Source: Actinomycetota bacterium | GTDB lineage: Bacteria > Actinomycetota > Humimicrobiia > Humimicrobiales > Humimicrobiaceae | Reading direction: 5' to 3' | NCBI GenBank assembly: GCA_028717265.1 | Contig: JAQUOE010000005.1 | Location: forward strand, 4,190 to 68,189 | Length of the DNA stretch: 64,000 nt | Shown: piece after piece, positions 1 through 64,000 of the stretch | How positions within the stretch are numbered: position 1 is the stretch's first letter | Layout of the letters: each line of letters starts with the position of its first letter | The notes under the pieces: generated by a model | What the model saw: only the letters and a program-made list of their open reading frames with translations | The model's database searches: none | Told to the model about the DNA's origin: nothing | Program-made: the position numbers and the translations under genes

Positions 1-391
1 GCCTTTATCTATCATCATGGGAGATTCAAATGGTTTAAAACTGATAAATGATACGTTTGGCCATGCAGAGGGTGACAAGTTGTTGCAAAAAACTGCAGAG
101 GTATTGAAAAATTGCACCAGAAAAGAAGATATCGTTGCCAGATGGGGAGGAGATGAGTTTTTGATACTTTTACCCAGGACAACGAAAGAAAAAACTGTTA
201 TACTTGTTAAAAGAATCAAGGGAAAATGCATTAAAGCAAATACGAAAAAAATACCAGTAAACATATCTCTTGGTGTAGCAGTTAAAGAAAAAACCACCCG
301 GAAGATAGAGAACGTAATAAAAGAAGCTGAAGATGATATGTACAAAAATAAAATTAATGATAAAAAAGATAATATTCCTTTATCATATTAA
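1..391 (+). CDS. GGDEF-domain diguanylate cyclase, C-terminal part (5' end lies outside window)
   Basis: Translation carries the RWGGDEFLILLP signature and GGDEF-domain flanks. The ORF is open to the window edge. Confidence 0.75.
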   Translation, partial: PLSIIMGDSNGLKLINDTFGHAEGDKLLQKTAEVLKNCTRKEDIVARWGGDEFLILLPRTTKEKTVILVKRIKGKCIKANTKKIPVNISLGVAVKEKTTRKIENVIKEAEDDMYKNKINDKKDNIPLSY

Positions 392-741
392 GATTCACTA
401 ATTTACTATCTCTATTAAAAAGAAGAGGCTTATTTAGGCTTATTTTTATTGAATCTTTTAAATCACTCGTCGTTTTATTTAATTTTCTGAATTTAGCATA
501 ATATGAATATAAGAATGACCTGGAATTATTATGATGGTAAAATATTATTAAGGGCAATGGGGGAACATGACTGGACCATTAAGAATCCTTAAATAGATAT
601 AAAAGATTCACAATTTATTCGGGTTTCTTTAATACTCGATTTTTTTATATAATTTAAAGCTTAATTTGCCAAATTTCAGGGAATATGGGAACATAAAATC
701 ATTAAGTTAAAAATAATTTTTGAACAAAATGGAGGTGTTAA

Positions 742-1194
742 ATGAAAACTCTGGTAGTATATGATTCTGTCTATGGGAATACGGAAAAGATTGCAAAATC
801 TATTGGAGAGGCTATCGGGGAAGACGTCAAAGTTCTTAGCACGGGTGCAGTTTCTTCTTCGGATCTGGAGTCGGTAGATCTTCTTATAGCGGGCTCTCCG
901 ACTTATGGCGGCAGACCGACACCCGGAATGCAGAATTTCCTGAACAATATCGTTGCCGGGTCTTCTCTTAAGGGTGTTAGCGTGGCTGCTTTCGATACCA
1001 GATCAACTGCAAATTGGGTAAAAATATTCGGTTTTGCTTCAGGTAGAATTGCAGGCAACCTTAAAGCAAAGGGCGGTACTCTTATTCTTACTCCCGAAGG
1101 TTTCTTTGTCACGGATACAAAAGGTCCGCTGAAAGAAGGAGAACTGGAACGAGCAGCAAGCTGGGCAAAAGAGATTGTCAGCAATAAAAAATAG
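742..1194 (+). CDS. flavodoxin-family protein
   Basis: N-terminus MKTLVVYDSVYGNTEKIAKSIGEAIG is a typical flavodoxin FMN-binding loop. 150 aa. RBS ggaggtg upstream. Confidence 0.7.
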   Translation: MKTLVVYDSVYGNTEKIAKSIGEAIGEDVKVLSTGAVSSSDLESVDLLIAGSPTYGGRPTPGMQNFLNNIVAGSSLKGVSVAAFDTRSTANWVKIFGFASGRIAGNLKAKGGTLILTPEGFFVTDTKGPLKEGELERAASWAKEIVSNKK

Positions 1195-1284
1195 TTTCAT
1201 AGGTAAAATATAGCCGGTTTATCCGGTTATAAGAATTACCTCAAAAAGAATGGTTATCATTGGGAAAAGAAAGTGCCTGAGTTA

Positions 1285-1563
1285 TTATTCTTTTATTTCT
1301 TTTTCTTCAGATTCGGTGATCATTTCGATATCTTCTACATTCAGGAATACGACTTCGTTCTTTCCGCTAATAGTCAGGTCATTTTTTGACCCACTATTTA
1401 AAGGATAAACTTCAGTATCTGTTACTGCTATGAACTTTTTATTTTGTGAATTTAAATAATCCAGGATTCTGCTGCCCGATATTATATGAATATAACCTAT
1501 TATTACCGAAGAAATGGTTTTTATCTTAACATATGTTTTTTCTTTGGGTACTCTTAAAGTCAT
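1285..1563 (-). CDS. hypothetical small protein (possible PRC-barrel-like)
   Basis: 92-aa ORF in an otherwise empty gap. No recognisable motif beyond a beta-rich composition. Confidence 0.3.
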   Translation of the reverse strand: MTLRVPKEKTYVKIKTISSVIIGYIHIISGSRILDYLNSQNKKFIAVTDTEVYPLNSGSKNDLTISGKNEVVFLNVEDIEMITESEEKEIKE

Positions 1564-1808
1564 ATTACCTGTCGCCGCTGTTAAATCAATAATATGATAT
1601 TAATTTTATACCATATCTGAGCTTATTGCAGTAAGTTTTATAACACCTGTAATAAAAAAGTCAGTCTGCTCTCCTGAAAGATTCCAATTAAAATATAAGA
1701 ATATTTATTATAATTGTATAATATTTTACATCATATGTTATTTTATGATATATTTATTAAAATTAATCATTATTTCTTTTAATAATTTGTTTAATAATTA
1801 TAGTTTGG

Positions 1809-3071
1809 ATGATGGGAAAAAGAAAAATAAAGAAAACAGATATAAGTGGATCCGTGATACTGAATGCTCTTATGGAATATATTCCGGATAGCATATTTTT
1901 TAAAGATTTGGACAGCAGATTTTTTCGGATCAACAGAGCATGTGCCGAAAAATTTGGAGTAAAGAATCCGGAAGAAGCAAAGAGAAAAACTGATTTTGAT
2001 TTTTTCAGTGAAGAGCATGCAAAACAGGCATATGAAGATGAACAGAATATAATAAAAACAGGTAAACCAATAGTAGGTTTCGAGGAAAAAGAGACTTTTG
2101 AAGATAAAGAGGATAAGTGGACCTACACGACAAAAATGCCCCTTTACAATAAGGAACGTAAAATAATAGGCACTTTTGGAATCACCAGTGATATAACCGA
2201 TAGGAAGAAATCGGAAGAAGCACTCAAAGAAAGCAGATCCAAAACAGAAGCAATACTTCATTGTACTGCAGACGGTCTTTATGCAACGGATAAAAAGGGT
2301 AAGGTTCTGATGTATAATAAAAAGTTTCTTGAGTTATGGGAAATTCCAAAGAAACTTATTGATATGGATTCGGATGAGATATTGCTGGATTTTGTTTCCG
2401 ATCAGCTTATAGAACCTCAAGTCTTTATGAAAAAAGTCTATAAACTTAATAGATCAAATAAAGAAAGCACCGATATCATCCACTTTAAAAATGGAAAAAT
2501 TTTTGAGCGTTACTCCTGCCCCCTGAAGCAGGATGGCGAGATTATCGGAAGGGTATGGGACTTCAGAGATATAACGGAGCAAAAAAAAGCAGAGGAAAAA
2601 ATCTGGTACCTGTCCTGTCACGACAAATTGACCGATCTTTATAATCGTGCTTATTTCGAAGAAGAGTTGAAAAGACTTGATACCGGGCGACAGCTTCCTT
2701 TAAGTGTTATCTTTTGTGATGTTAATGGACTCAAAGAAATGAACGATAATCATGGTTACGATAAGGGAGATCAGCTGCTCTGCAAAGTTGCGGATATTTT
2801 AAGAGGCAGTTTCAGAACCGAAGATATAGTTGCAAGGTGGGGAGGCGATGAGTTCATAATCGTACTTCCAAATACGGATAAAAAGATTGTAGATGATATA
2901 ATAGACAGAATATGTGAAGATTGTAAACTTTCAAACGAATTTGACTTTCCTATAAGTGTTTCCTTCGGAAAAGCTATAAAAAATAAAAAATCGCAGGATA
3001 TCGATTTGATCATAAGCCAGGCCGAAAAAAGAATGATTATGAATAAAAGAGCCATGAAGGCTGCGGTTTAA
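1809..3071 (+). CDS. PAS-domain sensor diguanylate cyclase (PAS-GGDEF)
   Basis: N-terminal PAS-like region followed by a C-terminal GGDEF domain (RWGGDEFIIVLP). 420 aa. Confidence 0.8.
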   Translation: MMGKRKIKKTDISGSVILNALMEYIPDSIFFKDLDSRFFRINRACAEKFGVKNPEEAKRKTDFDFFSEEHAKQAYEDEQNIIKTGKPIVGFEEKETFEDKEDKWTYTTKMPLYNKERKIIGTFGITSDITDRKKSEEALKESRSKTEAILHCTADGLYATDKKGKVLMYNKKFLELWEIPKKLIDMDSDEILLDFVSDQLIEPQVFMKKVYKLNRSNKESTDIIHFKNGKIFERYSCPLKQDGEIIGRVWDFRDITEQKKAEEKIWYLSCHDKLTDLYNRAYFEEELKRLDTGRQLPLSVIFCDVNGLKEMNDNHGYDKGDQLLCKVADILRGSFRTEDIVARWGGDEFIIVLPNTDKKIVDDIIDRICEDCKLSNEFDFPISVSFGKAIKNKKSQDIDLIISQAEKRMIMNKRAMKAAV

Positions 3072-3727
3072 GTATAAGTCAGAATCTTTTCTATTTTTTT
3101 AAATATCGTTTTAAAATCTTTTGTCTTTGAGTAGTATCTGTAATTCTTTTCAAAATCAAGCAGGATTTTTGACAGCAGATTTTCTCTTTTTATATCTTTT
3201 CCAATTATGATTTTGATGGATGTCGATTCTTTGACGACAGGCGCGATGTCTGTTGTATCAAGGTTTACATTAATCCCGATTCCTATTATTAAAAAGACAT
3301 TGTCATCTACTTTTTCAACTTCTGCAAGTATTCCACCTAATTTCGATTTCCCGCAGTATATGTCATTGGGCCATTTGATGATTGCATCGATGCCGTACCC
3401 TGCTTTTAGAACCGCTGTAACAGAATAAGCGGCGATGAGAACCACTTCGGGAAGTTCTTTTTCTTTAAGGGTCGTACGAAGTATTAAAGTGAACCACAGG
3501 CCCCCGGAAGGTGAGAGCCAGTTTCTTTCTAATCTACCCCTGCCTTTTTCCTGAGTTTCGGCAAGTATGACGGTCCCGTCGGGATTTTCATTTTCTTCTT
3601 TTCTATTTTTTATAAGCCGTAAAGCAAAATTGTTTGTTGAATCTACTTTTTTCAGGTAAATGATATTTTTTCCGATATAAGCAGTTTCAAGATATTTATT
3701 ATATCGGCTCAAATTAAAATTTATCAT
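3068..3727 (-). CDS. birA: biotin--[acetyl-CoA-carboxylase] ligase (group I, no HTH)
   Basis: GRGRLERNWLSPSGGLWFTLIL matches the BPL catalytic GRGRxGRxWxSPxGGLxFS motif. 219 aa, so too short for a DNA-binding domain. Confidence 0.8.
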   Translation of the reverse strand: MINFNLSRYNKYLETAYIGKNIIYLKKVDSTNNFALRLIKNRKEENENPDGTVILAETQEKGRGRLERNWLSPSGGLWFTLILRTTLKEKELPEVVLIAAYSVTAVLKAGYGIDAIIKWPNDIYCGKSKLGGILAEVEKVDDNVFLIIGIGINVNLDTTDIAPVVKESTSIKIIIGKDIKRENLLSKILLDFEKNYRYYSKTKDFKTIFKKIEKILTYT

Positions 3728-3746
3728 TTAGTGTTTCAGTGCGGAT

Positions 3747-3947
3747 CTAATCAACCCATTTTACATTGCTGAATTTATATTTTGTGGCAATTAGAATAAT
3801 ATCGACGAGCCACCATACACCAAAACCGCCAAAGGTTATGAGTTTTAAAATACCCAGTCCGACATGGCCCATAATGAACCTATCCACACCGAGTTGGCCA
3901 AAAACAATAGACATTACAAGCGCGAGGACCCAATTGACTTCTTTCAA
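3747..3947 (-). CDS. TM2-domain small membrane protein
   Basis: 66 aa with two TM helices. GHVGLGILKLITFGGFGVWWLVDII resembles the TM2 domain consensus. Confidence 0.55.
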   Translation of the reverse strand: MKEVNWVLALVMSIVFGQLGVDRFIMGHVGLGILKLITFGGFGVWWLVDIILIATKYKFSNVKWVD

Positions 3948-4193
3948 TTTTGCTCCTTTTTAAGATATTAAATAATAATGACTTATATTATATACAAAAA
4001 TAAAAAATAAATAATAAGAAAAACAGATTGTCTGATTACCTCTGATTGATGTCCGGTGTGAAACCATAAAAATATACCTGCGTCTATCTAAAAAGCCGTA
4101 AGGATTTATTTTGTATTCATCGGTAATATTTTTCCCATATGAGGAAAATGTCTTATTTTAAGAGAAATAATTTTTTGGAGGATATAAATTATA

Positions 4194-4619
4194 ATGGAAA
4201 TGAGCAGAAAAGATATCGAAAGCATTATTCCCCATAGAGATCCCTTTCTTTTACTGGATAAGATCGTAAAAATCGATTACGGAAAAAGAATCAAGGCCGT
4301 AAAATACGTAAAGAAGGATGAGCCTTATTTTAAGGGGCATTTTCCCGGTAGTCCCATCATGCCGGGAGTTCTCATTGTTGAAACTATTGCCCAGGCAGGA
4401 GCGGTACTTATGCTGATGATGCCTGAAAATAAAGGTAAGCTGGTGTTATTTGCCGGTATAGATAGAGCCAGATTCAAAAGGATAGTAAAGCCCGGAGATG
4501 AACTTACGATAGAACTCGAACTCAAAAATTCCAGGAGAAATATTGGGCGTGCGATAGGCAAGGCATTGGTGGGAAATGATGTTGTCTGCATCGCGGAGAT
4601 TTTGTTTGCCCTGTCATAG
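4194..4619 (+). CDS. fabZ: 3-hydroxyacyl-ACP dehydratase FabZ
   Basis: HRDPFLLLDKIV...GHFPGSPIMPGVLIVE hot-dog fold with the catalytic His. 141 aa. Confidence 0.9.
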   Translation: MEMSRKDIESIIPHRDPFLLLDKIVKIDYGKRIKAVKYVKKDEPYFKGHFPGSPIMPGVLIVETIAQAGAVLMLMMPENKGKLVLFAGIDRARFKRIVKPGDELTIELELKNSRRNIGRAIGKALVGNDVVCIAEILFALS

Positions 4620-4628
4620 AAAGGTTTT

Positions 4629-5639
4629 TTGTTGAAGAGTAAAAAAGAAGATTCCGGAGTTTTAAAAAATATTGCTCTTATGTTTCCCGGTCAGGGATCA
4701 CAATATACCGGTATGGGCAGTGAATTTTTGGGTACCGGTTACAACTGCAGGAGATATTTCGATATTTCGAGCGAAATTGCAGGGAAAGATCTATTAAAAA
4801 TAATTCAGGGCAGAGACGAAGATAATTCACTTGATGATACACGGTTCAGTCAGATTTCTATATATAGCCTGAGCTGCGCTTTGAATGATTATATTTTAAA
4901 TAATCTTTCCATAAAGAGAGAATATATACATACGGTTCTGGGTCACAGCCTGGGGGAATACAGTGCGCTTTACAGCAGCGGTGCCTATGATTTCAAACAG
5001 GGAGCGGCACTTGTGGGGTACCGTGGTATGATTATGAGTGAGGCTAACCGGGATGAAAAAGGAATGATGGCCGCTGTTCTTGGATCGGAGCCGAATGTGA
5101 TCAAAGATGTTCTTAAAAATTTTGCTGGCAGGGTGTTTATCGCAAATTATAACGACTGCTCGCAGATAGTGATAAGCGGATATGAAGGTTCAGTGAAGAA
5201 AGCAATGGAGGAGCTGAAATCAAGAGGTGCCAAAAAAATAATACCCCTTAAAGTGGGTATTGCTTCGCACTCTCCTTTAATGAAACGGGTTTCCGATGAA
5301 CTTGGCAGGTACATCGAACAAAATATCGATTTTATAGATATGAAATTTCCTTTCTTTTCCACAACCGAGATCACTTATCGTACCAGGGATGATATAGGAA
5401 GGACTCTAACGGGTCAGCTTGTCGGTCCGATAAGATGGATTGACAGTATCGAGTATCTGCTGGAAAATGGAACCGACATATTTATAGAAGTAGGGCCCGG
5501 ATCAGTTTTATCCGGATTGGTAGGAAGGATCGCTAAGAGAAACGGCAGGACCGTTACTATACTTAAAACTGACCGGATGGAGGATATAGAAAATTTAAAA
5601 ATTGTATTAGAAAAGGATGGAATTATAAATGAGGCTTGA
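4629..5639 (+). CDS. fabD: malonyl-CoA:ACP transacylase FabD
   Basis: FPGQGSQYTGMG and GHSLGEYSAL active-site motifs. Possible alternative start at the M of ...ALMFPGQG. Confidence 0.9.
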   Translation: MLKSKKEDSGVLKNIALMFPGQGSQYTGMGSEFLGTGYNCRRYFDISSEIAGKDLLKIIQGRDEDNSLDDTRFSQISIYSLSCALNDYILNNLSIKREYIHTVLGHSLGEYSALYSSGAYDFKQGAALVGYRGMIMSEANRDEKGMMAAVLGSEPNVIKDVLKNFAGRVFIANYNDCSQIVISGYEGSVKKAMEELKSRGAKKIIPLKVGIASHSPLMKRVSDELGRYIEQNIDFIDMKFPFFSTTEITYRTRDDIGRTLTGQLVGPIRWIDSIEYLLENGTDIFIEVGPGSVLSGLVGRIAKRNGRTVTILKTDRMEDIENLKIVLEKDGIINEA

Positions 5640-6375
5640 TGATAGAGTGGCCATCGTAACCGGAGGTGCCAGAGGTATTGGAAAGAAGATCTGTGAGACT
5701 TTTTTAAAAGAAGGCGCATCCGTATATATTTTCGATATCAATCCTGAGGAAGGAACGGGAGCGGTAAACGAGCTCAATTCTGCTTATAAAAACGGAAGAG
5801 TATTTTTTTTCGAGGTGGATATAACCAATGAGAAAAACGTCGAGCAGGCAATCAAAAAAGTTATAGAAGCTGAAAGCAAGATAGATATTCTGGTCAATAA
5901 TGCCGGAATCACCAGGGACAATCTTATACTGAGGATGAGTCTTGAAGATTGGCAAAAAGTTATAGATATAAACCTTACCGGGGCTTTTATATGCTCCAGG
6001 CATACGGTTAGATTTATGATAAAGAACAGAAGCGGGAAAATAATAAATATTTCGTCGATAGTAGGAGTTCATGGTAATGCGGGTCAGAGTAATTACTCCT
6101 CATCAAAGGCAGGAATAATAGGCCTTACAAAGACCCTTGCCAGAGAACTTGCCAGTAGAAACATTCTGGTAAATGCCATTGCACCGGGTTATATTGAAAC
6201 GGAGATGACAGAAAAACTCGGTGACAGTATAAAGCAAAAGCTAATAGAGCAGATTCCTACGGGGAGGCTGGGAAGTGTGGATGATGTTGCGAAGACAGCG
6301 CTGTTTCTGGCAGGCGATGATTCCAATTATATAACCGGCACCGTGATAAATCTGGACGGTGGGATGGGTATTTAA
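5629..6375 (+). CDS. fabG: 3-oxoacyl-ACP reductase FabG (SDR)
   Basis: TGGARGIGK Rossmann motif, NNAGI, YSSSKAG catalytic Tyr/Lys. Overlaps the fabD stop. Confidence 0.9.
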   Translation: MRLDDRVAIVTGGARGIGKKICETFLKEGASVYIFDINPEEGTGAVNELNSAYKNGRVFFFEVDITNEKNVEQAIKKVIEAESKIDILVNNAGITRDNLILRMSLEDWQKVIDINLTGAFICSRHTVRFMIKNRSGKIINISSIVGVHGNAGQSNYSSSKAGIIGLTKTLARELASRNILVNAIAPGYIETEMTEKLGDSIKQKLIEQIPTGRLGSVDDVAKTALFLAGDDSNYITGTVINLDGGMGI

Positions 6376-6423
6376 CCGGTAGAAATTATTATTAAAATTT
6401 TAGACTGAGAAAAGGATTTATAA

Positions 6424-7677
6424 GTGATAAAAGAGACTAAGAATAAAAGGGTTGTAGTGACTGGATTGGGAGTAATGTCGGCACTGGGGCTGGAAATCGA
6501 AAAGTTCTGGAGTAATCTGATTTCAGGAAAATCGGGTGTCTCAAGGATTGACCGATTCGATGTCGAAAAGATTGCTTCTAAAATTGCCGCACAAATAAAG
6601 GATTTCGAGTCGGAAAACTATATGGATCTCAAGCTGGCAAAAAGGATGGATAGATTTGCACAGTTTGGGGTTGCTACGGCTCAGAATGCCTTAGTTGACA
6701 GCGGTCTTAAGATCGATTCTTCAAATGAAAATGAAATTGGAGTTTATATCGGAAGCGGAGTGGGCGGACTTGCAACTCTGGAGCAGCAGTATGAGAGATT
6801 GCTCCATAAGGGTGCCGATAAGGTAAGTCCTTTTATTATTCCCATGATGATTTCCAATATGGCAGCGGCTCAGGTATCCATTATGAGTGGAGCCAGAGGA
6901 CCGGTGAGTACAACAACCACTGCATGTGCCGCAGGATCCAATTCAATCGGAGATGCATTCGAAATGATAAAAAGGGGAATTGCGGATGTCATGATTGCAG
7001 GGGGGGCCGAAGCAGCCATTACTCCTCTGGGGATGGCAGGATTTTCCAATATGCAGGCTCTTTCGAGAAGAAATGACGAACCGGAAAAGGCATCCAGGCC
7101 TTTTGACAGGGATAGGGATGGATTTGTAATGGGCGAAGGCAGTGGCATATTGATACTGGAAGAATTGAACCATGCTCTAAGAAGGGATGCAAGAATATAC
7201 TGTGAGATTTTTGGCTACGGTCTTTCCGGAGAGGCTTATCATATAACTGCTCTTGAAGAGTCAGGCGTGAATGTGGCCAGGTGCATGAAAAACTGTCTGG
7301 ACGAGGGTGGTATCGGACTTGAAGAAGTGGACCATATCAATGCCCATGGGACCTCGACCCTGCCAAATGATGTTATAGAAACCGCTGCCATCAAAAGGTG
7401 TTTTGGCGGGCATGCCTATAACATAAACATAAACTCGACTAAATCCATGGTCGGCCACTGCCTGGGAGCTTCAGGTGCCATTGAAGCAGTAGCCAGCGTG
7501 TTGGCCATAAGGGACAATATTATTCCTCCCACTATCAATCTCGATAACCCGGATGAAAAGTGCGATTTGAATTATACGGCAAAGGTCAGCCAGAGGAGAG
7601 AGGTCAATGTTGCCCTTTCCAATTCTATGGGTTTTGGCGGTCATAATGTAACCCTGGGTTTTAAAAGATATATGTAA
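6424..7677 (+). CDS. fabF: 3-oxoacyl-ACP synthase II FabF
   Basis: KAS fold with the active-site Cys in TACAAGSNSIG and the HAHGTST / GHCLGASG His-His motifs. GTG start. Confidence 0.9.
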   Translation: MIKETKNKRVVVTGLGVMSALGLEIEKFWSNLISGKSGVSRIDRFDVEKIASKIAAQIKDFESENYMDLKLAKRMDRFAQFGVATAQNALVDSGLKIDSSNENEIGVYIGSGVGGLATLEQQYERLLHKGADKVSPFIIPMMISNMAAAQVSIMSGARGPVSTTTTACAAGSNSIGDAFEMIKRGIADVMIAGGAEAAITPLGMAGFSNMQALSRRNDEPEKASRPFDRDRDGFVMGEGSGILILEELNHALRRDARIYCEIFGYGLSGEAYHITALEESGVNVARCMKNCLDEGGIGLEEVDHINAHGTSTLPNDVIETAAIKRCFGGHAYNININSTKSMVGHCLGASGAIEAVASVLAIRDNIIPPTINLDNPDEKCDLNYTAKVSQRREVNVALSNSMGFGGHNVTLGFKRYM

Positions 7678-7690
7678 CAGGAAAAAATAA

Positions 7691-8467
7691 ATGGAAAAGA
7701 ATAAATGTAAGAATTGTAATAAAGAAATAGAAAATGAGATTTTCGTTTTAAATCTCTGGGTGTGCCCATATTGCAACTATCATCATACTATAGATGCAAG
7801 AGACAGGCTGCAGATCACAGCAGACAGTAATAGTTTTAACGAACTGGGTAAAAATATAAGTTCTGTTGATTTTTTGAACTTTTATGATATAAAGTCCTAC
7901 GGTGAGAGGCTTAAAGAGACCAGACTAAAAGCCAGTCTGGATGATGCAATTATAGTAGGAGATGCGCAAATAGAAGGAAATGATGTGGCGCTGGGCATAA
8001 TGGATTTCGGTTTTATGGGAGGAAGCATGGGGAGTGTGGTAGGAGAGAAGATAAAGATATTATCGAATTACAGTATCGGAAAAAACATCCCTCTCGTCAT
8101 ATTCTGTACATCGGGAGGAGCAAGGATGCAGGAAGGTACGATATCCCTGATGCAAATGGCAAAGACGGTATCCAGTATCGGCAGAGTAAAAGAAAACAGG
8201 ATTCCTTATATAACGGTAATAACAAATCCTACTTCAGGAGGGGTCAGTGCAAGCTTTGCCACTATAGCTGACATTATTATAGCTGAACCGCATGCACTCT
8301 TTTGTTTTGCCGGACCCAGGGTCATAAAACAAACCATAAAAAAGAATCCGCCTCCGGATTTCGGAAGCGCGGAGAGAAATTTAAAAAACGGCCAGGTCGA
8401 TATGATTGTAAACAGAGGTGACCTTAAGGACACGCTGGCCAATCTATTAAGGTTATTCAGAGGTTGA
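7691..8467 (+). CDS. accD: acetyl-CoA carboxylase carboxyltransferase beta subunit
   Basis: N-terminal CxxC...CxxC zinc ribbon (CKNCNK...CPYCNYH) followed by a crotonase-like CT domain. Confidence 0.9.
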   Translation: MEKNKCKNCNKEIENEIFVLNLWVCPYCNYHHTIDARDRLQITADSNSFNELGKNISSVDFLNFYDIKSYGERLKETRLKASLDDAIIVGDAQIEGNDVALGIMDFGFMGGSMGSVVGEKIKILSNYSIGKNIPLVIFCTSGGARMQEGTISLMQMAKTVSSIGRVKENRIPYITVITNPTSGGVSASFATIADIIIAEPHALFCFAGPRVIKQTIKKNPPPDFGSAERNLKNGQVDMIVNRGDLKDTLANLLRLFRG

Positions 8468-8468
8468 T

Positions 8469-9443
8469 ATGGATCTAAAAAAACTGGAAGAAATTCCAAA
8501 GAATTATCTTAAAGAGATTTTAGGGTCATTGTCCAAACTTGAAAAATTAAAAAAGATACCCTTCTTTACGGGTATCCATTTTAAAGATGCCGAAAGAGCT
8601 CTTGAACGGAAAATTGAAACTTATAAAAGTGTAGAAAGGGACGCCAGAAGAGTCTGGAAGATTGTAGAACTTTCAAGGAATGATAACAGACCCCAGTGCC
8701 GGGATTATATAAAAGGTATATTCGAAGATTTTGTGGACCTTTCAGGTGACAGGCTTACCGGTGAAGATAAATCCATTATTGCAGGTCTGGGCAAAATCAA
8801 CGGGAGGACCGTTGCCGCTATCGGGCACAATAAAGGCAAGGATATAAAGGAGAGGATGATATATAACTTCGGTATGGGCATTCCTCAGGGATATAGGAAA
8901 TCTCAGAGGATCATGGAACTTGCCGATAGATTCGGGTTCCCCATAGTGACGTTTATAGATACGCCCGGAGCATATCCTGCAATTGAAGCTGAAGATGACG
9001 GGCAGGCCGGTGCCATTGCGAAAAGTATTTCCGTGATGTTTAAAGTTAAGGTCCCCATAATAGTCGTCCTTGTAGGTGAGGGTGGAAGCGGCGGAGCACT
9101 TGCACTTGCTATTGGAAATGAAGTGGCAATGCTCGAAAATTCAACCTATTCGGTTATTTCACCCGAAGGGTGTGCCGCAATCCTCTGGAAGAATCCATCC
9201 GGTACCAAGCTGGCCGCAAGGGAATTAAGATTGACTTCCGGAGATTTGTTAAAATTAAAGATAATAGATAGAGTTATTCCCGAACCACTGGGCGGAGCTC
9301 AAAATGCGCCGGAAAGAATGGTAAAAATTGTAAAAAGATATGTCACCGGTGCACTTGAAAGATATGTCCGTATTTCAGGAGATGAGTTAAAGTCCGCAAA
9401 AGCCAGTAAATTCGAATCAATGGGATTTTTCAATAAAGAATGA
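8469..9443 (+). CDS. accA: acetyl-CoA carboxylase carboxyltransferase alpha subunit
   Basis: FIDTPGAYPAIEAEDDGQAGAIAKS and GEGGSGGALA motifs. Start overlaps the accD stop. Confidence 0.9.
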   Translation: MDLKKLEEIPKNYLKEILGSLSKLEKLKKIPFFTGIHFKDAERALERKIETYKSVERDARRVWKIVELSRNDNRPQCRDYIKGIFEDFVDLSGDRLTGEDKSIIAGLGKINGRTVAAIGHNKGKDIKERMIYNFGMGIPQGYRKSQRIMELADRFGFPIVTFIDTPGAYPAIEAEDDGQAGAIAKSISVMFKVKVPIIVVLVGEGGSGGALALAIGNEVAMLENSTYSVISPEGCAAILWKNPSGTKLAARELRLTSGDLLKLKIIDRVIPEPLGGAQNAPERMVKIVKRYVTGALERYVRISGDELKSAKASKFESMGFFNKE

Positions 9444-9461
9444 AAAGCTTTTCACTGATGA

Positions 9462-11300
9462 TTAATTTCCTATAAACAAAATAACACTGGAAACAGGAGA
9501 AATATAGCTTTCGGCTTCAGGATTCTGGCCCAGGACCATCCCAATCTGTATCGAATAATCTGTATTTATATAACTTATTTCATAATTGATATTAACAGAA
9601 TCGAGTATACCGGCGGCCTGCTCGAGGCTGAAACGCATAAGATCGGGAACACGTACAAGATCTTCATTCGTAGAAATTACCAGTTCGACCATACTGTTTG
9701 ACTGCACTTCAGATCCGGGGGATGGAATCACATTTATAATCTTGCCGGGTCCTTTTATAGTACTCGTTTCAGTTATAGGAGCTTTGCTGCTTTTTACTAA
9801 GAGACCAAGAGACTCAAGGTAATTCGAAGCTTCTATAAAATCACGGCCAATGATATTAGGTATAAGAATAATCTCTTCACCCCTGCTGACTATCAGATTC
9901 ACGGATTCGCCTGACTCAATTTTTTCATTGAACTCCGGATCCTGGCTTATGATGAAATTTTCTTTAAAAAAATTTGAATATTCCCGGGAAATGTTACCCT
10001 GTGTGATTCCATAATCTTCCAGTACCTGCAGGGCTTCTTCCTGACTCAGACCGATCAGGTTAGGAACAAGAATATGAGTGACTTCAGGACCTTTGCTTAC
10101 AGTTACCTCGATATCACTTCCAACGGGGATGCTTTTTCCTGATTCAGGAGTCTGCTCTATAATAAATCCTTCGGGAATTTCGGAATGATATATTTCATCT
10201 TTTATAACCATGTTCAGGTCAAAAAGTGAGAGTAAGATTTCCGCATTTTCTACCGGGATATTTTCTACAGCGGGGACCGGTGCCATGGAGCTGGAAGAAG
10301 TTTCCTCGTAGTATTTGGAACTATAGATTATAAAAAGAGTCATGAATGTCAAAATAAAAATCGACATTACGACAGGTATGATAATATTTACTTTATTTAG
10401 CCGTATCTTTTCCGCAAATGCACCGGCTTTGTTTTGTTTTCCTTTCTTGATGGCGAAACCCAGAGGCCTGTCGGTTCCGTATTTTTGCAAATCTCCTATA
10501 AGCTCTCTAATATTCGGATAACGGTTCGCAGGATCTTTCTCCAGACAATGCATTATGATTTTTTCCAGTTTTTCAGGAATGTTTTCGATTAACTCCGATG
10601 GTCTTAAAGGTTTCTCATATATGTGTTTGAGGCTGATGTCAATGGAGCTGCCGCCCCTGAAAGGAACATCTGCGGTCAGCATCTCGTATAGTACTATTCC
10701 CATTGAATAAATATCGGTGCGGTGGTCCAGAATTTCTCCTCTGGCCTGTTCGGGTGAAATATAGTGGGCCGTTCCCATTATATTCAATGTCTTGGTGATA
10801 TCGGTAGAGAGAGATTTCGCAATACCGAAATCGGTTACTTTGACCTCGCCTTCCGTGGTTACCAGTATGTTCAGGGGTTTTATATCCCTGTGTATAAGAT
10901 TACTTTTATGAGCCATCAGCAGTGCACCTGCAATTTGTATTGCGTAATCGACGACTGTTTCGGGAGGAAGCGGGCCTTTTTTCTCTATGATTTCTTTTAA
11001 ATTTTCTCCTTCGATATATTCCATGCAGATAAAATAGGAACTGTCGAATTCTCCCCAGTCATAGATCTGGACAATATTCGGGTGATTGAGCTTTGCCAGG
11101 ATCTGCGCCTCGCTCTTGAATCTTGCTACAAAGTTTTTATCTGCTGCATAATTTGCAGCCAGTATTTTTACGGCAACTCTCCTATTTAGCTTCAAATCAT
11201 CTCCCAGGAAGACATCAGCCATTCCACCTGAGGCTATTTTTTTTATTATCCGGTATCTTTTTGAGATCAATTTATTTTTTTTAAAATCATTTTCAGGCAT
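9462..11300 (-). CDS. PASTA-domain Ser/Thr protein kinase (PknB/PrkC-like)
   Basis: Hanks kinase motifs (VAVKIL, HRDIKPLNIL, DFGIA, GTAHYISPE), one TM segment, and three C-terminal PASTA-like repeats. Confidence 0.85.
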   Translation of the reverse strand: MPENDFKKNKLISKRYRIIKKIASGGMADVFLGDDLKLNRRVAVKILAANYAADKNFVARFKSEAQILAKLNHPNIVQIYDWGEFDSSYFICMEYIEGENLKEIIEKKGPLPPETVVDYAIQIAGALLMAHKSNLIHRDIKPLNILVTTEGEVKVTDFGIAKSLSTDITKTLNIMGTAHYISPEQARGEILDHRTDIYSMGIVLYEMLTADVPFRGGSSIDISLKHIYEKPLRPSELIENIPEKLEKIIMHCLEKDPANRYPNIRELIGDLQKYGTDRPLGFAIKKGKQNKAGAFAEKIRLNKVNIIIPVVMSIFILTFMTLFIIYSSKYYEETSSSSMAPVPAVENIPVENAEILLSLFDLNMVIKDEIYHSEIPEGFIIEQTPESGKSIPVGSDIEVTVSKGPEVTHILVPNLIGLSQEEALQVLEDYGITQGNISREYSNFFKENFIISQDPEFNEKIESGESVNLIVSRGEEIILIPNIIGRDFIEASNYLESLGLLVKSSKAPITETSTIKGPGKIINVIPSPGSEVQSNSMVELVISTNEDLVRVPDLMRFSLEQAAGILDSVNINYEISYINTDYSIQIGMVLGQNPEAESYISPVSSVILFIGN

Positions 11301-11302
11301 AA

Positions 11303-12052
11303 TTATTTTTTAATGACTATTACCGTTATATTATCCTGGCCGCCCTTATTTATGGCGCCTTTTATGAGATTTTTTGTAATATCCCCGGCATTTTTATATT
11401 TATTGATGATGTTTGAGATCTCTATATCTTTCAACATAGAATTAAGGCCATCGGAACATATTAGTATAATGTCTTTCTTAAAGATTTTATGCGAGCTTAA
11501 GTCCGGATCAATATCTTCTGCAACGCCAAGGACCCTGGTGAGGTAATTTCTCTGAGGATGATCGAAAGTTTCGTCATAACTCATTTCGCCTCTTCTAAAC
11601 AGTTCGCCCACTATGGTGTGATCGGAAGTCAGGAGGTTGATTTCATCTCCTCTTTTTATATACAATCTGCTGTCGCCAACATGGATTATATATGCTTTTT
11701 GCCCATGGATAAAACATCCTGTAAAGGTAGTTCCCATACCGTAATATTCGGATTTCGATACAGCAGTATCAAAGACTTCTTTATTCGCGGTCCTGATGCT
11801 TCTCAGGAGCAGTTCTTCTATCTTATGAGGAGTTAAACCATCATTTTTAGCAGAAGAGGCTTTTTCTATTTTATCTTTCAGGCTCCTATCGAAATTCTTT
11901 GTAAAAACTTCAACGGCAATTCTGCTTGCAACTTCTCCGGCGTTATGTCCTCCCATTCCGTCGGCAACGATAAACAGATTATCTCCGGCGTAAAAAAAAT
12001 CCTCATTTTTTTTTCTGACTTTTCCAATATTCGTATCTGCAAAATATTCCAT
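11303..12052 (-). CDS. PP2C-family Ser/Thr phosphatase (Stp-like)
   Basis: ADGMGGHNAGEVAS, HVGDSRLY and CSDGLNSML PP2C motifs. 4-nt overlap with the downstream kinase, the classic stp-pknB arrangement. Confidence 0.8.
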   Translation of the reverse strand: MEYFADTNIGKVRKKNEDFFYAGDNLFIVADGMGGHNAGEVASRIAVEVFTKNFDRSLKDKIEKASSAKNDGLTPHKIEELLLRSIRTANKEVFDTAVSKSEYYGMGTTFTGCFIHGQKAYIIHVGDSRLYIKRGDEINLLTSDHTIVGELFRRGEMSYDETFDHPQRNYLTRVLGVAEDIDPDLSSHKIFKKDIILICSDGLNSMLKDIEISNIINKYKNAGDITKNLIKGAINKGGQDNITVIVIKK

Positions 12053-12246
12053 GTGTATTATTATATGTTATAATCTGCCATTAATAAAATTGTACATTTT
12101 GGAAAAATATATGGCACATAATCAATGATTTAAATTAGACTGTAAATAATAAATAAGGGCCGGACAGCGAAAAAAACTTGTATTATAAATATAAATAAAT
12201 GTTAGAATAAAATTAATTAAATCCGACAAAGCAGGGTGGAAATCTG

Positions 12247-13473
12247 TTGAATATTTATGAAGAGTCGCTTGAAATGCATAAGAGAAGTGCAGGCAAGATC
12301 GATGTAATAAGCAAGGTCGGGACAGCGGATGAACATGATCTGGCTCTTGCTTATTCTCCCGGAGTTGCGGAACCAAGCCGGGTAATTGCCGCAAATCCCG
12401 GGGAGTTAAATACCTATACTGCCAGGGGCAATATGATTGCGGTGGTATCCGACGGTTCAGCGGTTCTGGGTCTCGGGAACATAGGAGCAAGAGCGGCGCT
12501 TCCGGTAATGGAAGGAAAATGTGTCCTGTTCAAACAATTCGGGGGAGTATCGGCATTTCCTCTATGTATAGACAGTCAGGATAACGAAGTAATAATAAAC
12601 ACCATAAAAATACTGGAGCCGTCTTTTTCCGGAATAAACCTGGAAGATATCGCGGCGCCCGGATGCTTTGAGATAGAGGGAAGGTTAAAAAAGGAAACCG
12701 GCATGCTTATCTTTCACGATGACCAGCACGGAACCGCCATTGTAACCACGGCCGGTCTTTTTAATGCCCTGAAGATTTATGGAAAAAATATAACCGGAAT
12801 AAAAATAGTCATTAACGGAGCGGGTGCGGCCGGCACTTCAATTGTGAATTTATTAAAATACATTGGTGCGACCGATATGATCGTATGCGACAGAAGAGGC
12901 ATAATAAGCAGGGAGAGGAAGGACTTAAATAAATTCAAACAAAAAATTGCAGAATCCACCAACCCGGATAATATAACGGGGGATCTGTCCGGTGCGCTTG
13001 AAGATGCCGACGTATTTATCGGAGTATCGGCAGCAAATGTCCTGACCGCGGAAATGATAAAAAAGATGAGAAAAGAACCTGTAATATTTGCGCTGGCAAA
13101 CCCGGAACCTGAAATAAAACCCGAACTTGCCCGGGAATGCGGCGTTAAAATCATAGCAACCGGCAGGAGCGATTACCCAAATCAGGTAAATAACGTACTG
13201 GCGTTTCCCGGGATATTCCGGGGTTCTCTTGATGCAAAGGCGATAGAGATAAATATGGAAATGAAGCTTGCGGCAGCGAAAGCAATTTCCGGAATTGTAA
13301 AAAATGACCTCAGGGAAGACTATATAATTCCCAAACCTTTTGATAAAAGGATCCTTCCTGCTGTCGCAGTAAGCGTGGCAAAAGCTGCCTTTGAGACAGA
13401 TAATACCCATGGCAGTATAGACCTGGAATTCATAGAAAGAAAGTCCAGGTATATTGCAGAGAAAATGCTTTAG
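12247..13473 (+). CDS. NAD(P)-dependent malic enzyme (short form)
   Basis: LALAYSPGVAEP..., GAGAAG NAD-binding loop, FANPEPE and NNVLAFPGIFRG motifs. Apparent TTG start. Confidence 0.85.
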   Translation: MNIYEESLEMHKRSAGKIDVISKVGTADEHDLALAYSPGVAEPSRVIAANPGELNTYTARGNMIAVVSDGSAVLGLGNIGARAALPVMEGKCVLFKQFGGVSAFPLCIDSQDNEVIINTIKILEPSFSGINLEDIAAPGCFEIEGRLKKETGMLIFHDDQHGTAIVTTAGLFNALKIYGKNITGIKIVINGAGAAGTSIVNLLKYIGATDMIVCDRRGIISRERKDLNKFKQKIAESTNPDNITGDLSGALEDADVFIGVSAANVLTAEMIKKMRKEPVIFALANPEPEIKPELARECGVKIIATGRSDYPNQVNNVLAFPGIFRGSLDAKAIEINMEMKLAAAKAISGIVKNDLREDYIIPKPFDKRILPAVAVSVAKAAFETDNTHGSIDLEFIERKSRYIAEKML

Positions 13474-13528
13474 GAAAACGGGTGTATAACGAATATATAT
13501 CACATATATTTGAAGGAGGCATTTTAGT

Positions 13529-14548
13529 ATGAAAGCAGCAGTTATTGAAAAACCCGGGAAGATCTCTATTAAAGAAATACCATATCCAAAACCGGGAAGT
13601 GATGAGGTTGTTATCCAGGTAAAGAATTGCGGTATTTGCGGTACGGATTTTCATATCTATAATGGTGATTATTTAGGTTCTTATCCAATTGTCCCCGGGC
13701 ACGAAATTTCCGGTATAGTTGTCGAGGTGGGTCCGGATGTTCCCGGATTAAAAATAGGAAACAGGGTTACAGCTGATCCGAATATCTATTGTGGTGCATG
13801 CTATTTTTGCAGGACCAATCGCCCCAATCACTGTCAAAACTGGCAGGCACTGGGTGTTACCAGAAATGGCGGTTTTGCCGAATATATTGCCGTGACTTAT
13901 AAGAATGTTTATAAGATTCCGGATAATATGTCTTTTCTGGATGCTGCTTTCATAGAACCGGTATCCTGCATAGTTTATGGCTTGAGAAGATTAAAAATAA
14001 TTAGTGGTGACAACGTGTTGATATTTGGAGCCGGTCCCATCGGAATGCAAATGGCGCAGTTGGTCCAACACGGCAATGCAGCATCTGTCACTATAACGGA
14101 TTTAAATCAGGCTCGTTTGAAATTAGCAAAAAAATTAGGTATAAGCAAAACGGTACTGTCGGATGATAAGCTGTCTCAAACTCTGAAACGTATTGCACCG
14201 CTTGGATTCGATGTGGTAATAGATGCGACAGGTGTGGCTAAGGTGGCCGAGATGGCTGTTAACTTCGTTAAAAACACCGGAAAAATTATGTTTTTCGGTG
14301 TTTGCCCGCCGGAAGATAAGGTTATGATCAGCCCGTTTGAAATCTACAAGCGTGATCTTGAAATCTATGGTTCTTATGCATTATGCTATACATTTTATCC
14401 TGCACTTGATCTTATTAATAACGGGGCATTGGATGTGAAATCAATTGTTTCCAATCGTGTTAGCCTTAAGGATTTGCCAATGGTATTTAAATCAAAGAAA
14501 TTTAAAAATGATAGCATGAAGATAATGTTGGAGATTCGGATTTATTAA
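13529..14548 (+). CDS. zinc-dependent medium-chain alcohol/polyol dehydrogenase (MDR)
   Basis: GICGTDFHIY, GHEISG and CGACYFC structural-zinc motifs, GAGPIGM Rossmann. Strong RBS. Confidence 0.8.
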   Translation: MKAAVIEKPGKISIKEIPYPKPGSDEVVIQVKNCGICGTDFHIYNGDYLGSYPIVPGHEISGIVVEVGPDVPGLKIGNRVTADPNIYCGACYFCRTNRPNHCQNWQALGVTRNGGFAEYIAVTYKNVYKIPDNMSFLDAAFIEPVSCIVYGLRRLKIISGDNVLIFGAGPIGMQMAQLVQHGNAASVTITDLNQARLKLAKKLGISKTVLSDDKLSQTLKRIAPLGFDVVIDATGVAKVAEMAVNFVKNTGKIMFFGVCPPEDKVMISPFEIYKRDLEIYGSYALCYTFYPALDLINNGALDVKSIVSNRVSLKDLPMVFKSKKFKNDSMKIMLEIRIY

Positions 14549-14648
14549 ATGAAAGGAAAAAAATAAAAGCTTATAACGGAAAAAATTGATATGACATACT
14601 GCTTATATATTATAATTTTGTAAAATAAAACAGAAAGGAAATAATGCG

Positions 14649-15130
14649 ATGATTACGAATATGCAAGGCATAGGTGCCAGGTTTGATATCGGAAAAGTAG
14701 GCAGCGGATACGATACTACGGATTCACTTGCTGGAAGATTTTCTGGCAGGCAATTAATCCGGAAGAGATTGGTATTGCGTTCCTATATGAAGGAGACACT
14801 GCTGCTACTTTAAACGGTCGAGAGAATGTCTTCTGCATTGCTGTCCAAAGTCCGGACAGTGGCGTAATCGCAAAGATAAAGGAAGCATTAACTCGAAGTG
14901 AGGCGTTTAAACAAGTCTGTGCGGCTCCTATGTTTTTTGGAGGCTCATCCTGTACGGTAGAACCACTGCTTGATGCCGGTGAAATTGATACTGCGGGAAA
15001 CCTTGTTGGTGATGCTGGTGCGTCTCGTTCTGCTCCTGGTGCAGTAAAGAAAGAGCATACGGCAGAGATGGATAAAGCAGGGGATACTAAGATCCCTGGA
15101 AGGAACAAGCCAGCTTCAAAACATTACTGA
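14649..15130 (+). pseudogene. frameshifted gene fragment of unknown function, compositionally atypical (GC-richer)
   Basis: Two consecutive reading frames (MITNMQGIGARFDIGK... then ...IGIAFLYEGDTAATLNGRENVFCIAVQSPD...KHY*) read through the same stretch. It is visibly GC-richer than its flanks and has an Ala/Gly/Asp-rich tail. Confidence 0.3.
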
Positions 15131-15422
15131 TACTATATAGAAGAAAATTTTTGATGTATTTAAATTTGACTATGGTCCTAAGAAGATAACTTAGAAGAAA
15201 TATATTTCATTTGACTTTTTATTTCTGTAAAATTTTATTTATAAATCTTTATTAAATGTTTTTCTTATCATGAAATCTGGATATTTTAAAAGAGCGCAAA
15301 GCATGATTTTTTGTTATAACTAAGAAACTTATTTAAACGAAAGGAAAATAAATATTATCTAAATATATCTTATCAGCAATGAAAAAAGCAAGATATGAAA
15401 TACTTAAAGATGATAATACCTT

Positions 15423-15890
15423 TTATGGAGAGATTCCTGGATTTGAAGGTATACTGTTTTTTACCCTATTTGATATATGAAATATTTTAATAATATCAAT
15501 ATTTTCTTTAATATCCTTAAGGATTTCTTCCTGTTCCTTATGGATATGGGAAACAAGAATAATCCTTCTTTTTATTACTCCATACTTACCAATACCCGGG
15601 TTAATGACTATAAGATTACAATATAGCGATTTCGCAATCCTTATAGTCTTATCAAAAATCCTGGAAAATAAATCAAGGTTGGAAAGGCTAAATTGTGAAA
15701 AGTGTATTGATGAAGCTTTAATATTGGTTTTCTTGAAAGGTTCAAGTATATCTTTTATATCAATTTTTAAGAATAATTCAGGATTACGAAAGGCAACTTC
15801 CACAAAGCCTAAATCTTTATAAACTCCAATAGCTTCAAACCAATTATATTTTCCAGTTTCAGGATAAGAAACTCGGACTGAGAATTTCAT
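15423..15890 (-). pseudogene. truncated xylose-isomerase-like TIM-barrel protein remnant
   Basis: 155-aa ORF resembles only the N-terminal half of a sugar-phosphate isomerase/epimerase TIM barrel. No continuation downstream. Confidence 0.35.
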
Positions 15891-16046
15891 GGTCTCCTTA
15901 AAATTCTGAAATCTTAATATATTAAAATTATTTTACTATCCTGTATATCCGCATACTCTTGAACCAGAATAAAAGTTTGAAAGTTCCAACTGTATGTGAT
16001 GTTTGCAATCGAATGGAGCAAATTTGGGCGAGGGCATCAGCCCGCA

Positions 16047-16651
16047 TTATCTACCAATGGTCTCACCATATTTTACCGTTATTTTCAGCGCAAGCCTTAT
16101 CATTTCACTTTCACCATATTTTCTGTGGTTATCTTTTTCCGATTCCTTCAAAAGGATATGACTTCCTTTCCCGGGGTTATCAGATGCAAATAAAATAGAT
16201 GCTCTTTTCATCCGAAAATGTCTTGCGACTGCAAATGTAGAAGCTGTTTCCATATCAACTGCTACGTATCCTTTATTGTACCAATTTTCAAGTTCCTTCT
16301 TTCCCTCTGCAAAAAGTGCAGAAGTAGTAAAAATCGGTCCATGTGTGCTACCAGTGAAGTTCACAAAACACCAAAAACATGGGTTATTTCGGAGGCTATT
16401 GGAGAACCATATACTGATGCGTATCCAATTGGGATGCCTTCAATATCTCTTATAAAGACATCTTCTGGCGCGCCGTTCGGTGATCCCACTTCAAAAATAT
16501 TTGAAAAGAAACTTTTATGCTTTGCATATTGTATCTTCAAATTTCTCGTTCCGCGAAGGAGCAAAACTTTTAGTATAAGCTTTTCTGAGATTCCTAACAT
16601 TGAAAGCCAATCGGATTTGCTTAATTCCTTTAACATCTTTATCTCTCTCAT
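16047..16651 (-). pseudogene. PNP_UDP_1-family nucleosidase/phosphorylase (MtnN/DeoD-like), frameshifted
   Basis: Two abutting ORFs (96 aa, then 105 aa with the VAVDMETAS...FASDNP signature) overlap by 4 nt. The combined length is still short of a normal family member. Confidence 0.5.
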
Positions 16652-16731
16652 TTCTCTAAATAAATAACAGATAATGTTTTAGAAGCGTAAAACTCCAATG
16701 ACAAAATAAATATCCAAAATAAATATCCATA

Positions 16732-16771
16732 TTGACAATCATAAAAAAAAGTTGTATTTTATTATTGTCAA
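16732..16771. promoter_or_regulatory. inverted repeat TTGACAAT-N24-ATTGTCAA upstream of cyclase gene (candidate operator)
   Basis: Seen directly. Also a tandem AAATAAATATCCA x2 immediately upstream. Confidence 0.25.
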
Positions 16772-16810
16772 ATAGCATTTAGCATTATCAAACTTTTTTA
16801 TATTATCTAA

Positions 16811-17479
16811 ATGTATAAATTATTGAGTTATTATGTAAAGACAAATAACCCTAAATATCCCGGTCACCCGGGTAATGAGTTTGAAAGTGTATTGAAAATA
16901 GAAAAAGGGAATATTTGTAATTCAACAAGAATAAAACTATTTACTCATAACGATACGCATATTGATTCGCCATATCATTACAATACAAATGGCATAAAAG
17001 TCCATGAAATTAGCCCCGATAATTTTTTCTATAACAAAGTAGCAGTTGCAAACCTGGAAGGTAAAATTGGTAAAGAAATTACTATTTCTGATGTGGGAAA
17101 AATATCAGATGATGCTGATATGCTAATGATCCATACAGGCATTTCCAGATATTGGATTAATTCTCCCGAGGAATATGTTGCAAAAGAAAATCAACCCTGG
17201 ATATCAAGGGAACTTACAGATTATTTGATAAGGGAGAGCAATATAAAGGGCATAAGTGTCGATTTTATGAGCGTCGATAATATAGATGATATCGAAAATA
17301 AAGATCCTTTCGTACATCGGGTTTTTTTAGGTATGAATGATTTATCGAAAATCATTTTTATTTATGAAAATGTCAATATTAAAACAATATTGAATGAGAG
17401 TGTAAAAAAGATATATGCGTTCCCGCTGTTACTTTATGGATTAGATGGTGCGCCTGTTACTATGGTAGCTGAAATTTAA
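16811..17479 (+). CDS. cyclase-family protein (kynurenine-formamidase-like metal hydrolase), paralogue 1
   Basis: YPGHPG...HNDTHIDSPYH matches the HxGTHxDxPxH metal-binding motif of the PF04199 'putative cyclase' family. Confidence 0.75.
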   Translation: MYKLLSYYVKTNNPKYPGHPGNEFESVLKIEKGNICNSTRIKLFTHNDTHIDSPYHYNTNGIKVHEISPDNFFYNKVAVANLEGKIGKEITISDVGKISDDADMLMIHTGISRYWINSPEEYVAKENQPWISRELTDYLIRESNIKGISVDFMSVDNIDDIENKDPFVHRVFLGMNDLSKIIFIYENVNIKTILNESVKKIYAFPLLLYGLDGAPVTMVAEI

Positions 17480-17516
17480 TGTGTTACTAATTAAAAACGA
17501 TTATTTTATTTAAAGA

Positions 17517-18764
17517 ATGAAAAGTATTAAATTACCGCAAGGCGGAATATTCGATAAAAAAGACATAAAGCTTGATTTCCCAAAAAACTGGGATGTGGAG
17601 GTTTGCGATTCTCCTGCAAATAAAATGAAGGCCATTACTTCAAAAAAAATGTCTGATTTAATTAATAGTCCGGTTGGGTCCAGGACTATCAGAGAAGCTG
17701 CCCGTGATAAAAGTAAAGTGGTACTAATTATCGAAGATATCAGCCGTGGTACCAGGATAGATAAAGTTATCAAATTTATTCTTAAAGAGTTGATTTCAAC
17801 AGGCATAAGAGAAGATGAAATTGAAATAATTTGTGCCGTCGGGGCCCATGGTGCGCATGATCGTATAGATTTCGTTAAAAAGTTAGGTAAGGAAGTAGTA
17901 GAAAAATTTCCTGTTTATAATCACAATCCTTTTTTTAATTGTAAATATATAGGAAAAACAAGTAGAGGAACAAGAGTTCTGATAAATCCCGAGGTTCTGG
18001 AATGTGATTTAAAAATATCTGTCGGTACCATTGTTCCGCACCCTTTATTCGGATTTAGCGGAGGAGGAAAAATAATCCTTCCGGGCATATCGTCCATAGA
18101 AACCATATACAGCAATCATATATTAGAATCAGATTCCTTAAAAGGGATAAAGGGAAATTTTGTTGATGGATTGGGAAGAATTGAAAATAATGTAATGCAG
18201 AGAGAAATGGAAGAAGTATGTGAAATGGTCGGGATTGATTTTCTGGTCAACGCACTCGTGGATTATAATGGTGAAATCGTTGATCTGGTAGCCGGTCATC
18301 CTATTTATGCACATAAGGAAGGAGTTAAAAAAGCGAAGGAGATTTATGGCACAAGTTATAAATCAAAAGCAGATTTAGTTATAGCTAATGCTAATTTTAA
18401 AATCAATGAAGCGAATATAGCTCTGGCATTTGGAAAAAAGAGTCTGAAGAATAACGGAGATATTGTAATAATAAACCATTCAAGAATAGGCCAGGTTACA
18501 CATTATTTGTGTAGTGGGTTTGGATATAATTATGGAGGTAAATTCTGGAGTAAAGATAAAGGTAATACCACCAAAAATATAAATAAAGTAATTTTATTCA
18601 ATCCTTATATTAATAAAATAGATGAGGATTGGTTCGGAGGATTTGGAAAAGTCAAGTGGGCATCCGAATGGCAGGAAGTTATAAATTTATTGGATTATGA
18701 TTCTGATAATAACGTTTCGGTTAATTTATTTACAGATGCAACAATTCAATATTTCTTGAATTAA
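17517..18764 (+). CDS. LarA-family (lactate-racemase-like, DUF2088) protein, paralogue 1
   Basis: 415 aa. Conserved GTIVPHPLFGFSGGGKIILPG block (the GFSGGxK lysine region of LarA) and histidines in AVGAHGAHD. Confidence 0.7.
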   Translation: MKSIKLPQGGIFDKKDIKLDFPKNWDVEVCDSPANKMKAITSKKMSDLINSPVGSRTIREAARDKSKVVLIIEDISRGTRIDKVIKFILKELISTGIREDEIEIICAVGAHGAHDRIDFVKKLGKEVVEKFPVYNHNPFFNCKYIGKTSRGTRVLINPEVLECDLKISVGTIVPHPLFGFSGGGKIILPGISSIETIYSNHILESDSLKGIKGNFVDGLGRIENNVMQREMEEVCEMVGIDFLVNALVDYNGEIVDLVAGHPIYAHKEGVKKAKEIYGTSYKSKADLVIANANFKINEANIALAFGKKSLKNNGDIVIINHSRIGQVTHYLCSGFGYNYGGKFWSKDKGNTTKNINKVILFNPYINKIDEDWFGGFGKVKWASEWQEVINLLDYDSDNNVSVNLFTDATIQYFLN

Positions 18765-18826
18765 AAATTTAACCAATGTAGTTTTTAAAAACTATTTAAT
18801 TATAAAATATTATAGGAGAGTTTATT

Positions 18827-19585
18827 TTGGAATTTGATGAGAAAGTAATAGCCATAACAGGAGGAGGAACAGGAATAGGCAGAGCCATTGCCACCGGCTT
18901 TGCTAAAGAGGGTGCAAAAGTTATTATTTCCGGGAGACGGGAAAAACCTTTAAAGGAAATAAAATCCTTGATTGAAAAAATCAATAAAAATATTGAATAT
19001 ATGCAGGCTGACGTTAGTGATTCAGCTATGGTCGATAATTTTATTAATAAAGCAATTAAGCTTTATGGAAGTCTGGATGTCTTTATAAACAATGCAGCTG
19101 TAAGTATAGGTAAAAGCATAGTGGACACTACCGATGAAGATCTGGATTATGTGCTTTCGGTAAATTTGAAGGGTTATTTTTACGGAATGAGATCTGCTAT
19201 AAAAAAGTTTATAGAACTTAATAAAAAAGGCGTGATTATAAATATATCGTCGATTCTTGGACTGAAGGGTCATTTATACAGAGGTGCTTACTGTGCATCA
19301 AAAGCGGCAATAAATAATCTAACCAGATGTGCCGCCATGGAATATGCCGATAAGAATATAAGAATAAATGCAATATGCCCAGGAGTAATTGAAACAGATA
19401 TGGTCAAAACGCAGTGGGATTCACCGCCGGATCCTGTTAAAGAAATGTTAAAAGGCATACCAATGAATAGGATGGGAAGTTGTGATGAAGTCGCAAAATT
19501 GGTTTTGTTTCTTTCTTCAGAATCTTCTTCCTATATAACGGGTTCTGTTATCACGGTTGACGGAGGTTGGTCTGCAGGAAAATAA
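18827..19585 (+). CDS. SDR-family oxidoreductase
   Basis: ITGGGTGIGRAIA, NNAAV, YCASKAA motifs. TTG start with an aggag RBS. Confidence 0.85.
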   Translation: MEFDEKVIAITGGGTGIGRAIATGFAKEGAKVIISGRREKPLKEIKSLIEKINKNIEYMQADVSDSAMVDNFINKAIKLYGSLDVFINNAAVSIGKSIVDTTDEDLDYVLSVNLKGYFYGMRSAIKKFIELNKKGVIINISSILGLKGHLYRGAYCASKAAINNLTRCAAMEYADKNIRINAICPGVIETDMVKTQWDSPPDPVKEMLKGIPMNRMGSCDEVAKLVLFLSSESSSYITGSVITVDGGWSAGK

Positions 19586-19651
19586 TACTATTGGAAGATG
19601 AATATTTAAAAATTTAGAAATGATTATCAAACAAATTTATTATATGGTCCG

Positions 19652-20401
19652 ATGAAAGTTTTAAGTAAATGTTTCGGCATAATTGATTTAATAAAAAGCA
19701 AAGACATGAATTTGACTGAAATATCAAAAGAATTAAATATTAATAAAAGCACCGCTTATTCAATATTAAAAGATTTACAAAAATTTGGTTATGTATATAA
19801 GCTCAACACTAATAAGAAATACAGGCTTGGCTATAAGTTTTTTGAGATTTACAACTATTTAATAACTAAGATAGATTTAATGAAGGAAGCAGAGAAAATA
19901 GCCGATGAGTTAAATATATTGACAAATGAGACGATACACGTTGGAACCTTTATCAGCTCTAAAGTATATAATATTTATAAAAAAGAGAGCGATAAGCCGA
20001 TAAGAGTATATATCGAAGGATTCAAAGAAGTACCAATATATTGTACAGGTATCGGTAAAGCTATATTAGCAAATCAAAAAAAAGAAAAGATAGATGAAAT
20101 ATTAAATAAACTGGAATTTAAAAAATATACTAAAAATACAATTACTGATATGGATGATTTGAGAAGAGAATTAGAAAAAATAAAAAATTCCGGATATGCA
20201 ATTGACAACGAAGAGCATCAGGAAAATGTATGTTGTATTGCAACTCCTGTTAGAAATTATACAAATGAAGTAGTGGCTTCGATAAGTATCACATCGATTA
20301 AATATAAAACAGATGTTGATTATTTAGTGGATAAATACAAAAGTTTAATAATGCAAAAGGGTTTCGAGCTGTCTTTAAGGTTAGGTTACAATAATGATTA
20401 A
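19652..20401 (+). CDS. IclR-family transcriptional regulator
   Basis: N-terminal wHTH (LTEISKELNINKSTAYSILKDLQKFGYV) and a C-terminal IclR effector domain. Confidence 0.75.
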   Translation: MKVLSKCFGIIDLIKSKDMNLTEISKELNINKSTAYSILKDLQKFGYVYKLNTNKKYRLGYKFFEIYNYLITKIDLMKEAEKIADELNILTNETIHVGTFISSKVYNIYKKESDKPIRVYIEGFKEVPIYCTGIGKAILANQKKEKIDEILNKLEFKKYTKNTITDMDDLRRELEKIKNSGYAIDNEEHQENVCCIATPVRNYTNEVVASISITSIKYKTDVDYLVDKYKSLIMQKGFELSLRLGYNND

Positions 20402-20424
20402 ATTGAGTAAGGATAAAAAATAAT

Positions 20425-21960
20425 ATGAAAGTAAAAGAAAATAACTCTCTGGAACTGAAAAATATCAGTAAGCTTTACCCGGGAACGATAGCTTTAAGAA
20501 ATATTAACTTATCGATAAGCGGGGGATATATCCATGGCATAATTGGGAAAAATGGAGCCGGAAAATCAACATTAATAAACATTATTTCCGGCCTGACTTA
20601 TCCTTCCGAAGGCCTCATTTCTATAAATGGAAAAGAATATCCAAGACTTAGTAGGATTCTGTCTAAAAAGGAAAATATTGCTGTAATTACTCAAGAACCG
20701 CAATTAGTTCCCGAACATACAATTGTTGAGGCTTTATTCAGCCCTAATTATATCCAGAAAAACGGTATTATAAACTGGAAAAAGATGAAAGAGAAATCTG
20801 TTTCAATGCTCAATTCACCATTATTAAAAAAAATAAAAGGTAAAAGGGCTATTAGAGATTTAACAATAAGTGAGCAGCAATTGCTATTGGTTTTTAAAGC
20901 CATTAACCTGGAAGGTGCCAATATAATAATTTTAGATGAAACGACTGCTTCGTTGACGCAGGACGATCAGAATCTTCTATATGAATTCATAATAAATCAG
21001 AAAAATATGGGCAAATCAATAATTTTTATTACCCATAGGATGCAGGAGATTTTGGATATATGCGATAAAGTTTCTGTATTGCGTGATGGTGAGCTCATTA
21101 ATACCATTTCAACCAAAAATCTTAATATGGGAGAATTGTCCTCTTATATTATTGGGGATAGCAAGTTGGCAGAGATCGATAGTACAGATAGGAAAAAAAC
21201 AAAAAAGAAGATTTCCGATGAAACTGTATTACAGCTGAAAGATTTAAGCAAAATGGGCGATTTTATGAATATCAATTTGGAAATTAAAAGAGGAGAGATT
21301 GTTGGTCTTGCCGGTTTGAGAGGTAGCGGAAGGACGGAGTTATTTAATTCAATTATTGGTATAAATAATTTTGATACGGGTGTCTTAAAAGTAAAGAATG
21401 TGGAGAAAAAATTTAAAAGTCCTTCCGAGGCATTGGCCGGTGGGATAGCATATCTACCGGAAGAGAGAGATAGGGAGGGTATAGTAAATGAATTGGGAGT
21501 AATGGATAACCTGGTTTTAAGCTGTTTAAAAAAACTATGCGTTTTTAAAAATGTGGGAATTATCAAAGATAGCAAAAAGCGAGATCTGGCAAAAAATTTA
21601 ATAAAAAAACTATCCATAAAAACTATCTCACTTGATCAAAAAGTAAAGGATTTAAGCGGCGGCAATAAACAAAAAGTTGTTGTGGGAAAAATACTTTCCG
21701 TTATGCCGGATATATTTATATTGGACGAGCCAACCAAAGGAATAGATATAGAAGCAAAAAATAGCATATTAAATATAATTGAAAAAGACTTAAGCAGGGA
21801 AGCCGGTATTTTAATTACCTCACCGGGACTTGGAGATCTTATAAAAATTTGCGATAGGATAATAGTTCTTTTAAATGGGGAAATAGTTGAGGAAGTTGAG
21901 AGTAATAAATTTAATGAAAATAAAATTTATTTAGCGATGCAGGGTAAAATAAATTCATGA
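20425..21960 (+). CDS. sugar ABC transporter ATP-binding protein with duplicated ABC domains (CUT2; RbsA/MglA-like)
   Basis: Walker A GKNGAGKST in domain 1, LSGGNKQKV signature in domain 2. 511 aa fused tandem ATPase. Confidence 0.85.
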   Translation: MKVKENNSLELKNISKLYPGTIALRNINLSISGGYIHGIIGKNGAGKSTLINIISGLTYPSEGLISINGKEYPRLSRILSKKENIAVITQEPQLVPEHTIVEALFSPNYIQKNGIINWKKMKEKSVSMLNSPLLKKIKGKRAIRDLTISEQQLLLVFKAINLEGANIIILDETTASLTQDDQNLLYEFIINQKNMGKSIIFITHRMQEILDICDKVSVLRDGELINTISTKNLNMGELSSYIIGDSKLAEIDSTDRKKTKKKISDETVLQLKDLSKMGDFMNINLEIKRGEIVGLAGLRGSGRTELFNSIIGINNFDTGVLKVKNVEKKFKSPSEALAGGIAYLPEERDREGIVNELGVMDNLVLSCLKKLCVFKNVGIIKDSKKRDLAKNLIKKLSIKTISLDQKVKDLSGGNKQKVVVGKILSVMPDIFILDEPTKGIDIEAKNSILNIIEKDLSREAGILITSPGLGDLIKICDRIIVLLNGEIVEEVESNKFNENKIYLAMQGKINS

Positions 21961-22006
21961 CCATATTTCAATAAATATAAATAAGAAAGTATTCAGGAGG
22001 ATTACT

Positions 22007-23023
22007 ATGTCAAAGTTTTCAAAAATTTCATTGTGGTTAATTGAAAATATGATTTGGGTCATACTGTTAGTGTATGTTGTGATAAATATTTTTGTTACAC
22101 CAAAATTTGTGACTTATGGAAACATCACTAACATATTCTACCATTCTTCCGTATTAAGCATGTTGGTTTTAGCACAGGGGCTGGTTCTTTTATTGGGCTA
22201 TATGGATCTTTCAATAGAATCTACATTGGCTTTCGCACCGGTGATATCAGTACTATTGCTGGTTAAGTATATTCCGTGGATTACACCTGTTGGGGCAATC
22301 GTCTTGACTTTGCTTCTGGGATGTTTGGTTGGTGCATTTAACGGAACAATGATTACAAGATTTGGTATAAACCCTTTTTTACAGACATTATCACTTTTGA
22401 TAATACTCAGGGGCATTGTAATCTTCCTTTTACCGGTGTCGATATTTGAATTTAGTGATGTTTATAGTGCACCTGGAGCTTTGAGAACAATATTTAATAT
22501 TCCGGTGGCTGTTTTCATCATGATATTCGTATTCATAATTTTTCATTTTGTTCTAAATAAAACAATATTTGGCAGGCACCTTATTGCCACAGGCGGAAAT
22601 AATCTATCAGCATATATTTCCGGTGTAAATACAAAAAGAGTAGTATTTATAACATTTGTTATTAGTGGATTGCTGGCCGCATTAGCAGGTCTTATAATGG
22701 CAGGCAGGCAACAGGCTGTGACAAATGCGATGGGTGATGGAATGGTTTTTGAATCTTTTGCCGGGGCTATTTTAGGTGGAGTTAGTTTAAAAGGAGGCGT
22801 AGGTAAAGTTTCCGGAATGCTGGGAGGAGTCTTGCTGTTGGGTGCGATAGATAACTCATTAAATCTACTGGGCATTAACGTATTTTTAATCTATGCATCC
22901 AAAGGATTATTAATATTTGTTGCAATTGTATTGGATCAGGCAAAAGTTAAGCTGAAAAATTATATTTATTACCGTGAAGATATGAGAAGGTTTAAAGAAA
23001 CTAAGGAAATAGCAGGTGTTTAA
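22007..23023 (+). CDS. sugar ABC transporter permease (CUT2; RbsC-like)
   Basis: Polytopic membrane protein of the BPD_transp_2 type. Confidence 0.8.
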   Translation: MSKFSKISLWLIENMIWVILLVYVVINIFVTPKFVTYGNITNIFYHSSVLSMLVLAQGLVLLLGYMDLSIESTLAFAPVISVLLLVKYIPWITPVGAIVLTLLLGCLVGAFNGTMITRFGINPFLQTLSLLIILRGIVIFLLPVSIFEFSDVYSAPGALRTIFNIPVAVFIMIFVFIIFHFVLNKTIFGRHLIATGGNNLSAYISGVNTKRVVFITFVISGLLAALAGLIMAGRQQAVTNAMGDGMVFESFAGAILGGVSLKGGVGKVSGMLGGVLLLGAIDNSLNLLGINVFLIYASKGLLIFVAIVLDQAKVKLKNYIYYREDMRRFKETKEIAGV

Positions 23024-23148
23024 AAGCTTTATAAAAGTATATTTATATATTTAAGATTTTTATGAAATTTATTTACAAATCATTATATGTGAATGGCGAA
23101 AGTAAAAGAAGAAAGTTATGGATTCCGGTTCTAAAAGCCATAAAACTT

Positions 23149-23181
23149 CTTACTCCCTGCAATCATGTTATCGGGAGTAAG
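23149..23181. repeat. hairpin CTTACTCCC-N15-GGGAGTAAG in the permease-SBP spacer
   Basis: Seen directly. The same stem sequence recurs in the hairpin downstream of the SBP gene (24591..24626). Confidence 0.3.
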
Positions 23182-23408
23182 ATTTGAAATAAAACAATTA
23201 TTTTAATAGTCTAATACATAGTATAGGGGGAGGTGGTAAAATTTTAATTAAAAATAATATTATTAAAAATAAGAGTGTATTAAAAGGAGATGATAGTAAG
23301 AATAAAAAAATGAGATTTGCTTTAAATTTGTGTAGCGCATGCTCCATTTAAAAACAAATCTCGAGGATATTATAATAATGGGTCACAATTAAATCAAGGA
23401 GTATCAAA

Positions 23409-24566
23409 ATGAAAAAGTTATTAATTACATTAGTTATAGTGTGCTTGGTTTCTTCCATAATATTTATAGGTTCAGGGTGTAAGGCAGAGGAAACTCAGGC
23501 AGAAGAAGTTGGAGAGGAAACTCAAGCAGAAGAAACTCCGGCAGAAGAAGTCACTGAGGCAGATATTGGTGATGAAGATATAGTGATCGGAGCCAGTTTC
23601 CGTGTATTGACCACAGAGTTCCATAATGCTATTAACGTTGCTGCAGAGAAAAAAGCTGAAGAGCTGGGAATAGGATATTTGAGTGTAACAAGCGGGAATT
23701 CTCCGGAGAAACAAATTTCACAAATGGAGAACTATATTTCTCTTGGAGTTGACGGATTTCTTCAGGGCGGAACTATTGATAATAGAGCCATTGTCCCGGG
23801 TATCGAGGCATTGAATGCAGCAAATATTCCAGTAGTTGGTGTTGATTCAAAGCCAGCTGGTGGAAAAATGGAATTGTTTATCAGTTTTGATAATGTAAGA
23901 GCTGCTGAACAGGCTGGTGAAGCGATGATCAAAGTATTAAAAGAGGAAAATGGCGGTGTGTTGCCTGAAAAAGGTGTGATAGTAGAAATTACCGGAGATT
24001 TGAGGGATACTGCGCAAGCTTTGAGGCATGAAGGTTTTGATAATGTCGTTAACGAAGATTTATATCCACAGTTTACAATTGTTCAGGGTGAAGGTAAATG
24101 GAATCCAGATGAGGCATTTCAAGTTACTTCTGATATATTCACAAAATATGGCGACGATATAATAGCCTTATATGCACATACAGACCAAATGTTTTCGGGT
24201 ATATTTTCAGCAATCGAACAGGCAGGTTATGATCCTGCAGATTTAGTGGTAACCAGTATGGATGCTAATTCAGCTGGTCTGACTTATATGGAAGAAGGTT
24301 TAATTGATGCATTACCTATTCAGGATGCTGCATCTTATGGCGCTCTGGCAGTAGAATATCTGTATAAGAAAATAATGGGAGAGGAGATGCCGGAAGTCGG
24401 TGATACAGTTACAGTAGAAGGCGAATTGTGGTCACCTGCCATGATAGTAGAAGATGAAGAAGGTGTATGCCCAATAATGCTTCTGAACAGTCCTATCGTT
24501 CCCTGGGATGTGCCTACAACTGATCCCAGAATATGGGGTAATATAGCAAGAGGAATAACCGAATAA
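23409..24566 (+). CDS. sugar ABC transporter substrate-binding lipoprotein (CUT2; RbsB-like PBP)
   Basis: Signal peptide with a FIGSGC lipobox, then an acidic EETQAEE repeat linker, then a type I periplasmic binding protein fold. Confidence 0.8.
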   Translation: MKKLLITLVIVCLVSSIIFIGSGCKAEETQAEEVGEETQAEETPAEEVTEADIGDEDIVIGASFRVLTTEFHNAINVAAEKKAEELGIGYLSVTSGNSPEKQISQMENYISLGVDGFLQGGTIDNRAIVPGIEALNAANIPVVGVDSKPAGGKMELFISFDNVRAAEQAGEAMIKVLKEENGGVLPEKGVIVEITGDLRDTAQALRHEGFDNVVNEDLYPQFTIVQGEGKWNPDEAFQVTSDIFTKYGDDIIALYAHTDQMFSGIFSAIEQAGYDPADLVVTSMDANSAGLTYMEEGLIDALPIQDAASYGALAVEYLYKKIMGEEMPEVGDTVTVEGELWSPAMIVEDEEGVCPIMLLNSPIVPWDVPTTDPRIWGNIARGITE

Positions 24567-24590
24567 CATTCATTAGCTATATATTAGATA

Positions 24591-24626
24591 CTTACTCCCC
24601 ATCAGTATAAACTGATGGGGAGTAAG
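24591..24626 (+). terminator. GC-rich stem-loop after SBP gene (putative intrinsic terminator / REP-like hairpin)
   Basis: CTTACTCCCCATCAG-tataaa-CTGATGGGGAGTAAG followed by a partial T-run. Confidence 0.45.
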
Positions 24627-24694
24627 GGGATAAGTAATTTTAAATTTTCAGCTTTAGATATTTAAAAAATGAAAAAAAGGATTTAAGTTTTATT

Positions 24695-25726
24695 ATGAAA
24701 GCTGTATTTTTGGAAGAACCAAAAAAAATATCAATACGGGAAATACCTGAGCCAACTTGTTCTGATGATAAGGTGATCATCAGAATAAAGAGGGTCGGGA
24801 TATGTGGAAGTGATGTACATTTTTTTAATGATGGCAGAGTAGGCGATTTCGTTATGAAAGAGCCTTACATATTGGGCCACGAGAGTTCAGGAGTAATAGA
24901 AGAAGTTGGAAAAAACGTTAAAAATTTTAAAGTTGGTGATCGTGTAAGCATAGAGCCGGGTGTTCCTTGTTATAAATGTAATTTCTGCCTGGAAGGCAGA
25001 TATAATTTGTGTAAAAAAGTCGTATTTATGGATGTTCCTGGATGTGACGGAGCTTTAAGAGAATTGATAGAATATGATCCTAATTTTATTTATAAAGTAT
25101 CAGATAATGTAAGCCTTACGCAGGCAGCTCTGGTTGAGCCCCTTGCAGTTGGATATTTTGCTATATCAAAAGCAAAAATATTACCGGGGGACAAAATTTT
25201 TATATTGGGGTCCGGACCAATTGGTATAGCTATTTTAGAGATGGCAAGGATTGCCGGTGCTTCTGAAATATTTATTTCAGATATAAATGAATATAGATTG
25301 AAAGTTGCGAAGGAGCATGGTGCAAAATATACATTAAATCCCGGTAAGATAGATATAGAAAAATTTGTTTCGGACAAAACAGAAGGCCTCGGGGCAGATG
25401 TTGCAATCGAAGCTGCGGGTTCAGAAGAAACTATCAGGCAATCTTTAAGAGTTGTAAAAAGTGGCGGTAAAGTAGTATGGGTAAGTGTAGGAAAAGAGGA
25501 AATAACTATTCCTTTTCAAAAGATTATTTTTAATGAGCTAAGAGTGGAAGGAATAAATAGATATGCTAATTCATATAAAAGAGTTATTGAATTATTGGAA
25601 AATGGATTAGTTAATTTCGAATCATATGTATCAAAAAGAATTAAATTAGAAAACGTAGAGGAAGCTTTTAAGATTGCAAATGATCCTGAAGCTGAAGTTA
25701 TGAAAATAGTTATAGAAATAGATTAG
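24695..25726 (+). CDS. zinc-dependent MDR dehydrogenase (sorbitol/threonine-DH-like)
   Basis: GICGSDVHFF, GHESSG and CYKCNFC motifs, GSGPIGIA Rossmann. Confidence 0.8.
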   Translation: MKAVFLEEPKKISIREIPEPTCSDDKVIIRIKRVGICGSDVHFFNDGRVGDFVMKEPYILGHESSGVIEEVGKNVKNFKVGDRVSIEPGVPCYKCNFCLEGRYNLCKKVVFMDVPGCDGALRELIEYDPNFIYKVSDNVSLTQAALVEPLAVGYFAISKAKILPGDKIFILGSGPIGIAILEMARIAGASEIFISDINEYRLKVAKEHGAKYTLNPGKIDIEKFVSDKTEGLGADVAIEAAGSEETIRQSLRVVKSGGKVVWVSVGKEEITIPFQKIIFNELRVEGINRYANSYKRVIELLENGLVNFESYVSKRIKLENVEEAFKIANDPEAEVMKIVIEID

Positions 25727-25785
25727 GGGAGTATTAGCTTAAAGTTGTTAATGCATCGAATAGTTCTTACTGAAAGGAGGAAATT

Positions 25786-26556
25786 TTGAAAGAATTTTTT
25801 GACATTAAAGATTATTGCGTAATTATTACGGGTGCAAATAGGGGCCTGGGGAAAGAAATGGCATTAGCATTTGCGGATTGCGGAGCAAATGTAGTAATAA
25901 CTTGCAGAGACCTGAACTCAGTTGCAGAGTTAGTTAAGGTTATTGAAAAGAAAAATGTGCAAGTATTACCAATAAAAATGGATGTGAGAAATGAGGATGA
26001 AATCAATCAGATGGTTGAGGATGTCATGGAAAAATTTGGAAAAATTGATGTTCTGGTTAATAATGCTGCTATTTGTCAGACCGTAGAAGTGGAAAATATG
26101 AAGACAAGTGATTGGAATGAGACAATAGATGTTAATTTAACCGGTGTTTTCCAGGTTTCAAAAGCTGTCGGGAGGAAAATGATTCTACGAAAAAAAGGAT
26201 CAATTATAAATATATCATCAATTTCTGGATTTATTATGAATCATCCTCAGAAGCATACTGCATATTGTGTATCCAAAGCCGGCGTTATTATGCTTACGAA
26301 AGGTATGGCTGCCGAATGGGCCGAATATAATATAAGAGTCAATAGTGTCGCACCGGGTTACACAACCGGAGGGATGGCTAAGCCATCAGTAGAAGAGGGT
26401 GGAGAAATGGCTGAAAGATGGCGGTCATTAATACCTATGCATAGATTTGGAAAACCTGGTGAACTAAGCGGTATTTTAATTTATCTTGCTTCGGAAGCTT
26501 CGACGTATACCACAGGAGCTACTTTTTTGATAGATGGTGGTTTTACTGTTTGGTAA
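25786..26556 (+). CDS. SDR-family oxidoreductase (KduD/gluconate-5-DH-like)
   Basis: ITGANRGLGKEMA, NNAAI, YCVSKAG motifs. Confidence 0.85.
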   Translation: MKEFFDIKDYCVIITGANRGLGKEMALAFADCGANVVITCRDLNSVAELVKVIEKKNVQVLPIKMDVRNEDEINQMVEDVMEKFGKIDVLVNNAAICQTVEVENMKTSDWNETIDVNLTGVFQVSKAVGRKMILRKKGSIINISSISGFIMNHPQKHTAYCVSKAGVIMLTKGMAAEWAEYNIRVNSVAPGYTTGGMAKPSVEEGGEMAERWRSLIPMHRFGKPGELSGILIYLASEASTYTTGATFLIDGGFTVW

Positions 26557-26600
26557 AAAATATAATTTCAATGGTCATAGAGCATCTGGGAGTGTAAAAA

Positions 26601-28268
26601 ATGAAATTTGGTGATGATAACAGGCGTATACTTGAAGGAGATGAAGGAGCCCAATTAAGGTCTTTGTATAAAAGCATGGGTTATACCAATGACGATTTAA
26701 GAAGGCCAATGATTGGAGTAGTCAATTCGTGGAATACAGCATGTTCCGGTCAATTTAATCTGCGCGCAGTTGCAGAATCTGTAAAAAATGGGATTTATAG
26801 AGCTGGAGGTACGCCAGTCGAGTTCGGTACCATAGGGCCATGTGATGGTATTGGAATAGGTAACAATGGAATGAAATATATTTTACCGTCCAGGGACCTG
26901 ATCGCACAGAGTGTAGAAGTTATGGCATCAGCACATTCATTGGATGCTGTAGTTTTATTGGGAAGCTGCGATAAGATAGTGCCCGGATTATTAATGGCAG
27001 CCGCAAGGTTAAATATACCCGCGATTTTAGTGCCCGGTGGTCCAATGCTGCCCGGTAAATTTGAAAATAAATTTATTGATGTAAATCAGGTAATGATTAA
27101 TTTAGGTGCACTTTATTCAGGAAAATTGACAAAAGAAAAATTTAAAGAATTAGAGAGGGTTGCATGCCCTACTTCAGGTTCCTGCCAGATGATGGGTACA
27201 GCAAATACTTTTTGTAGTTTTTCAGAAGCTATTGGTATGAGTTTACCATCGAGCGCAGCTATACCTGCTGTTTATTCTGAAAGATTACATTCGGCGCAAG
27301 ACGCTGGGAAAAAAATACTGGAATTATTCCAAAAGAATATTAGACCAAGAGACATAATGACCAAAGAAGCAATAATCAATGGCATAAGAGTTGCGATGGC
27401 AGTAGGGGGTTCCACTAATTTAATATTGCATACAATGGCTCTGGTAAATTCTCTGGATATAGATTTTAAAATTGATGAATTTAATGATATCAGTGACAGT
27501 ACGCCTTATTTATGTTCTCTGGCACCTGCCGATAATTCAAAAACCATGATTGATTATTATTTTGCAGGAGGTGCCGCTGTTGTTATGAAGGAATTGGAGA
27601 GTTTACTTGATTTAAATTGTATTACAGTAAGCGGTAATACACTGAAGGAAAACTTGAAGGTTATTATAAATAAGGACAATGAAATGATAAGACCGATCAG
27701 CCGGTCTTTTAGAAATACAGGTGGTCTGGCGATTTTGAGAGGTAACCTTGCTCCGGATAGTGCGGTTACGAGACCCGCCGTGATTGCAAAAGAATGCAGA
27801 CAAATGTGCGGTCCGGCAAAAGTATTTAATTCGGAAAATGAGTTTTTTAAAGCAATTAATAAAAGTGCCATTAAAGAGGGCGATGTCATAGTTGTGAGAT
27901 ATGAGGGTCCCAGAGGTGGTCCGGGAATGAGAGAGATGTTCATACCTCTGGAAATTATAAAGGGTATGGGTCTTGAGGGAAAAGTAGCCATTATTACTGA
28001 TGGCCGTTTTTCCGGTTCTAATTCTGGCAGCTTTGTCGGACATATTTGTCCTGAAGCTGCCGATGGTGGCCCGATAGCTTCCGTGAAAGATGGCGATATT
28101 ATCGACATTGATATAGATAAAAAAACAATAAATATGAGAGTCTCTGATGATGAGATAAAAAATAGACTTAAAAATATTTCCGAAGTAAAAAGGGATATAG
28201 GCAACGGCTACTTATCATTTTATGTAAAACATGTGAGTCCATCCTCAAAAGGTGCGGTTTTAATATAG
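26601..28268 (+). CDS. IlvD/EDD-family dehydratase (dihydroxy-acid / sugar-acid dehydratase)
   Basis: CDGIGIG and LLGSCDKIVPGLLMAAARLNIPAILVPGGPM motifs, with C-terminal ITDGRFSG. Confidence 0.85.
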   Translation: MKFGDDNRRILEGDEGAQLRSLYKSMGYTNDDLRRPMIGVVNSWNTACSGQFNLRAVAESVKNGIYRAGGTPVEFGTIGPCDGIGIGNNGMKYILPSRDLIAQSVEVMASAHSLDAVVLLGSCDKIVPGLLMAAARLNIPAILVPGGPMLPGKFENKFIDVNQVMINLGALYSGKLTKEKFKELERVACPTSGSCQMMGTANTFCSFSEAIGMSLPSSAAIPAVYSERLHSAQDAGKKILELFQKNIRPRDIMTKEAIINGIRVAMAVGGSTNLILHTMALVNSLDIDFKIDEFNDISDSTPYLCSLAPADNSKTMIDYYFAGGAAVVMKELESLLDLNCITVSGNTLKENLKVIINKDNEMIRPISRSFRNTGGLAILRGNLAPDSAVTRPAVIAKECRQMCGPAKVFNSENEFFKAINKSAIKEGDVIVVRYEGPRGGPGMREMFIPLEIIKGMGLEGKVAIITDGRFSGSNSGSFVGHICPEAADGGPIASVKDGDIIDIDIDKKTINMRVSDDEIKNRLKNISEVKRDIGNGYLSFYVKHVSPSSKGAVLI

Positions 28269-28386
28269 TTCTTTGTCAATTTATAGTCATATAAATGTAT
28301 TTATTGAAATTTATTTTATGTTTTTATGAAATTATTATTATAGCTAATTAATTTAATGAATAAGTCCTGATCCTGGAGGTATATTA

Positions 28387-29268
28387 ATGAAGAAAATAAA
28401 AGGTGTAGTACCCCCGATGATTACACCGTTTAAAAAAAATGGGGATTTAGATGTTGAGAACTTGAAAAAACTCATCAGGTTTTTAAAAAATGAAGTTGAT
28501 GGATTGTTTATAACCGGTTCTTATGGCTCGGGAGCCCTGATGAATTTAGAAGAGAGAATGAAAGTAGCTGAAATAACATCAGAAATATTGGAAGGTAAGA
28601 TACCATTTATCACTATGGTCGGGACTACGAATAATAGAGACTCGGTTGAGCTGGCAAAACATTCAGAGAGGTCCGGTGCGACCGCAGTAGCAGCTACCGG
28701 TCCTTATTATTATAAGCACAACAAAGAAGATTTAATGAGATTTTATACAGATTTAATAGAATCTGTTAGTATTCCGGTTTATTTATATAATAATCCAAAG
28801 TTTCAGGGTTATGAAATTAGCTTATCAACTATAAAAGAATTAAAGAAAATAGGTTTAAGAGGTATAAAAGACGCAACTTTTGATATCCTGGTTCATGCCA
28901 ACTACCACAGGGTTTTAAAGGACAATGAATTTGATATTGTTTTAGGAACGGAAGCAATGTGGCTGGCCGCAAGAACCCTGGGTTGCGAAGCTTTTATACC
29001 GGGACTCGCAAATGTGTTTCCTGAAATAAATAGAAAAATGTATAAAGAGGGTATGTGTAACAATATTGAAGCATGCAGGGAAACTCAATTTATGGTAAAT
29101 AGAATCCGCGAGATAATGTACCTGGCAAGATCCACACAATTAGCGGTATATGCCATGTTAGACATAAGAGGTATTGTTAAATGCTATCCCAGAGCGCCGT
29201 TCGTGGAGGCGACAGGAGAAGAAAAAAAGAAAATAAAGGTTGAATTAAAGAAAATAAAAATGATTTAA
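28387..29268 (+). CDS. DHDPS/NAL-family class I aldolase (2-keto-3-deoxy-acid aldolase candidate), paralogue 1
   Basis: VPPMITPF..., GLFITGSYGSG, and the Schiff-base Lys context GIKDATFD. Confidence 0.8.
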   Translation: MKKIKGVVPPMITPFKKNGDLDVENLKKLIRFLKNEVDGLFITGSYGSGALMNLEERMKVAEITSEILEGKIPFITMVGTTNNRDSVELAKHSERSGATAVAATGPYYYKHNKEDLMRFYTDLIESVSIPVYLYNNPKFQGYEISLSTIKELKKIGLRGIKDATFDILVHANYHRVLKDNEFDIVLGTEAMWLAARTLGCEAFIPGLANVFPEINRKMYKEGMCNNIEACRETQFMVNRIREIMYLARSTQLAVYAMLDIRGIVKCYPRAPFVEATGEEKKKIKVELKKIKMI

Positions 29269-29314
29269 ATTTTAATTAAATTAGTGACTTTACTTATTTA
29301 TATTCAAAAAAGAT

Positions 29315-30337
29315 ATGTATGCAGCTATAGACACAGGTACTACAAATACAAGGATTTATATTATTGATGATAATTATAGGGTAGTAAATAAGGCTGAAAA
29401 AAAAATTGGCGTTAGAGAAACTGCCATTACAGGTTCAAAAAAGAAACTCAAAGAAGGACTGTTATCATGTTTTGAAGATGCAGTAAGAAATTCCGGAGTT
29501 GGTACCAGTGATATAAAATTTATTTTAATCTCCGGTATGTTAACTTCAGAAATTGGCTTATTGGATATTCCTCATTTAAAAGCGCCTGTTGGGATCCAGG
29601 AGCTGGTTAGTAATGTTAAAATCATAAAGGATACAGAAATTTTTCCGGTTAGCATACCATTAATATTTATTCCCGGTATAAAAAATAATATAAAAGATAT
29701 GAATATTACAAATATTCGAAAAATAGATTTTATGAAAGGCGAAGAGACACAGGTATTTGGGATTCTTCAAAAGCTGAAACCTGAGTTACCATGTAACGTA
29801 ATATTTTTCAGCTCACACACAAAACTAATTCATATAAGTATAGGAGAAAAGATTGCAGGTAGTATCACTACACTCAGCGGGCAGATTTACGAAGCGATAA
29901 AAAAGCAAACGTTTATAGGGAAAAGTATTACTCATAACGATTATGGCGTGGTTGATGATTTCTTTTCTGCAAAACTTCTAAAAATTGCGCTGGAAAGTGT
30001 CGAAAATGCTGGATTTTTACGTTCATTGATGATGCCGCGTTTCATGGAAGTATTAATGGATACCACGAGTTACGAAAGGGAATTTTTCGTAAATGCAGTG
30101 ATCTCATCGGAAGACATAAAAATTTTGCATGAAGCAAAAAAATTAATGGGTTTTGATATTAATAATGCCCCGGTTATTCTTATCGGAAACAAAACAAGAT
30201 GCAGAATTTTTAAAGAGTTACTTAAGATTAATAAATTAAATCTTTCAGTTCGAAGTATTTGTGATAATGATTCAATAGATGAGTTCGTCGTTGAAGGTGG
30301 GAAAATGGTCGTTAAGCAAATGATCGATAGACCATGA
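29315..30337 (+). CDS. 2-dehydro-3-deoxygalactonokinase-like (DgoK family) sugar-acid kinase
   Basis: N-terminal AIDTGTTNTRIY and IFIPGI...MKGEETQVFGIL align with the DgoK AIDWGSTNLRAW / IIPGL...MRGEETQLIG blocks. Confidence 0.65.
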   Translation: MYAAIDTGTTNTRIYIIDDNYRVVNKAEKKIGVRETAITGSKKKLKEGLLSCFEDAVRNSGVGTSDIKFILISGMLTSEIGLLDIPHLKAPVGIQELVSNVKIIKDTEIFPVSIPLIFIPGIKNNIKDMNITNIRKIDFMKGEETQVFGILQKLKPELPCNVIFFSSHTKLIHISIGEKIAGSITTLSGQIYEAIKKQTFIGKSITHNDYGVVDDFFSAKLLKIALESVENAGFLRSLMMPRFMEVLMDTTSYEREFFVNAVISSEDIKILHEAKKLMGFDINNAPVILIGNKTRCRIFKELLKINKLNLSVRSICDNDSIDEFVVEGGKMVVKQMIDRP

Positions 30338-30476
30338 TTTTATGAATTTTTAAATGATTTAATTCTATTATCTTTTATCATTTAAGAAAACATTTTTTAA
30401 TCACTTTAAAAAATATCCTGTAACTTATATTGATAAAGGTAGTGCGATTAATAAATATGATATGAGTGAGAAAAAA

Positions 30477-31973
30477 TAATGCTAAATTGTGATGTTTTAA
30501 TAGTGGGCAGTGGTGTCGTAGGTTCCAGCGTTGCAAGAGAACTTTCTAAATATGAAATAGAAATAATATCAGTCGAGAAAAATTCTGATGTCGGATTCAG
30601 CAATACAAGCAGAGGAAGTGCCGGTTGGATTCATTCAGGTATTGGTTCCGGAGTCGGATTTTTTGGTGACCTTGCCAACAAATTGATAGTGCCTGGAAAT
30701 AGGATGATGGATCGGTTATGTAAAGAATTAGAGGTACCTTTTGCGCGAAAGGCCGAGATCTTCGTAGCAAGAAGCGAAGAAGCAGAAAAAGTTTTTAAAG
30801 ATTTCGAATCACAGGGTTTGAAAAACGGAGTAAAGGGCATAAAGATATTAAAGAAAGACGAACTTGTAGAAATAGAACCATATATAACGGAAAAAGCCAG
30901 ATCAGGTTTTTTCTCCCCGTCATCAGGAGTGGTCTCGCCCTGGGAACTAATATATGCTCAAGTCGAGAATTCTAAGGAAAATGGAGCCGAAGTTCTTTCA
31001 GGCACCGAAGTAAGAAATATTACCAGAGATAACAATGGAAAGTTAATCGTAGAAACGACTGATGGCGAAATAAGCACAAAATATGTAATAAATTCAGCAG
31101 GTCTGTGGGCAGATACTGTTGCCAGCATGGTCGGCGATAACACTTTCGAAATAATTCCAAGAAAAAGCCAGGCACTGATCACCGATAAGATATCAGGGAA
31201 ATTAGTGAAGAATATATTTTTTGATGCCAGCCAGTGGATAAAACCATATACAGGAACTTGTATCGGACCCTCAACAGAAGGCAATATTTTCATTACCGGA
31301 AATGATGCGGAGGCAAATTCAAAAACCGATATTGCTGACAGCGCCGGTGCCATAAAGAATATGATAAAATACGCGAGAGACCTGTTTCCTTCAATAACAT
31401 CTAAAGATATCATTAGATATTATACAGGTATTCGTGCCTTAAATACCCTGAAAAATGATTTTATCATTGAGCCATCAAAAGTATTGCCCCAGCTAATAAA
31501 TGTCCAGGCCGGGAGCGGGGGCATGACCTGTTGCATAGCTATAGCAAAATATGTGGCAGAGATATTAAAAAAAGAAGGCTTGAACCTGGTCAATAAATCC
31601 GATTTCAATCCAAATAGAAAAGCCATACCCAGACCAGTAGAGTCATCAGAAGAGGAAATTACGGAACTTATAAAGAAAGACCCAAGATATGGGCATATCG
31701 TTTGTCGCTGTGAGCATGTTAGCGAAGGAGAAATTGTAGAGGCTATAAAAAGGGGAGCCAGGACTGTGGACGGTATAAAATTCAGGACAAGAGCCGGGAT
31801 GGGTCGCTGTCAGGGTGGCTTCTGCTCTTCCCGTATTCTTAAAATCATTTCGCGTGAATTAAATGTTCCGGTGACCAGCATCAATCAAAAAGAAAAGGAT
31901 AGTGAACTTGTCTTATTTAAGACTAAAGATTTACTGACAATCGGAAAGAAAGATGGTCATGAATAGTAAAAAA
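30477..31973. repeat. ~1.5 kb perfect direct repeat, copy A
   Basis: Sequence identical to 34395..35891 (offset 3918). Spans the entire glpA-like ORF plus the first ~20 nt of the partner gene. Confidence 0.9.
30479..31966 (+). CDS. FAD-dependent oxidoreductase with C-terminal BFD-like [2Fe-2S] domain (GlpA-like), copy 1
   Basis: VLIVGSGVVGSSVA dinucleotide fold. C-terminal CRCEHVSEGEIVEAIKRG...GRCQGGFC BFD-like cysteine motif. Confidence 0.75.
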   Translation: MLNCDVLIVGSGVVGSSVARELSKYEIEIISVEKNSDVGFSNTSRGSAGWIHSGIGSGVGFFGDLANKLIVPGNRMMDRLCKELEVPFARKAEIFVARSEEAEKVFKDFESQGLKNGVKGIKILKKDELVEIEPYITEKARSGFFSPSSGVVSPWELIYAQVENSKENGAEVLSGTEVRNITRDNNGKLIVETTDGEISTKYVINSAGLWADTVASMVGDNTFEIIPRKSQALITDKISGKLVKNIFFDASQWIKPYTGTCIGPSTEGNIFITGNDAEANSKTDIADSAGAIKNMIKYARDLFPSITSKDIIRYYTGIRALNTLKNDFIIEPSKVLPQLINVQAGSGGMTCCIAIAKYVAEILKKEGLNLVNKSDFNPNRKAIPRPVESSEEEITELIKKDPRYGHIVCRCEHVSEGEIVEAIKRGARTVDGIKFRTRAGMGRCQGGFCSSRILKIISRELNVPVTSINQKEKDSELVLFKTKDLLTIGKKDGHE

Positions 31974-33230
31974 TTAGATATGTTAATCATAGGCGGAGGT
32001 CCGGCCGGATTAGCTGCAGCTATTAAAGCTAAAGAAAGCGGGATTGATAATTTAATGGTAATAGAGAGATCCGAGGAATTAGGAGGTCTGTTACATCAAT
32101 GCATACACAACGGATTCGGATTGCACTATTTCAAAGAAGATCTAACAGGTCCTGAATATGCTTTAAAGTTTATAAACAAAGTAGATAAACTTGGTATCAA
32201 TTATCTTTTAAAGACAATGGTATTGGATATTACACCTGATAAAAATGTGTTTGCCATTAATTCTGAAAATGGATTAATAAAATTTTCACCTAAGACTATT
32301 GTACTGGCTATGGGTTGCAGAGAAAGAACGAGATACAACATATTAATACCCGGTACAAGACCGGCGGGTATTTTTACGGCCGGTAATGCCCAGAGACTGA
32401 TTAATGTCGAAGGTTATATACCTGGCGATCAAGTTGTAATCTTAGGATCCGGTGATATCGGTATGATAATGGCACGCCGATTGACACTTGAGGGGGCCGA
32501 AGTTAAAGCTGTTGTAGAAATTTTACCATACATAGGCGGTCTTATTAGAAATGAAGTTCAGTGTTTGAATGATTTTAATATCCCTACTTTTTTGGAACAT
32601 ACGGTCACTGAGGTTTATGGATCAGACAGGATAGAAGGTGTAGAAATAAATCGTATCGATAAAAATGGGAAAAAAACACTCAGTACGGGTAGATACATAA
32701 AATGCAATACTCTTCTTCTGTCTGTCGGTTTGATACCGGAAAACGAGCTTTCGATTAAGGCAGGGGTAGAAATCGACCAGGTAACAGGCGGGCCTATTAT
32801 AGATGAAAATATGCAGACAAATGTTCCAGGAATATTTGCCGGTGGTAATGTTGTTCACGTTCTTGATTTAGCAGACAATGTAAGCCTGGAATCAGAAATT
32901 GCCGGATTAAGTGCTTCAAAGTATTTATCGGGCGAACTTCACCGTTCACATAAAAAAATAAAAGTAAGTGCCGGCAAAGGTATAAGATATGTTGTCCCTC
33001 ATTACATAAGCGGCAAAGAGGGGATCAATCTGTATATGAGAGTCTCAAATCCGGAAGAAAATGCAACTCTTAAAATTACGGATAAATTTAATAATAAAAT
33101 TATTTATGAGAAAAAATTTCAAGCTTTAAAGCCCAGCGAAATGGTATGTACCATGATTACTGAAGATAATATTAATCTTATAAATAATGAATCCGGTGAA
33201 ATTATCATATCCTGTAATAAGAAAGAATAA
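31953..33230 (+). CDS. NAD(P)/FAD-dependent oxidoreductase (pyridine nucleotide-disulfide family) partner subunit
   Basis: IIGGGPAGLAAA and ILGSGDIGM dual dinucleotide folds. Start overlaps the upstream gene's stop. Confidence 0.7.
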   Translation: MVMNSKKLDMLIIGGGPAGLAAAIKAKESGIDNLMVIERSEELGGLLHQCIHNGFGLHYFKEDLTGPEYALKFINKVDKLGINYLLKTMVLDITPDKNVFAINSENGLIKFSPKTIVLAMGCRERTRYNILIPGTRPAGIFTAGNAQRLINVEGYIPGDQVVILGSGDIGMIMARRLTLEGAEVKAVVEILPYIGGLIRNEVQCLNDFNIPTFLEHTVTEVYGSDRIEGVEINRIDKNGKKTLSTGRYIKCNTLLLSVGLIPENELSIKAGVEIDQVTGGPIIDENMQTNVPGIFAGGNVVHVLDLADNVSLESEIAGLSASKYLSGELHRSHKKIKVSAGKGIRYVVPHYISGKEGINLYMRVSNPEENATLKITDKFNNKIIYEKKFQALKPSEMVCTMITEDNINLINNESGEIIISCNKKE

Positions 33231-33232
33231 AA

Positions 33233-33604
33233 ATGAATATAAAAAAAATCATATGTCTGGGGTGTCCCCTTGCTTGTAATATTAACGTAGAAATTAATAA
33301 AGATGAGATAATGAGAGTCAGGGGAGCTAAATGTAAAGTTGGGAAAAAGTATGCAATTCAGGAGTGTAAAGAACCAAGGCGCGTACTCACAACTACCATA
33401 AGGACTACAGAAGCAGACAGACCTCTTTTACCGGTAAGGACCGGAGATTCCATACCGAAAGAATCGATCGCTGAATGCATGAAAATTATGTCAAAGAAGA
33501 TAATAAGTCCGACTATAAAAGCCGGTGATATTGTAATAGAAAATATATCAGGTACCGGCGTGAATGTAATAGCGACCGGAAATCTTTTTGGTTCAGAAAA
33601 GTAA
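33233..33604 (+). CDS. DUF1667-like Cys-rich small subunit
   Basis: CLGCPLAC...C..G motif. Third member of the GlpA-like triad seen in anaerobes. Confidence 0.6.
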   Translation: MNIKKIICLGCPLACNINVEINKDEIMRVRGAKCKVGKKYAIQECKEPRRVLTTTIRTTEADRPLLPVRTGDSIPKESIAECMKIMSKKIISPTIKAGDIVIENISGTGVNVIATGNLFGSEK

Positions 33605-33639
33605 GAATATTTTAAAAATAAAAAAAGTAGGAGGTAATC

Positions 33640-34305
33640 ATGTTTGCATTAATTTCTTACCCGATCGGGGAAAAAGAGACCGTTCCATATAAAATAGAGC
33701 CCAAACCAAAATTAATCCCTAAAGCACGAATTTCAAAAGGTGATATAAATAATACAAGTATGCTGGAAATGAGTGTTCATGGGGGTACTCATATTGACGT
33801 TCCTTTTCATACAGACCCAAACGGATTGACGATAGATAAAATGGATATCCAGGATTTTATATTTGAAAGTCCTCTGCTGATAGAATGCCGGAAAAGTGAT
33901 TTTGAAACAATAACCAGGGAAGATTTGATCCCATTTTGCAAAGATTTAGAAAAAGCCGATTTTTTAATGATATATTCAGGTTTTAGTGAGTACAGATTTA
34001 CTGATTCAGATAGGTTTATCAATAACTCATGCGGTATTTCAAAAGATGGAGCTGAATATCTCGTAAATAATTTTAATTTAAGAGGCGTGATGGTTGATTT
34101 TCTTGGAGTCGAGAATATAAATGAAGGTCTTGAAAAAGGTTTCAAGGCTCATGAGGTATTCTTAGCAAGGGGAAAGAAATTTATTGTTGTAGAAGATGGA
34201 AATTTTAAGCATATTTTAAATAAAGAAATAAAAAGAGTATTTATCATACCTTTGATGCTGGTAGGTGCAGAAGCGTCTCCGGTTACTGCATTTGTTGAAA
34301 TATAA
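33640..34305 (+). CDS. cyclase-family protein, paralogue 2
   Basis: HGGTHIDVPFH motif. Strong RBS ggagg. Confidence 0.75.
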   Translation: MFALISYPIGEKETVPYKIEPKPKLIPKARISKGDINNTSMLEMSVHGGTHIDVPFHTDPNGLTIDKMDIQDFIFESPLLIECRKSDFETITREDLIPFCKDLEKADFLMIYSGFSEYRFTDSDRFINNSCGISKDGAEYLVNNFNLRGVMVDFLGVENINEGLEKGFKAHEVFLARGKKFIVVEDGNFKHILNKEIKRVFIIPLMLVGAEASPVTAFVEI

Positions 34306-34338
34306 AAAACAGTGTGAATGTTTGTAGTAAGATTTTTA

Positions 34339-34358
34339 TACTCCGGATATCCGGAGTA
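34339..34358. promoter_or_regulatory. perfect 20-bp palindrome TACTCCGGATATCCGGAGTA at the junction upstream of repeat copy B
   Basis: Seen directly. Confidence 0.3.
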
Positions 34359-34394
34359 GATACTTAAAGCAATGAATAAAATTAGAACGAGTTA

Positions 34395-35891
34395 AAATGC
34401 TAAATTGTGATGTTTTAATAGTGGGCAGTGGTGTCGTAGGTTCCAGCGTTGCAAGAGAACTTTCTAAATATGAAATAGAAATAATATCAGTCGAGAAAAA
34501 TTCTGATGTCGGATTCAGCAATACAAGCAGAGGAAGTGCCGGTTGGATTCATTCAGGTATTGGTTCCGGAGTCGGATTTTTTGGTGACCTTGCCAACAAA
34601 TTGATAGTGCCTGGAAATAGGATGATGGATCGGTTATGTAAAGAATTAGAGGTACCTTTTGCGCGAAAGGCCGAGATCTTCGTAGCAAGAAGCGAAGAAG
34701 CAGAAAAAGTTTTTAAAGATTTCGAATCACAGGGTTTGAAAAACGGAGTAAAGGGCATAAAGATATTAAAGAAAGACGAACTTGTAGAAATAGAACCATA
34801 TATAACGGAAAAAGCCAGATCAGGTTTTTTCTCCCCGTCATCAGGAGTGGTCTCGCCCTGGGAACTAATATATGCTCAAGTCGAGAATTCTAAGGAAAAT
34901 GGAGCCGAAGTTCTTTCAGGCACCGAAGTAAGAAATATTACCAGAGATAACAATGGAAAGTTAATCGTAGAAACGACTGATGGCGAAATAAGCACAAAAT
35001 ATGTAATAAATTCAGCAGGTCTGTGGGCAGATACTGTTGCCAGCATGGTCGGCGATAACACTTTCGAAATAATTCCAAGAAAAAGCCAGGCACTGATCAC
35101 CGATAAGATATCAGGGAAATTAGTGAAGAATATATTTTTTGATGCCAGCCAGTGGATAAAACCATATACAGGAACTTGTATCGGACCCTCAACAGAAGGC
35201 AATATTTTCATTACCGGAAATGATGCGGAGGCAAATTCAAAAACCGATATTGCTGACAGCGCCGGTGCCATAAAGAATATGATAAAATACGCGAGAGACC
35301 TGTTTCCTTCAATAACATCTAAAGATATCATTAGATATTATACAGGTATTCGTGCCTTAAATACCCTGAAAAATGATTTTATCATTGAGCCATCAAAAGT
35401 ATTGCCCCAGCTAATAAATGTCCAGGCCGGGAGCGGGGGCATGACCTGTTGCATAGCTATAGCAAAATATGTGGCAGAGATATTAAAAAAAGAAGGCTTG
35501 AACCTGGTCAATAAATCCGATTTCAATCCAAATAGAAAAGCCATACCCAGACCAGTAGAGTCATCAGAAGAGGAAATTACGGAACTTATAAAGAAAGACC
35601 CAAGATATGGGCATATCGTTTGTCGCTGTGAGCATGTTAGCGAAGGAGAAATTGTAGAGGCTATAAAAAGGGGAGCCAGGACTGTGGACGGTATAAAATT
35701 CAGGACAAGAGCCGGGATGGGTCGCTGTCAGGGTGGCTTCTGCTCTTCCCGTATTCTTAAAATCATTTCGCGTGAATTAAATGTTCCGGTGACCAGCATC
35801 AATCAAAAAGAAAAGGATAGTGAACTTGTCTTATTTAAGACTAAAGATTTACTGACAATCGGAAAGAAAGATGGTCATGAATAGTAAAAGG
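34395..35891. repeat. ~1.5 kb perfect direct repeat, copy B
   Basis: Identical to 30477..31973. Confidence 0.9.
34397..35884 (+). CDS. FAD-dependent oxidoreductase with BFD-like domain (GlpA-like), copy 2
   Basis: Protein 100% identical to copy 1. Followed only by a vestigial 'MVMNSK...' start of the partner gene. Confidence 0.75.
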   Translation: MLNCDVLIVGSGVVGSSVARELSKYEIEIISVEKNSDVGFSNTSRGSAGWIHSGIGSGVGFFGDLANKLIVPGNRMMDRLCKELEVPFARKAEIFVARSEEAEKVFKDFESQGLKNGVKGIKILKKDELVEIEPYITEKARSGFFSPSSGVVSPWELIYAQVENSKENGAEVLSGTEVRNITRDNNGKLIVETTDGEISTKYVINSAGLWADTVASMVGDNTFEIIPRKSQALITDKISGKLVKNIFFDASQWIKPYTGTCIGPSTEGNIFITGNDAEANSKTDIADSAGAIKNMIKYARDLFPSITSKDIIRYYTGIRALNTLKNDFIIEPSKVLPQLINVQAGSGGMTCCIAIAKYVAEILKKEGLNLVNKSDFNPNRKAIPRPVESSEEEITELIKKDPRYGHIVCRCEHVSEGEIVEAIKRGARTVDGIKFRTRAGMGRCQGGFCSSRILKIISRELNVPVTSINQKEKDSELVLFKTKDLLTIGKKDGHE

Positions 35892-35996
35892 CGGAAATTT
35901 TTGTATTTTATTGTATAAGCGAGAAAGGACAAAAATTTTATTTCCAGACATATTTAAAACTAATTTGAAAAATAAATCATAGGGAAATATATTGAG

Positions 35997-36887
35997 ATGG
36001 TATTGATATCAGCTTTTCCAAAATGTTGGTTAGAAGACATTTCAGAAGGAAGGATGGATTTATTTGAGTGGATAGAAATCTCAAAAAATCTTGATTGCGA
36101 TGGTTTAGAAATTTATTATCGTTTTTTGAAATGTTTGAAATCGGATTATTTAAAAAGAGTCAGGAGGAAAGTCGAAGAACTCAATATGACTATCCCTATG
36201 ATATGTTATTCTTCTGATTTTACAAATCCGGAAAGAGGTATCAGAAAAAAAGAAATAAAAAAGCAGATAGATTTTATCAAGATTACCTCCGAACTTGGCG
36301 GCAGTTATTGCCGTATTCTTTCGGGTCAGGGGCGCCCGGGAGTGTCAGATGAACTGGCCACAAAATGGGTGATTGATTGCATTGAGTCATGTTTGGGAGC
36401 TGCCGAGGATAATGATATTTGCCTGGTTTTAGAAAATCACTATAAAGACAGTTATTGGAAGTTTAAGGAATTTGCCCAAAAAAAAGATATTTTCTTAGGA
36501 ATAGTCAATAGAATCGATTCACAATATTTTGGAGTTCAATATGATCCCTCTAATGCAATTGTAGCCGGTGAGGACCCGATAGATCTTTTGGATGAAGTAT
36601 TGGATAGAGTTAAAACAATGCACGCCAGTGATAGATATCTGAGACCAGGTTTTTCTTTGGATGACATTATTAAGGCAGATGGGGATCCCGGTTACTCCAA
36701 AGGTCTCGTGCATGGTGTTGTTGGTGAAGGACTGAATGATTATGACGCCATATTTAGCAGATTATCCGGTGTAAAATTTAACGGCTGGATTTCAATAGAA
36801 GATGGCATGAATGGTTTTCACGAAATGGAAAAATCAGTTAAGTTCTTAAAAAAAATGAGAGATAAATATTTTGCCGGTAATGTCTGA
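35997..36887 (+). CDS. xylose-isomerase-like TIM-barrel sugar (phosphate) isomerase/epimerase, family A paralogue 1
   Basis: AP_endonuc_2-like TIM barrel. ~60% identical paralogue of 62195..63085 (shared SAFPKCW...ISIEDGMNGF). Confidence 0.75.
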   Translation: MVLISAFPKCWLEDISEGRMDLFEWIEISKNLDCDGLEIYYRFLKCLKSDYLKRVRRKVEELNMTIPMICYSSDFTNPERGIRKKEIKKQIDFIKITSELGGSYCRILSGQGRPGVSDELATKWVIDCIESCLGAAEDNDICLVLENHYKDSYWKFKEFAQKKDIFLGIVNRIDSQYFGVQYDPSNAIVAGEDPIDLLDEVLDRVKTMHASDRYLRPGFSLDDIIKADGDPGYSKGLVHGVVGEGLNDYDAIFSRLSGVKFNGWISIEDGMNGFHEMEKSVKFLKKMRDKYFAGNV

Positions 36888-36998
36888 TAATCTATGGCCA
36901 TTATAACTGTTCCTGATTTCAGTTTATCCCGATACTTTCATTCATCACCAGCTTTGAACCATTTTTCCGGCATCTTTGAGCCAGTTATTTGCTCTATA

Positions 36999-37478
36999 TT
37001 AAGAATTAATAAGTTCGTAACTGTGGCTATATATTTCAAATACTATTCCAAAAGGGTCTTCCACAAAACACATTCTATAAGAATTTTTACCTTTATTAAA
37101 ATATCTTACAGGCATCCTTTGCTTACCACCGGATTCCACAATCTTCTTTATAAGTTCTTCAAGGTCAGGATCTTTTATGCAGAAGTGAAACAGGCCTGTT
37201 TTTGAGTAGCTAAAACTGTCGGTTGTCGGTTTATTATCGGAAAATTCGAATATCTCTATACCTATGCCATCACCGGTTGACATATGGGCAACTTTAAATT
37301 TGGACCATTTTTCCCCGAATACGTCTCTTGCCATTAAACAATCCTCTGAATCGGTATTTTCAATTGTTTCCGGCTCCTTTATGATGTACCAGCCCATAAC
37401 TTCATTATAAAATTTTAAAGCCTTGTCTAAATTCGGTACGGAAAGACCAATATGGGCGAGTGTTCTGGGATAAGTCAT
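36999..37478 (-). CDS. VOC-family (glyoxalase/bleomycin-resistance fold) protein, paralogue 1
   Basis: AHIGLSVPNLDKALKFY start and paired beta-alpha-beta-beta-beta modules. Confidence 0.7.
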   Translation of the reverse strand: MTYPRTLAHIGLSVPNLDKALKFYNEVMGWYIIKEPETIENTDSEDCLMARDVFGEKWSKFKVAHMSTGDGIGIEIFEFSDNKPTTDSFSYSKTGLFHFCIKDPDLEELIKKIVESGGKQRMPVRYFNKGKNSYRMCFVEDPFGIVFEIYSHSYELINS

Positions 37479-37611
37479 ATTGCAGCTCCTTTTCTTATAG
37501 AGGTTAATAATATATACGAACTTTTTACTTAAAGCTAATTAATAAGAATCAATTCTGATTAAAAAACTTTTTGTGCTTCTTTTTTATAATAGTATTGAAT
37601 TTTGTATAAAC

Positions 37612-38361
37612 TTATATTACTTCAACCCCAAGATCTGTTATTTTTTTATATAAATTCTCGGGAAGGTTTGAGTCAACGATTACCTTATCGAAAATAGAAA
37701 TACTGCCAATGCTGCTTATATTTATTTTACTGAATTTTGTACTATCTGCTATTAATACTTTATATTCTGCTTTCATAAGCAGCTTCATTTTTAAATTGGC
37801 TAATTCAAAACTTGTAATCATAACATTCATTTCTGAAGATATTGAATCGCATGCCATAAAGGCTATATTAGCATGTATTTCTTCAATAGTTTTTTCAGCT
37901 AACGGACCTATAAGACTATTTGTATCTAAATGCAATTTACCTCCCGTAAGTATTACAACCACGTTTTTTACATTAGATAATTGTCTTGCAATATAAATAG
38001 AAGGAGTTATTACTGTTAATTTTTTAACTTCTCTTATATTTCTGGCCAGCATAGATGATGTTGAGCCTGAATCAATTATTATAATTTGGTTGTCTTTTAT
38101 TAATTCGGCTGCTTTTCTGGCTATTTCCTCCTTTTTCTCCCTGTTAATATTCAATCTGCTTTCAAAGGAAGGTCTGGCATAGTCGAGTGATGTTGCACCA
38201 CCGTGCCATCTTTCAATCAGGCCTATCTTTTCCAAGTCCAATAGATCACGCCTGAGGGTAGAAGTGGGTATGTCTGTTTCTTTTTTCAAATTTTGGATTG
38301 TTATGAAACCTTTTTCAATTATAGTTGTTTTTAATTTGTCCAGCCTGTCTTTTTTCTTCAA
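37612..38361 (-). CDS. DeoR/GlpR-family transcriptional regulator
   Basis: N-terminal DeoR HTH (ITIQNLKKETDIPTSTLRRDLLDLE) and a C-terminal DeoR sugar-binding domain. Confidence 0.8.
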   Translation of the reverse strand: MKKKDRLDKLKTTIIEKGFITIQNLKKETDIPTSTLRRDLLDLEKIGLIERWHGGATSLDYARPSFESRLNINREKKEEIARKAAELIKDNQIIIIDSGSTSSMLARNIREVKKLTVITPSIYIARQLSNVKNVVVILTGGKLHLDTNSLIGPLAEKTIEEIHANIAFMACDSISSEMNVMITSFELANLKMKLLMKAEYKVLIADSTKFSKINISSIGSISIFDKVIVDSNLPENLYKKITDLGVEVI

Positions 38362-38635
38362 TTTTCAATAAATTTTGTAAAAATGATAAATTTTAAATAA
38401 TAAAATATTATACATGTGTTATTAATATTGACAAGTATTTTGACAATTATTATTATTTATGATATATATTATAACTAATTAGTTCATAAATGTGAATAAA
38501 TTAGTTAATAATTCTTGATTATCTGATTTTGTTTTTAAATAGGAGCTTCATGTCTGATTTAACATATGGTTTAAAATAATATTCCTTTATTATCTAAAGA
38601 AGATTAATAACATATTTAAAATAAAGAGGCAGAAA

Positions 38636-39517
38636 ATGAGTAAAGAAATTAAAGGGATTATCCCGCCATTATTAACCAGTTTTGATAAGAATGGCAATAT
38701 ATATAAAAAGGGACAGAGAGAAATAATAGAATTCATATTGCCATACATCGATGGCGTGTATCCGTGTGGAACATATGGCTCTGGCCCTCTCATGAGTTCT
38801 GATGAGCGCAAGACAGTTGCAGAGATAATTATTGAACAAATAAACGGAAGAGTTCCCGTCATTATACATGTTGGAGCTGCAAGCACGAGAGAAACGGTTG
38901 AACTGGCAAAACATGCCGCAAAAGCTGGCGCAGATGCAGTGGGTGCTATTGCCCCTTACTATTACAGTTATAATGAAAAGGAATTATTAAATCATTATAA
39001 AATATTAATCGACTCGGTGAATATACCTGTATTTTTGTATAATAATCCACATACTTCAGGTAATAGTATTTCTCCCGGGGTATTGAACGAGCTGGCAAAA
39101 TATAATCTTGCGGGGATAAAAGATAGTGCTTTTGACCTGGTTAATTTTTATTTATACCAGATTGAAGTAGATAATCCGAATTTCAAATTTATTATTGGAA
39201 CTGAAGCTATAGCAATGGCTTCTTTCATGTCCGGCGCAAAAGCAGCAATTTGTGGCGTTGCCAATGTGATACCGGAACCGCTTCATAAATTTTGGGAATT
39301 AGTTCAGAGAAAGGAATGGGAAGAAGCACAAAAATTTCAGATGGAAATACTTAAAATAAGAAAAGTTATGAAAATGGGATCAACACTCACAAATTGTTAT
39401 GCTATTTTAAAAATCAGGGGCATAGATAGCGGTTGGCCGCGGATGCCATATCTTCCGGTAGATGATATGCTGCAGAATAAAATAAAAGCTGAATTGTTAA
39501 AGCTTAATGTTATTTAA
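38636..39517 (+). CDS. DHDPS/NAL-family class I aldolase, paralogue 2
   Basis: IIPPLLTSF, GVYPCGTYGSG, and the Lys context GIKDSAFD. Confidence 0.8.
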   Translation: MSKEIKGIIPPLLTSFDKNGNIYKKGQREIIEFILPYIDGVYPCGTYGSGPLMSSDERKTVAEIIIEQINGRVPVIIHVGAASTRETVELAKHAAKAGADAVGAIAPYYYSYNEKELLNHYKILIDSVNIPVFLYNNPHTSGNSISPGVLNELAKYNLAGIKDSAFDLVNFYLYQIEVDNPNFKFIIGTEAIAMASFMSGAKAAICGVANVIPEPLHKFWELVQRKEWEEAQKFQMEILKIRKVMKMGSTLTNCYAILKIRGIDSGWPRMPYLPVDDMLQNKIKAELLKLNVI

Positions 39518-39545
39518 GCCGGATAAATGAAAAAATATTAAAAGT

Positions 39546-40538
39546 ATGGATTTTCTTATGGATAAAGTTTTAATTTGTTCGAGTTCTTTCGGAAAATTTA
39601 CGGATATAGGTTTAGGTTTATTGAAGAAAAATAATTATAAAATTATAATCAATGAGCTCGGAAGAGGTTTCAAAGAAGATGATTTTTTCCCTTATATCAA
39701 AGACATTGAAGGCATGATTGTGGGGAGTATGGATGAAGTCACTAAAAAGGTGATCGAGGCAGGTAAAAGATTAAAGGTTATATCTGTTCATGGCAAGGGA
39801 ACTGATAATATTGACATCGAATGTGCGACTGATCATGGTGTTTATGTTGCTAATGCAGGTAAATCAGAGAATAATAAAATAGCAGTTGCAGACTTAACAT
39901 TTGGTTTGATTTTATCGATTGCTCGAAATATTCCTACTGCCAATGAAATGGTAAAAAACTGTGTTTGGCAAAGAATAGTCGGGAAAAATGTGGGCAAAAA
40001 AGTTATTGGAATAATTGGTGCCGGTGAAATTGGGAAAGAAGTAATAAAGAGAGCAAAAGGATTTGAAATGGAGGTACTGGTAAATGATTTATTCGAGGAC
40101 CAATATCTGCTGAAGAACTATAAAGTAAAATACACGACTTTGGATTATTTATTAAAAAATTCAGATTTCATATCAATAAACGTAACACTGACAAGTGATA
40201 CTGAAAAATTAATTAGTGATAGAGAATTTAACTTAATGAAGCCCGGTGCTTTCCTGGTTAATACATCCAGGGGTAAAGTAATCGATGAGAAAGCTTTGTA
40301 CAATGCTTTAAAGGAGAATAAAATAGCAGGTGCGGCTATAGATGTTTATAACGCCGAGCCTATAAAAGCGACGGATCCTTTACTTAAACTTGATAATATA
40401 ATCACCACTCCGCACTATGGATTACACACTATTGAATCTCTTGAAGAAGTTGATTATATTTCAGCGAAAAATGTAGTTGATGCATTAAGAGGTGAAAAAC
40501 TGATAAATGCGCTAAATGATCCGATTAGTATTGATTAA
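39546..40538 (+). CDS. D-isomer-specific 2-hydroxyacid dehydrogenase (PGDH-like)
   Basis: GIIGAGEIGKEV NAD-binding loop and the catalytic region ...TPHYG. Confidence 0.8.
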   Translation: MDFLMDKVLICSSSFGKFTDIGLGLLKKNNYKIIINELGRGFKEDDFFPYIKDIEGMIVGSMDEVTKKVIEAGKRLKVISVHGKGTDNIDIECATDHGVYVANAGKSENNKIAVADLTFGLILSIARNIPTANEMVKNCVWQRIVGKNVGKKVIGIIGAGEIGKEVIKRAKGFEMEVLVNDLFEDQYLLKNYKVKYTTLDYLLKNSDFISINVTLTSDTEKLISDREFNLMKPGAFLVNTSRGKVIDEKALYNALKENKIAGAAIDVYNAEPIKATDPLLKLDNIITTPHYGLHTIESLEEVDYISAKNVVDALRGEKLINALNDPISID

Positions 40539-40573
40539 CATGGCAAACGATGAGTTTTTTCAAGGAGGAAAAA

Positions 40574-41248
40574 ATGATAGTCGAATTATCGTATTTAATT
40601 GGCGATTTGAATCCGGTTGAAATGTTAGGATTGTTAAAACCCGATATTAAATGGAGAGCAAGGTTTGGAGATGGTCAGGGCAAAAGCAATCAAACAAGTA
40701 ATATAGAAATGTCCAGTCATAATGGTACACACATAGATGCTCCATTTCATGTTTTAGAGAATGGAAAAAAAATAACGGATTTCGATATTTCCAATTTTTA
40801 TTTCGAAAAGGTTTTAGTTATTGATTGCGAAAAGAAAGACCTTGAAAAAATAGAGATAAATGACCTGAAACCTTATGAGAAGAATTTAAAAAATATTCAA
40901 TTATTGTTGATTTATACTGGTTTTAGCAAGTACAGATTTACGGAGACGGAAAGATATATAAAAAAATCACCGGGCTTTTCAATTGAAAGTGCTAAATTTA
41001 TTAAAAACAATTTTCCGAATATTAGATGTATCGGCGTTGATCTTATGGGTATTGAGAATATTATTGAAGGTAGGGAATCAGAATGGGTAATTCATAAAAT
41101 ATTATTTGAGGGTAATTCTAATTATTTTCATATTGAAGATATGAATGTTAAACCTGTTGCAGATAAAGAAGTTAAGAGAGTATTCATAGGACCAATCAGG
41201 TTTATTGGGTTGGAAGCTTCTCCCGTTACGATTATGGCAGAAATCTAG
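40574..41248 (+). CDS. cyclase-family protein, paralogue 3
   Basis: HNGTHIDAPFH motif. Start placed at the ATG six nt after the aaggagg RBS (the ORF track's upstream start is less likely). Confidence 0.75.
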   Translation: MIVELSYLIGDLNPVEMLGLLKPDIKWRARFGDGQGKSNQTSNIEMSSHNGTHIDAPFHVLENGKKITDFDISNFYFEKVLVIDCEKKDLEKIEINDLKPYEKNLKNIQLLLIYTGFSKYRFTETERYIKKSPGFSIESAKFIKNNFPNIRCIGVDLMGIENIIEGRESEWVIHKILFEGNSNYFHIEDMNVKPVADKEVKRVFIGPIRFIGLEASPVTIMAEI

Positions 41249-41289
41249 ACTGATAAATATTATTTGAGAAAGAATAGGATAAATAAGGC

Positions 41290-41691
41290 ATGAAGAAACT
41301 TTTTAAGACTGTTGAGCATATAGGGATTTATTCTTCTGATACAACCAGATTAGCAAATTGGTACATTGAGCTATTCGGATTAGAATTATTATTAAAGATC
41401 GAAAAAAGACCTGAGAGTAAATCAGTATATTTTTTAAAATCTAATGGAACGGTCATTGAAGTCTTGCCCGCAAAAAGTGATGCCGGCATGGAGAGGGAAA
41501 TCGGTGATACGGGCATAAACCATATCGGAGTCATAGTAGAAAATTTCGATGAGGCTGAAAAATATTTTGAAAAAAGAGGAGTCGTGTTAAGCGATATAAG
41601 AGAAACCAGCCTGGGCTGGAAGATCGGATACCTGAGAGACCTGGAAGATAATATAATTGAGGTTATCCATAAACCGGAAAATCATTTTTAA
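41290..41691 (+). CDS. VOC-family protein, paralogue 2
   Basis: VEHIGIYSSD...GINHIGVIVENFDEA. 133 aa. Confidence 0.7.
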   Translation: MKKLFKTVEHIGIYSSDTTRLANWYIELFGLELLLKIEKRPESKSVYFLKSNGTVIEVLPAKSDAGMEREIGDTGINHIGVIVENFDEAEKYFEKRGVVLSDIRETSLGWKIGYLRDLEDNIIEVIHKPENHF

Positions 41692-41788
41692 TAAAATACG
41701 AATGTAGAATTAGGAAAAAGATATCCGGAAAGAAATCTATACAAATTTTATTGAATTGAATAAGAATTATAATAAGGAAAATTTATAG

Positions 41789-42175
41789 ATGGATTTTAAA
41801 AGGATTATGCATGTAGGAATAATGGCCAAGAATACCGGTTCTTTATGTAATTGGTATATAAAGAAATTGGGCTTTAAAAAAGTATATCAGTTGCCGGCTA
41901 CCATGGAAAGATCTGAAGTGTATTGGTTGAAATTTGAAAACAACATGATTGAGATAGTACCCGCAAATAATAATATGAGACGCAATCGTTCAATAAAAGA
42001 TCCGGGTATCAGCCATTTCTCGATAACTGTCGAATGTTTTGACGAATATCTGGAAAAAATAATTAAAAAGGGAATAAAAGTAGAGGATATACATGAATTT
42101 AAAGAGTTCAAATGTGGTTTTTTTAATGATGGGGAAGGAAATCTTGTAGAAATTTTGTCCTTCACGAAATTATGA
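41789..42175 (+). CDS. VOC-family protein, paralogue 3
   Basis: IMHVGIMAKN...GISHFSITVECFDE. 128 aa. Confidence 0.7.
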   Translation: MDFKRIMHVGIMAKNTGSLCNWYIKKLGFKKVYQLPATMERSEVYWLKFENNMIEIVPANNNMRRNRSIKDPGISHFSITVECFDEYLEKIIKKGIKVEDIHEFKEFKCGFFNDGEGNLVEILSFTKL

Positions 42176-42954
42176 GGATTGTTAGGAGGTATATATTGGA
42201 TAAAATTGAATTGGCTATAGGAGTTCCTGATGTTTGTAAGAAAATTACAATTTTTACGAAAACAGGAGAATTAATAAGTAAAGTTGATAAAAAGAAAATC
42301 GATCAACTTGGGAAAAAAGCCAGAGAAATGGCAGCCTCGTATTCTGCACCAGGTTGTGCTACCGATGCTTTTCTGGGTATTACGGAAGCCCTGGAAATAA
42401 AAGGCCGGGAAGAAGTATTTAAAGCTACCTTAGGATTGTCCGGCGGATGCGGTCAAATGGTAAGGGGAACATGTGGTGCCATATTGGGTATGGCAATGGC
42501 AATATCTTTAAGTTTTGGTATCGATAAAAAAATAAACGATGAAATAAGAAAAGACAGTGAAACGATGGTCCCTTTTTATAAGAGAAGGATGCCAAAGTGG
42601 AGATATATAATGTTCAATAAAATTTTGTATGTGATTGACAGAGTTAAAGATAAATATGGCGGAACCACCTGTGCCGATATACAATTCGAACGACACGGCC
42701 AAACCTTTGATTCCAGAGATCCCAGAATAAGAGAGTTATGGCATGCTGATATCCAGAAATGCAGAGAAGTTGAAGGAGATATTGCGGAGTGGGGAGTTTT
42801 TTCACTGCTGCAGTCAACAAAATGGGATGAGGGTCTGAAGGAATGGGATCTGCCAAAAGAGATCCTTAAAAGGGGAGATCAATATTTTAAAGAAGAGGAA
42901 GGATTTGATTTACCGCCAAGATGGGAGGATAACTGGGATAGACATAAATATTGA
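42172..42954 (+). CDS. C_GCAxxG_C_C-family putative redox-active protein with long C-terminal extension
   Basis: PGCATDAFLG...GLSGGCGQMVRGTCGA matches the C_GCAxxG_C_C family cysteine pattern. ~110 extra C-terminal residues rich in W/D/E. Confidence 0.5.
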   Translation: MRIVRRYILDKIELAIGVPDVCKKITIFTKTGELISKVDKKKIDQLGKKAREMAASYSAPGCATDAFLGITEALEIKGREEVFKATLGLSGGCGQMVRGTCGAILGMAMAISLSFGIDKKINDEIRKDSETMVPFYKRRMPKWRYIMFNKILYVIDRVKDKYGGTTCADIQFERHGQTFDSRDPRIRELWHADIQKCREVEGDIAEWGVFSLLQSTKWDEGLKEWDLPKEILKRGDQYFKEEEGFDLPPRWEDNWDRHKY

Positions 42955-43150
42955 CGGCTTATTTTAAGAGTTACTATGTAAAAAATTTATTTACCGATTC
43001 TATAGTTAATATCTTTGTAATAACCTTAATTTGCATTGTTAAATGTTGCCAGTATGATTTGTTCAATAAAAAATAATATTCTATTCAGTATTGAAATTTT
43101 TAAATTATTAGATAGTTATTGTCTATAAACAATATCAGGGAGGAATGTAA

Positions 43151-43636
43151 ATGGAAAAAGAAATATGGCTGCAACACGTTGGTATAGGAGCAAAGGATGC
43201 GAATAAACTTGTTGATTGGTACTGTGATGTTTTAGGGCTTGAAAAGGTCTATGAAATTCCTGCTACAGAATATAGATCCGGCATGCCCTGCATAGGTATA
43301 GGGAAAAAAGATAAAATAGTAATTGAAATTTTCCAGAATGGAGAATTTAATCCATTGACGGGAAAACCATTAACCGAAGATGAAAAATCAAGAGTTTTTG
43401 ATAAAAATGGAGAAATTAAGGATATAAAACGTGATTTAATTGATCAGGGCATAAATCATATAGGTTTTAGAGTGGATGACTTTAAAAAATTCTCAAAGAA
43501 TTTGGAAAAAAAAGGAGTAAATTTTATAAAAGAAAGAAAAACATCCAAGGGCTGGACAATGGGTATGTTATCAGATCCGGAAGGTAATCTGATTGAAATA
43601 TTTTGGGCCGATGAGCTGCTTCCATATGAAAAATAA
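43151..43636 (+). CDS. VOC-family protein, paralogue 4
   Basis: LQHVGIGAKD...GINHIGFRVDDF. 161 aa. Confidence 0.65.
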   Translation: MEKEIWLQHVGIGAKDANKLVDWYCDVLGLEKVYEIPATEYRSGMPCIGIGKKDKIVIEIFQNGEFNPLTGKPLTEDEKSRVFDKNGEIKDIKRDLIDQGINHIGFRVDDFKKFSKNLEKKGVNFIKERKTSKGWTMGMLSDPEGNLIEIFWADELLPYEK

Positions 43637-43691
43637 TTTTTTAATTCGGCATTGTTTATTATATGTAAAAAATTCTATATAAAAAGGAACA

Positions 43692-44456
43692 TTGAGAATG
43701 AATGAAGAATTTTCCAATAAAGTATGTATTGTAACCGGGGGAGCAACAAATATCGGGAAAGTTACAGCTCTGTCGTTTGCCAGAGGAGGCGCTAAAGTAG
43801 CAATTATCGATATCAAAGAGAAGGAAGGTAAAGAGACCTTAAAGGAAATCGAGCAGTATTCGGAAGGTTTATTCATTAAAACCGATATAGCTCTGTGCGA
43901 TAATGTAAAGAAATCGGTGAAAGAAGTATATGATAAATTCGGACATATTGATATCCTGGTCAATAACGCTGTTATTTGTTTGCATTGTTACGGCAAGGAT
44001 GTTTCAGAGGAAGTATGGAATAAAATGACGGATGTCAATCTTAAGGCCTTATTCTTTTTTTCACAGGAAGTATCGAAAATAATGAAAATCCAGAAGAGCG
44101 GAAGAATTATTAATACGGCATCTTCAACCGGGGTAGCTGCGAGAAAAGATTATTTAGTATATACCGGTCAGAAAGCAGGAGTGATCGGTCTTACTAAAGC
44201 ACTGGCATTAGAATTAGCAGAATATAATATTCTGGTCAATTCAGTTTCACCTGGTTATGTTTTAACAAAGGCAAAAGAGAAATTGGTTAAAGATAGGAAA
44301 TTTATGAATTGGCTAAAAACAAGAATACCAATTGGAAGATTTATATCTATGCAGGAAATTGCTAATGTGTATTTATTTTTAGCATCCGATAGATCTTCCG
44401 CCATAACTGGCCAGAATATTATTGTTGATGGAGGCTGGCTTATTAATCAAGGATAA
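43692..44456 (+). CDS. SDR-family oxidoreductase (tandem copy 1)
   Basis: VTGGATNIGK, NNAV, Y..K motifs. Full-length classical SDR. Confidence 0.85.
   Translation: MRMNEEFSNKVCIVTGGATNIGKVTALSFARGGAKVAIIDIKEKEGKETLKEIEQYSEGLFIKTDIALCDNVKKSVKEVYDKFGHIDILVNNAVICLHCYGKDVSEEVWNKMTDVNLKALFFFSQEVSKIMKIQKSGRIINTASSTGVAARKDYLVYTGQKAGVIGLTKALALELAEYNILVNSVSPGYVLTKAKEKLVKDRKFMNWLKTRIPIGRFISMQEIANVYLFLASDRSSAITGQNIIVDGGWLINQG
43705..43972. repeat. 268-nt identical segment shared by the 5' halves of the two tandem SDR genes (copy A)
   Basis: Identical to 44502..44769. A second ~50-nt identical patch lies at ~44043..44092 vs ~44840..44889. Confidence 0.85.
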
Positions 44457-44491
44457 ATGATAGTTTAATTTAATTATAAGGATGAAGAAAT

Positions 44492-45241
44492 ATGGATCAA
44501 AAAGAATTTTCCAATAAAGTATGTATTGTAACCGGGGGAGCAACAAATATCGGGAAAGTTACAGCTCTGTCGTTTGCCAGAGGAGGCGCTAAAGTAGCAA
44601 TTATCGATATCAAAGAGAAGGAAGGTAAAGAGACCTTAAAGGAAATCGAGCAGTATTCGGAAGGTTTATTCATTAAAACCGATATAGCTCTGTGCGATAA
44701 TGTAAAGAAATCGGTGAAAGAAGTATATGATAAATTCGGACATATTGATATCCTGGTCAATAACGCTGTATTAATAATTCCCAAATCCGTTCTGGATATT
44801 TCGGAAGAAGAATTTGATAGAATGCATAATATAATTTGCAAAGCATCATTCTTTTTTTCACAGGAAGTATCGAAAATAATGAAAATCCAGAAGAGTGGGA
44901 AAATCGTTAATATAGCAACCAGTCCTGGAGAAAACAAAAAGCATACCTACCATATTCCAAAAGCCGGGGTTATAAGAATGACCCAGGCATTTGCAGTTAA
45001 ACTTGCAGAATTTAACATAAATGTTAATTCGGTTTCACCAAATTTCACTCTCACTGACAGGCATATACCGGGGGTTTGTCCTGAAAAAACTTTGGAATTT
45101 TATAAAGAAAGAGCACCCATGGGCAGATTTGTTACAATGGAAGATGTTGCAAATGCAGTTTTATTTTTTGCATCAGAAAAGTCTTCAATCATAAATGGGC
45201 AGGATCTGGTTTTAGATGGTGGCTGGTCCATACACGCTTAA
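44492..45241 (+). CDS. SDR-family oxidoreductase (tandem copy 2, divergent substrate-binding half)
   Basis: First ~94 residues identical to copy 1, then divergent. Confidence 0.8.
   Translation: MDQKEFSNKVCIVTGGATNIGKVTALSFARGGAKVAIIDIKEKEGKETLKEIEQYSEGLFIKTDIALCDNVKKSVKEVYDKFGHIDILVNNAVLIIPKSVLDISEEEFDRMHNIICKASFFFSQEVSKIMKIQKSGKIVNIATSPGENKKHTYHIPKAGVIRMTQAFAVKLAEFNINVNSVSPNFTLTDRHIPGVCPEKTLEFYKERAPMGRFVTMEDVANAVLFFASEKSSIINGQDLVLDGGWSIHA
44502..44769. repeat. 268-nt identical segment (copy B)
   Basis: See copy A. Confidence 0.85.
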
Positions 45242-45268
45242 ATTACAAAGTAATTATTGTTTTACAAT

Positions 45269-46831
45269 ATGAGTAAAAAATATATTATCACTTATGATAT
45301 AGGTACTACAGGTGCTAAGGCATGTTTATTCGATCAAAACTTAAATGTTATCGCATCTGATTTCGTTTCTTATAGAACTTATTATCCTAAAGAAAATTTA
45401 TCGAATCAAAAACCAACTGAATGGTGGAATGCTGTTTGTAAAAGTACAAAGAGATTAATTGATGTTTCTAAAATAGATAACAAAGAAATAGTTGTTATCG
45501 GAGTTGCCGGGCAGTACCCTGTTATAGTACCAATCGATAGAAACAATGAATTGCTAACTGACGATGTCCCCGTATTTTCCGATATAAGGGCTATCAAGCA
45601 GGCTGAAAGATTAGTCAACGGAATTGGAAGTTCTGATGGTTTATATAAAATAATTGGAAGTGGCAGACAGGCTATGTTAAGTGTATGTAAGGCTATGTGG
45701 ATTAAAGATAATTATCCTGGTACATTTAAAAAAGTACATAAATTCGTAGCGACGAAAGATTATATAAATATGAAATTAACCGATGTTCTTAGTACCGATT
45801 ATAGCGATTTTTGTGCCAGTGGTTTTATGGATATAAGTAAAAGGCAATTTTCAGATGAAATTTTAGATGTATCAGGTATCAAAATTGATAAAATTCCGGA
45901 AATACGTAAGTCACATCATATTATTGGGGGTGTTAGCAAAAAAGCTGCAGGAAGCACCGGTCTGAAAGAGGGCACCCCGGTTATAGCGGGAGCTGCAGAT
46001 GCGCTGTGCGCCTGTATAGGTTCAGGAGTAATTGAAAAAGGGGAAGCATGCATGAGCATTGGCTCTGTAAACTGGACCAGTATAGTAGCGGGTGAGCCTT
46101 TTTTAAATACAAATTATAAGGTTTCCAGTCAATTACCTTTTCCATGGGAAAATGCTTATAATCCCTTGATTGATACTTATGCAGGTGGTTTAAGTCAGGA
46201 ATGGTTTAAAAACAAAATTTATAAGACTGAAGAATTGATATTTAAAGAATTGAATTTGAATATTTATGATTTCATGAATAAAAAAGTCGAGGAAATTAAT
46301 CCCGGATCGGATGGATTATTATTTTTGCCTTATTTAAAAGCTGAAGGTCCGCCTTATTATAATCCGAATATGAGAGCATCTTTTATAGGATTAAGTATGT
46401 ATCATAATAGGGAACATATGCTCAGATCAGTATTTGAAGGAACTTGTTTAAACATGAAACTTCTTTTAGAGATATTTAATAAAAATGGTGTAACAGTAAA
46501 TGACTTTAAAGAAATCAAGGTTGTAAGTGGTGGGGTAACTTCCAGAAATTGGATGCAGTGTTACTCGGATATTCTAAATATGCAATTAGCAGTAGTCAAG
46601 GATCCCAGGCAGGCAACGACAAAAGGTATAGCGATTGTAGCAGGTGTAGGGGCTGGAATTTGGAAAAGCTTTAAAGATGCCACTGCCCTGACTGGAATTA
46701 GTGAAATTTATGAACCTCAAATAAAATTTCAGGAAAAATATAGAAAATTATTTGAAGTTTATAAAAAATGTAGTTTAAAAATGGTAGAGATTTGCAATGA
46801 TCTGGCAGATTTTAGGGAAGATAAAAAATAA
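45269..46831 (+). CDS. FGGY-family carbohydrate kinase (xylulokinase/glycerol-kinase-like)
   Basis: YIITYDIGTTGAKACLFD N-terminal ASKHA motif. The ORF-track start at 45257 is a TTG; ATG at 45269 preferred. Confidence 0.8.
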   Translation: MSKKYIITYDIGTTGAKACLFDQNLNVIASDFVSYRTYYPKENLSNQKPTEWWNAVCKSTKRLIDVSKIDNKEIVVIGVAGQYPVIVPIDRNNELLTDDVPVFSDIRAIKQAERLVNGIGSSDGLYKIIGSGRQAMLSVCKAMWIKDNYPGTFKKVHKFVATKDYINMKLTDVLSTDYSDFCASGFMDISKRQFSDEILDVSGIKIDKIPEIRKSHHIIGGVSKKAAGSTGLKEGTPVIAGAADALCACIGSGVIEKGEACMSIGSVNWTSIVAGEPFLNTNYKVSSQLPFPWENAYNPLIDTYAGGLSQEWFKNKIYKTEELIFKELNLNIYDFMNKKVEEINPGSDGLLFLPYLKAEGPPYYNPNMRASFIGLSMYHNREHMLRSVFEGTCLNMKLLLEIFNKNGVTVNDFKEIKVVSGGVTSRNWMQCYSDILNMQLAVVKDPRQATTKGIAIVAGVGAGIWKSFKDATALTGISEIYEPQIKFQEKYRKLFEVYKKCSLKMVEICNDLADFREDKK

Positions 46832-46899
46832 GCATAAAATTTCTTAAAATCCGAATATTTTTATAAAGATAATTTTACCCTGAATACGGAGTTGATTTA

Positions 46900-47748
46900 T
46901 TGGATCTAATTTGTTATTCATGTTTGTTAAGACAGTTAATAGATTTATTATCATGTGCAAAAGTAAGTTCTGAAAAAAGTCACGAAGTCTTTTTTAAAGT
47001 ATATGATTACATAAAAAACAGGCCGTTAGATGAATTATGTCTACAGATTGGGAATGAGATATATTTAATTCTAAAAGAAGAAACGGGAATCGGGGACCCA
47101 TGCAGGGAAATTAAAGATATTAGCAATAAGTTATCATTAGAGATTTATCCCTGGTTAAAAAAAATTGTACAAAATTCGAAGAATAAGCTCGAAACGGCAT
47201 TAAAAATTGCGATAGCAGGTAATGTCATAGATGTTGGGGCGGGCATAGATCTGGACTTAAGGAAAGCAGTTGAACAAACCATAATCCAGGATATAGATGA
47301 AAGATATTATCGCGATTTTGTTAGCCTTATTTCGAATGCAAATAATATAATATTTCTGGCAGATAATGTAGGAGAGGTTGTTTTTGATAGAGTTTTTTTA
47401 GAAGAAATAAAAAAAGTTAATAAAAATAAAATTTATTATGTAGTAAAAGATAAACCATATCTTAATGATGCTCTCAGAAATGATGCAATCTGTGCCAGAA
47501 TAGATAAGATCGCAGAAGTCATTTCAAATAGCTCCGACTATGCAGGGACACAATTAGATAAATGTCATAGCAGTTTCTTGAAAGAATTCAATAAAGCCGA
47601 TTTGATTATTTCTAAGGGTTATGCGAATTATATGAGCTTAAAGAATATTGAAAAGCCTATTTTTTTTCTTTTTAAAATAAAGTGTCCGTTAATGCAGGAT
47701 GAATTTAATGTAAAAAAAGGCTCTATAATATTTAAAAATAATCTGTAA
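46900..47748 (+). CDS. DUF89 / ARMT1-like metal-dependent sugar-phosphate phosphatase (candidate)
   Basis: FLADNVGEVVFD matches the DUF89 DNxGxExxxD metal-site motif. Upstream IAGNVIDVGAG. Confidence 0.5.
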   Translation: MDLICYSCLLRQLIDLLSCAKVSSEKSHEVFFKVYDYIKNRPLDELCLQIGNEIYLILKEETGIGDPCREIKDISNKLSLEIYPWLKKIVQNSKNKLETALKIAIAGNVIDVGAGIDLDLRKAVEQTIIQDIDERYYRDFVSLISNANNIIFLADNVGEVVFDRVFLEEIKKVNKNKIYYVVKDKPYLNDALRNDAICARIDKIAEVISNSSDYAGTQLDKCHSSFLKEFNKADLIISKGYANYMSLKNIEKPIFFLFKIKCPLMQDEFNVKKGSIIFKNNL

Positions 47749-48267
47749 GTAACTCTGGTAACGATACTTCTTATAGAATAACTTTTTGATAAACTCTATT
47801 AAACCGGTCAGTATAAAAAAGGAATCCATAGTCTCTGAAAGCTTATTTTTAAAAGCAAAGAAAAGTCTGCTGCCAATAGATGTGACCACAACAGAAGAGA
47901 AAAAAATAATGTATATTTTATTTGGAAAACTCTTTTGCCATAGAGTGGAAAAGGTCTAAACAATGACTTTTAAATTATTGAAATTGAAAATAAAAAAGAG
48001 AAAATTAATAAAGAAATTGATATACTGGCGAAAATGTAGATAAAATTGCCACCGATGGGCTAATGGCAGAGGCAGTTCACCCGGCTTCTACCTTAAAAAC
48101 CCCAGGGATTTAGTACAGGATTTAATCAATGCTGAGGATAATCTAGCTAGTTCAGGTGTTACATTCAGGAAGAAAATTAAAGTTATTTAAGTATAAAAGC
48201 TCGGTATAATTTAAACCACTGGCTAATAATTATAACAAGTTAAAATCTTATTAGTTCTAATTATAAT

Positions 48268-49233
48268 TTATATAGGCATAGCAATATTACTAAAATCCTT
48301 CAATTTTTTAATAGCCAATATTATTGCTCCTTCTACCGGGCTTCTCACAAGTGGTTTAAAATTAATATGTGGAAACTTTTCCTTTAATTTATTTACTACG
48401 ATATTTTTAAAATACCTTTTACAATTGAATAAGCCACCAACAAAAACAAGATCAAACTCCTTATTTTTAAAGCCAAGCTTATTAGCAACAGCAGTAACAG
48501 AAATTACGGCTTCCTCCGCTTCACCGGTTAATATATCAATACTTATCCTGTCTTTTATTTGTGCAGTCGTACATACTATTTTAGCCAGTGAGCTAATTCT
48601 TTGTTTTGAAAATGTTTCTTTATATACCCAATTGGGTATATCCAATACTTCTTTTAAGTTCAAATTTTCCAATATTATTTTAGACAGCAAAGTTTCTTCA
48701 CCGCGCCCGTCATAGGCTCTCATAACTGCTCTTAAAGCTTTAAGACCTACATTGTAGCCGCTGCCTTCATCTGCAAGAATATAATCCCAGCCAGTCGATA
48801 CTACATTTTCCCCTTCTTCATTAATTCCAAAACAGTTGGAACCAGCCCCAGCAATAATTATTATCTTATTTTTACTTTCACTTCCTGCCTCAAGACCAAT
48901 TCTTGTATCATTACAGATAATAGTTCTTTTTGGATAAAGAAAACTTCTTAATCTGCTGTTAAATGCAATTTTCTTATAAATTTTAGAGTCCTTTTCTGTG
49001 TTGTTACCTGCAAAACCGAAACAAGAACTTATAAAATGAACTTTTCCATATACTTCTAAATTTTTAACGGCATCAAAAATAGCTGTATTAAGATTTTTTA
49101 TCGCATTATTTATTCCAACACTTTTACAATTACTTGAACTTGAAATGGCTTCGCTAACGACTTTTCCATTAGTTTCTGCAATTTGTACAGTGGTTTTTGA
49201 GCCACCTCCATCAACTGCTAAGATATACTTCAT
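48268..49233 (-). CDS. BadF/BadG/BcrA/BcrD-type ATPase (GlcNAc-kinase-like ASKHA)
   Basis: ILAVDGGGSKTT N-terminal phosphate-1 motif. 321 aa. Confidence 0.7.
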   Translation of the reverse strand: MKYILAVDGGGSKTTVQIAETNGKVVSEAISSSSNCKSVGINNAIKNLNTAIFDAVKNLEVYGKVHFISSCFGFAGNNTEKDSKIYKKIAFNSRLRSFLYPKRTIICNDTRIGLEAGSESKNKIIIIAGAGSNCFGINEEGENVVSTGWDYILADEGSGYNVGLKALRAVMRAYDGRGEETLLSKIILENLNLKEVLDIPNWVYKETFSKQRISSLAKIVCTTAQIKDRISIDILTGEAEEAVISVTAVANKLGFKNKEFDLVFVGGLFNCKRYFKNIVVNKLKEKFPHINFKPLVRSPVEGAIILAIKKLKDFSNIAMPI

Positions 49234-49312
49234 TTTTACCCTGATACCTGATTTATTAAGAACAACTAAAGCTTTTTTATAAAATATTTATATGAAATTC
49301 AGTAATTATATT

Positions 49313-49489
49313 GACACACGCATGTAGTAGTATGCGCTTAGTCCTGTATGAAAAGAAATGTCAAGTATAATACCCGCATTCTTAAACAAGACGGTCTAAG
49401 ATTAGTGAAGGGAGGCTAATCCTAACCATTTGACCACTACATACGTGTGTCTATGGCATAATTACTTAAAATTTTTCAGTAATTATGCC
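49313..49489. repeat. nested inverted repeats in the BadF-Gfo spacer
   Basis: Outer imperfect inverted repeat (GACACACGCATGTAGTAG / CACTACATACGTGTGTC), an inner perfect 12-bp hairpin (GGCATAATTACT...AGTAATTATGCC), and a flanking direct repeat TTCAGTAATTAT. Confidence 0.3.
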
Positions 49490-49501
49490 CTGTGAAACAT
49501 T

Positions 49502-50650
49502 TTATTTAACTTCTTTCCACTTTTCTTTTAGCGCACTGTCAAATATAACATCGCAAAGAATCAATTCTCTGTACCCATCTTCGAAAGTTGGAAAATCAAA
49601 CCCGGGTTCTTTTCCTGCTGAGATTTGTTTATATACGTTATTGAATAGTTGTTTTGACGTATCCGGAAATCCTTCAGCATGACCGCCAGGATAACTTGAA
49701 TATTGTCTTACTGAACTATTCATTATGGAAGGATCTTTTATTAACAGCTCATTTTTAGAATCTCTTTTCCCGATCCACATTTCATTGGGATTTTCACTAT
49801 TCCACGCTATTGACATCTTCGTCCCATATAATTCAAAGGCTAATCTATTCTTTCTACCTGCCGCAGCCTGATTAACTGTCATCGAACCATGTGCCCCGTT
49901 ATTAAATCTTAAAAGAACTGTTGCGTAATCTTCTGTATTTATCTTTATATCTTTGTAGTCCGAAGACTTAAGAATTTTCCCGGTATAAGTCTCAATAGAC
50001 TTTACAGGTTTTTTTCTTGTTTTGAAAAACGTGCAAAAATCTGCGTATACCTTTTCTATTTTTATTCCACTAATATACTCGACCATATCCAGCCAATGAG
50101 AGCCTATATCTACCACTGCTCTGGATTTGCCACTAAATTCCGATTCCAATCTCCAGTTATAATCTGTCCGATAAAGTAGCCAGTCCTGCTGATAAGAACC
50201 ATTTATTGCCAATATATCTCCTATTTCTCCGGCTTCTATCATTGCTTTTGCTTGCTGCACTAAAGGATAGAACCTCAGGTTAAAATGCACTGCTGCCACA
50301 AGTCCTGTTTTTTTTACCAGCTTCAACAAATCTCTACCTTGCTCAGGATTGATGGCTAATGGTTTTTCACATACAACATGCTTTCCAGCCAGTAATACTT
50401 CTTTTACAATAGGGTAGTGCAGATGGTTTGGTGTACATACATGAACAACTTCTATAGATTTCTCCGCAAGTAACTCTTTATAGTCTCCATAAAATTTATC
50501 CACATTTAACTGTTCTGCTTTTTCTTTTGCCACTTTTTTATTTATGTCAGCCGTAGCAATTATATTTACATATCCCAGGCGTCTTAAAGCTTCAATATGA
50601 GATGGTCCGATAAACCCGGTTCCTATTACTCCTGTATTAATTTTTTTCAT
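49502..50650 (-). CDS. Gfo/Idh/MocA-family NAD(P)-dependent oxidoreductase
   Basis: IGTGFIGPSHIEAL Rossmann start and the EKPL motif. 382 aa. Confidence 0.85.
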   Translation of the reverse strand: MKKINTGVIGTGFIGPSHIEALRRLGYVNIIATADINKKVAKEKAEQLNVDKFYGDYKELLAEKSIEVVHVCTPNHLHYPIVKEVLLAGKHVVCEKPLAINPEQGRDLLKLVKKTGLVAAVHFNLRFYPLVQQAKAMIEAGEIGDILAINGSYQQDWLLYRTDYNWRLESEFSGKSRAVVDIGSHWLDMVEYISGIKIEKVYADFCTFFKTRKKPVKSIETYTGKILKSSDYKDIKINTEDYATVLLRFNNGAHGSMTVNQAAAGRKNRLAFELYGTKMSIAWNSENPNEMWIGKRDSKNELLIKDPSIMNSSVRQYSSYPGGHAEGFPDTSKQLFNNVYKQISAGKEPGFDFPTFEDGYRELILCDVIFDSALKEKWKEVK

Positions 50651-50689
50651 ATTAATTCCAACTTTTAGTATTAATCTTGATCTATTTTT

Positions 50690-51664
50690 CTATGCCCAGT
50701 ATATTTCAGCAGGTTTTTCCTTTATCACCACTTCCTTTAAGAATTCAATAGTCTTTCTCATTCCTTCTTCACCGGACATAAGGGCATCTTCATGTTCAAT
50801 GCTTAAAACATAATCATAATTTTCCTTGGACAGCTGTGATACAAAATTTTTCCACCAATCATATCCATTGCCGTAACCAACGACTCTAAACAACCATGAT
50901 CTATTCTTTACATTTACAAATGATTTAGTGTCCAGAACTCCATTTAGCGCAGTATTGTAATTATCAATTTTTGTATCTTTGGCATGTACATGAAACAGTG
51001 CTCCTGCCTCAGATATTTTTTTCATTGAAACAATAGGGTCAATTCCCTGCCAGAATAAGTGGCTTGGATCAAAGTTTGCTCCAATTACATCTCCCACATT
51101 TTCTCTCAGCTTAAGAAGAGTCTCAGTATTATAGACAACAAATCCTGGATGCATTTCAAAGGCCAGTCGGACTCCGTGATCTTTTGCAAATTTACCAATT
51201 TTTTTCCAATAGGGGATTACTTTCTTCTCCCACTGCCAATTTAAAATTTTAGGATAATCATTTGGCCAGGAGCAAGTTACCCAGTTAGGATATTTATCAT
51301 TTTCGGAACTACCGGGACACCCGGAAAGTAAGGTAATTGTTGATACACCAAGCTTTTCCGCTAAAAGAATTGCGTTGTTTGTCTTCTCATTATGTTCTCT
51401 GGCTATGGATTCATCAGGGTGAAGAGGATTCCCATGTACGGCTAATGCACTTATTAGAAGATCTCTTTTTTCTACTTCCTCTTTATATAATTTTAATTTT
51501 TCATTACTTTTTAAAAGTTCTCGAGAGTTACAATAAATACTACCCGGGTAATTTCCCGCACCCAGCTCCACTGCTTCCAATCCTAAATTTTTAACTTTAT
51601 CTAACATATCCTCTAATCTGGGATATGAATTATAAAAAACAGCTGTTATTACTCCTACTTTCAT
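50690..51664 (-). CDS. xylose-isomerase-like TIM-barrel protein, family B paralogue 1
   Basis: Paralogue of 58669..59610 (shared LGLEAVELGAG...HVHAKD...EHED). Confidence 0.8.
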   Translation of the reverse strand: MKVGVITAVFYNSYPRLEDMLDKVKNLGLEAVELGAGNYPGSIYCNSRELLKSNEKLKLYKEEVEKRDLLISALAVHGNPLHPDESIAREHNEKTNNAILLAEKLGVSTITLLSGCPGSSENDKYPNWVTCSWPNDYPKILNWQWEKKVIPYWKKIGKFAKDHGVRLAFEMHPGFVVYNTETLLKLRENVGDVIGANFDPSHLFWQGIDPIVSMKKISEAGALFHVHAKDTKIDNYNTALNGVLDTKSFVNVKNRSWLFRVVGYGNGYDWWKNFVSQLSKENYDYVLSIEHEDALMSGEEGMRKTIEFLKEVVIKEKPAEIYWA

Positions 51665-52130
51665 TTTAACTCTTCCTTTTTTAATGTTTTTTATTTATTA
51701 TGGCGTTTTTATTGCTAGTAGTGTAAAACTGGTTCATACTGTCAAATGAGTCTATTTTTTCTCCTGGTTTTTTATACTCTCAATAAACTTTTTAATATCA
51801 AATAAAAAAATGCCGTTTTCACAGAATTGTTTTTTAATATATTAAATTACTTCCCAATAATATAAATTTAAAATATAACAACTTAAAGAAAGGTTATATT
51901 AATTAATCTTTTTATAATTAAGATATTATTTACAAATAATAGCAAAATGTTTTTCACAAGTAAATATAAAATGTCAAAATAATATGTAAATGGTTATATA
52001 ATTTTCTGTAAATTTATTAATTTATAAGTAGGGAAACACTTAAGTTTTAATGAAAATAATAAAAAGGAAATAAAGGAAAGAGTAGATGATAAGATAAAAA
52101 AGAATACGTCACCTTGGTCAACAGTTATAT

Positions 52131-53174
52131 TTATTCGATTAATGATGTAATCACAGAGGACTCTCGAATTATAAACTCTACATCAAGTAATATTTTACGT
52201 AAAGCTACATTTGGGTCAGAAATTTTTTCGATCAGCAATTCGCAAGCTCTAAAACCTAGCTGGAATTTAGGCTGTTTTACGGTTGTAATAGTCGGATTAG
52301 TCATTATTGCAATGTCGACGTCATCGAAACCAACAACAAGCAAATCCTGGGGGATTCTGAGTCCCACATTTGAGGAGGCTTTAATCGTTGCTGCTGCAAA
52401 AACGTCTGAAATAGCAAAAATTGCATTTGGTCGATTAGACAAATTAAGTAGGTGAGAGCAGGCGGAAACAGCCATGCTGTAATCAATTTCCGGTAAGTTT
52501 ACAATCCAGTTATTTTCAATTGGTATATTTGCGTTTTTGAGTGCATTCAGATACCCGCTAAGCCGATGCTGCGCATATTTATAATGCATCGGGCCGTTAA
52601 TTAGTGCAATTTTTCTCCTATTGTTAGATAAAATATACTCCATAACCCTTTTGCTGGCCAGAGTATCATCAATGCTGACATATGAAATATCTGAATCTTC
52701 ATTATATTCACAACACTGAACCAGAGGAACAGTTGAGTTCAATTTATCAAGTAATTCTGAAGATAAGTAGTTTGAGATTATTAATCCTGCTACATTAAAT
52801 TTTTTTAAAACATCTAATAAATGATTGAAATTCCACAGGTTAATATCGCTCTCGTTAATAAGGATATGATACCCGTGACGGGTGGCTGCAGCTTCTGCAC
52901 CATTTACAATTTGACTGTAAAAAGGATTATTTAAAGAAGGTATATTGAATATTATCAAGCTACTATTTTTAGGTTTAGGCTTAATAACAATTTCATTTGT
53001 ATCAAACCCCAGCATATTCATGGAATCTATAACTTTTTTTACTGTTTCATGTTTTACATGAGGATAATTATTCAGTATTCTTGAAACTGTTGCAATGGAT
53101 ACTCCTGCTTCTTGAGCTATTCTGACATAATTTGCTTTCTTTTTATTTCCCTTATTCTTTTTGATTCTATACAT
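52131..53174 (-). CDS. LacI-family transcriptional regulator
   Basis: HTH NYVRIAQEAGVSIATVSRILN plus a periplasmic-binding-fold effector domain. N-terminal ~14 aa extension, so start uncertain. Confidence 0.85.
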   Translation of the reverse strand: MYRIKKNKGNKKKANYVRIAQEAGVSIATVSRILNNYPHVKHETVKKVIDSMNMLGFDTNEIVIKPKPKNSSLIIFNIPSLNNPFYSQIVNGAEAAATRHGYHILINESDINLWNFNHLLDVLKKFNVAGLIISNYLSSELLDKLNSTVPLVQCCEYNEDSDISYVSIDDTLASKRVMEYILSNNRRKIALINGPMHYKYAQHRLSGYLNALKNANIPIENNWIVNLPEIDYSMAVSACSHLLNLSNRPNAIFAISDVFAAATIKASSNVGLRIPQDLLVVGFDDVDIAIMTNPTITTVKQPKFQLGFRACELLIEKISDPNVALRKILLDVEFIIRESSVITSLIE

Positions 53175-53494
53175 ATCTGCATTATATCATATTATTTTTG
53201 ATTTTTTCATAATATTATAATTTTTTGAATAGAAATACATAAATATAATTGGGATTAGTATATATATTTACAATATTAATATGAAAAAACTTGACAAATT
53301 TTATGTAAATGTTTTAAAATTTAAAAACATTATCTAAGGTTAATGATATATTTTTAGGGGCAAGGCAGTATAGTTCATATCACTTAGTTTTGCAGTACGT
53401 TTCTGATTGTAAATATTAAATTATCTTAAGGTGATAATAATAAAAAGGAACTAAATTTATAAAAAAGATCGCAGGGTTAATAATTCTTAAATAG

Positions 53495-54091
53495 GACAAA
53501 TGGAAAAAAAGATATTTTAAAATCAATAAAAAAGAAAAACTAAAAGAAGGAGAGAAGTTTTACACTGAAAAATAATTATCTGAAAAATTTAATATTAACC
53601 GTAACACAACAAAGTAAGCGATAAAGAGACTAATACAAAAAGAATCTTTAGTAAAAGGAGAATGTAACTATTTTATAATATCTAGACCGACCGCAAAAGG
53701 TTTAATGGTTTCTTTAATGAGTATAATTAACTTCAAAGAAAAAGATAATAAAAATTTAATTGAGGTAAGAAAACTTTTAGAAGCATATGTTACAACCACG
53801 GCTATTGGTCGAGCATTAAAGGATAATATTAAGGAGCTATCCGAGATAATTAATAGGATGGAAGAAAATATTAATAATTATGATATTTTCTCTGACTATG
53901 ATTATCATTTTCACATTAGGCTAGCAAAAGCATCAAATAATCCTATCTTTTATGAACTGATAAAAGGTATAAGTGAATTATTGAAAAAAGAGATAAAAGA
54001 ATTTTCCATATTTAAAAGGGATAGAAAGAAAGCGCAAAGACTTCATAAAGCTCCGTTAGAAGTGTTAGTGGTAAAAGATAAGGGTCAATGA
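53495..54091 (+). pseudogene. GntR/FadR-family regulator with decayed HTH (three in-frame stops) and intact FCD ligand domain
   Basis: One frame reads ...YTEK*LSEKFNINRNTTK*AIKRLIQKESLVKGECNYFII..., which aligns to the GntR HTH. Stops are TAG 53492-94, TAA 53573-75 and TAA 53615-17. The FCD domain is intact as the 128-aa ORF 53705..54091. Confidence 0.55.
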
Positions 54092-54343
54092 TTAAAAATA
54101 TGAACCTACACTTTGATAATATTGAAGCATGTTTCCAAATATTAAATCTTTAAGCAAAAAGGATGAATAATTCTAACATGTCTTAGTAAGATTATAGAAT
54201 TAGGTTTAGACAGTATTATATGAAAGGAGGAGTGTTAAGAAATTTAGAAGTAATATTCTTTAATAAAGGAGGTGGTGTGTATTTGCTTAGAAAAAAACAA
54301 GGTTTGTTTGTAAATATAGAATACTTAGTTTTATTAGGGAGGT

Positions 54344-55744
54344 TTGAAATTGAAAACATTTAAGATGCTAGCTTTATTTGTAATCGTAGTGTTAATGATG
54401 ATTATGGGGGTTTCAGGTTGTAAAGATACAGAAACTTCAACAAGTACTGCAGTAGAAGAAACTGCAGAATCAGAGGAATCAACAACAGAAACTGCAGAAC
54501 CAGAAGAACAACAAATTGTTCTGAAAATATGGGATATGTACACAGATGTAGGCCATGGTTCTGGTGGGGAAGCGATGGAAACACTTATTGACATGTATAA
54601 AAAAGCTAATCCTAATGTAGAAATTGAAAGAACTGTTATCGGTAGTGAGAATATGCAAGACCAAGTAAGTTTATCAATGGCTGGGGGAACAATGGCAGAT
54701 TTAGTTGAAACTTGGCCGGCATGCGGTGTTTTATCTGGTTATGCACAGGATGGAGAAGTTTATGATATGACTGATAAAGCAGAAGAATTTGGATGGTTTG
54801 AGCTTATGAATAGTTATTTAATGCTCGAGTGCTCAACTAAAGGAAGGCTTTATGGTTTACCATGGGAATTTGATCGTCCTGTTATATATTACAATAAGAC
54901 CATCTTTGAAGAATTAGGATTGAGCGAACCAAATAATTATGATGATTTCATTACTATTCTAGATACAATAAAAGCTGATGGTAAATATGATCCAATAACA
55001 ATAGGAAATGGAAATAGATGGCCGATTTGTAATTTATATGATGAAATACGTGCAGTCACAGTCGGTAAAGAAAAAGTATCAGATCTTTTCTTTGGAGATG
55101 CTGATTGGGATGATCCGGAATTCGTTGAAGCATGGACAATCCTGCTGGATTGGATAGAAAAAGGGTATTTTATTGATGGCTTTAATGGAGTAAAATATGG
55201 AGATTCAAACAGTAATTTTATAATGAAAAATGCTGCTATTAGCATAGATGGTAGTTGGATTTTAAGTAATTTAGTTGAAGCAGAGGTTGAAGGCGAATTT
55301 GAGGTAGGAGTATTTCCTTTTCCGATGATTAATGAAGATTTACCTCCAACGAGTCTAGCGGGTAGTGGGGCAAATTGGATTATTTCATCAAAATCTGCGC
55401 CTGAGGTTCAGGAAGAAGCTATGAATTTCCTTAATTTTATATTATCGGATGAAGCAGCTCAAATATGGATTGATGGTGCTTCCGTAATACCCGGTTACAG
55501 TGACATTGATTGGGATAGATTCACTGTAGATCCCTTAATGGCCGAGGTCTATGAGATAAATGAAGGTAAGGAAGATACAACATGGTCGCATGTGACAGTT
55601 CCAGAAAGTGTAGCGGAGACTCTTTATTCAACTTTTCAGAGTGTAGCAGGGCTGACTATGACTCCTGAAGAAGCTTTAAATCAGATTGAAGAGGATTGGG
55701 AAGAAGCGAAAGCTGAAGGCAGAGTCTGGAATCCGCTTCAGTAG
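54344..55744 (+). CDS. ABC transporter substrate-binding lipoprotein (CUT1, SBP family 1; oligosaccharide/glycoside type)
   Basis: Signal peptide with a VSGC lipobox, an acidic TETS/EE linker, then an SBP_bac_1-like fold. Confidence 0.8.
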   Translation: MKLKTFKMLALFVIVVLMMIMGVSGCKDTETSTSTAVEETAESEESTTETAEPEEQQIVLKIWDMYTDVGHGSGGEAMETLIDMYKKANPNVEIERTVIGSENMQDQVSLSMAGGTMADLVETWPACGVLSGYAQDGEVYDMTDKAEEFGWFELMNSYLMLECSTKGRLYGLPWEFDRPVIYYNKTIFEELGLSEPNNYDDFITILDTIKADGKYDPITIGNGNRWPICNLYDEIRAVTVGKEKVSDLFFGDADWDDPEFVEAWTILLDWIEKGYFIDGFNGVKYGDSNSNFIMKNAAISIDGSWILSNLVEAEVEGEFEVGVFPFPMINEDLPPTSLAGSGANWIISSKSAPEVQEEAMNFLNFILSDEAAQIWIDGASVIPGYSDIDWDRFTVDPLMAEVYEINEGKEDTTWSHVTVPESVAETLYSTFQSVAGLTMTPEEALNQIEEDWEEAKAEGRVWNPLQ

Positions 55745-55821
55745 TAAAATATAGGAAAATGGTTGAATAATATAATTTTAACAATATCTTATAAGGATGT
55801 ATCTCTCTGTAGCATTTAGCT

Positions 55822-56703
55822 ATGGAGAGATACATAAAAAAAATGAAAAACTTAAGAAACAATTTACTTGGCTATACATTAGTTCTACCTGCTTTTTTAA
55901 TTTATGGTCTTATTGTTCTTCTTGCAGTTTTTCAGAACTTTTATTACAGTTTTTTCAAGTTTACCAATATAACTTCTTACGAGTTTGCAGGTCTGGATAA
56001 TTATATCAATATGTTCAAAGATAAAGTATTTTATACTGCCATTGGGCATAATCTTTTATGGGCTTTTATGATTATAATTCTGCTGTTTTTATTTTTAACC
56101 ATAGCAGTTTTCTTATCAAAAATTAAGTCTCGCACCATTCTTGGTGCCATATACTTTTTACCAGCTACTATACCTTTTGTAGTAAGTGCAATAATGTGGG
56201 GCTGGATATATAATCCTAATTTTGGAATACTGCAAAGTATTGCAGATTTACTTAAATTAAATTTTTTAAGACAGCAATGGCTAGGAGATCCTAAACTAGC
56301 TTTTTATTCATTATTTTTAATTGGAGTATGGACCTATTTTGGTTTTACGGTTATTATTTTTTTAAGTGCTCTTCAGAATATTGATAGAAGTATCTACGAT
56401 GCAGCGAGAATTGACGGAGCGACAGAAACAAAAATCTTTTTTCATATAACGTTGCCTGCTATTAGAAATACATTGTCTTTCTTGATAGTGTTCTCAATCA
56501 TCATGTCAATGAAAGTTTTCGATATAATTTATGTTATGACACAAGGTGGACCTGGTTATTCTACAGAAGTAATGTCCACTTATATATTCAAATTAGCTTT
56601 TAGAGGACAGAATATTGGTTATTCTTCCGCTATATCTATAATTTTAATTATATTGGTATTAAGCTTGGCGGTTACTGTCTTAAGGAGAAATCAAAAGGAA
56701 TAA
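55822..56703 (+). CDS. sugar ABC permease (MalF/UgpA-like)
   Basis: Six-TM BPD_transp_1 protein with the EAA-like loop ...DAARIDGA. Confidence 0.85.
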   Translation: MERYIKKMKNLRNNLLGYTLVLPAFLIYGLIVLLAVFQNFYYSFFKFTNITSYEFAGLDNYINMFKDKVFYTAIGHNLLWAFMIIILLFLFLTIAVFLSKIKSRTILGAIYFLPATIPFVVSAIMWGWIYNPNFGILQSIADLLKLNFLRQQWLGDPKLAFYSLFLIGVWTYFGFTVIIFLSALQNIDRSIYDAARIDGATETKIFFHITLPAIRNTLSFLIVFSIIMSMKVFDIIYVMTQGGPGYSTEVMSTYIFKLAFRGQNIGYSSAISIILIILVLSLAVTVLRRNQKE

Positions 56704-56708
56704 AAAAG

Positions 56709-57518
56709 ATGAAAAAGACTTTTATATGGTTGTTTCTATTTGCATTTATTTTATTTTCAATATTACCATTTATAATTGTTATTTTTACTAGCCTTAAAAC
56801 TAATCAAGAAATGTACGCTAATGTACTTGCACCACCATCTTCGTTTTATTTGGATAATTATTTATTTGTATTGTCTGAGGCTAAATTTTATTTAAATTTT
56901 TTAAATAGTTTGTATATTTCTATTCCAGTTGTAATATCTATATCAGTTCTTTCTACTTTAGCTGGTTATGCGTTTTCGAAGATTAATTTTTGGAAAAAAA
57001 ATATTCTTTTTTTCATAATTTTAATAGGATTAATGCTGCCATTGCCCTCAATTATTATTCCCATATATTTAAATTTAGCTAAATTAGGTTTTTTAAATAC
57101 TCGTATTGGAGTAATTTTAACGCAAATTGGAATCGATCTTCCGTTTGCTATTTTTTTTATGAGGTCATTCTTTAATGATGTCCCTAATGAAATTATAGAA
57201 TCAGCTCGGATTGATGGTGCAAATGATTTGCAAATAATAATGAAGGTGATGGTTCCATTATCTAAATCTTCATTGGGAGCTTTAAGCTTAATACTATTTA
57301 TGTGGTCTTGGCAGAGCTATATAGTTCCTTTAGTGATTATTACTGATAATAACCTGAGACCTTTAACGGTAGCATTAACTGATTTTGTAGGTAGGTATAT
57401 TACAGCTTATACGTATATTGCTGCTGCTTCAGTTCTCATTTTCTTACCAATAACAATTTTATTTATAATTACTCAAAGAAGGTTTATTGAAGGCATCACT
57501 GCCGGATATGGCAAATAA
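56709..57518 (+). CDS. sugar ABC permease (MalG/UgpE-like)
   Basis: BPD_transp_1 protein with the ESARIDGAN EAA loop. Confidence 0.85.
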   Translation: MKKTFIWLFLFAFILFSILPFIIVIFTSLKTNQEMYANVLAPPSSFYLDNYLFVLSEAKFYLNFLNSLYISIPVVISISVLSTLAGYAFSKINFWKKNILFFIILIGLMLPLPSIIIPIYLNLAKLGFLNTRIGVILTQIGIDLPFAIFFMRSFFNDVPNEIIESARIDGANDLQIIMKVMVPLSKSSLGALSLILFMWSWQSYIVPLVIITDNNLRPLTVALTDFVGRYITAYTYIAAASVLIFLPITILFIITQRRFIEGITAGYGK

Positions 57519-57577
57519 TAAAAGTTTAAAAATGTATCTAAAGATTTTAGTGAAACTGGAAGAGGGGAGCATAATAA

Positions 57578-58603
57578 ATGTTAGGTGTTAAATTCTTAGG
57601 AAAGGAAAAGGTTGATGTAATTGAATACCCAGATCCTGAGCCAGGATTCAGGGAGGTTGTGGTAAGAATAAAGGCTTCTGCACTATGCCGAAGTGATTTA
57701 AATATCTATCATGATGTGAATCTAGATAGGAAAAGAAAAATGAATGTGATCCCCGGGCACGAAGCTTGTGGGGTAGTCGATATTTTAGGCGATGGTATTT
57801 CTGAGAATGAAATTAAAGTAGGTGATAGAGTAGCGATTTATCTTGGCGTTGGTTGCGGATATTGTGAATACTGTCGAAAGGGTTGGTATATTTTTTGTTC
57901 ACAGAGGAAGATTCTGGGCTTTGATATTAATGGAGGACATGCAGAGTTTATTAAAATTCCTGCAGAAAATTGCTTAAAAATCCCAGAAAAAATAAGTTTC
58001 ATTGAAGGAGCATTGTCTACCGATAAATTCGGTGGGTTGTATCATGCCCAAAAAACCCTAGAAGTTTCAGGGAAAGATACGGTAGCGATATTTGGCATAG
58101 GACCAATGGGCCAGATGGCTGTTCTAATGGCCAAAGCTTTAGGGGCAAAAGTAATTGCAGTGGATGTTGTGGGGAGCAGGCTGGAATTCGCAGAAAAAGA
58201 GGGAGCAGATTATATAGTTAATGGTAAAAAAAAGGATGTTATATATGAAATAAATAAATTGACCAACAAAGTTGGGGCGGATATAGCTATTGATTGTTCC
58301 GGAAATCCTATTGCCCAAAGCAATGCAATTGATTGTATAAAAAAAGAAGGTAGTGTTGCTTTTATAGGTGAGTCGAAAGTTTTACAAATTAATCCAAGTA
58401 AGCAGTTCATAAGAAAGCAGATAAAAGTTATAGGATCATGGTACTTTCCTGTTTGGGAATATAGTGAAATCGTGAATTTAATTATATCTAAAAATTTAAA
58501 TTTGGAAAAATGGGTTACAAATAAATTTAAAATTGAAGAAGCAAAAAAAGCTTATACACTTTTTGATAAATATCAAGCTGGGATAACAGTATTTACTATG
58601 TGA
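57578..58603 (+). CDS. zinc-dependent MDR dehydrogenase
   Basis: ALCRSDLNIYH, GHEACG and CGYCEYC motifs, GIGPMGQM Rossmann. Confidence 0.8.
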   Translation: MLGVKFLGKEKVDVIEYPDPEPGFREVVVRIKASALCRSDLNIYHDVNLDRKRKMNVIPGHEACGVVDILGDGISENEIKVGDRVAIYLGVGCGYCEYCRKGWYIFCSQRKILGFDINGGHAEFIKIPAENCLKIPEKISFIEGALSTDKFGGLYHAQKTLEVSGKDTVAIFGIGPMGQMAVLMAKALGAKVIAVDVVGSRLEFAEKEGADYIVNGKKKDVIYEINKLTNKVGADIAIDCSGNPIAQSNAIDCIKKEGSVAFIGESKVLQINPSKQFIRKQIKVIGSWYFPVWEYSEIVNLIISKNLNLEKWVTNKFKIEEAKKAYTLFDKYQAGITVFTM

Positions 58604-58668
58604 AAGTTCTTTGATTTTTATCAGGAAGGTGTAACCGATTATTATATTTTTGTAGTGAAAGGTAAATT

Positions 58669-59610
58669 ATGAAATTAGGAATGATGGCAAATTGTTTTTC
58701 AGATAAAACATTGGAAGAAGTTTGCATAATCGCAAGGGAAGAAGGCCTACAGGCAATTGAACTTGCTGCTGGTTGCTATGTTGGTAAAGCGCATTGTAAT
58801 CCAGAGATACTTTTGGGGGATAAAGGTGCGCTTGAAAAATTTAATAAAACAATTTCATCATATAAGTTGGAATTGAGCTCACTATCATGTCATGGAAATC
58901 CAGTTCACCCAGACAAAAGAATAGCAGATAAGCATACTGCTGACCTTAAAGCAGCTTTAGAACTGGCTGGCAAGTTGGGAGTGAAGGTAGTGACTACATT
59001 GGCAGGCTGTCCAGGGGCTGCTGATGATGAAAAATATCCTAATTGGATAACATGTCCAACCCATTTTGAGGAGCTAGTAAAATGGCAATGGGAGGAAAAA
59101 ATATTACCATTTTGGAATGAAATGATTAAAGTGGCTAAAAAATTTAATGTACGTTTTGGTTTTGAAATGGCCCCCGGAGATGTAGTATATAATCCTGAGT
59201 TATTACTTAAGCTACGTGAGAAAGTTGGTGCTGAGGAAATTTCCTGCAACTTTGATCCAAGCCACTTATTTTGGCAGGGTATTGATCCGTTAAAGGTCAT
59301 CAGGCGTCTTGGAAATGCAATTGTTCATGTTCATGCAAAAGACTGTAGGATAGATTCCGCTGTGGCTGAATGGAGAGGTGTATTGGATTGGAAAAATTTC
59401 GATGATGTGTCAAACAGAGCCTGGTATTTTTCTACATGTGGATATGGTCATGATGTTTTGTTCTGGAAGGATTTTATGAGTAATCTAAGGTTGATTGGTT
59501 ATGACGGAGTTATTAGTGTAGAACAAGAAGATCCCACCATGTCGATAAATGAAGGCTTAAAAAAGTCTATTAGCTTTCTAAAGAATATTTTATTTTATGA
59601 AGAGAGCTAA
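58669..59610 (+). CDS. xylose-isomerase-like TIM-barrel protein, family B paralogue 2
   Basis: Paralogue of 50690..51664. Confidence 0.8.
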   Translation: MKLGMMANCFSDKTLEEVCIIAREEGLQAIELAAGCYVGKAHCNPEILLGDKGALEKFNKTISSYKLELSSLSCHGNPVHPDKRIADKHTADLKAALELAGKLGVKVVTTLAGCPGAADDEKYPNWITCPTHFEELVKWQWEEKILPFWNEMIKVAKKFNVRFGFEMAPGDVVYNPELLLKLREKVGAEEISCNFDPSHLFWQGIDPLKVIRRLGNAIVHVHAKDCRIDSAVAEWRGVLDWKNFDDVSNRAWYFSTCGYGHDVLFWKDFMSNLRLIGYDGVISVEQEDPTMSINEGLKKSISFLKNILFYEES

Positions 59611-59685
59611 AGTCTTAATAAATGGTAATAATTAATATTGATAAACATATTTAGTGATGCGTTGGACTTAATAATAAACTTTTAA

Positions 59686-61014
59686 TTGGAATTTATTAAA
59701 AAGATATTAATTATAGAGAATGATTTTATGATTTTTCAAGAGGATTTAAAAAAGGGACTGAATGATTGCGAGATAGATAATCTTGTAAAAAAATCATTAG
59801 CGAAATTTAACAAATTAAATAAAATACTTATTATACATCCGGATTCCACAAGAAATGATTTTACGGATAAAATTGTTAAAGCCATATTAAATAGTATTGA
59901 AGAAAGAGAATATGAACACATTCACTTTTTAAACGCCTGTGGGACTCATGGGATTATGACAAAAAAAGAATTTTTGAACAAATTAGGTTTGGAAACAATT
60001 GGAAAAAACATGTTTTTTTTTAATCATATATTTAATGACAAAAGTAATCTCCGAGTTGTTGGTGAAGTTCCTTCTTCTTTTATTTCGAAAATAACTAATG
60101 GAAATTTAAAGCAGGAGATACCAGTTACTATAAATAAAATGATTCTTGAAAACTATGATGTCATCCTGACAATTGGGGGGACAGTACCTCATGAGGCAGC
60201 AGGTTTTTCCGGAGGACTGAAAATTTTTTTTCCGGGCGTTTCCGGTTCAGAAGTGATAGATCTCTTTCACTGGGTCGGCGCATTGATTGGGATTCCAAAT
60301 ATTATAGGGACAATTAATAATTATGTGAGAGAAGTGATTAACGTAGCTTCCAAATTCATATTCAAGGTGCTAAAAAAACCGGTACTATGTTTTAATATGA
60401 TTTATGATGGAACAGGCGATAAAGTAAGACCTTTAGGACTATATATAGATTATGGTTTTAAGGGTTTTATAAATGCTTATAAAAAAGCGGCTTCTGCCAG
60501 TTTCAAGATTCATATCAAATATTTGGATAAACCCATAGATATTGCTGTGCAAGAAATTCCGAAATATTATAGTTCCGTTTGGACAGCTGCAGGAAAAAGT
60601 TCTTCAAAGTTGCAAAGAAAAGGGGTCATAAAAGGGGGGGGAGCAATAATTATTTATGGTCCTCATATAAAATGTTTTCATTCCAATAAATACATGGACG
60701 AAATGATAAAACTTATCGGATATCATTGCAAAGATTTCGTATTAGATTTTCTAAAAAAAAATCCGGAGTTTTCAAGGAATATAGCTTCTCATGTAATTAA
60801 TGTAAACGGACCCGGATATTTTGATCGTTTATCTAAAAAGGAAATATCTGATTTGAAGATTATCTTAGCTACCTCGATATCGAAAGATGTTTGTGAGTCA
60901 GTTAATCTTGGTTATATTGACCATGAAACTCTAAGAAGAGAAGACTTTCAGACATCTGAAAAATTATGGATAAAAGAAGGGGGAAGGTATCTTTATAACT
61001 TAAAAGGCAGATAG
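59686..61014 (+). CDS. LarA-family (DUF2088) protein, paralogue 2
   Basis: GTVPHEAAGFSGGLKIFFPG block homologous to paralogue 1 and the LarA lysine region. 442 aa. Confidence 0.65.
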   Translation: MEFIKKILIIENDFMIFQEDLKKGLNDCEIDNLVKKSLAKFNKLNKILIIHPDSTRNDFTDKIVKAILNSIEEREYEHIHFLNACGTHGIMTKKEFLNKLGLETIGKNMFFFNHIFNDKSNLRVVGEVPSSFISKITNGNLKQEIPVTINKMILENYDVILTIGGTVPHEAAGFSGGLKIFFPGVSGSEVIDLFHWVGALIGIPNIIGTINNYVREVINVASKFIFKVLKKPVLCFNMIYDGTGDKVRPLGLYIDYGFKGFINAYKKAASASFKIHIKYLDKPIDIAVQEIPKYYSSVWTAAGKSSSKLQRKGVIKGGGAIIIYGPHIKCFHSNKYMDEMIKLIGYHCKDFVLDFLKKNPEFSRNIASHVINVNGPGYFDRLSKKEISDLKIILATSISKDVCESVNLGYIDHETLRREDFQTSEKLWIKEGGRYLYNLKGR

Positions 61015-61100
61015 AATAATCAGTAGCATTGTTTTTTAAATTTGAAATACTAAAAAAGTGTAATCTAAAAGGATGGTTAGGTCTATAAGGTGATTTTATT

Positions 61101-62117
61101 ATGAATAATAAGCCTAAGTTTTTATTGAATATGCATAGAGATATGTTTGATTATTGTTTTAGTTCCGAGGATAGAAAGAAATTATCGCTGTTAGTGGAAT
61201 TAATAGGAGGAATTCCATCTAAGAGTATGTATACAAAAGAATGGATTCGAGCAAACATTAAAGAAGCTGAGGGATGTATAACCGGCTGGGAATCAATACC
61301 TATAGATGAGCATATAATTAATTGTTCGAAATCTTTAAAGATAATTTTTCATACCGCAGGGACTGTCAGGGGAATTTTTAATAATATGAATATAAAAAAT
61401 TATAATTTAAGGATTGTGTCAAACGCAGGAGTTATAGCGATATATGTTGCAAGATTTACTCTAGGACTTATATTAAGCGGTCTAAAGGGAGTTTATTATT
61501 ATAATAATAAATTACATAAATTTGGAAAGGGGGGTTGGGATATAAAAAAGAATTTATCTCACGGATACTATAAGAAGAAAATAGGAATAATCAGTCTGGG
61601 ACATATAGGGTATAGACTAATAGGTCTACTAAAAAACTTTGATTTTGAAGTCTTGGTTTATTCTAATCACCTCACTGATAAAAAGGCAAATGAGCTTGAA
61701 GTATATAAAACAGAATTAGATGAATTAATGGCACATGCAGATGTTGTGGTATTACTAGCCCCAGATCTACCTAACTATCATCATATGATAAATGGGAAAA
61801 ATATACAACTATTGAAAAACAATGCTATTTTCATAAATGTAGCAAGAGGTGGACTTGTTGAGGAAAAAGCTTTAATAAAAGAATTAAGAAAGGGTTTTAT
61901 TACCGCTTTTTTAGATGTTACTGATCCGGAGCCCCCGGAAGATCATAGCCCCTTTTATGATATCCCAAATTGCATTCTTACTCCACATATTGCTGGTTGC
62001 ATCGGGAATGAATGTTATAAACTTGGAGAGAATACTCTGGAAGAAATAAAGCTATATATGAAGAATGAACCTTTAAAATATGAGATGTCAAATGAAGAGC
62101 TGAATTATAGAGCATAA
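61101..62117 (+). CDS. D-isomer-specific 2-hydroxyacid dehydrogenase family protein
   Basis: GIISLGHIGYRL NAD-binding loop and the catalytic region ...LTPHIAG. Confidence 0.75.
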   Translation: MNNKPKFLLNMHRDMFDYCFSSEDRKKLSLLVELIGGIPSKSMYTKEWIRANIKEAEGCITGWESIPIDEHIINCSKSLKIIFHTAGTVRGIFNNMNIKNYNLRIVSNAGVIAIYVARFTLGLILSGLKGVYYYNNKLHKFGKGGWDIKKNLSHGYYKKKIGIISLGHIGYRLIGLLKNFDFEVLVYSNHLTDKKANELEVYKTELDELMAHADVVVLLAPDLPNYHHMINGKNIQLLKNNAIFINVARGGLVEEKALIKELRKGFITAFLDVTDPEPPEDHSPFYDIPNCILTPHIAGCIGNECYKLGENTLEEIKLYMKNEPLKYEMSNEELNYRA

Positions 62118-62194
62118 TTAATATTTTAGATATGTATCATAAATAGTAATAGATTTGGAAGTTATTATAAAGTTATAAAGGATAGGAAATTAAG

Positions 62195-63085
62195 ATGGTA
62201 AATTTATCTGCTTTCCCAAAATGTTGGATAGAAGATATCACTAAAGGGAAAATGACTCTTTATAAGTGGATGGAAATTTCTACAGAACTAAAATGTGATG
62301 GTCTGGAAATGTATTTTAGATTTTTAAAATCACATGAGATCGAATACCTGAAAGATTTAAGAAATAAGGCTGAATCCTTGGGTATGGAAATACCGATGAT
62401 GTGCTATTCTCCTGATTTTACTTTCCCTGACAAAGACTTAAGAAAAAAAGAGGTTAAGAAACAAATCGAGATGATAAAGGTGATAGCGGAGCTTGGAGGA
62501 AAATATTGCAGAACTCTTTCCGGGCAGTTTAGACCTGAAATAACCATTACCGAAGGTATCAAATGGGTAGTTGAATGTATCGAATCCTGTCTTCCTACTG
62601 CTGAAAAATATGGAGTAAATCTAGTGATAGAAAATCATTATAAAGATGATTTTTGGAAAAACAAAGAATTTGCCCAGAATAAAGAGATATTTTTAAGTAT
62701 AATAAATCGAATAGAATCCCCATATTTTGGAGTTCAGTATGATCCTTCTAATGCAATTGTTGCTGGAGATGACCCAATCGATTTGCTTAAGATACTAATT
62801 AATAGAGTAAAGACCATGCATGCAAGTGACCGAAGTATATCAGATGGTAATTCCATTGAGCATATTCAACAATACAATGGAAAAATAGGATACCCTGATG
62901 AACTTATCCATGGTGTCATAGGAGAGGGTGTAATTGATTATGATTCTATTTTTTCAATTCTTTCAAACTCAAAATTTAATGGATGGATATCAATTGAAGA
63001 TGGAATGAATGGTTTTGAAGAAATGAAGAAATCAGTTATTTTCCTAAAAAAAATGATAAAGAAATATTTTAAAAGTGACAAATAA
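62195..63085 (+). CDS. xylose-isomerase-like TIM-barrel protein, family A paralogue 2
   Basis: Paralogue of 35997..36887. Confidence 0.75.
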   Translation: MVNLSAFPKCWIEDITKGKMTLYKWMEISTELKCDGLEMYFRFLKSHEIEYLKDLRNKAESLGMEIPMMCYSPDFTFPDKDLRKKEVKKQIEMIKVIAELGGKYCRTLSGQFRPEITITEGIKWVVECIESCLPTAEKYGVNLVIENHYKDDFWKNKEFAQNKEIFLSIINRIESPYFGVQYDPSNAIVAGDDPIDLLKILINRVKTMHASDRSISDGNSIEHIQQYNGKIGYPDELIHGVIGEGVIDYDSIFSILSNSKFNGWISIEDGMNGFEEMKKSVIFLKKMIKKYFKSDK

Positions 63086-63275
63086 ATTATAGATAATCAG
63101 TGCAGCAAAGAGATATCGGAGAAATCTTTTATATAGAAGTTCTATGGATTTCTATTCATGTCATGTTTTTATTGTGGATAAGGTTTTAATTAAAGCAAGA
63201 TAGATTATTGTTTTATTTACATTTCATTATACTGTTTTTAATAATGTAATACTAAAAAAATCATGGAGTTGCATA

Positions 63276-63677
63276 ATGAAAAAGATAACTACAGGTGTCG
63301 CAGGTACTGGTTTTATAGAACCAGTTCATGTTGCAAATTCAAGGAGGATCCCTAGCGTAGACGTTAAAGCTATTGTGAGTCATAGCATAGATTGGGCAGC
63401 TGCATTGGCTGAAAATCTATGTATAATGAAATTTTATGGTAATTGGGAAGAAACGATTAAAGACAATACCATGGAAGTAGTGTATATTGCTACATTAAAT
63501 GATTTGCATTACCCTATCGCGAGAATGTGTTTAGAGTTTGGAAAACATGTAATTTGTGAAAAACCATTTGAGGATCCACCGAAAACTAGTCTACCCATAA
63601 TGTTAAGATTTGGGGCTATTGAGGGGCCCTGTCAAGTAAAAATATTAAAGAGCGTAAATAAAAATAAGTCTATTTGA
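63276..63677 (+). pseudogene. Gfo/Idh/MocA oxidoreductase truncated after ~100 residues
   Basis: N-terminus VAGTGFIEPVH...HVICEKPF parallels 49502..50650 up to the EKPL motif. It then diverges and stops at 133 aa, with transposase-like sequence following. Confidence 0.55.
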
Positions 63678-64000
63678 ATTTGATAGCATGAAAATCCAGG
63701 GATGTTAACATATTAAAAAACAAAGTACTCCTCCTTTAAAAGGCCTATGATAAACTTAATTTATCAATAACCTGAGTTTATGCCAAAGGCGGTACACGGT
63801 GAAATACATAGGATTAGATTTGTACAAAAAAAGTATTTTTGCAACAGTTTTAGGAGGAGACGGTAAAATTTTATCAAGACCAAAATAGAGCCAACCACCA
63901 GAGATATCTGCTACTACCTTAAAAACGAGGGCAGAAGAGATGAACTCTCTATGGCTATGGAAGCATCATATAATTGGCCCTACTACTACCGCGCAGTTGA
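63578..64000 (+). mobile_element. IS110-family-like insertion sequence (partial; transposase N-terminus with in-frame TAG)
   Basis: From GTG 63799 the frame reads VKYIGLDLYKKSIFATVLGGDGKILSRPK*EPTTRDICYYLKNEGRRDELSMAMEASYNW... This resembles the IS110 (DEDD) transposase N-terminus and its MEAT-like block. The frame runs off the window. The left end is inferred at the point where the Gfo homology stops. Confidence 0.4.

Follow-up and report, generated by a model that had tools for sequence, protein, structure and literature searches.

The 64-kb stretch of DNA analysed here (the window) carries a cluster of 13 co-directional genes spanning 16811-30337 (Table 1). Most gaps are 24-142 bp, the exception being 386 bp ahead of the binding-protein gene. 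The sequence-only reading had described part of this cluster, 16811-24566, as a LarA homologue flanked by a cyclase and an SDR and followed by an IclR regulator and a CUT2 importer; all of these open reading frames are present on the + strand at the positions given, and the Pfam assignments agree. The end placed at 24566 does not hold, as the run continues through a Zn-ADH, an SDR, an IlvD/Edd dehydratase, a DHDPS-family aldolase and a DgoK-like kinase. Ahead of the first gene lies a promoter-like element within an inverted repeat, a pattern that occurs once in the window, where chance would give 0.01, and that may be the promoter/operator of the cluster.

Table 1 Features of the cluster and the second LarA homologue (window coordinates).
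Position	Strand	Feature	Support
16732..16771	+	Promoter-like TTGACA-17-TATTTT within 8-bp inverted repeat TTGACAAT-N24-ATTGTCAA; candidate promoter/operator	
16811..17479	+	Cyclase-family metal hydrolase, kynurenine-formamidase fold	Cyclase PF04199, E 5.6e-18
17517..18764	+	LarA homologue, Group 23, 415 aa; putative NPN-dependent C2 racemase/epimerase	Lar_N PF09861, E 1.6e-50
18827..19585	+	SDR oxidoreductase 1	Pfam SDR
19652..20401	+	IclR-family regulator, closest to KdgR	Pfam IclR
20425..21960	+	CUT2-type ABC ATPase, two nucleotide-binding domains	Pfam
22007..23023	+	CUT2 permease	BPD_transp_2
23409..24566	+	Lipoprotein sugar-binding protein, RbsB-like	Peripla_BP_4
24695..25726	+	Zn-dependent alcohol/polyol dehydrogenase, IolM / L-idonate 5-DH / Tdh-like	No model above cutoff
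25786..26556	+	SDR oxidoreductase 2, gluconate 5-dehydrogenase / KduD-like	Pfam/profile search
26601..28268	+	IlvD/Edd-family dehydratase (2,3-dihydroxy-acid / sugar-acid)	Pfam/profile search
28387..29268	+	DHDPS-family pyruvate aldolase, KDG / KD-sugar-acid aldolase-like	
29315..30337	+	DgoK-like 2-keto-3-deoxy-sugar-acid kinase	PF05035, E 2.7e-28
59686..61014	+	Second LarA homologue, GntE2 (T. maritima TM0442 / PDB 4NAR) type	Lar_N E 4e-25; 4NAR E 3e-133

Of the NCBIfam models, SDR 1 clears only that of the generic 'glucose 1-dehydrogenase' subfamily (233.8 bits, cutoff 215). The regulator scores 168 bits against the KdgR model, below the cutoff of 275, and the best models for the ATPase (AraG, AlsA, XylG and RbsA) are all below cutoff; an NCBIfam search of the kinase gave no match. 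The translated binding protein shows a lipobox (GSGC) and its gene is preceded by a strong RBS.

The cyclase-family product keeps the metal motif HxxTHxDxPxH and shares this site and its fold family with the kynurenine formamidase / isatin hydrolase family. Unlike kynurenine formamidase it is encoded in a carbohydrate cluster; it matches KynB at only E 1e-8 and reaches 55 bits against the arylformamidase NCBIfam model (cutoff 223). Presumably it opens a lactone or an amide to yield a 2-hydroxy acid. We found no cyclase-family enzyme described in the literature as a lactonase, which counts against this role.

A LarA homologue of Group 23

The sequence-only reading had recognised the 17517 protein as LarA-family, keeping the GFSGGxK lysine region, and this is borne out by the Lar_N match and by the motif PHPLFGFSGGGK185, whose spacing to the other LarA residues is an exact match. 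Its AlphaFold model (pLDDT 91.2) has the full-length LarA fold, with TM 0.82-0.84 against holo-LarA structures 5HUQ, 8EZF and 9EIA. Residues D74, R77, H111, H175, K185 and H201 are invariant among 40 homologues and correspond, with identical spacing, to D72, R75, H108, H174, K184 and H200 of LarA (L. plantarum numbering). Since all residues contacting the nickel-pincer nucleotide (NPN) are invariant although the homologues share 38-53% identity, selection for cofactor binding is indicated. Judged by sequence and predicted fold, the product is a genuine LarA-type (nickel-cofactor) racemase/epimerase homologue. The alignment thus keeps the equivalents of the catalytic His and Lys184; the profile search passed none of the NCBI curated models of characterised LarA groups.

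On its diagnostic motifs (DDxxRxTR, GxHGA, YNHN, PHxxxGFxGGGK, NAxxKxxE and GQVTHYL), the protein is assigned to Group 23, listed as function unknown (Desguin et al. 2020). It shares them with, for example, Deba_0774 of Desulfarculus baarsii and LarAH23 of Isosphaera pallida, together with a residue signature that retains D, R, H, H, K and H but has no Y294/Q295/K298. In LarA, Tyr294, Gln295 and Lys298 on helix 11 engage the substrate. No equivalent of them was found in any of three alignment registers, the published Group 23 signature has A, I, I and L at Y294, Q295, V297 and K298 (Table S3 of Desguin et al. 2020), and N291, K295 and E298 are invariant instead in the 40 family sequences. According to Desguin et al. 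(2020), stereocentre inversion may not be the reaction of groups without Lys298, and the absence of this residue counts against C2 inversion here. So does the behaviour of the sole Group 23 enzyme assayed, an impure preparation of I. pallida LarAH23, which was inactive on lactate, hydroxyisovalerate, hydroxyisocaproate, malate, hydroxyglutarate, phenyllactate and gluconate/mannonate.

Among characterised enzymes, the sequence of the 17517 protein comes nearest to the malate, lactate and LarAH10 racemases rather than to hexonate epimerases. The best PDB sequence match is the malate racemase Mar2 (6D6Z/7S91; LarAH6; E 1.3e-37). Mar2 and the lactate racemase LarA (5HUQ) match the full-length fold (TM up to 0.84) and have identical NPN-binding and His residues. 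Identity to them is 21-26%, however, there is no YQxxK motif in the helix-11 loop, which is 4-5 residues shorter, and scores against the characterised racemase models of NCBIfam (225, 186 and 180 bits) lie below the cutoffs of 500, 462 and 460. GntE2 (Thermotoga maritima TM0442; LarAH20) shares the superfamily and the cofactor residues, yet 4NAR is matched weakly (E 1.5e-06; Foldseek 16% identity), the specificity loop has Pro-Leu for Glu-Ser/Val, and Lys298 is absent. The protein belongs to Group 23, without the Tyr294/Gln295/Lys298 substrate-binding motif, and is not a GntE-type sugar-acid epimerase. The loop after the catalytic His is a hydrophobic Pro-Leu-Phe, as against Glu-Val/Ser in GntE and Thr-Ala in Group 23 members adjoining UxaA/MR_MLE dehydratases; this counts against sugar-acid C2 inversion and may point to a side chain with little hydroxylation beside C2, as in a 3-deoxy or deoxy-aldonate.

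The second LarA homologue reported by the sequence-only reading is likewise real. It is by sequence D-gluconate/D-mannonate 2-epimerase-like, keeps the NPN-enzyme residues intact and is located in a separate CUT1 ABC cluster; its translation probably starts at a codon downstream of the TTG.

Conserved gene neighbourhoods

The cyclase, LarA homologue, SDR and CUT2 ABC genes have orthologues on two metagenomic contigs from other uncultured bacteria, so that the same association is found in two further organisms, the proteins being 43-52% identical (GC of the three organisms 0.33, 0.45 and 0.39). L088, from soda-lake sediment, encodes the CUT2 ABC, the cyclase (45%), an Fe-ADH, the LarA homologue (52%) and an SDR (46% to SDR 2). 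L096 encodes an IclR protein, an HpcH aldolase, the CUT2 ABC, the cyclase (43%), an Fe-ADH and the LarA homologue (51%), and also, towards its end, Eda (KDPG aldolase) and a KDG-kinase-like PfkB, with a 2-Hacid_dh and SDRs; it has no dehydratase, which counts against a sugar-acid reading. In both, the cyclase orthologue lies one gene upstream of the LarA homologue at 43-45% identity; the window's own cyclase paralogues are only ~29% identical to these cyclases. The conserved SDR is SDR 2, 46-48% identical to those of the two contigs. The three LarA homologues have the loop PHP(L/F)FGF in common, and in a neighbour-joining tree that of the window pairs with P0002.

As published, Group 23 has no associated neighbour family (15 members, 3 genes each side; Desguin et al. 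2020). Unlike that picture, the small sub-branch with the PHP(L/F)FGF loop, to which the window gene belongs, occurs together with genes for a cyclase-fold hydrolase and a CUT2 importer and with KD-sugar-acid genes. Across 80 genome loci, a UxaA-type dehydratase is directly upstream of the LarA homologue in 8 and MR_MLE dehydratases occur at 6. IlvD-type dehydratases adjoin or lie near the Group 23 gene in L006, L081 and the cultured Dethiosulfatibacter aminovorans, and homologues of the window's dehydratase (43-47% identity) do so in L006, L081 and L097; IclR homologues are found in L096, L006 and L081. Other neighbours include PTE-family hydrolases, HpcH aldolase, Ldh_2, D-2-hydroxyacid dehydrogenases, GlcD, IOR/OFOR and 2-hydroxyacyl-CoA dehydratase. 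Most loci are outside sugar contexts (27/80 with IOR/GlcD/AOR), which counts against a sugar-acid reading. The family-wide context points to the C2 stereochemistry of 2-hydroxy acids.

Proposed reaction and its alternatives

Because other Group 23 genes lie beside sugar-acid dehydratases or 2-oxoacid/2-hydroxyacid enzymes, the best reading of the 17517 protein, and one we hold with about even confidence, is that it inverts a sugar-derived 2-hydroxy acid at the C2 hydroxyl through an NPN-dependent, LarA-like mechanism. Sugar-acid or hydroxy-acid epimerisation coupled to uptake, as the sequence-only reading suggested, is best supported, by the residues, the fold, the dehydratase, kinase and aldolase, and the recurring linkage. 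We propose that a monosaccharide-type solute would be imported by the CUT2 ABC system and oxidised by an SDR/ADH, and that the adjacent cyclase-fold metal hydrolase would open the lactone (or amide) to the 2-hydroxy acid. The LarA homologue would then turn the 'wrong' C2 epimer into the form accepted by the IlvD-type dehydratase, 2-keto-3-deoxy-acid kinase and pyruvate aldolase downstream, with the KdgR-like IclR protein regulating the set. In the active site, NPN would be tethered to Lys185 and ligated via His201; His111 or His175 would take the hydroxyl proton as hydride is transferred to C4 of the NPN pyridinium, and the 2-keto intermediate would be re-reduced from the opposite face. GntE enzymes, which epimerise D-mannonate/D-gluconate at C2 (PMC7583248), are a precedent; with GntE2, too, a C2 epimerase supplies a sugar-acid pathway.

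The protein may instead racemise a 2-hydroxy acid that is small and simple, such as lactate, glycerate or 2-hydroxybutyrate, and so tidy up a pathway end product (lactate formed from lactaldehyde, say, or glycerate formed from glyceraldehyde, following aldol cleavage), with no sugar-acid epimerisation upstream of the dehydratase. The nearest characterised sequences would suit this, the Pro-Leu-Phe loop is closer to the Phe-Phe of lactate racemases than to the polar GntE loop, many Group 23 genes accompany enzymes of non-sugar 2-hydroxy/2-oxo acids (GlcD, IOR, 2-hydroxyacyl-CoA dehydratase), and LarA homologues preferring glycerate and 2-hydroxybutyrate exist (PMC11770544). We nevertheless regard it as doubtful: the gene stands at the head of the cluster, 38 bp past the cyclase-fold hydrolase and 63 bp ahead of an SDR, three organisms share the linkage to the cyclase, lactate was not racemised by I. 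pallida LarAH23, and the Tyr294/Gln295/Lys298 kept in lactate racemases are missing.

Replacement of these carboxylate-binding residues by the family-specific Asn291/Lys295/Glu298 raises another NPN hydride-transfer reaction, or a substrate not gripped by a carboxylate in the usual manner (for instance a neutral sugar or lactone, or isomerisation of a keto-sugar). Desguin et al. raised this explicitly for groups without Lys298, the importer is of neutral-monosaccharide type, and none of seven 2-hydroxy acids was turned over by the Group 23 member tested. It is nonetheless unlikely, as family neighbours are overwhelmingly enzymes of 2-hydroxy or 2-oxo carboxylic acids, Arg77 (Arg75 in LarA) and both catalytic His are kept, and Lys295 may replace Lys298 in carboxylate binding from another position.

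Among the window's ORFs of at least 120 aa, no match to the LarB (AIRC), LarC (DUF111) or LarE-type PP-loop Pfam families was found, as the sequence-only reading had reported for larB/larC/larE, and no PP-loop LarE-like ORF lies beside the 80 related genes. Only ~20-33% of members in those LarA groups that cluster show larB/C/E linkage (Table S1), so this absence is ordinary and no puzzle in itself. An NPN-independent or non-functional protein, in an organism unable to make the cofactor, would fit these absences but is very improbable given the invariant NPN-contacting residues, the intact GntE2-type NPN enzyme in the same window and the frequent separation of LarA homologues from larBCE.

Inversion at C2 of a sugar-derived 2-hydroxy acid would not make the cluster a new kind of system; what the cluster gives the orphan Group 23 is a testable role.

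Identity of the LarA homologue

The product of the 17517 gene (415 aa) matches the LarA fold over its full length and aligns with LarA at the residues that bind the cofactor and at both catalytic histidines. It is therefore predicted to be a complete enzyme of this fold in which none of these residues is lost. The protein (accession MDD5621874.1, from the MAG of an Actinomycetota bacterium) contains the Lar_N domain and the full two-domain LarA fold (Pfam E 1.6e-50). An AlphaFold (AF2) model built on an alignment of 40 homologues (mean pLDDT 91.2) matches the closed, cofactor-bearing LarA structures 5HUQ_B, 8EZF and 9EIA with TM 0.82-0.84 over about 415 residues (Foldseek). Across the 40 full-length homologues (38-53% identity), D74, R77, H111, H175, K185, H201, N291, K295, E298 and H329 are invariant. 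The family profile aligns with residues 26-418 of L. plantarum LarA, and D74, R77, H111, H175, K185 and H201 fall on LarA D72, R75, H108, H174, K184 and H200 with identical spacing. The sequence-only reading had recognised the lysine of the GFSGGxK region, and it is indeed retained: K185 corresponds to Lys184, which tethers the nickel-pincer nucleotide (NPN), and is accompanied at LarA spacing by the Ni ligand H201, R77 and D74. The alignment of catalytic His/Lys residues that it had called for places H111 and H175 on His108 and His174, all of them, with K185, invariant in the 40 homologues.

LarA and all its characterised relatives carry Tyr294-Gln295-x-x-Lys298 in helix 11, whereas the 17517 family lacks this motif. 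Equivalents of Tyr294, Gln295 and Lys298 were sought in the window protein by HMMER pairwise alignment, profile alignment and ungapped register, all with negative results. In their place N291, K295 and E298 are invariant, and the helix-11 loop of the family is 4-5 residues shorter than in LarA. Lys295 and Glu298 probably stand in for the absent Lys298 motif.

Comparison with the characterised LarA groups, also called for earlier, shows that the protein passes none of NCBI's curated models. Against the NCBIfam equivalog models for LAR, MAR LarAH5/6, LarAH10, LarAH14-16 and the hexonate epimerase LarAH18, the scores (bits/cutoff) are 225/500, 218/540, 186/462, 180/460, 33/740 and 27/500. A motif search of Dataset S2 of Desguin et al. 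2020 (PMC7583248) returned a single protein, the Group 23 member Deba_0774. This carries the motifs of the 40-homologue alignment, and its published signature is D, R, H, H, A, Q, K, H, with A, I, I, L at Y294, Q295, V297 and K298 (PMC7583248). By sequence, the window protein is thus assigned to Group 23 of the LarA homologues (LarAH). Group 23 is entered there as of 'unknown function' with no associated neighbour family reported, and LarAH23 of Isosphaera pallida was negative in all seven activities assayed, gluconate 2-epimerisation included (PMC7583248). We found no paper on LarAH23 later than that 2020 study.

Two other assignments were rejected. The published context of Group 22 (SDR, IlvD, IclR, TRAP transporter; PMC7583248) resembles that of the 17517 gene; the sequences of Rxyl_2987 and Bcoa_1745 differ from the window protein throughout, Group 22 having Ala at the D72 position and ITAGSRG...KPHTDF, whereas the window protein has Asp there and PHPLFGFSGGGK. 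A GntE-type (LarAH19/20) identity fails on the loop, which reads Pro-Leu as against Glu-Val/Ser in GntE, and on the match to 4NAR (E 1.5e-06), which covers residues 65-238 only.

The second LarA homologue noticed from the sequence, at 59686-61014, is real by Pfam and is a GntE2-type, gluconate 2-epimerase-like protein by sequence. It matches GntE2 (4NAR) with E 3.1e-133 over residues 33-442 and keeps the D..R, GTHG, PHEAAGFSGGLK and LFHW motifs, all cofactor residues being intact. NPN dependence has been shown experimentally for its T. maritima orthologue (PMC7583248). The protein collection lacks a protein that begins at the TTG, and translation therefore probably starts further downstream. 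The gene belongs to a CUT1 ABC cluster (54344-63085) with a Zn-ADH, two xylose-isomerase-like TIM-barrel proteins and a 2-Hacid_dh. The window also has two gene fragments that consist of a single domain, namely a GntR C-terminal (FCD) domain lacking an HTH (53705-54091) and a 133-aa GFO_IDH_MocA N-terminal domain (63276-63677), which are possible pseudogenes or frameshifts.

The gene cluster and its sister clusters

All ORFs named from the sequence are present where they had been placed, with Pfam assignments in agreement. A cluster had been drawn from 16811 to 24566; its content stands but its end does not, as five further co-directional genes extend it to 30337. The CUT2 (monosaccharide-type) ABC importer is complete, comprising a fused two-NBD ATPase, a BPD_transp_2 permease and a Peripla_BP_4 binding protein. 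When the binding protein, the cyclase protein and the aldolase were searched against the PDB, only family-level matches came back, and these allow no inference of a ligand.

Genes of the 17517 cluster, with window positions
Feature	Position	Basis
Cyclase, PF04199	16811-17479	Pfam
Lar_N, PF09861	17517-18764	Pfam E 1.6e-50
SDR (first)	18827-19585	Pfam
IclR	19652-20401	Pfam
ABC ATPase, two domains	20425-21960	Pfam
BPD_transp_2 permease	22007-23023	Pfam
Peripla_BP_4 binding protein	23409-24566	Pfam
Zn-dependent dehydrogenase	24695-25726	same direction as upstream run
SDR (second)	25786-26556	same direction as upstream run
IlvD/Edd-family dehydratase	26601-28268	same direction as upstream run
DHDPS-family aldolase	28387-29268	same direction as upstream run
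DgoK-like 2-keto-3-deoxy-acid kinase	29315-30337	same direction as upstream run

Upstream of the cluster, an 8-bp inverted repeat, TTGACAAT-N24-ATTGTCAA (16732-16771), overlaps the best promoter-like site; it occurs once in the window, against a chance expectation of 0.01, and is a candidate operator, perhaps for the IclR protein. A 386-bp gap between the permease and binding-protein genes (23024-23408) holds a 9-bp stem-loop, CTTACTCCC-N15-GGGAGTAAG, and a promoter-like site (23347-23376), and the binding-protein gene may be transcribed from a promoter of its own. The promoter and terminator scan did not rise above shuffled expectation, and Rfam found no match in the window. ORFs in the region 14600-16800 are short on either strand; they include a 105-aa PNP_UDP_1 fragment (16047-16364, minus strand) abutting a short ORF in another frame, probably the remnant of a nucleoside phosphorylase gene.

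Two further organisms have related clusters. The nearest homologue, P0002 (52% identity to the window protein), is on a soda-lake sediment contig in the order CUT2 ABC, cyclase, Fe-ADH, LarAH, SDR, C_GCAxxG. Its cyclase is 45% identical to the 16811 product as against 29% to the window's two paralogues; the SDR of this contig shares 46% identity with the second SDR of the window. In the third organism the homologue P0124 (51% identity) is preceded by IclR, HpcH aldolase, CUT2 ABC, cyclase (43%) and GldA-type Fe-ADH, and followed by an Eda-type KDPG aldolase, a KDG-kinase-like PfkB, 2-Hacid_dh, three SDRs and C_GCAxxG. GC contents of the three contigs (window, P0002, P0124) are 0.33, 0.45 and 0.39. 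The three cyclase-linked proteins have the loop PHP(L/F)FGF in common, relatives in other contexts having PHPFNGF, PHPLTGF, PHPQVGF or PHPTAGF, and a neighbour-joining tree pairs the window protein with P0002. Kinase and aldolase differ by cluster (DgoK-like and DHDPS-type versus PfkB and Eda/HpcH); being non-orthologous yet functionally equivalent, they support the view that the clusters end alike, with cleavage of a 2-keto-3-deoxy sugar acid to pyruvate. A metagenome scan with the sub-branch alignment found only three loci, two of them already known, and a homologue search with the cyclase protein gave only three proteins, the sole informative contig stopping at the cyclase gene.

C_GCAxxG_C_C proteins end both sister clusters. 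The window has one too, within a stretch (41290-47748) that also encodes an FGGY kinase, an ARMT1-like damage-control phosphatase and two SDRs and has three glyoxalase-fold genes.

PF04199 has three paralogues in the window (16811-17479, 33640-34305 and 40550-41248), the last coming after a DHDPS-family aldolase and a D-2-hydroxyacid dehydrogenase. All three keep the HxxTHxDxPxH metal motif and each lies inside a carbohydrate or 2-hydroxy-acid gene cluster, which points to an as yet undescribed, carbohydrate-related function of the family; we found no paper describing a PF04199 lactonase. A direct repeat of 1494 bp, identical in both copies (30478-31971 and 34396-35889), duplicates a DAO+BFD (GlpA-like) FAD oxidoreductase gene, with a Pyr_redox_2 gene, a DUF1667 gene and the second cyclase-family gene between the copies. 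Either the duplication is very recent or it arose in the assembly as an artefact.

Genome neighbourhoods of Group 23

With one genome scanned for each species, at least 573 relatives came to light, mostly in Dehalococcoidia, Desulfobacterota, Bacillota and Bathyarchaeia. Neighbours were analysed at 80 of these loci, recurrent themes being counted within 6 kb. No cyclase-family gene neighbours any of the 80, and no one neighbour is conserved throughout. Themes that recur are (i) dehydratases, namely UxaA-type sugar-acid (directly upstream, 8/80), MR_MLE (6/80) and IlvD-type (2/80); (ii) HpcH aldolase with Ldh_2 (6-7/80); (iii) PTE-family hydrolases (5/80); (iv) an indolepyruvate-type 2-oxoacid:ferredoxin oxidoreductase with an FrhB-like protein and a GlcD-type FAD oxidase (10-14/80), and aldehyde:ferredoxin oxidoreductase (7/80); (v) TRAP transporters (7/80) and Liv-type ABC systems (7-9/80). 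Individual look-ups showed one relative in an operon IclR-GlcD-GlcF-FrhB-IOR-LarAH, one paired as 2-Hacid_dh-LarAH and a Dethiobacter relative in a 2-hydroxyacyl-CoA dehydratase context; the neighbourhoods of four other homologues (P0003, P0005, P0009, P0126) were uninformative. In cultured Dethiosulfatibacter aminovorans DSM 17477 (contig L097, 8317-14651), an IlvD-type dehydratase is immediately upstream of the Group 23 gene, and the pair is followed by a four-subunit 2-oxoacid:ferredoxin oxidoreductase (OFOR), beta-oxidation genes and KdgT and GntP permeases. The locus offers a tractable system for finding the Group 23 substrate.

The partners all act at C2 of 2-hydroxy or 2-oxo carboxylic acids, which argues that Group 23 enzymes would still use 2-hydroxy acids, the altered helix 11 notwithstanding. 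Our search found no paper on DUF2088 in sugar-acid clusters, and the conserved sugar-acid-type context of a Group 23 gene is not reported before in the literature searched.

Proposed function and alternatives

We propose that a monosaccharide-type solute would be imported by the CUT2 system and oxidised, and that the cyclase-fold hydrolase, with its metal site kept, would open the lactone (or amide). The LarA homologue would then invert C2 of the resulting 2-hydroxy acid by a proton-coupled hydride transfer that NPN mediates, and the product would pass to dehydratase, kinase and aldolase under IclR control. Four points speak against a classical hexonate as substrate: the loop Pro-Leu-Phe is hydrophobic, the Lys298 motif is missing, the LarAH23 assays were negative and the P0124 cluster has no dehydratase. 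For these reasons we give the sugar-acid reading an even chance and name no substrate. Routes through L-gulonate/L-idonate/5-ketogluconate, a 3-deoxy-aldonate or a 2-ketogluconate kinase/reductase were considered and none is asserted, as the three clusters lack one unambiguous common enzyme set.

The nearest solved relative in a PDB search is the malate racemase Mar2 (6D6Z, E 1.3e-37), with lactate racemases next. That the 17517 protein is itself a small-acid racemase seems to us rather unlikely.

A more specific and quite improbable reading is that the cyclase-linked sub-branch (window, P0002, P0124) forms an undescribed two-enzyme module. Here a kynurenine-formamidase-fold hydrolase would open a sugar-derived lactone and the NPN enzyme would invert C2 with an Asn291/Lys295/Glu298 grip unlike the Tyr294/Gln295/Lys298 of every characterised LarA. 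Its substrate could be a 3-deoxy or otherwise poorly hydroxylated aldonic acid; or else the enzyme could be a non-racemase hydride shuttle on a substrate other than a classical 2-hydroxy acid.

Desguin et al. count Lys298 as catalytic and suggest that groups without it might catalyse another hydride-mediated reaction (PMC7583248). A non-classical hydride reaction of this kind would fit the altered helix 11; with both catalytic histidines aligned, we hold it very doubtful for the 17517 protein.

That the protein is a cofactor-less relic is scarcely credible. No LarB-, LarC- or LarE-like protein was found when every ORF of at least 120 aa in the 64 kb was scanned against Pfam, as the sequence-only reading had maintained, and screening 82 related loci for a PP-loop (SGGxDS) gave nothing. 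Such absence is not unusual: linkage to larB/C/E reaches at most about a third of members in groups showing any, and is nil in Group 23 (PMC7583248). The GntE2-type enzyme in the same window keeps its cofactor residues, so the organism would have two proteins under selection for cofactor binding. With the ORFs as described and no LarB, LarC or LarE in the scan, the original observation is confirmed for a cluster larger than stated; its reading was well made. The gene is a Group 23 LarA member in a sugar-acid-type context.

Group 23 is a large LarA branch with only negative assays so far, for which the window and two sister contigs now give a defined, conserved gene set. The importer, cyclase-fold hydrolase, dehydrogenases, KD-acid kinase and aldolase guide the choice of test substrates. 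The general picture of LarA homologues is unchanged and this is no new kind of system; the function of an orphan group is made testable. If confirmed, it would add one further reaction to the repertoire of NPN enzymes and provide the first carbohydrate role for a PF04199 hydrolase.

Follow-up and report, generated by a model that had tools for sequence, protein, structure and literature searches.

The three cyclase-family genes

What do three putative cyclase-type metal hydrolases do in a stretch of DNA in which, from 13 to 63 kb, nearly all genes are carbohydrate-related? The window, i.e., the whole 64-kb stretch analyzed here, carries them beside enzymes that an earlier sequence-only reading had named as sugar-acid or hydroxy-acid enzymes, and that reading suggested an undescribed role such as that of a lactonase. 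The three motif-bearing paralogues it described were all verified, with ORFs free of internal stops on translation:

16811..17479, + strand: cyc1, PF04199 metal hydrolase, divergent paralogue that opens a plus-strand operon (222 aa)
33640..34305, + strand: cyc2, PF04199 metal hydrolase, in the clade of cyc3 (221 aa)
40574..41248, + strand: cyc3, PF04199 metal hydrolase, belonging to the conserved-cluster clade (224 aa)

All three match Pfam PF04199 'Cyclase' (E 6e-18 to 4e-23; 66, 74, and 83 bits, the gathering threshold being 23.1 bits); the only other Pfam match is a sub-threshold chance one, of cyc1 to PHA-1 (17.2 bits, cutoff 26). The motif HxGTHxDxPxH reads HNDTHIDSPYH in cyc1, HGGTHIDVPFH in cyc2, and HNGTHIDAPFH in cyc3. 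Together with the distal KynB-type metal ligands (His169 and Glu186 when numbered along cyc1, His174 and Glu188 along cyc3), it is found in all three and is invariant across 37 relatives; all six metal ligands are conserved and the site is intact. For the start of cyc3, the ATG at 40574 is favored over the upstream position 40550 by an AGGAGG Shine-Dalgarno sequence 7 nt 5' of it and by the N-termini of homologues. Pairwise identities are 31% for cyc1-cyc2, 30-31% for cyc1-cyc3, and 44% for cyc2-cyc3, so the three are old paralogues rather than recent copies.

cyc1, cyc2, and cyc3 are metal-dependent hydrolases of the cyclase/KynB fold. A Foldseek search with the AF2 model of cyc3 (pLDDT 94.4) gave 34 matches at E <= 0.001, every one a PF04199 structure chain, and TM values to solved PF04199 structures run from 0.52 to 0.84, the model being equally distant from KynB, isatin hydrolase, and the cyclase-phosphotriesterase. 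KynB (4CO9/4CZ1, 4COB, 4COG) aligns at TM 0.75-0.77 by query and 0.81-0.84 by target; the uncharacterized PF04199 proteins MJ0783 (2B0A) and the Bacillus 'metal-dependent hydrolases' 1R61, 3KRV, and 8HMO give 0.67-0.74 by query.

The cyclases are not kynurenine formamidases

KynB is like the clade of cyc2 and cyc3 in length (about 210-225 aa), in the HxGTHxDxPxH motif, and in the distal His/Glu, which in KynB bind two Zn2+, but it is unlike them in sequence (16-24% identity), and the clade genes lie in sugar-acid clusters of anaerobes. Against the KynB equivalog model TIGR03035, cyc1, cyc2, and cyc3 score 55.3, 44.0, and 48.8 bits, a quarter of the 223-bit cutoff. In an NJ tree, which is rough and carries no bootstrap, Bacillus anthracis KynB groups with 1R61 and 8HMO across the midpoint root from cyc1-3; cyc1 falls on the cyc2/cyc3 side, where it belongs to a basal group separate from both their clade and KynB. 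No tryptophan 2,3-dioxygenase, kynureninase, or other tryptophan/kynurenine gene lies within the 64-kb window or the annotated related loci. On these three counts (44-55 bits against 223, tree placement, and lack of tryptophan-pathway context) KynB identity was rejected; cyc1-3 are not bona fide kynurenine formamidases. Tight clustering with KynB in genomes with a kynurenine pathway, which the sequence-only reading had named as the outcome that would speak against its proposal, is not what the tree, the window, and the annotated related loci show.

Gene neighborhoods in the window

The neighbors named by the sequence-only reading, i.e., a LarA-like gene, a GlpA-like triad, and a DHDPS-like and 2-HADH pair, are all present:

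17517..18764, + strand: LarA-like Ni-pincer 2-hydroxyacid racemase/epimerase homologue (Pfam Lar_N E 1.6e-50), 37 nt after cyc1
18827..19585, + strand: SDR dehydrogenase, passing the broad 'glucose 1-dehydrogenase' subfamily model
19652..24566, + strand: IclR regulator and CUT2-type ABC sugar transporter (ATPase, permease, Peripla_BP_4 binding protein)
24695..30337, + strand: Zn-ADH, SDR, IlvD/Edd dehydratase, DHDPS-type aldolase, and DGOK (2-keto-3-deoxy-galactonate kinase-like)
30479..33604, + strand: GlpA-like DAO+BFD, Pyr_redox_2, and DUF1667 triad, upstream of cyc2
34397..35884, + strand: duplicate of the GlpA-like gene, identical at the nucleotide level (34396-35889 repeats 30478-31971)
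37612..38361, - strand: DeoR regulator, oriented divergently to the cyc3 operon
38636..39517, + strand: DHDPS/NAL-family aldolase, nearest solved structure Escherichia coli YagE
39546..40538, + strand: D-isomer-specific 2-hydroxyacid dehydrogenase (2-HADH), directly upstream of cyc3
41290..41691, + strand: small VOC (glyoxalase-I-like) protein with H/E/H/E metal tetrad, 41 nt after cyc3, the clade's conserved downstream partner
41789..43636, + strand: two more VOC proteins and a C_GCAxxG_C_C protein
43692..47748, + strand: two SDRs, FGGY kinase (xylulokinase-like), and ARMT1-like damage-control phosphatase

YagE is a 2-keto-3-deoxy-sugar-acid aldolase, and the genes at 24695..30337 read as an oxidative route from sugar to 2-keto-3-deoxy-acid that has no recognizable lactonase. 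The LarA-like gene scores under all NCBIfam equivalog cutoffs; D-gluconate 2-epimerases are among the members of its superfamily (PMC7583248). Gene families of the 43692..47748 block recur in related clusters, one of which (L073) is likewise headed by DeoR. The sequence-only reading had mentioned neither the VOC gene after cyc3 nor the AFOR (aldehyde:ferredoxin oxidoreductase) genes of relatives.

A conserved neighborhood around the cyc2/cyc3 clade

The clade of cyc2 and cyc3 is rare, with about 183 50%-identity clusters among 1.84 billion. Its invariants are a YTGFSKYR insertion, IEN, HK, and EDxN, the KynB counterparts being RTSS, VDP, HH, and ENV; MJ0783 has the clade motif as LLIYTGFSKYW together with the HK dyad. 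cyc1 is an outlier to this clade (about 31% identity), and only two close homologues of it were found.

Neighborhoods were compared across 22 non-redundant loci of the clade, each 5 kb or longer, i.e., the cyc3 locus of the window plus 21 foreign lineages. A DHDPS-family (YagE-like) aldolase and a CUT2 ABC transporter each occur in 17, an FGGY kinase in 16, AFOR in 14, a D-2-hydroxyacid dehydrogenase in 13, a GntR-FCD regulator in seven, and IlvD/Edd in four. VOC, the most constant neighbor of the clade across relatives, is present in 13 loci and follows the cyclase immediately on the 3' side in 12, at a distance of -20 to +44 nt; SDR genes occur in 11 loci and stand immediately 5' of the cyclase in six. 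Such short spacing indicates co-transcription. DHDPS, 2-HADH, FGGY, AFOR, and VOC were all absent from 15 control loci with KynB-side cyclases. The MAGs that carry clade clusters have labels including Desulfurococcales, Odinarchaeota, and Aerophobetes.

The clusters take two forms around a shared core of CUT2 ABC importer, FGGY kinase, YagE-like aldolase, and D-2-hydroxyacid dehydrogenase. Variant I has the order IlvD/Edd-DHDPS-SBP-permease-SDR-cyclase-ATPase-FGGY (L093, L098; partial in L072 and L089, where IlvD or DHDPS is incomplete or out of range), and here the cyclase, 15-30 nt after the SDR, is the sole unassigned enzyme. Variant II has the glyoxalase-I-like VOC and AFOR alongside the core, and a recognizable aldose dehydrogenase or sugar-acid dehydratase is absent from its clusters (e.g., L075, L100, L116, L125, L136, and L144). 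The nearest homologues of cyc2 come from clusters of the SDR-cyclase-DHDPS-2HADH type. The neighborhood statistics bear out a link to sugar-acid and hydroxy-acid genes, as the sequence-only reading proposed, for the cyc2/cyc3 clade; its other two contexts generalize poorly, the GlpA triad lying beside a clade cyclase in this organism and in 0 of 21 foreign lineages, and the LarA-cyclase link recurring in one other lineage (L126).

Does the cyclase open a sugar lactone?

The sequence-only reading held that the family is known for amide and cyclic-amide hydrolysis, an outdated view, for PF04199 also counts among its members the carboxylesterase MGS0169 and a Zn-dependent trans-dienelactone hydrolase (PMC5341072), as well as a phosphotriesterase (8F9X; PMC12135135). 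Since the dienelactone hydrolase and MGS0169 precede it, lactone and ester chemistry would not be new in PF04199. In these two enzymes (the former from Pseudomonas reinekei MT1, the latter 5IBZ) the fold hydrolyzes lactones or carboxyl esters with a divalent metal, and their motif is QxxxQxDxxxH (PMC5341072), whereas the window cyclases have HxxxHxDxxxH. As substrates they take aromatic-pathway or model esters rather than sugars; MGS0169 is larger (about 320 aa) and, of the structural matches, the most remote (TM 0.52-0.72, 13-15% identity). Membership of this subgroup was rejected on the motif and on the profile score of the 5IBZ sequence (E 0.4).

Our preferred though still tentative reading, drawn from gene context, is that the cyc2/cyc3-type cyclase opens a sugar-acid lactone. 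A metal-activated water at the His/His/Asp/His plus His/Glu site would attack the acyl carbonyl, and the ester bond of the lactone would be hydrolyzed to the free 2-hydroxy-carboxylate, which could then be dehydrated, cleaved to pyruvate and an aldehyde, or epimerized or oxidized at C2. Variant I is the textbook non-phosphorylative route with only the lactonase step missing, and the cyclase is its only unassigned enzyme. The partners (2-HADH, LarA-type epimerases, IlvD/Edd, and FCD-type GntR sensors) work on 2-hydroxy-carboxylates, which we count in favor, and SDR-adjacent and VOC-adjacent clade members have identical invariant residues, suggesting one chemistry. cyc1 probably has this same role in the LarA/SDR/ABC/IlvD/DHDPS/DGOK cluster, which it heads, its relatives for comparison being very few. 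From this context we infer the lactone substrate, the order of the pathway, and the equivalence of the three paralogues.

The cyclase would then be a non-orthologous replacement for sugar lactonases of the SMP30 or amidohydrolase-2 type. By functional analogy the proposed role resembles that of the canonical enzymes (SMP30/gluconolactonase PF08450, the amidohydrolase-2 L-fucono- and L-rhamnono-lactonases, and the metallo-beta-lactamase type), which likewise stand beside aldose dehydrogenase, sugar-acid dehydratase, and 2-keto-3-deoxy-acid aldolase; their folds are unrelated to that of the cyclase. Membership of PF08450, PF04909, or PF00753 was rejected for cyc1-3, with no such Pfam match and none in the cyc3 fold search. 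SGL, Amidohydro_2, and Lactamase_B families were absent among the window ORFs scanned and the annotated related loci, where unlabelled neighbors are represented by the first 25 of 62 families and a rare canonical lactonase may lie beyond.

Several points count against the lactonase reading. The source of a lactone in Variant II is not obvious, because no aldose dehydrogenase or sugar-acid dehydratase is found there, and the most constant neighbor is VOC, not a dehydrogenase. L100 also has a PTE-family gene, itself a possible lactonase. Spontaneous opening of sugar lactones is common, above all in thermophiles, and a dedicated lactonase is then less obligatory. In addition, cyc1 is nearly without comparators, and cyc2 has, in the GlpA triad, a local context that is not conserved. 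A lactonase is the most economical reading of the conserved sugar-acid context, but it leaves the VOC/AFOR clusters unexplained as to where the lactone comes from.

Alternative readings

One possibility, which we regard as doubtful, is that the cyclase and its constant downstream partner VOC form a glyoxalase-like module of isomerase/eliminase and hydrolase, converting a sugar-derived lactone or 2-oxo-aldose hemiacetal into a (keto-deoxy) sugar acid with no net redox change, after which the YagE-like aldolase would cleave and the ferredoxin-linked, tungsten-type AFOR would oxidize the aldehyde.

Another reading, somewhat less probable still, makes the cyclase a glyoxalase-II analogue: VOC would form a 2-hydroxyacyl thioester from a 2-oxoaldehyde-thiol adduct, and the cyclase would hydrolyze it to a D-2-hydroxyacid such as D-lactate, for oxidation by 2-HADH or racemization by LarA. 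The pairing of a metallohydrolase with an H/E/H/E VOC metalloenzyme resembles GlxI/GlxII, and VOC is the immediate downstream gene in 12/22 loci; the tetrad (H10/E57/H78/E124) is kept with glyoxalase-I-like spacing, and the nearest PDB entries are 'putative glyoxalase I'. The expected product also matches the co-encoded 2-HADH (13/22) and the LarA-like genes beside cyc1 and in L126. However, Variant I has the same cyclase, with the same invariant residues, and no VOC; the VOC proteins fall under the glyoxalase I thresholds and are equally far from true GlxI and methylmalonyl-CoA epimerase (32-52 bits in a PDB profile search), and VOC_1 and VOC_2 of the window matched nothing in NCBIfam at E 1e-10. 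The surrounding genes encode neither a thiol cofactor nor a methylglyoxal synthase, and we know of no thioesterase in PF04199. Glyoxalase II has a metallo-beta-lactamase fold and a THxHxDH motif; the cyclases differ in both (Pfam, cyc3 fold search), and membership of that family was rejected.

An amidase, removing an N-formyl or N-acyl group or opening a lactam, e.g., of an N-acyl amino sugar or nonulosonic acid then cleaved by the NAL-like DHDPS, is improbable in our estimation. It would suit the classical HxxxHxDxxxH motif, whose well-studied activities are all amidases, the best NCBIfam match of the DHDPS neighbor (N-acetylneuraminate lyase, although its 175 bits fall below the cutoff of 281), and two distant relatives (P0062, P0063) in NeuB/CMP-transferase nonulosonic-acid clusters. 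Yet the clusters hold no deaminase, aminotransferase, or amino-sugar kinase, the transporter belongs to the CUT2 type for neutral monosaccharides, YagE is the closest match of the aldolase, and the KynB equivalog scores are far under cutoff. N-formylkynurenine itself is an unlikely substrate, because its formation requires O2-dependent dioxygenases and these lineages encode AFOR.

Even less credible is a carbon-carbon hydrolase, in which SDR would oxidize a 2-keto-3-deoxy sugar acid at C4 and the cyclase, in place of an FAH-family hydrolase, would split the 2,4-diketo-3-deoxy acid into pyruvate and a 2-hydroxyacid (lactate, glycolate, or glycerate). The SDR-cyclase adjacency in 6/22 lineages, SDRs inseparable by sequence from 2-keto-3-deoxy-acid dehydrogenases, the lack of an FAH-family gene in the clusters, and products that would suit 2-HADH and LarA are in keeping with it; against it, the near-universal DHDPS aldolase becomes redundant, the aldose dehydrogenase and lactonase steps are left unencoded in Variant I, and C-C hydrolysis in PF04199 has, to our knowledge, no precedent.

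That the cyclases are ordinary KynB-like or housekeeping hydrolases merely lying in a gene-dense carbohydrate island, where any gene at 13-63 kb has carbohydrate-related neighbors and the GlpA triad of cyc2 is not conserved, we consider highly improbable and, for cyc2 and cyc3, largely refuted by the synteny statistics, as the same neighbors recur in at least 21 other lineages, with co-transcription-like spacing, and are absent around KynB-side cyclases.

Implications

The cyc2/cyc3 clade belongs to a sugar-catabolic cluster that is conserved among anaerobic bacteria and archaea and is, as yet, undescribed. For the PF04199 family, novelty would lie solely in the sugar-lactone role. We consider the VOC/AFOR partnership the most interesting lead; if the glyoxalase-like module of cyclase and VOC, doubtful as it is, were true, it would represent an undescribed, dehydratase-free sugar-acid pathway common to anaerobic bacteria and archaea, including the MAGs labelled Desulfurococcales and Odinarchaeota.

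The Three Cyclase Genes and Their Surroundings

The sequence-only reading had placed three paralogous 'putative cyclase' metal hydrolases in a carbohydrate island. Three intact ORFs are found at exactly these positions, each well over the Pfam threshold of PF04199 ('Cyclase') and each carrying the His-rich motif claimed for it:

16811-17479: cyc1, 222 aa, HNDTHIDSPYH
33640-34305: cyc2, 221 aa, HGGTHIDVPFH
40574-41248: cyc3, 224 aa, HNGTHIDAPFH

All three retain the distal His and Glu needed for a complete metal site of the KynB type, and the start of cyc3 at 40574 has a ribosome-binding site (AGGAGG) 7 nt on its 5' side and agrees with homologue N-termini. Identity is 44% between cyc2 and cyc3 and 30-31% between cyc1 and either; a recent duplication is ruled out by mutual identities of only 30-44%, and the three are old paralogues. 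All are genuine and intact, and they belong to an uncharacterised branch of a known superfamily.

Housekeeping genes occupy 1-12 kb of the window (GGDEF, lipoate ligase, FabZ/D/G/F, AccD/A, and PknB-PASTA with PP2C), and from about 12 kb to the window end almost all genes are carbohydrate-related; GC is 32-41%. The main gene groups are as follows:

16047-16651 (-): two overlapping short ORFs just upstream of cyc1
Cluster A (+): opened by cyc1; LarA-like, SDR, IclR, CUT2 ABC transporter, Zn-ADH, SDR, IlvD/Edd, DHDPS-type aldolase, DGOK kinase
Cluster B: GlpA-like/Pyr_redox_2/DUF1667 triad, cyc2, second GlpA-like gene
Cluster C: divergent DeoR at the head; DHDPS-type aldolase, 2-HADH, cyc3, three VOC (glyoxalase-family) proteins, C_GCAxxG protein, two SDRs, FGGY kinase, ARMT1-like phosphatase
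48268-53174 (-): BadF-type ATPase, GFO/IDH/MocA oxidoreductase, AP_endonuc_2, LacI
54344-59610: SBP_bac_1 ABC system, Zn-ADH, another AP_endonuc_2
59686-61014: second LarA-like gene
61101-62117: second D-2-hydroxyacid dehydrogenase

The window encodes at least nine candidate sugar dehydrogenases, and no SMP30/SGL, amidohydrolase-2 or metallo-beta-lactamase lactonase was found among the window ORFs scanned. NCBIfam cutoffs were passed only by three SDRs (glucose 1-dehydrogenase, a broad subfamily) and by IlvD/Edd (dihydroxy-acid dehydratase models), and no NCBIfam match among the neighbours pins down the sugar substrate.

Several features of the region are described here in their own right. The segments 30478-31971 and 34396-35889 form an exact 1494-bp direct repeat spanning an entire GlpA-like (DAO+BFD) gene and bracketing the GlpB-like gene, the DUF1667 gene and cyc2, i.e., a 3918-bp unit in about 1.4 copies. 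Four independent cyc2-bearing metagenome contigs stop inside this repeat at both ends, indicating that the repeat-unique-repeat order is real and that it breaks short-read assemblies. The adjacent SDR genes 43692-44456 and 44492-45241 share a nucleotide-identical 268-nt 5' segment (43705-43972 and 44502-44769) and a second, near-identical block, with differing 3' substrate-binding halves, a pattern that resembles gene conversion or mosaic tandem duplication. The minus-strand pair upstream of cyc1 is probably a pseudogene, as it resembles a broken gene: the gene call matching 16047-16364 has a PNP_UDP_1 (nucleoside phosphorylase) match and 16361-16651 has none. A 128-aa ORF (53705-54091) with an FCD/FadR_C ligand-binding domain alone is a GntR-type regulator without the DNA-binding domain. 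The pairing of GFO/IDH/MocA and TIM-barrel genes in 48268-59610 recalls 3-keto-sugar or anhydro-sugar pathways, and 59686-63677 is a hydroxy-acid/sugar module with no cyclase, which besides the second LarA-like and 2-hydroxyacid dehydrogenase genes includes one more AP_endonuc_2 TIM-barrel gene and the beginning of a GFO/IDH/MocA gene.

Relation to Kynurenine Formamidase

The arylformamidase equivalog TIGR03035 (NCBIfam) gives 55, 44 and 49 bits for cyc1, cyc2 and cyc3 against a cutoff of 223, and the best relative among solved structures by sequence search is B. anthracis KynB at an E-value of only 4e-11. The AF2 model of cyc3 is confident (pLDDT 94.4), and this predicted structure is about equally similar to all solved PF04199 structures (TM 0.67-0.84, 13-26% identity); the top match is the Ruegeria cyclase-phosphotriesterase, and KynB is no nearer than isatin hydrolase. 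A rough neighbor-joining tree unites cyc2 and cyc3 in a single clade (hereafter, the clade) and puts cyc1 with the homologous proteins P0070 and P0071 in a basal group that shares their side of the midpoint root; KynB, 1R61 and 8HMO lie across that root. No tryptophan/kynurenine genes were found in the window or in any annotated related locus. The low scores, the tree position and the absent pathway genes together argue against tight clustering with true KynB alongside a kynurenine pathway, the case that the sequence-only reading had set against its own proposal. Several clade members bear the database names 'kynurenine formamidase', 'arylformamidase' or 'cyclase'; such names are routinely assigned to PF04199 proteins by automatic annotation.

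A motif specific to the clade, LLIYTGFSKYW, and an HK dyad also occur in the uncharacterised M. jannaschii protein MJ0783 (PDB 2B0A), which may be the functionally nearest solved structure to the cyc2/cyc3 branch.

The Conserved Neighborhood

A word-indexed search related 68 clusters to cyc3, 13 to cyc2 (overlapping those of cyc3) and only 2 foreign clusters to cyc1. An exhaustive profile search of 1.84 billion representatives produced 183 clusters (50% identity) at E <= 1e-30, 1,810 at 1e-10 and 5,564 at 1e-3; by these counts the clade is a small branch of PF04199. Gene contexts were drawn from contig look-ups, a genome scan and a metagenome scan, the last run with a 15-sequence alignment. 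The genome-collection scan, run with the three paralogues, gave mostly remote cyclases and spurious short motif matches (Roseomonas etc.), which served as negative controls only. Neighbors were mapped by BLAST with the window's proteins plus AFOR and DeoC seeds. The counted set comprises 22 clade lineages (21 foreign plus the cyc3 locus), non-redundant at 85% identity and each at least 5 kb; the controls are 15 loci with KynB-side cyclases.

Genes near the cyclase in the 22 clade lineages
DHDPS-type aldolase: 17/22
CUT2 ABC ATPase: 17/22
FGGY kinase: 16/22
Aldehyde:ferredoxin oxidoreductase (AFOR): 14/22
D-2-hydroxyacid dehydrogenase (2-HADH): 13/22
VOC protein: 13/22; directly 3' of the cyclase in 12, gaps -20 to +44 nt
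SDR: 11/22; directly 5' of the cyclase in 6, best cases 15-30 nt
Divergent GntR-FCD regulator: 7/22
DeoC-type aldolase pairs: 5/22
IlvD/Edd: 4/22

DHDPS, 2-HADH, FGGY, AFOR and VOC were each absent from all 15 control loci. The sugar-acid context of the clade is strongly conserved across domains; we found no description of this gene cluster, or of a sugar-lactonase role in PF04199, in the literature searched, where coverage of subscription journals was mostly thin. Two architectures are seen. Variant I reads IlvD/Edd-DHDPS-SBP-permease-SDR-cyclase-ATPase-FGGY-IclR, complete in loci L093 and L098 and partial in L072 and L089, where IlvD or DHDPS is cut short or lies out of range. Variant II reads FGGY / GntR / cyclase-VOC-(ferredoxin)-AFOR-DHDPS-2HADH, in which two DeoC genes and HAD are optional additions, and is carried by MAGs labelled Desulfurococcales (L075) and Odinarchaeota (L144) and by many unassigned contigs. 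L073, L078 and L124 are mixed, and the cyc3 cluster of the window follows variant II but has no AFOR.

The proposal that each cyclase lies beside sugar-acid or hydroxy-acid enzymes holds best for cyc3, whose DHDPS and 2-HADH neighbors are kept across relatives (17/22 and 13/22). The GlpA-like triad beside cyc2 occurs only in contigs of the same organism, and it was dropped as a functional partner since the association is not conserved; SDR-cyclase-DHDPS-2HADH clusters are the setting of the nearest cyc2 homologues (56-63%). LarA beside cyc1 recurs once among foreign lineages (L126, cyclase-VOC-LarA-AFOR, Lar_N E-value 5e-36) and is otherwise a weak association; cyc1 has only two close homologues, both on contigs too short to inform, one adjoining an RraA-like gene (PF03737). 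2-HADH still adjoins the cyclase in relatives of 30-34% identity: L002 (4-nt overlap), L128/L132, L139 and L138/L140.

Some of these distant loci deserve description. In L138 (6165-10421) and L140 (6168-9286), cyclase relatives 31-34% identical lie in nonulosonic-acid/polysaccharide biosynthesis clusters with NeuB, CMP-transferase and flippase. The order is 2-HADH, NAD-epimerase-family gene, cyclase, with stops and starts overlapping or abutting, and HAD downstream (directly after the cyclase in L140); from the presence of the pair in biosynthetic clusters we conclude that the 2-HADH-cyclase pairing predates the catabolic cluster. Divergent cyclase genes form tandem pairs in L139 (8001-10574, split by a DUF362 gene), L128 (8652-9985) and L132 (9617-11247), adjoining a CUT2 ABC transporter plus 2-HADH/DGOK (L139) or 2-HADH/DHDPS (L128, L132). 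In L144 (9708-11522), PTS EIIA_2 and EIIC-GAT (galactitol/ascorbate-type) permease genes adjoin the cyclase-VOC-AFOR cluster; they are odd for an archaeon, possibly reflecting mis-binning or transfer. This EIIC type serves L-ascorbate, a lactone, in E. coli.

The Lactonase Reading and Its Alternatives

The premise that the family is known for amide hydrolysis is outdated. MGS0169 (PDB 5IBZ) is a metal-dependent PF04199 carboxylesterase (PMC5341072), the Zn-dependent trans-dienelactone hydrolase of Pseudomonas reinekei is cited as a PF04199 member in the same paper, and 8F9X is a PF04199 phosphotriesterase (PMC12135135). These enzymes are a precedent for ester/lactone chemistry, with the difference that MGS0169 and the dienelactone hydrolase have a modified Q/Q motif; a lactonase is chemically less novel than the sequence-only reading assumed.

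We tentatively read cyc1-3 as sugar-acid lactonases, a role that falls a little short of probable and for which we infer the lactone substrate. A metal-activated hydroxide would attack the carbonyl of the sugar-acid lactone, and the free aldonate would be released. The conserved co-located enzymes act on 2-hydroxy- or 2-oxo-carboxylates: IlvD/Edd, 2-HADH, FCD-type acid sensors, LarA-type epimerases (a group with D-gluconate 2-epimerases among its members; PMC7583248) and the aldolase, whose nearest match is the 2-keto-3-deoxy-sugar-acid aldolase YagE of E. coli. Variant I and cluster A make the best case: dehydrogenase, dehydratase and aldolase (plus kinase) are all encoded there, the sole absent step is a lactonase and the sole unassigned enzyme is the cyclase. 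SDR-adjacent and VOC-adjacent cyclases have the same invariant residues, which argues for one chemistry throughout. A PDB profile search with the SDRs that precede the cyclase gave similar scores to FabG, glucose 1-dehydrogenase and gluconate 5-dehydrogenase, and so does not separate C1 from C4/C5 oxidation.

Variant II is the weak side of the lactonase reading. No aldose dehydrogenase or sugar-acid dehydratase is recognisable among its annotated genes, leaving the origin of the lactone and of the aldolase substrate there unaccounted for, and its constant partner is a VOC enzyme. Pfam scans of the unlabelled variant II ORFs gave, among the matches listed, transposase, HAD, PurH, FloA, radical SAM, transport proteins and one PTE-family protein, and no dehydratase. 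The PTE-family gene (PF02126, phosphotriesterase/lactonase-like; L100, 12595-13521, minus strand) directly follows AFOR and is a possible alternative lactonase at that locus. The VOC partners make up an orthologous family of their own, in which the tetrad H10/E57/H78/E124 is invariant and has glyoxalase-I-type spacing; in the PDB, this family is equally distant from glyoxalase I and methylmalonyl-CoA epimerase. For the AFOR, the nearest matches are classical aldehyde:ferredoxin oxidoreductases.

Since variant II has no recognisable lactone source and keeps VOC as its constant partner, other readings stay alive. VOC and cyclase could together form a redox-neutral isomerase/hydrolase module whose substrate would be a lactone or a 2-oxo-aldose hemiacetal (gluconolactone, glucosone and KDG are isomers), which we regard as rather unlikely; it overlaps the lactonase reading, and the two likelihoods are not to be added. 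That the cyclase is a glyoxalase-II-like thioesterase beside the VOC enzyme is doubtful; an amidase acting on N-acyl sugars is improbable, and a 2,4-diketo-3-deoxy-acid hydrolase quite improbable. Pure coincidence of placement is contradicted by the synteny statistics and effectively excluded for cyc2 and cyc3.

The lactonase idea for cyc1-3 is reasonable but unproven, and we consider the VOC/AFOR partnership the more interesting lead. For pathway discovery, the cyclase-VOC-AFOR-aldolase-2HADH-FGGY-ABC cluster offers a concrete target that can be cloned, with five or six soluble enzymes and the ligand of the binding protein all open to testing. If the branch is shown to serve sugar-acid catabolism, these PF04199 annotations would be corrected; if the lactonase reading is true, a 'missing lactonase' gap in the oxidative sugar pathways of anaerobes and archaea would be filled, and a third or fourth unrelated fold would be added to the sugar lactonases.

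Follow-up and report, generated by a model that had tools for sequence, protein, structure and literature searches.

Five genes in the window analyzed here (the whole stretch of DNA, 64 kb) most likely act to break down a six-carbon sugar acid to pyruvate and triose phosphate. The probability that they form a semi-phosphorylative hexonate route, of the De Ley-Doudoroff or modified Entner-Doudoroff type, is put at roughly 0.55. The chemistry underlying such a route is already known, and the dehydratase, the kinase and the aldolase each come from uncharacterized family branches.

Organization of the module and proposed route

The five genes are closely packed between positions 24695 and 30337, all on the + strand:

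24695..25726, + strand: MDR Zn-dehydrogenase, 343 aa (Pfam ADH_N and ADH_zinc_N)
25786..26556, + strand: SDR oxidoreductase, 256 aa (Pfam adh_short_C2, 220 bits)
26601..28268, + strand: IlvD/EDD Fe-S dehydratase, 555 aa (Pfam ILVD_EDD_N and ILV_EDD_C, 400 and 231 bits)
28387..29268, + strand: DHDPS/NAL class I Schiff-base enzyme, 293 aa (Pfam DHDPS, 185 bits)
29315..30337, + strand: DgoK-family ASKHA kinase, 340 aa (Pfam DGOK, 99 bits against a cut-off of 25)

The Pfam assignments agree with the five families and the gene order given in the earlier, sequence-only reading. The gaps between the genes measure 59, 44, 118 and 46 nt, in that order, and none of them holds a terminator-like site on the + strand. 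The SDR-IlvD-DHDPS-DGOK order is likewise present in the near-identical contig of a second strain (L091). The host is an uncultured low-GC anaerobe.

Several parts of the proposed scheme are inferred: the sequence of steps, the epimerase role of the two dehydrogenases, whether the aldolase substrate is phosphorylated, and what the substrate is. It would be taken up, probably by the adjacent IclR-controlled ABC system, and the MDR and SDR enzymes would oxidize and then re-reduce a secondary carbon, which amounts to an epimerization via a keto-acid. The Fe-S IlvD/EDD enzyme would then convert the aldonate to a 2-keto-3-deoxy-hexonate, the DgoK-like kinase would phosphorylate its terminal hydroxyl, and the DHDPS-type Schiff-base aldolase would release pyruvate and glyceraldehyde 3-phosphate. 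The most literal guess at the substrate, held with low confidence, is L-idonate/5-ketogluconate/gluconate. The portion of this scheme that runs from the dehydratase through a 2-keto-3-deoxy acid to the kinase and aldolase had been suggested before, and is retained as the best reading.

The dehydratase

Profile classification places the IlvD/EDD protein among true IlvD enzymes. It clears the NCBI TIGR00110 ilvD model (645 vs 618) and the threshold of NF002068, and its nearest solved structures are dihydroxy-acid dehydratases (DHADs; 432 bits), with L-arabinonate dehydratase lower at 335. These matches would fit an ordinary DHAD of branched-chain amino-acid synthesis whose position here is incidental, a reading that we consider very improbable because the loop motif and the gene context disagree with the profiles. 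The protein carries a CDK signature at residues 123-125 and the catalytic loop TDGRFS472-GSNSG, which is found in nearly all of its best 120 homologues; this subfamily has SG[ST]N in the loop, and every solved DHAD as well as E. coli IlvD has SGG[ST]. The subfamily relatives with known context lie in catabolic, non-biosynthetic clusters in seven cases out of seven, while the sole relative in a leuB-ilvD-ilvB context is only 48% identical and has a loop of the canonical type (SGASRG). An ilvBC-type setting, named beforehand as the finding that would speak for biosynthesis, was not encountered: the gene is the only IlvD/EDD gene in the 64-kb window, it has no ilv or leu neighbors there, and tblastn searches of the window with IlvB and LeuB gave no match. 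We propose that this member of a DHAD-like SG[ST]N subfamily is an aldonate dehydratase that yields a 2-keto-3-deoxy acid.

The dehydratase has its closest relative, 70% identical, in a cluster with the gene order Amidohydro_2 (lactonase-like)-IlvD-RraA-Eda-PfkB, and another (64%) near DHDPS, 2-hydroxyacid dehydrogenase, PfkB and MDR genes. PfkB and Eda fill, in the relatives of the dehydratase, the slot that is held here by the DgoK-like kinase and the DHDPS-type aldolase.

The kinase and the aldolase

The kinase matches no NCBIfam model. It shares 20% identity with E. coli DgoK, as well as the motifs IDxGxTN, GEETQ and (S/T)HxK, which are invariant in 22 members of its clade. Its AF2 model (pLDDT 92) finds the DgoK structures 3t69 and 3r1x as best matches (E values from 1e-21 to 1e-18), the next ASKHA protein following at 1e-9. 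The DgoK assignment, which had been staked on alignment over the ASKHA catalytic motifs, thus stands, with ASKHA motifs, DgoK motifs and DgoK fold all kept. The protein belongs to a distinct DgoK-family clade of ~340 aa, and we propose that it is a 2-keto-3-deoxy-hexonate kinase.

The aldolase falls below all NCBIfam equivalog cut-offs (dapA, 158/206; archaeal KD(P)G aldolase, 148/390; NanA, 147/281). The Schiff-base Lys161 and Tyr134 are invariant across 58 members of its clade, here called DHDPS1; sequence identity within the clade is 55-73% across phyla, and its genes adjoin the kinase. Archaeal KD(P)G aldolases are themselves members of the DHDPS fold, and for this reason a DHDPS-type aldolase is not in itself non-phosphorylative. 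Their phosphate-binding triad R106/Y132/R237 is, however, replaced by K110/N136/Y245 in DHDPS1, in which H111, R241 and R/K248 are conserved close by in sequence. Since the archaeal triad is not kept, cleavage of a phosphorylated substrate stays a proposal, and we suggest a 2-keto-3-deoxy(-phospho)hexonate aldolase that forms pyruvate and triose(-phosphate).

The DHDPS superfamily also includes dehydratases of the L-2-keto-3-deoxyarabinonate dehydratase/KdgD type, and the KdgD models do match the window protein weakly (70 bits against a cut-off of 374). A Weimberg-type route to 2-oxoglutarate semialdehyde, in which this protein would be such a dehydratase, is nevertheless highly unlikely: the KdgD scores lie far below those of the aldolase and synthase models, the window has no aldehyde dehydrogenase gene, and a kinase is not called for in such a pathway.

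Conservation of the kinase-aldolase cassette

The sequence-only reading saw the two proteins as a hybrid, one element non-phosphorylative and the other phosphorylative. A survey of 78 loci in other genomes, from many phyla, shows instead that they form a conserved cassette and not a one-off mixture: the DgoK-like kinase directly adjoins a DHDPS1 gene in 45 of the 78 loci, and the two are at most three genes apart in 54. The pair is taken to be present in hundreds of anaerobes, the 45 loci being those in which adjacency was counted. Six loci from Enterobacterales (two from Symbiopectobacterium, one each from Pectobacterium and Serratia, and two from Yersinia) combine the kinase clade with an Eda-type KDPG/KHG aldolase, which occupies the DHDPS place, and also have a D-galactonate-type (DgoT-like) MFS transporter. 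From this combination of an Eda-type aldolase and a galactonate transporter, the expected product of the kinase is a phospho-2-keto-3-deoxy acid.

Other partners of the cassette vary. The commonest third partner (38/78 loci) is a hydroxypyruvate/glyoxylate-reductase-type 2-hydroxyacid dehydrogenase; others are IclR genes (32/78), FAH-family proteins (19 loci), the acid transporters TctABC and TRAP (about 17 loci each) and CUT2-type ABC transporters (about 10). A dehydratase of any kind lies near the cassette in only about 7 of the 78 loci, about 70 having none; IlvD/EDD genes occur in loci L016, L020 and L021, and enolase-superfamily genes in L018, L021 and L055. Given how few loci have a dehydratase and how many have the 2-hydroxyacid dehydrogenase, the usual substrate of the cassette may not come from aldonate dehydration.

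The window could therefore hold two units, with the cassette acting on another acid that needs no dehydratase and the IlvD module adjacent by chance. The scarcity of dehydratases, the recurrence of 2-hydroxyacid dehydrogenase, FAH, TctABC and TRAP genes, and the AT-rich nature of the 118-nt gap between the dehydratase and aldolase genes would all be in keeping with this. We regard it as improbable, given that the genes share one strand with no + strand terminator-like site between them and keep an identical order in the second strain, that dehydratases from two families do recur near the cassette, and that the displacement pattern involving PfkB and Eda is explained most simply by one pathway.

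A second alternative, still unlikely but less so, is that the DHDPS-type aldolase cleaves a non-phosphorylated acid to pyruvate and glyceraldehyde or another aldehyde, and that the DgoK-like kinase acts later, on glycerate, glyceraldehyde or glycerol, with GlpA-like flavoenzymes processing the triose phosphate. The missing phosphate-binding triad and the frequent 2-hydroxyacid dehydrogenase partner are consistent with such a sequence, as are the GlpA-like, Pyr_redox_2 and DUF1667 genes found directly 3' of the kinase, both in the window and in the second strain. GlpA-like genes are, however, not conserved beside the cassette. Fusobacterium varium has an IclR-IlvD(SG[ST]N)-GntP-DHDPS cluster that lacks a kinase, which indicates that kinase-free routes exist in anaerobes, but its DHDPS belongs to a different clade and is about 26% identical. 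The kinase itself has the fold of DgoK and retains the motifs specific to that family, GEETQ and HxK; its enterobacterial counterparts pair with an Eda-type aldolase (activities named in NCBIfam: KDPG, KDPGal and 4-hydroxy-2-oxoglutarate), and KdgK-like PfkB kinases take the equivalent slot among the closest relatives of the dehydratase. These observations speak against the alternative.

The dehydrogenase pair

The best NCBIfam matches of the MDR protein (IolM, Tdh and L-idonate 5-dehydrogenase) are all under cut-off. Its nearest solved structures are ketose reductase/sorbitol dehydrogenases (253-241 bits) and L-arabinitol 4-dehydrogenase (232), followed by xylitol dehydrogenase (199); sorbitol dehydrogenases thus outscore L-idonate 5-dehydrogenase (156). 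Among NCBIfam models the SDR protein comes closest to the gluconate 5-dehydrogenase subfamily (240 bits, below the cut-off of 279), and its nearest structures are the polyol dehydrogenase 3awd, the galactitol dehydrogenase 2wdz and the gluconate 5-dehydrogenase 1vl8. SDR-MDR pairs adjoin the cassette in about 9 of the 78 loci.

Judged by these similarities, both proteins resemble secondary-alcohol enzymes of polyols and aldonates and not aldose 1-dehydrogenases. The idea that two dehydrogenases lead from sugar to aldonate thus gives way to an aldonate-epimerizing pair, which fits better. In this proposal the MDR enzyme would carry out the first half of an oxidation and re-reduction of a hexonate or polyol, and the SDR enzyme, as its keto-acid or ketose reductase partner, the second. 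IdnD and IdnO convert L-idonate to 5-keto-D-gluconate and then to D-gluconate, and LgnH and LgnI convert L-gluconate to D-idonate.

Such a pair would no longer need a lactonase, which would explain why no recognized lactonase is found in the window. Searches by tblastn over the 64 kb gave no match to E. coli DgoD or DgoA, an Eda-type aldolase, a PfkB kinase, two Amidohydro_2 proteins, a PF10282 lactonase or an enolase-superfamily dehydratase, and together with Pfam they bear out the earlier statement that DgoD, DgoA/Eda and a recognized lactonase are missing. The three cyclase-family (PF04199) genes reported for the region are indeed present, at 16811-17479, 33640-34305 and 40550-41248. They had been suggested as candidates for the lactonase step, whereas the nearest relatives of the dehydratase have Amidohydro_2 genes as neighbors instead.

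Comparison with known pathways

A close parallel in logic is the lgn operon for L-gluconate, whose families reportedly also comprise MDR, SDR, IlvD/EDD and DgoK, with a linked ABC transporter, according to the original 2012 description. In Paracoccus laeviglucosivorans 43P, a dehydrogenase and a reductase epimerize the aldonate at C5, a dehydratase forms KDGal, and a KDGal kinase and then an aldolase lead to pyruvate and GAP (PMC12632266). LgnH/LgnI/LgnE/LgnF/LgnG thus follow the five-step logic proposed here. In contrast with lgn, the window has an aldolase of the DHDPS/NAL and not the DgoA/Eda type, a kinase from a remote clade and a DHAD-like dehydratase from the SG[ST]N subfamily.

The archaeal semi-phosphorylative Entner-Doudoroff pathway of Sulfolobus and Thermoproteus uses GDH, gluconate dehydratase, KDG kinase and KD(P)G aldolase. 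Like the window, this branched pathway combines a dehydrogenase of the MDR family with a Schiff-base aldolase of the DHDPS fold, the latter acting after sugar-acid dehydratase and KDG kinase; an aldolase of this type is thus able to serve a phosphorylative branch. It differs in its enolase-superfamily dehydratase and PfkB kinase, and DHDPS1 shares only about 27% identity with S. solfataricus KDGA.

Gut Clostridia (Blautia and Enterocloster) are reported to have a 'modified ED' gluconate route made up of gluconate dehydratase, KDG kinase (KdgK) and Eda (PMC11424487). Dehydration, phosphorylation and cleavage follow in the same order as proposed here, and the closest relative of the window dehydratase sits in such a PfkB and Eda cluster, whereas the kinase and aldolase of the window come from unrelated families and two dehydrogenases precede the dehydratase. 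The window shares its kinase family with E. coli dgoRKADT, the De Ley-Doudoroff D-galactonate system, and, with the L-idonate genes idnDOTR, an MDR and SDR pair beside a sugar-acid transporter, at family-level identity (30% to IdnD, 36% to IdnO). Unlike these systems it has no homologue of DgoD, DgoA or DgoT, and its regulator is of the IclR and not the GntR or LacI type.

Transport, regulation and accessory genes

Upstream of the module, on the same strand, lie the following features:

16811-17479, + strand: cyclase-family hydrolase (Pfam Cyclase)
17517-18764, + strand: homologue of LarA-like Ni-dependent 2-hydroxyacid racemase/epimerase (Pfam Lar_N)
18827-19585, + strand: second SDR (Pfam adh_short_C2)
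19652-20401, + strand: IclR-family regulator (Pfam IclR_C/HTH_IclR)
20425-21960, + strand: CUT2-type ABC ATPase (Pfam ABC_tran, twice)
22007-23023, + strand: permease (Pfam BPD_transp_2)
23409-24566, + strand: substrate-binding protein, weakly RbsB- or XylF-like (Pfam Peripla_BP_4)
24591..24626, + strand: perfect 16-bp stem-loop between the binding-protein and MDR genes, read from the sequence

Judging from strand and proximity, the IclR and CUT2 ABC genes (19652..24566) probably regulate the module and import its substrate. CUT2 transporters usually carry neutral sugars or polyols. The transporter type counts against the hexonate route, together with the ilvD equivalog match and the greater closeness of the MDR protein to sorbitol dehydrogenases.

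The genes at 16811..19585 may belong to the module and add possible tailoring steps. The LarA homologue is under every NCBIfam LarAH cut-off; the cassette has a LarA homologue nearby in 10 of the 78 loci and a cyclase in 9. The stem-loop has no clear T-run 3' of the stem, and its predicted RNA fold has an MFE of -34.2 kcal/mol (z = -5.0 vs shuffles); it is a candidate intercistronic stabilizer or partial terminator, possibly dividing the transporter genes from the enzyme genes.

Organization of the module

The five genes of the module were assigned with Pfam as follows:

24695-25726, + strand, MDR Zn-dehydrogenase
25786-26556, + strand, SDR
26601-28268, + strand, IlvD/EDD-family dehydratase
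28387-29268, + strand, DHDPS-family aldolase (DHDPS1)
29315-30337, + strand, DGOK-family kinase

The ORF calls agree exactly with the positions given for these genes in the sequence-only reading, and the gaps between them are, in order, 59, 44, 118, and 46 nt. The first 14.5 kb of the window is devoted to housekeeping functions (fatty-acid synthesis, PASTA kinase, malic enzyme), and from 16.8 to 47.7 kb nearly every gene is on the + strand and belongs to sugar or sugar-acid metabolism. The genes upstream of the module on this strand encode a CUT2-type ABC system, an IclR regulator, a cyclase-family hydrolase, a LarA homologue, and a second SDR.

The absence of DgoD and DgoA/Eda claimed earlier was borne out by tblastn of the 64 kb, which found neither, and the same held for the missing lactonase, since queries with Amidohydro_2 and the PF10282 lactonase gave no match. 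Over the same 64 kb, tblastn found a single IlvD/EDD gene and no other enolase-type dehydratase, PfkB kinase, IlvB, or LeuB. Scans for promoters and terminators between 16 and 36 kb returned the same counts as shuffled sequence and were not used. The spacer that separates the MDR gene from the gene for the ABC binding protein (minimum free energy of −34 kcal/mol, z = −5.0) contains a perfect hairpin (24591-24626; 16-bp stem, 4-nt loop), which may act as an mRNA stabilizer or partial terminator.

The dehydratase

Profile classification, proposed earlier to separate true IlvD from sugar-acid dehydratases, returned IlvD (645.1 versus 618.15 for TIGR00110; 677 for NF002068, cut-off 644), but the loop motif and the genomic context disagree with a biosynthetic role. 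The nearest solved proteins are dihydroxy-acid dehydratases (DHADs) from plant, mycobacterial, and cyanobacterial sources (432 to 406 bits), followed by L-arabinonate dehydratase (335 bits). The protein scores below the cut-offs of the sugar-acid families, with 440 of 882 for L-arabinonate dehydratase, 259 of 808 for YjhG/YagF (D-xylonate), and 266 of 708 for Edd. The Fe-S/Mg signature C123-D124-K125 and the catalytic serine in TDGRFS472 are present. The loop that follows this serine reads S-G-S-N, and S-G-[ST]-N recurs in nearly all of the 120 top-scoring homologues. It differs from the S-G-G-[ST] of the DHADs of Mycobacterium tuberculosis, Synechocystis, and Arabidopsis, of 9ix7, and of Escherichia coli IlvD. 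The sole homologue found between leuB and ilvB, at 48% identity, has an S-G-A-S-R-G loop.

All seven SG[ST]N members with readable surroundings lie in catabolic clusters, and no ilv or leu genes were found near the dehydratase within 64 kb.

Surroundings of SG[ST]N dehydratases (locus; identity and source where available; neighbors)
L092; 70%; Amidohydro_2-IlvD-RraA-Eda-PfkB
L086; 64%; IclR-ABC-IlvD-Amidohydro_2-RraA-2HADH-DHDPS-x-DHDPS-2HADH-PfkB-MDR
L085; 69%; IclR fragments, sugar-isomerase-type TIM barrel, PGI, hexokinase
L088; 55%, Thermanaeromonas; RpiR and TRAP
L096; Tissierellia; GntR, 3HCDH, BKACE, TRAP
L097; Fusobacterium varium; IclR-IlvD-GntP-DHDPS
L098; Megasphaera; three IlvD/EDD paralogues among SDRs and a flavoprotein

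Because of this loop motif and these catabolic contexts, we conclude that the protein is a putative member of a DHAD-derived sugar-acid dehydratase subfamily, for which the name ilvD is probably an over-annotation. A metagenome scan with the dehydratase gave five loci only, of which L092 and L091, a contig of a near-identical strain, were informative.

The homologue P0133 (L087, 9001-11394) was rejected as an example of a closely related protein in ilv surroundings, given that its score is inflated by a duplicated sequence and its true identity is 48%. This 797-amino-acid IlvD, in a leuB-ilvD-ilvB context, has two copies of both the N and the C domain of ILVD_EDD, which is probably the product of a partial tandem duplication or an assembly artifact.

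The kinase

The 340-amino-acid kinase matches Pfam DGOK (PF05035) with 99.2 bits against a cut-off of 25, over profile positions 1 to 266 of 281, and matches none of the NCBIfam models. Identity with E. coli DgoK is 20%, and the N-terminal IDxGxTN motif and the GEETQ and (S/T)HxK motifs align, as they do with the Sinorhizobium meliloti protein 3t69. Residues D6, G8, T9, G142-E-E-T-Q146, and S167-H-T-K170 are invariant or nearly so in 22 diverse clade members. An AlphaFold (AF2) model with a pLDDT of 92 retrieved in Foldseek the two solved DgoK structures, 3t69 (E = 1.5e-21, TM 0.73/0.81) and then 3r1x (9e-19), far ahead of the next ASKHA proteins at 1e-9. The earlier assignment to DgoK thus stands, with the ASKHA phosphate-1, GEETQ, and (S/T)HxK motifs all kept. 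[quoted passage not shown]

Within the family, the protein falls in a separate clade of approximately 340-amino-acid members. This clade comprises 404 clusters at 50% identity with E ≤ 1e-30 in a library of 1.84 billion proteins, and in a pattern-limited scan the genomes of 366 species were found to encode relatives, among them members of the Clostridia, Spirochaetota, Atribacterota, Halanaerobiales, and NC10. A look-up of the exact protein sequence returned no record. The genomic partners of the clade are a DHDPS clade or, in Enterobacterales, an Eda-type aldolase; in the window, linkage to DgoD/DgoA was not found.

The aldolase

DHDPS1 scores below every NCBIfam equivalog cut-off for DapA (157.8, cut-off 206), NanA (147 versus 281 and 114 versus 382), archaeal KD(P)G aldolase (NF040954; 148, cut-off 390), HpaI-like proteins, and KdgD. 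Residues were compared by aligning 58 clade members to the KDG (2-keto-3-deoxy-gluconate) aldolase of Sulfolobus solfataricus (sequence of PDB 1w37). Since K161 and Y134, the equivalents of the Schiff-base Lys155 and of Tyr130 in S. solfataricus numbering, are invariant in all 58, a class I pyruvate-aldolase mechanism is a well-supported prediction. The phosphate site of the archaeal KD(P)G aldolase, which we take to be Arg106', Tyr132, and Arg237, is replaced by K110 (Lys in 29 of 58), N136 (58 of 58), and Y245 (56 of 58), and the motif GSYG(S/A/G)G occupies the place of the archaeal GTTGLG. The clade-conserved basic residues H111, R241, and R/K248 lie near these phosphate-site positions in the sequence. 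DHDPS1 may plausibly use a phosphorylated substrate.

Two other assignments were rejected, namely, membership in the archaeal KD(P)G aldolases, by the NF040954 score and the absent phosphate triad, and a Weimberg-type dehydratase role, by the lack of an aldehyde dehydrogenase gene in the window and the weak KdgD scores. The DHDPS genes beside the IlvD relatives of F. varium and L086 belong to other clades (about 22 to 27% identity).

The kinase-aldolase cassette in other genomes

Neighborhoods were compared by calling ORFs in 84 fetched loci and labeling them by BLAST and clustering, and the kinase was detected in 78 of these loci.

Gene families near the kinase (loci out of 78)
DHDPS, almost always of the same clade as DHDPS1: 56
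D-2-hydroxyacid dehydrogenase: 38
IclR regulator: 32
SDR: 19
FAH-family protein: 19
TctABC transporter: about 17
TRAP transporter: about 17
LarA homologue: 10
ABC type of the window: 10
Cyclase: 9
MDR: 9

The DHDPS gene directly adjoins the kinase gene in 45 of the 78 loci and lies at most three genes away in 54. One cultured carrier of the cassette is Anaerotruncus colihominis DSM 17241. The DHDPS1-clade neighbors are 55 to 73% identical to the gene of the window and are better conserved than the kinase. The combination of kinase and DHDPS-type aldolase, described in the sequence-only reading as a hybrid, is therefore a real pairing, but rather than a one-off mix it is a stable and widespread one.

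Six Enterobacterales loci differ (L040, L043, L051, L057, L068, and L079; two from Symbiopectobacterium, one each from Pectobacterium and Serratia marcescens, and two from Yersinia). There, a tandem pair of DgoK-like paralogues is accompanied by an IclR regulator, an Fe-ADH, an MFS transporter of the D-galactonate type, and an Eda-type KDPG/KHG aldolase, and none of the six has a dehydratase. That an Eda-type enzyme stands in the place of DHDPS is an argument for a phospho-2-keto-3-deoxy acid as the product of the kinase and the substrate of the aldolase. The tandem paralogues are about 30% identical to each other's clade, and the clusters, which are uncharacterized acid-sugar clusters, occur in cultivable and genetically tractable hosts.

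A dehydratase is rarely found beside the cassette, with IlvD/EDD only in L016, L020, and L021 and an enolase-superfamily member in L018, L021, and L055 (n = 78). Most cassette loci therefore have none, and often a 2-hydroxyacid dehydrogenase is present instead, so that the commonest substrate of the cassette may arise otherwise than by dehydration. The cassette core, usually with a 2-hydroxyacid dehydrogenase, could be read as an undescribed dehydratase-free pathway acting on an unassigned acid, with a new kinase specificity instead of one for KDG or KDGal, which we consider unlikely. A possible route would oxidize a 2-hydroxy acid to the 2-oxo acid, phosphorylate it, and then proceed by Schiff-base cleavage or elimination; the cassette of the window would then have been joined to a DHAD-derived dehydratase that the NCBI ilvD model names dihydroxy-acid dehydratase.

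The dehydrogenases and the lactonase step

The MDR protein is nearest to sorbitol dehydrogenase/ketose reductase (253 to 241 bits), with L-arabinitol 4-dehydrogenase and xylitol dehydrogenase also among its neighbors. It scores lower against L-idonate 5-dehydrogenase (156 bits) and is 30% identical to E. coli IdnD. Polyol dehydrogenase, galactitol dehydrogenase, and gluconate 5-dehydrogenase are the nearest to the SDR. Among NCBIfam models it comes closest to the gluconate 5-dehydrogenase subfamily, with a score just under the cut-off, and it shares 36% identity with IdnO. Both are predicted secondary-alcohol enzymes, and neither is specifically like an aldose 1-dehydrogenase. In about nine other loci neighboring SDR-MDR pairs stand beside the cassette, and TRAP (acid) transporters are present in several of these loci. 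The simplest interpretation is that the two form an oxidize/re-reduce pair that alters the configuration of an aldonate, and a lactonase would therefore not be needed. The CUT2-type transporter would fit a neutral sugar or polyol equally well.

Orthology with IdnD/IdnO was rejected, given that the identities are at family level only and sorbitol dehydrogenases are the better match to the MDR protein; for these reasons L-idonate is no more than a guess for the substrate. The cyclase-family hydrolases, put forward in the sequence-only reading as lactonase candidates, have members of their family near the cassette in 9 of the 78 loci. The nearest relatives of the dehydratase adjoin instead Amidohydro_2, a family that includes known sugar lactonases. 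A search of the accessible literature found no link between PF04199 (the cyclase family) and lactonase activity.

Pathway model and its significance

Our main model, to which we give a probability of roughly 0.55, is the degradation of a sugar acid through a phosphorylated 2-keto-3-deoxy intermediate. [quoted passage not shown] As judged from sequence, the weak points of this model are an aldolase that appears to lack the archaeal phosphate site and the scarcity of dehydratases among the cassette loci.

The proposed route follows the same logic as the De Ley-Doudoroff, lgn, and clostridial modified Entner-Doudoroff pathways, the last of which has been reported for Blautia and Enterocloster (PMC11424487), but three of its steps use other families or subfamilies. 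The lgn-type aldonate pathway joins an epimerizing dehydrogenase pair with a dehydratase, a kinase, and an aldolase (PMC12632266), and the module has five corresponding families in one co-directional cluster. E. coli IdnD/IdnO are a precedent for the oxidize/re-reduce pair, and LgnH/LgnI of Paracoccus 43P are one for an epimerizing dehydrogenase pair (PMC12632266). A search of the accessible literature found no account of the kinase clade, the DHDPS1 clade, the SG[ST]N dehydratases, or the cassette. The chemistry is known, and what is new is the enzyme set of the module.

If the model is correct, the lower pathway by which many anaerobes process 2-keto-3-deoxy sugar acids would be a portable pair of a DHDPS-fold aldolase and a DgoK-fold kinase, which replaces KdgK/Eda and is a bacterial counterpart of the archaeal arrangement. 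The large SG[ST]N group named dihydroxy-acid dehydratase by the NCBI equivalog model would then probably consist of aldonate dehydratases, and counting its members as IlvD would overstate branched-chain amino-acid synthesis in metabolic reconstructions of uncultured anaerobes. The gluconate dehydratase of clostridia, an oxygen-sensitive enzyme known from older enzymology, may also be one of these proteins. Leads for enzyme discovery are Fe-S sugar-acid dehydratases and pyruvate aldolases with flexible stereochemistry. None of these points overturns known biochemistry, and the cassette and the probable ilvD over-annotation should be useful, rather than startling, to specialists in sugar-acid metabolism.

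Other features of the window

The kinase and the dehydratase are identical to proteins on a 68,435-bp contig of a metagenome-assembled genome labeled Actinomycetota bacterium, but the G+C content of the window is low (about 31 to 43%). Metagenome-assembled genomes of Clostridia, Halanaerobiales, Tissierellales, and Atribacterota encode the proteins most closely related to the kinase, the aldolase, and the dehydratase. The Actinomycetota label of the source genome may result from an error in binning or classification.

An exact 1494-nt direct repeat (30478-31971 and 34396-35889) is confined precisely to one gene, and its copies encode identical 495-amino-acid GlpA-like FAD oxidoreductases with a BFD [2Fe-2S] domain. 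Between the copies lie genes for Pyr_redox_2, DUF1667, and cyclase proteins. The near-identical strain contig L091 has one copy followed directly by a TIM-barrel gene, and the 3918-bp unit is absent. Either recombination has recently duplicated or deleted the unit, or one of the two assemblies is mis-joined across the repeat. The adjacent SDR genes at 43692-44456 and 44492-45241 share a 268-nt stretch of 100% identity (43705-43972 and 44502-44769) that then falls to 77%, which suggests partial gene conversion between tandem paralogues.

A second module (38636-43636) follows a DeoR gene of divergent orientation. It begins with a DHDPS paralogue (38636-39517; 41% identical to DHDPS1), whose neighbors are a D-2-hydroxyacid dehydrogenase and a cyclase, and also contains three glyoxalase/VOC-family proteins and a C_GCAxxG_C_C protein. 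At L002/L003 (1-2161), loci from outside the window, a DHDPS2-like gene is followed by a 406-amino-acid cyclase protein.

Two homologues of LarA, a Ni-pincer racemase/epimerase, occur in sugar-acid-type clusters (17517-18764 and 59686-61014), and both score under all NCBIfam LarAH cut-offs. The second lies behind a CUT1 ABC system, and its companions are a 2-hydroxyacid dehydrogenase, an MDR, and two isomerase-like proteins of the TIM-barrel type. Finally, the region 45257-47748 holds an FGGY-family kinase, which matches xylulokinase best (308 against a cut-off of 380) and is followed by an ARMT1-like "damage-control" phosphatase, a pair that could serve in proofreading of a phosphorylated sugar by-product.
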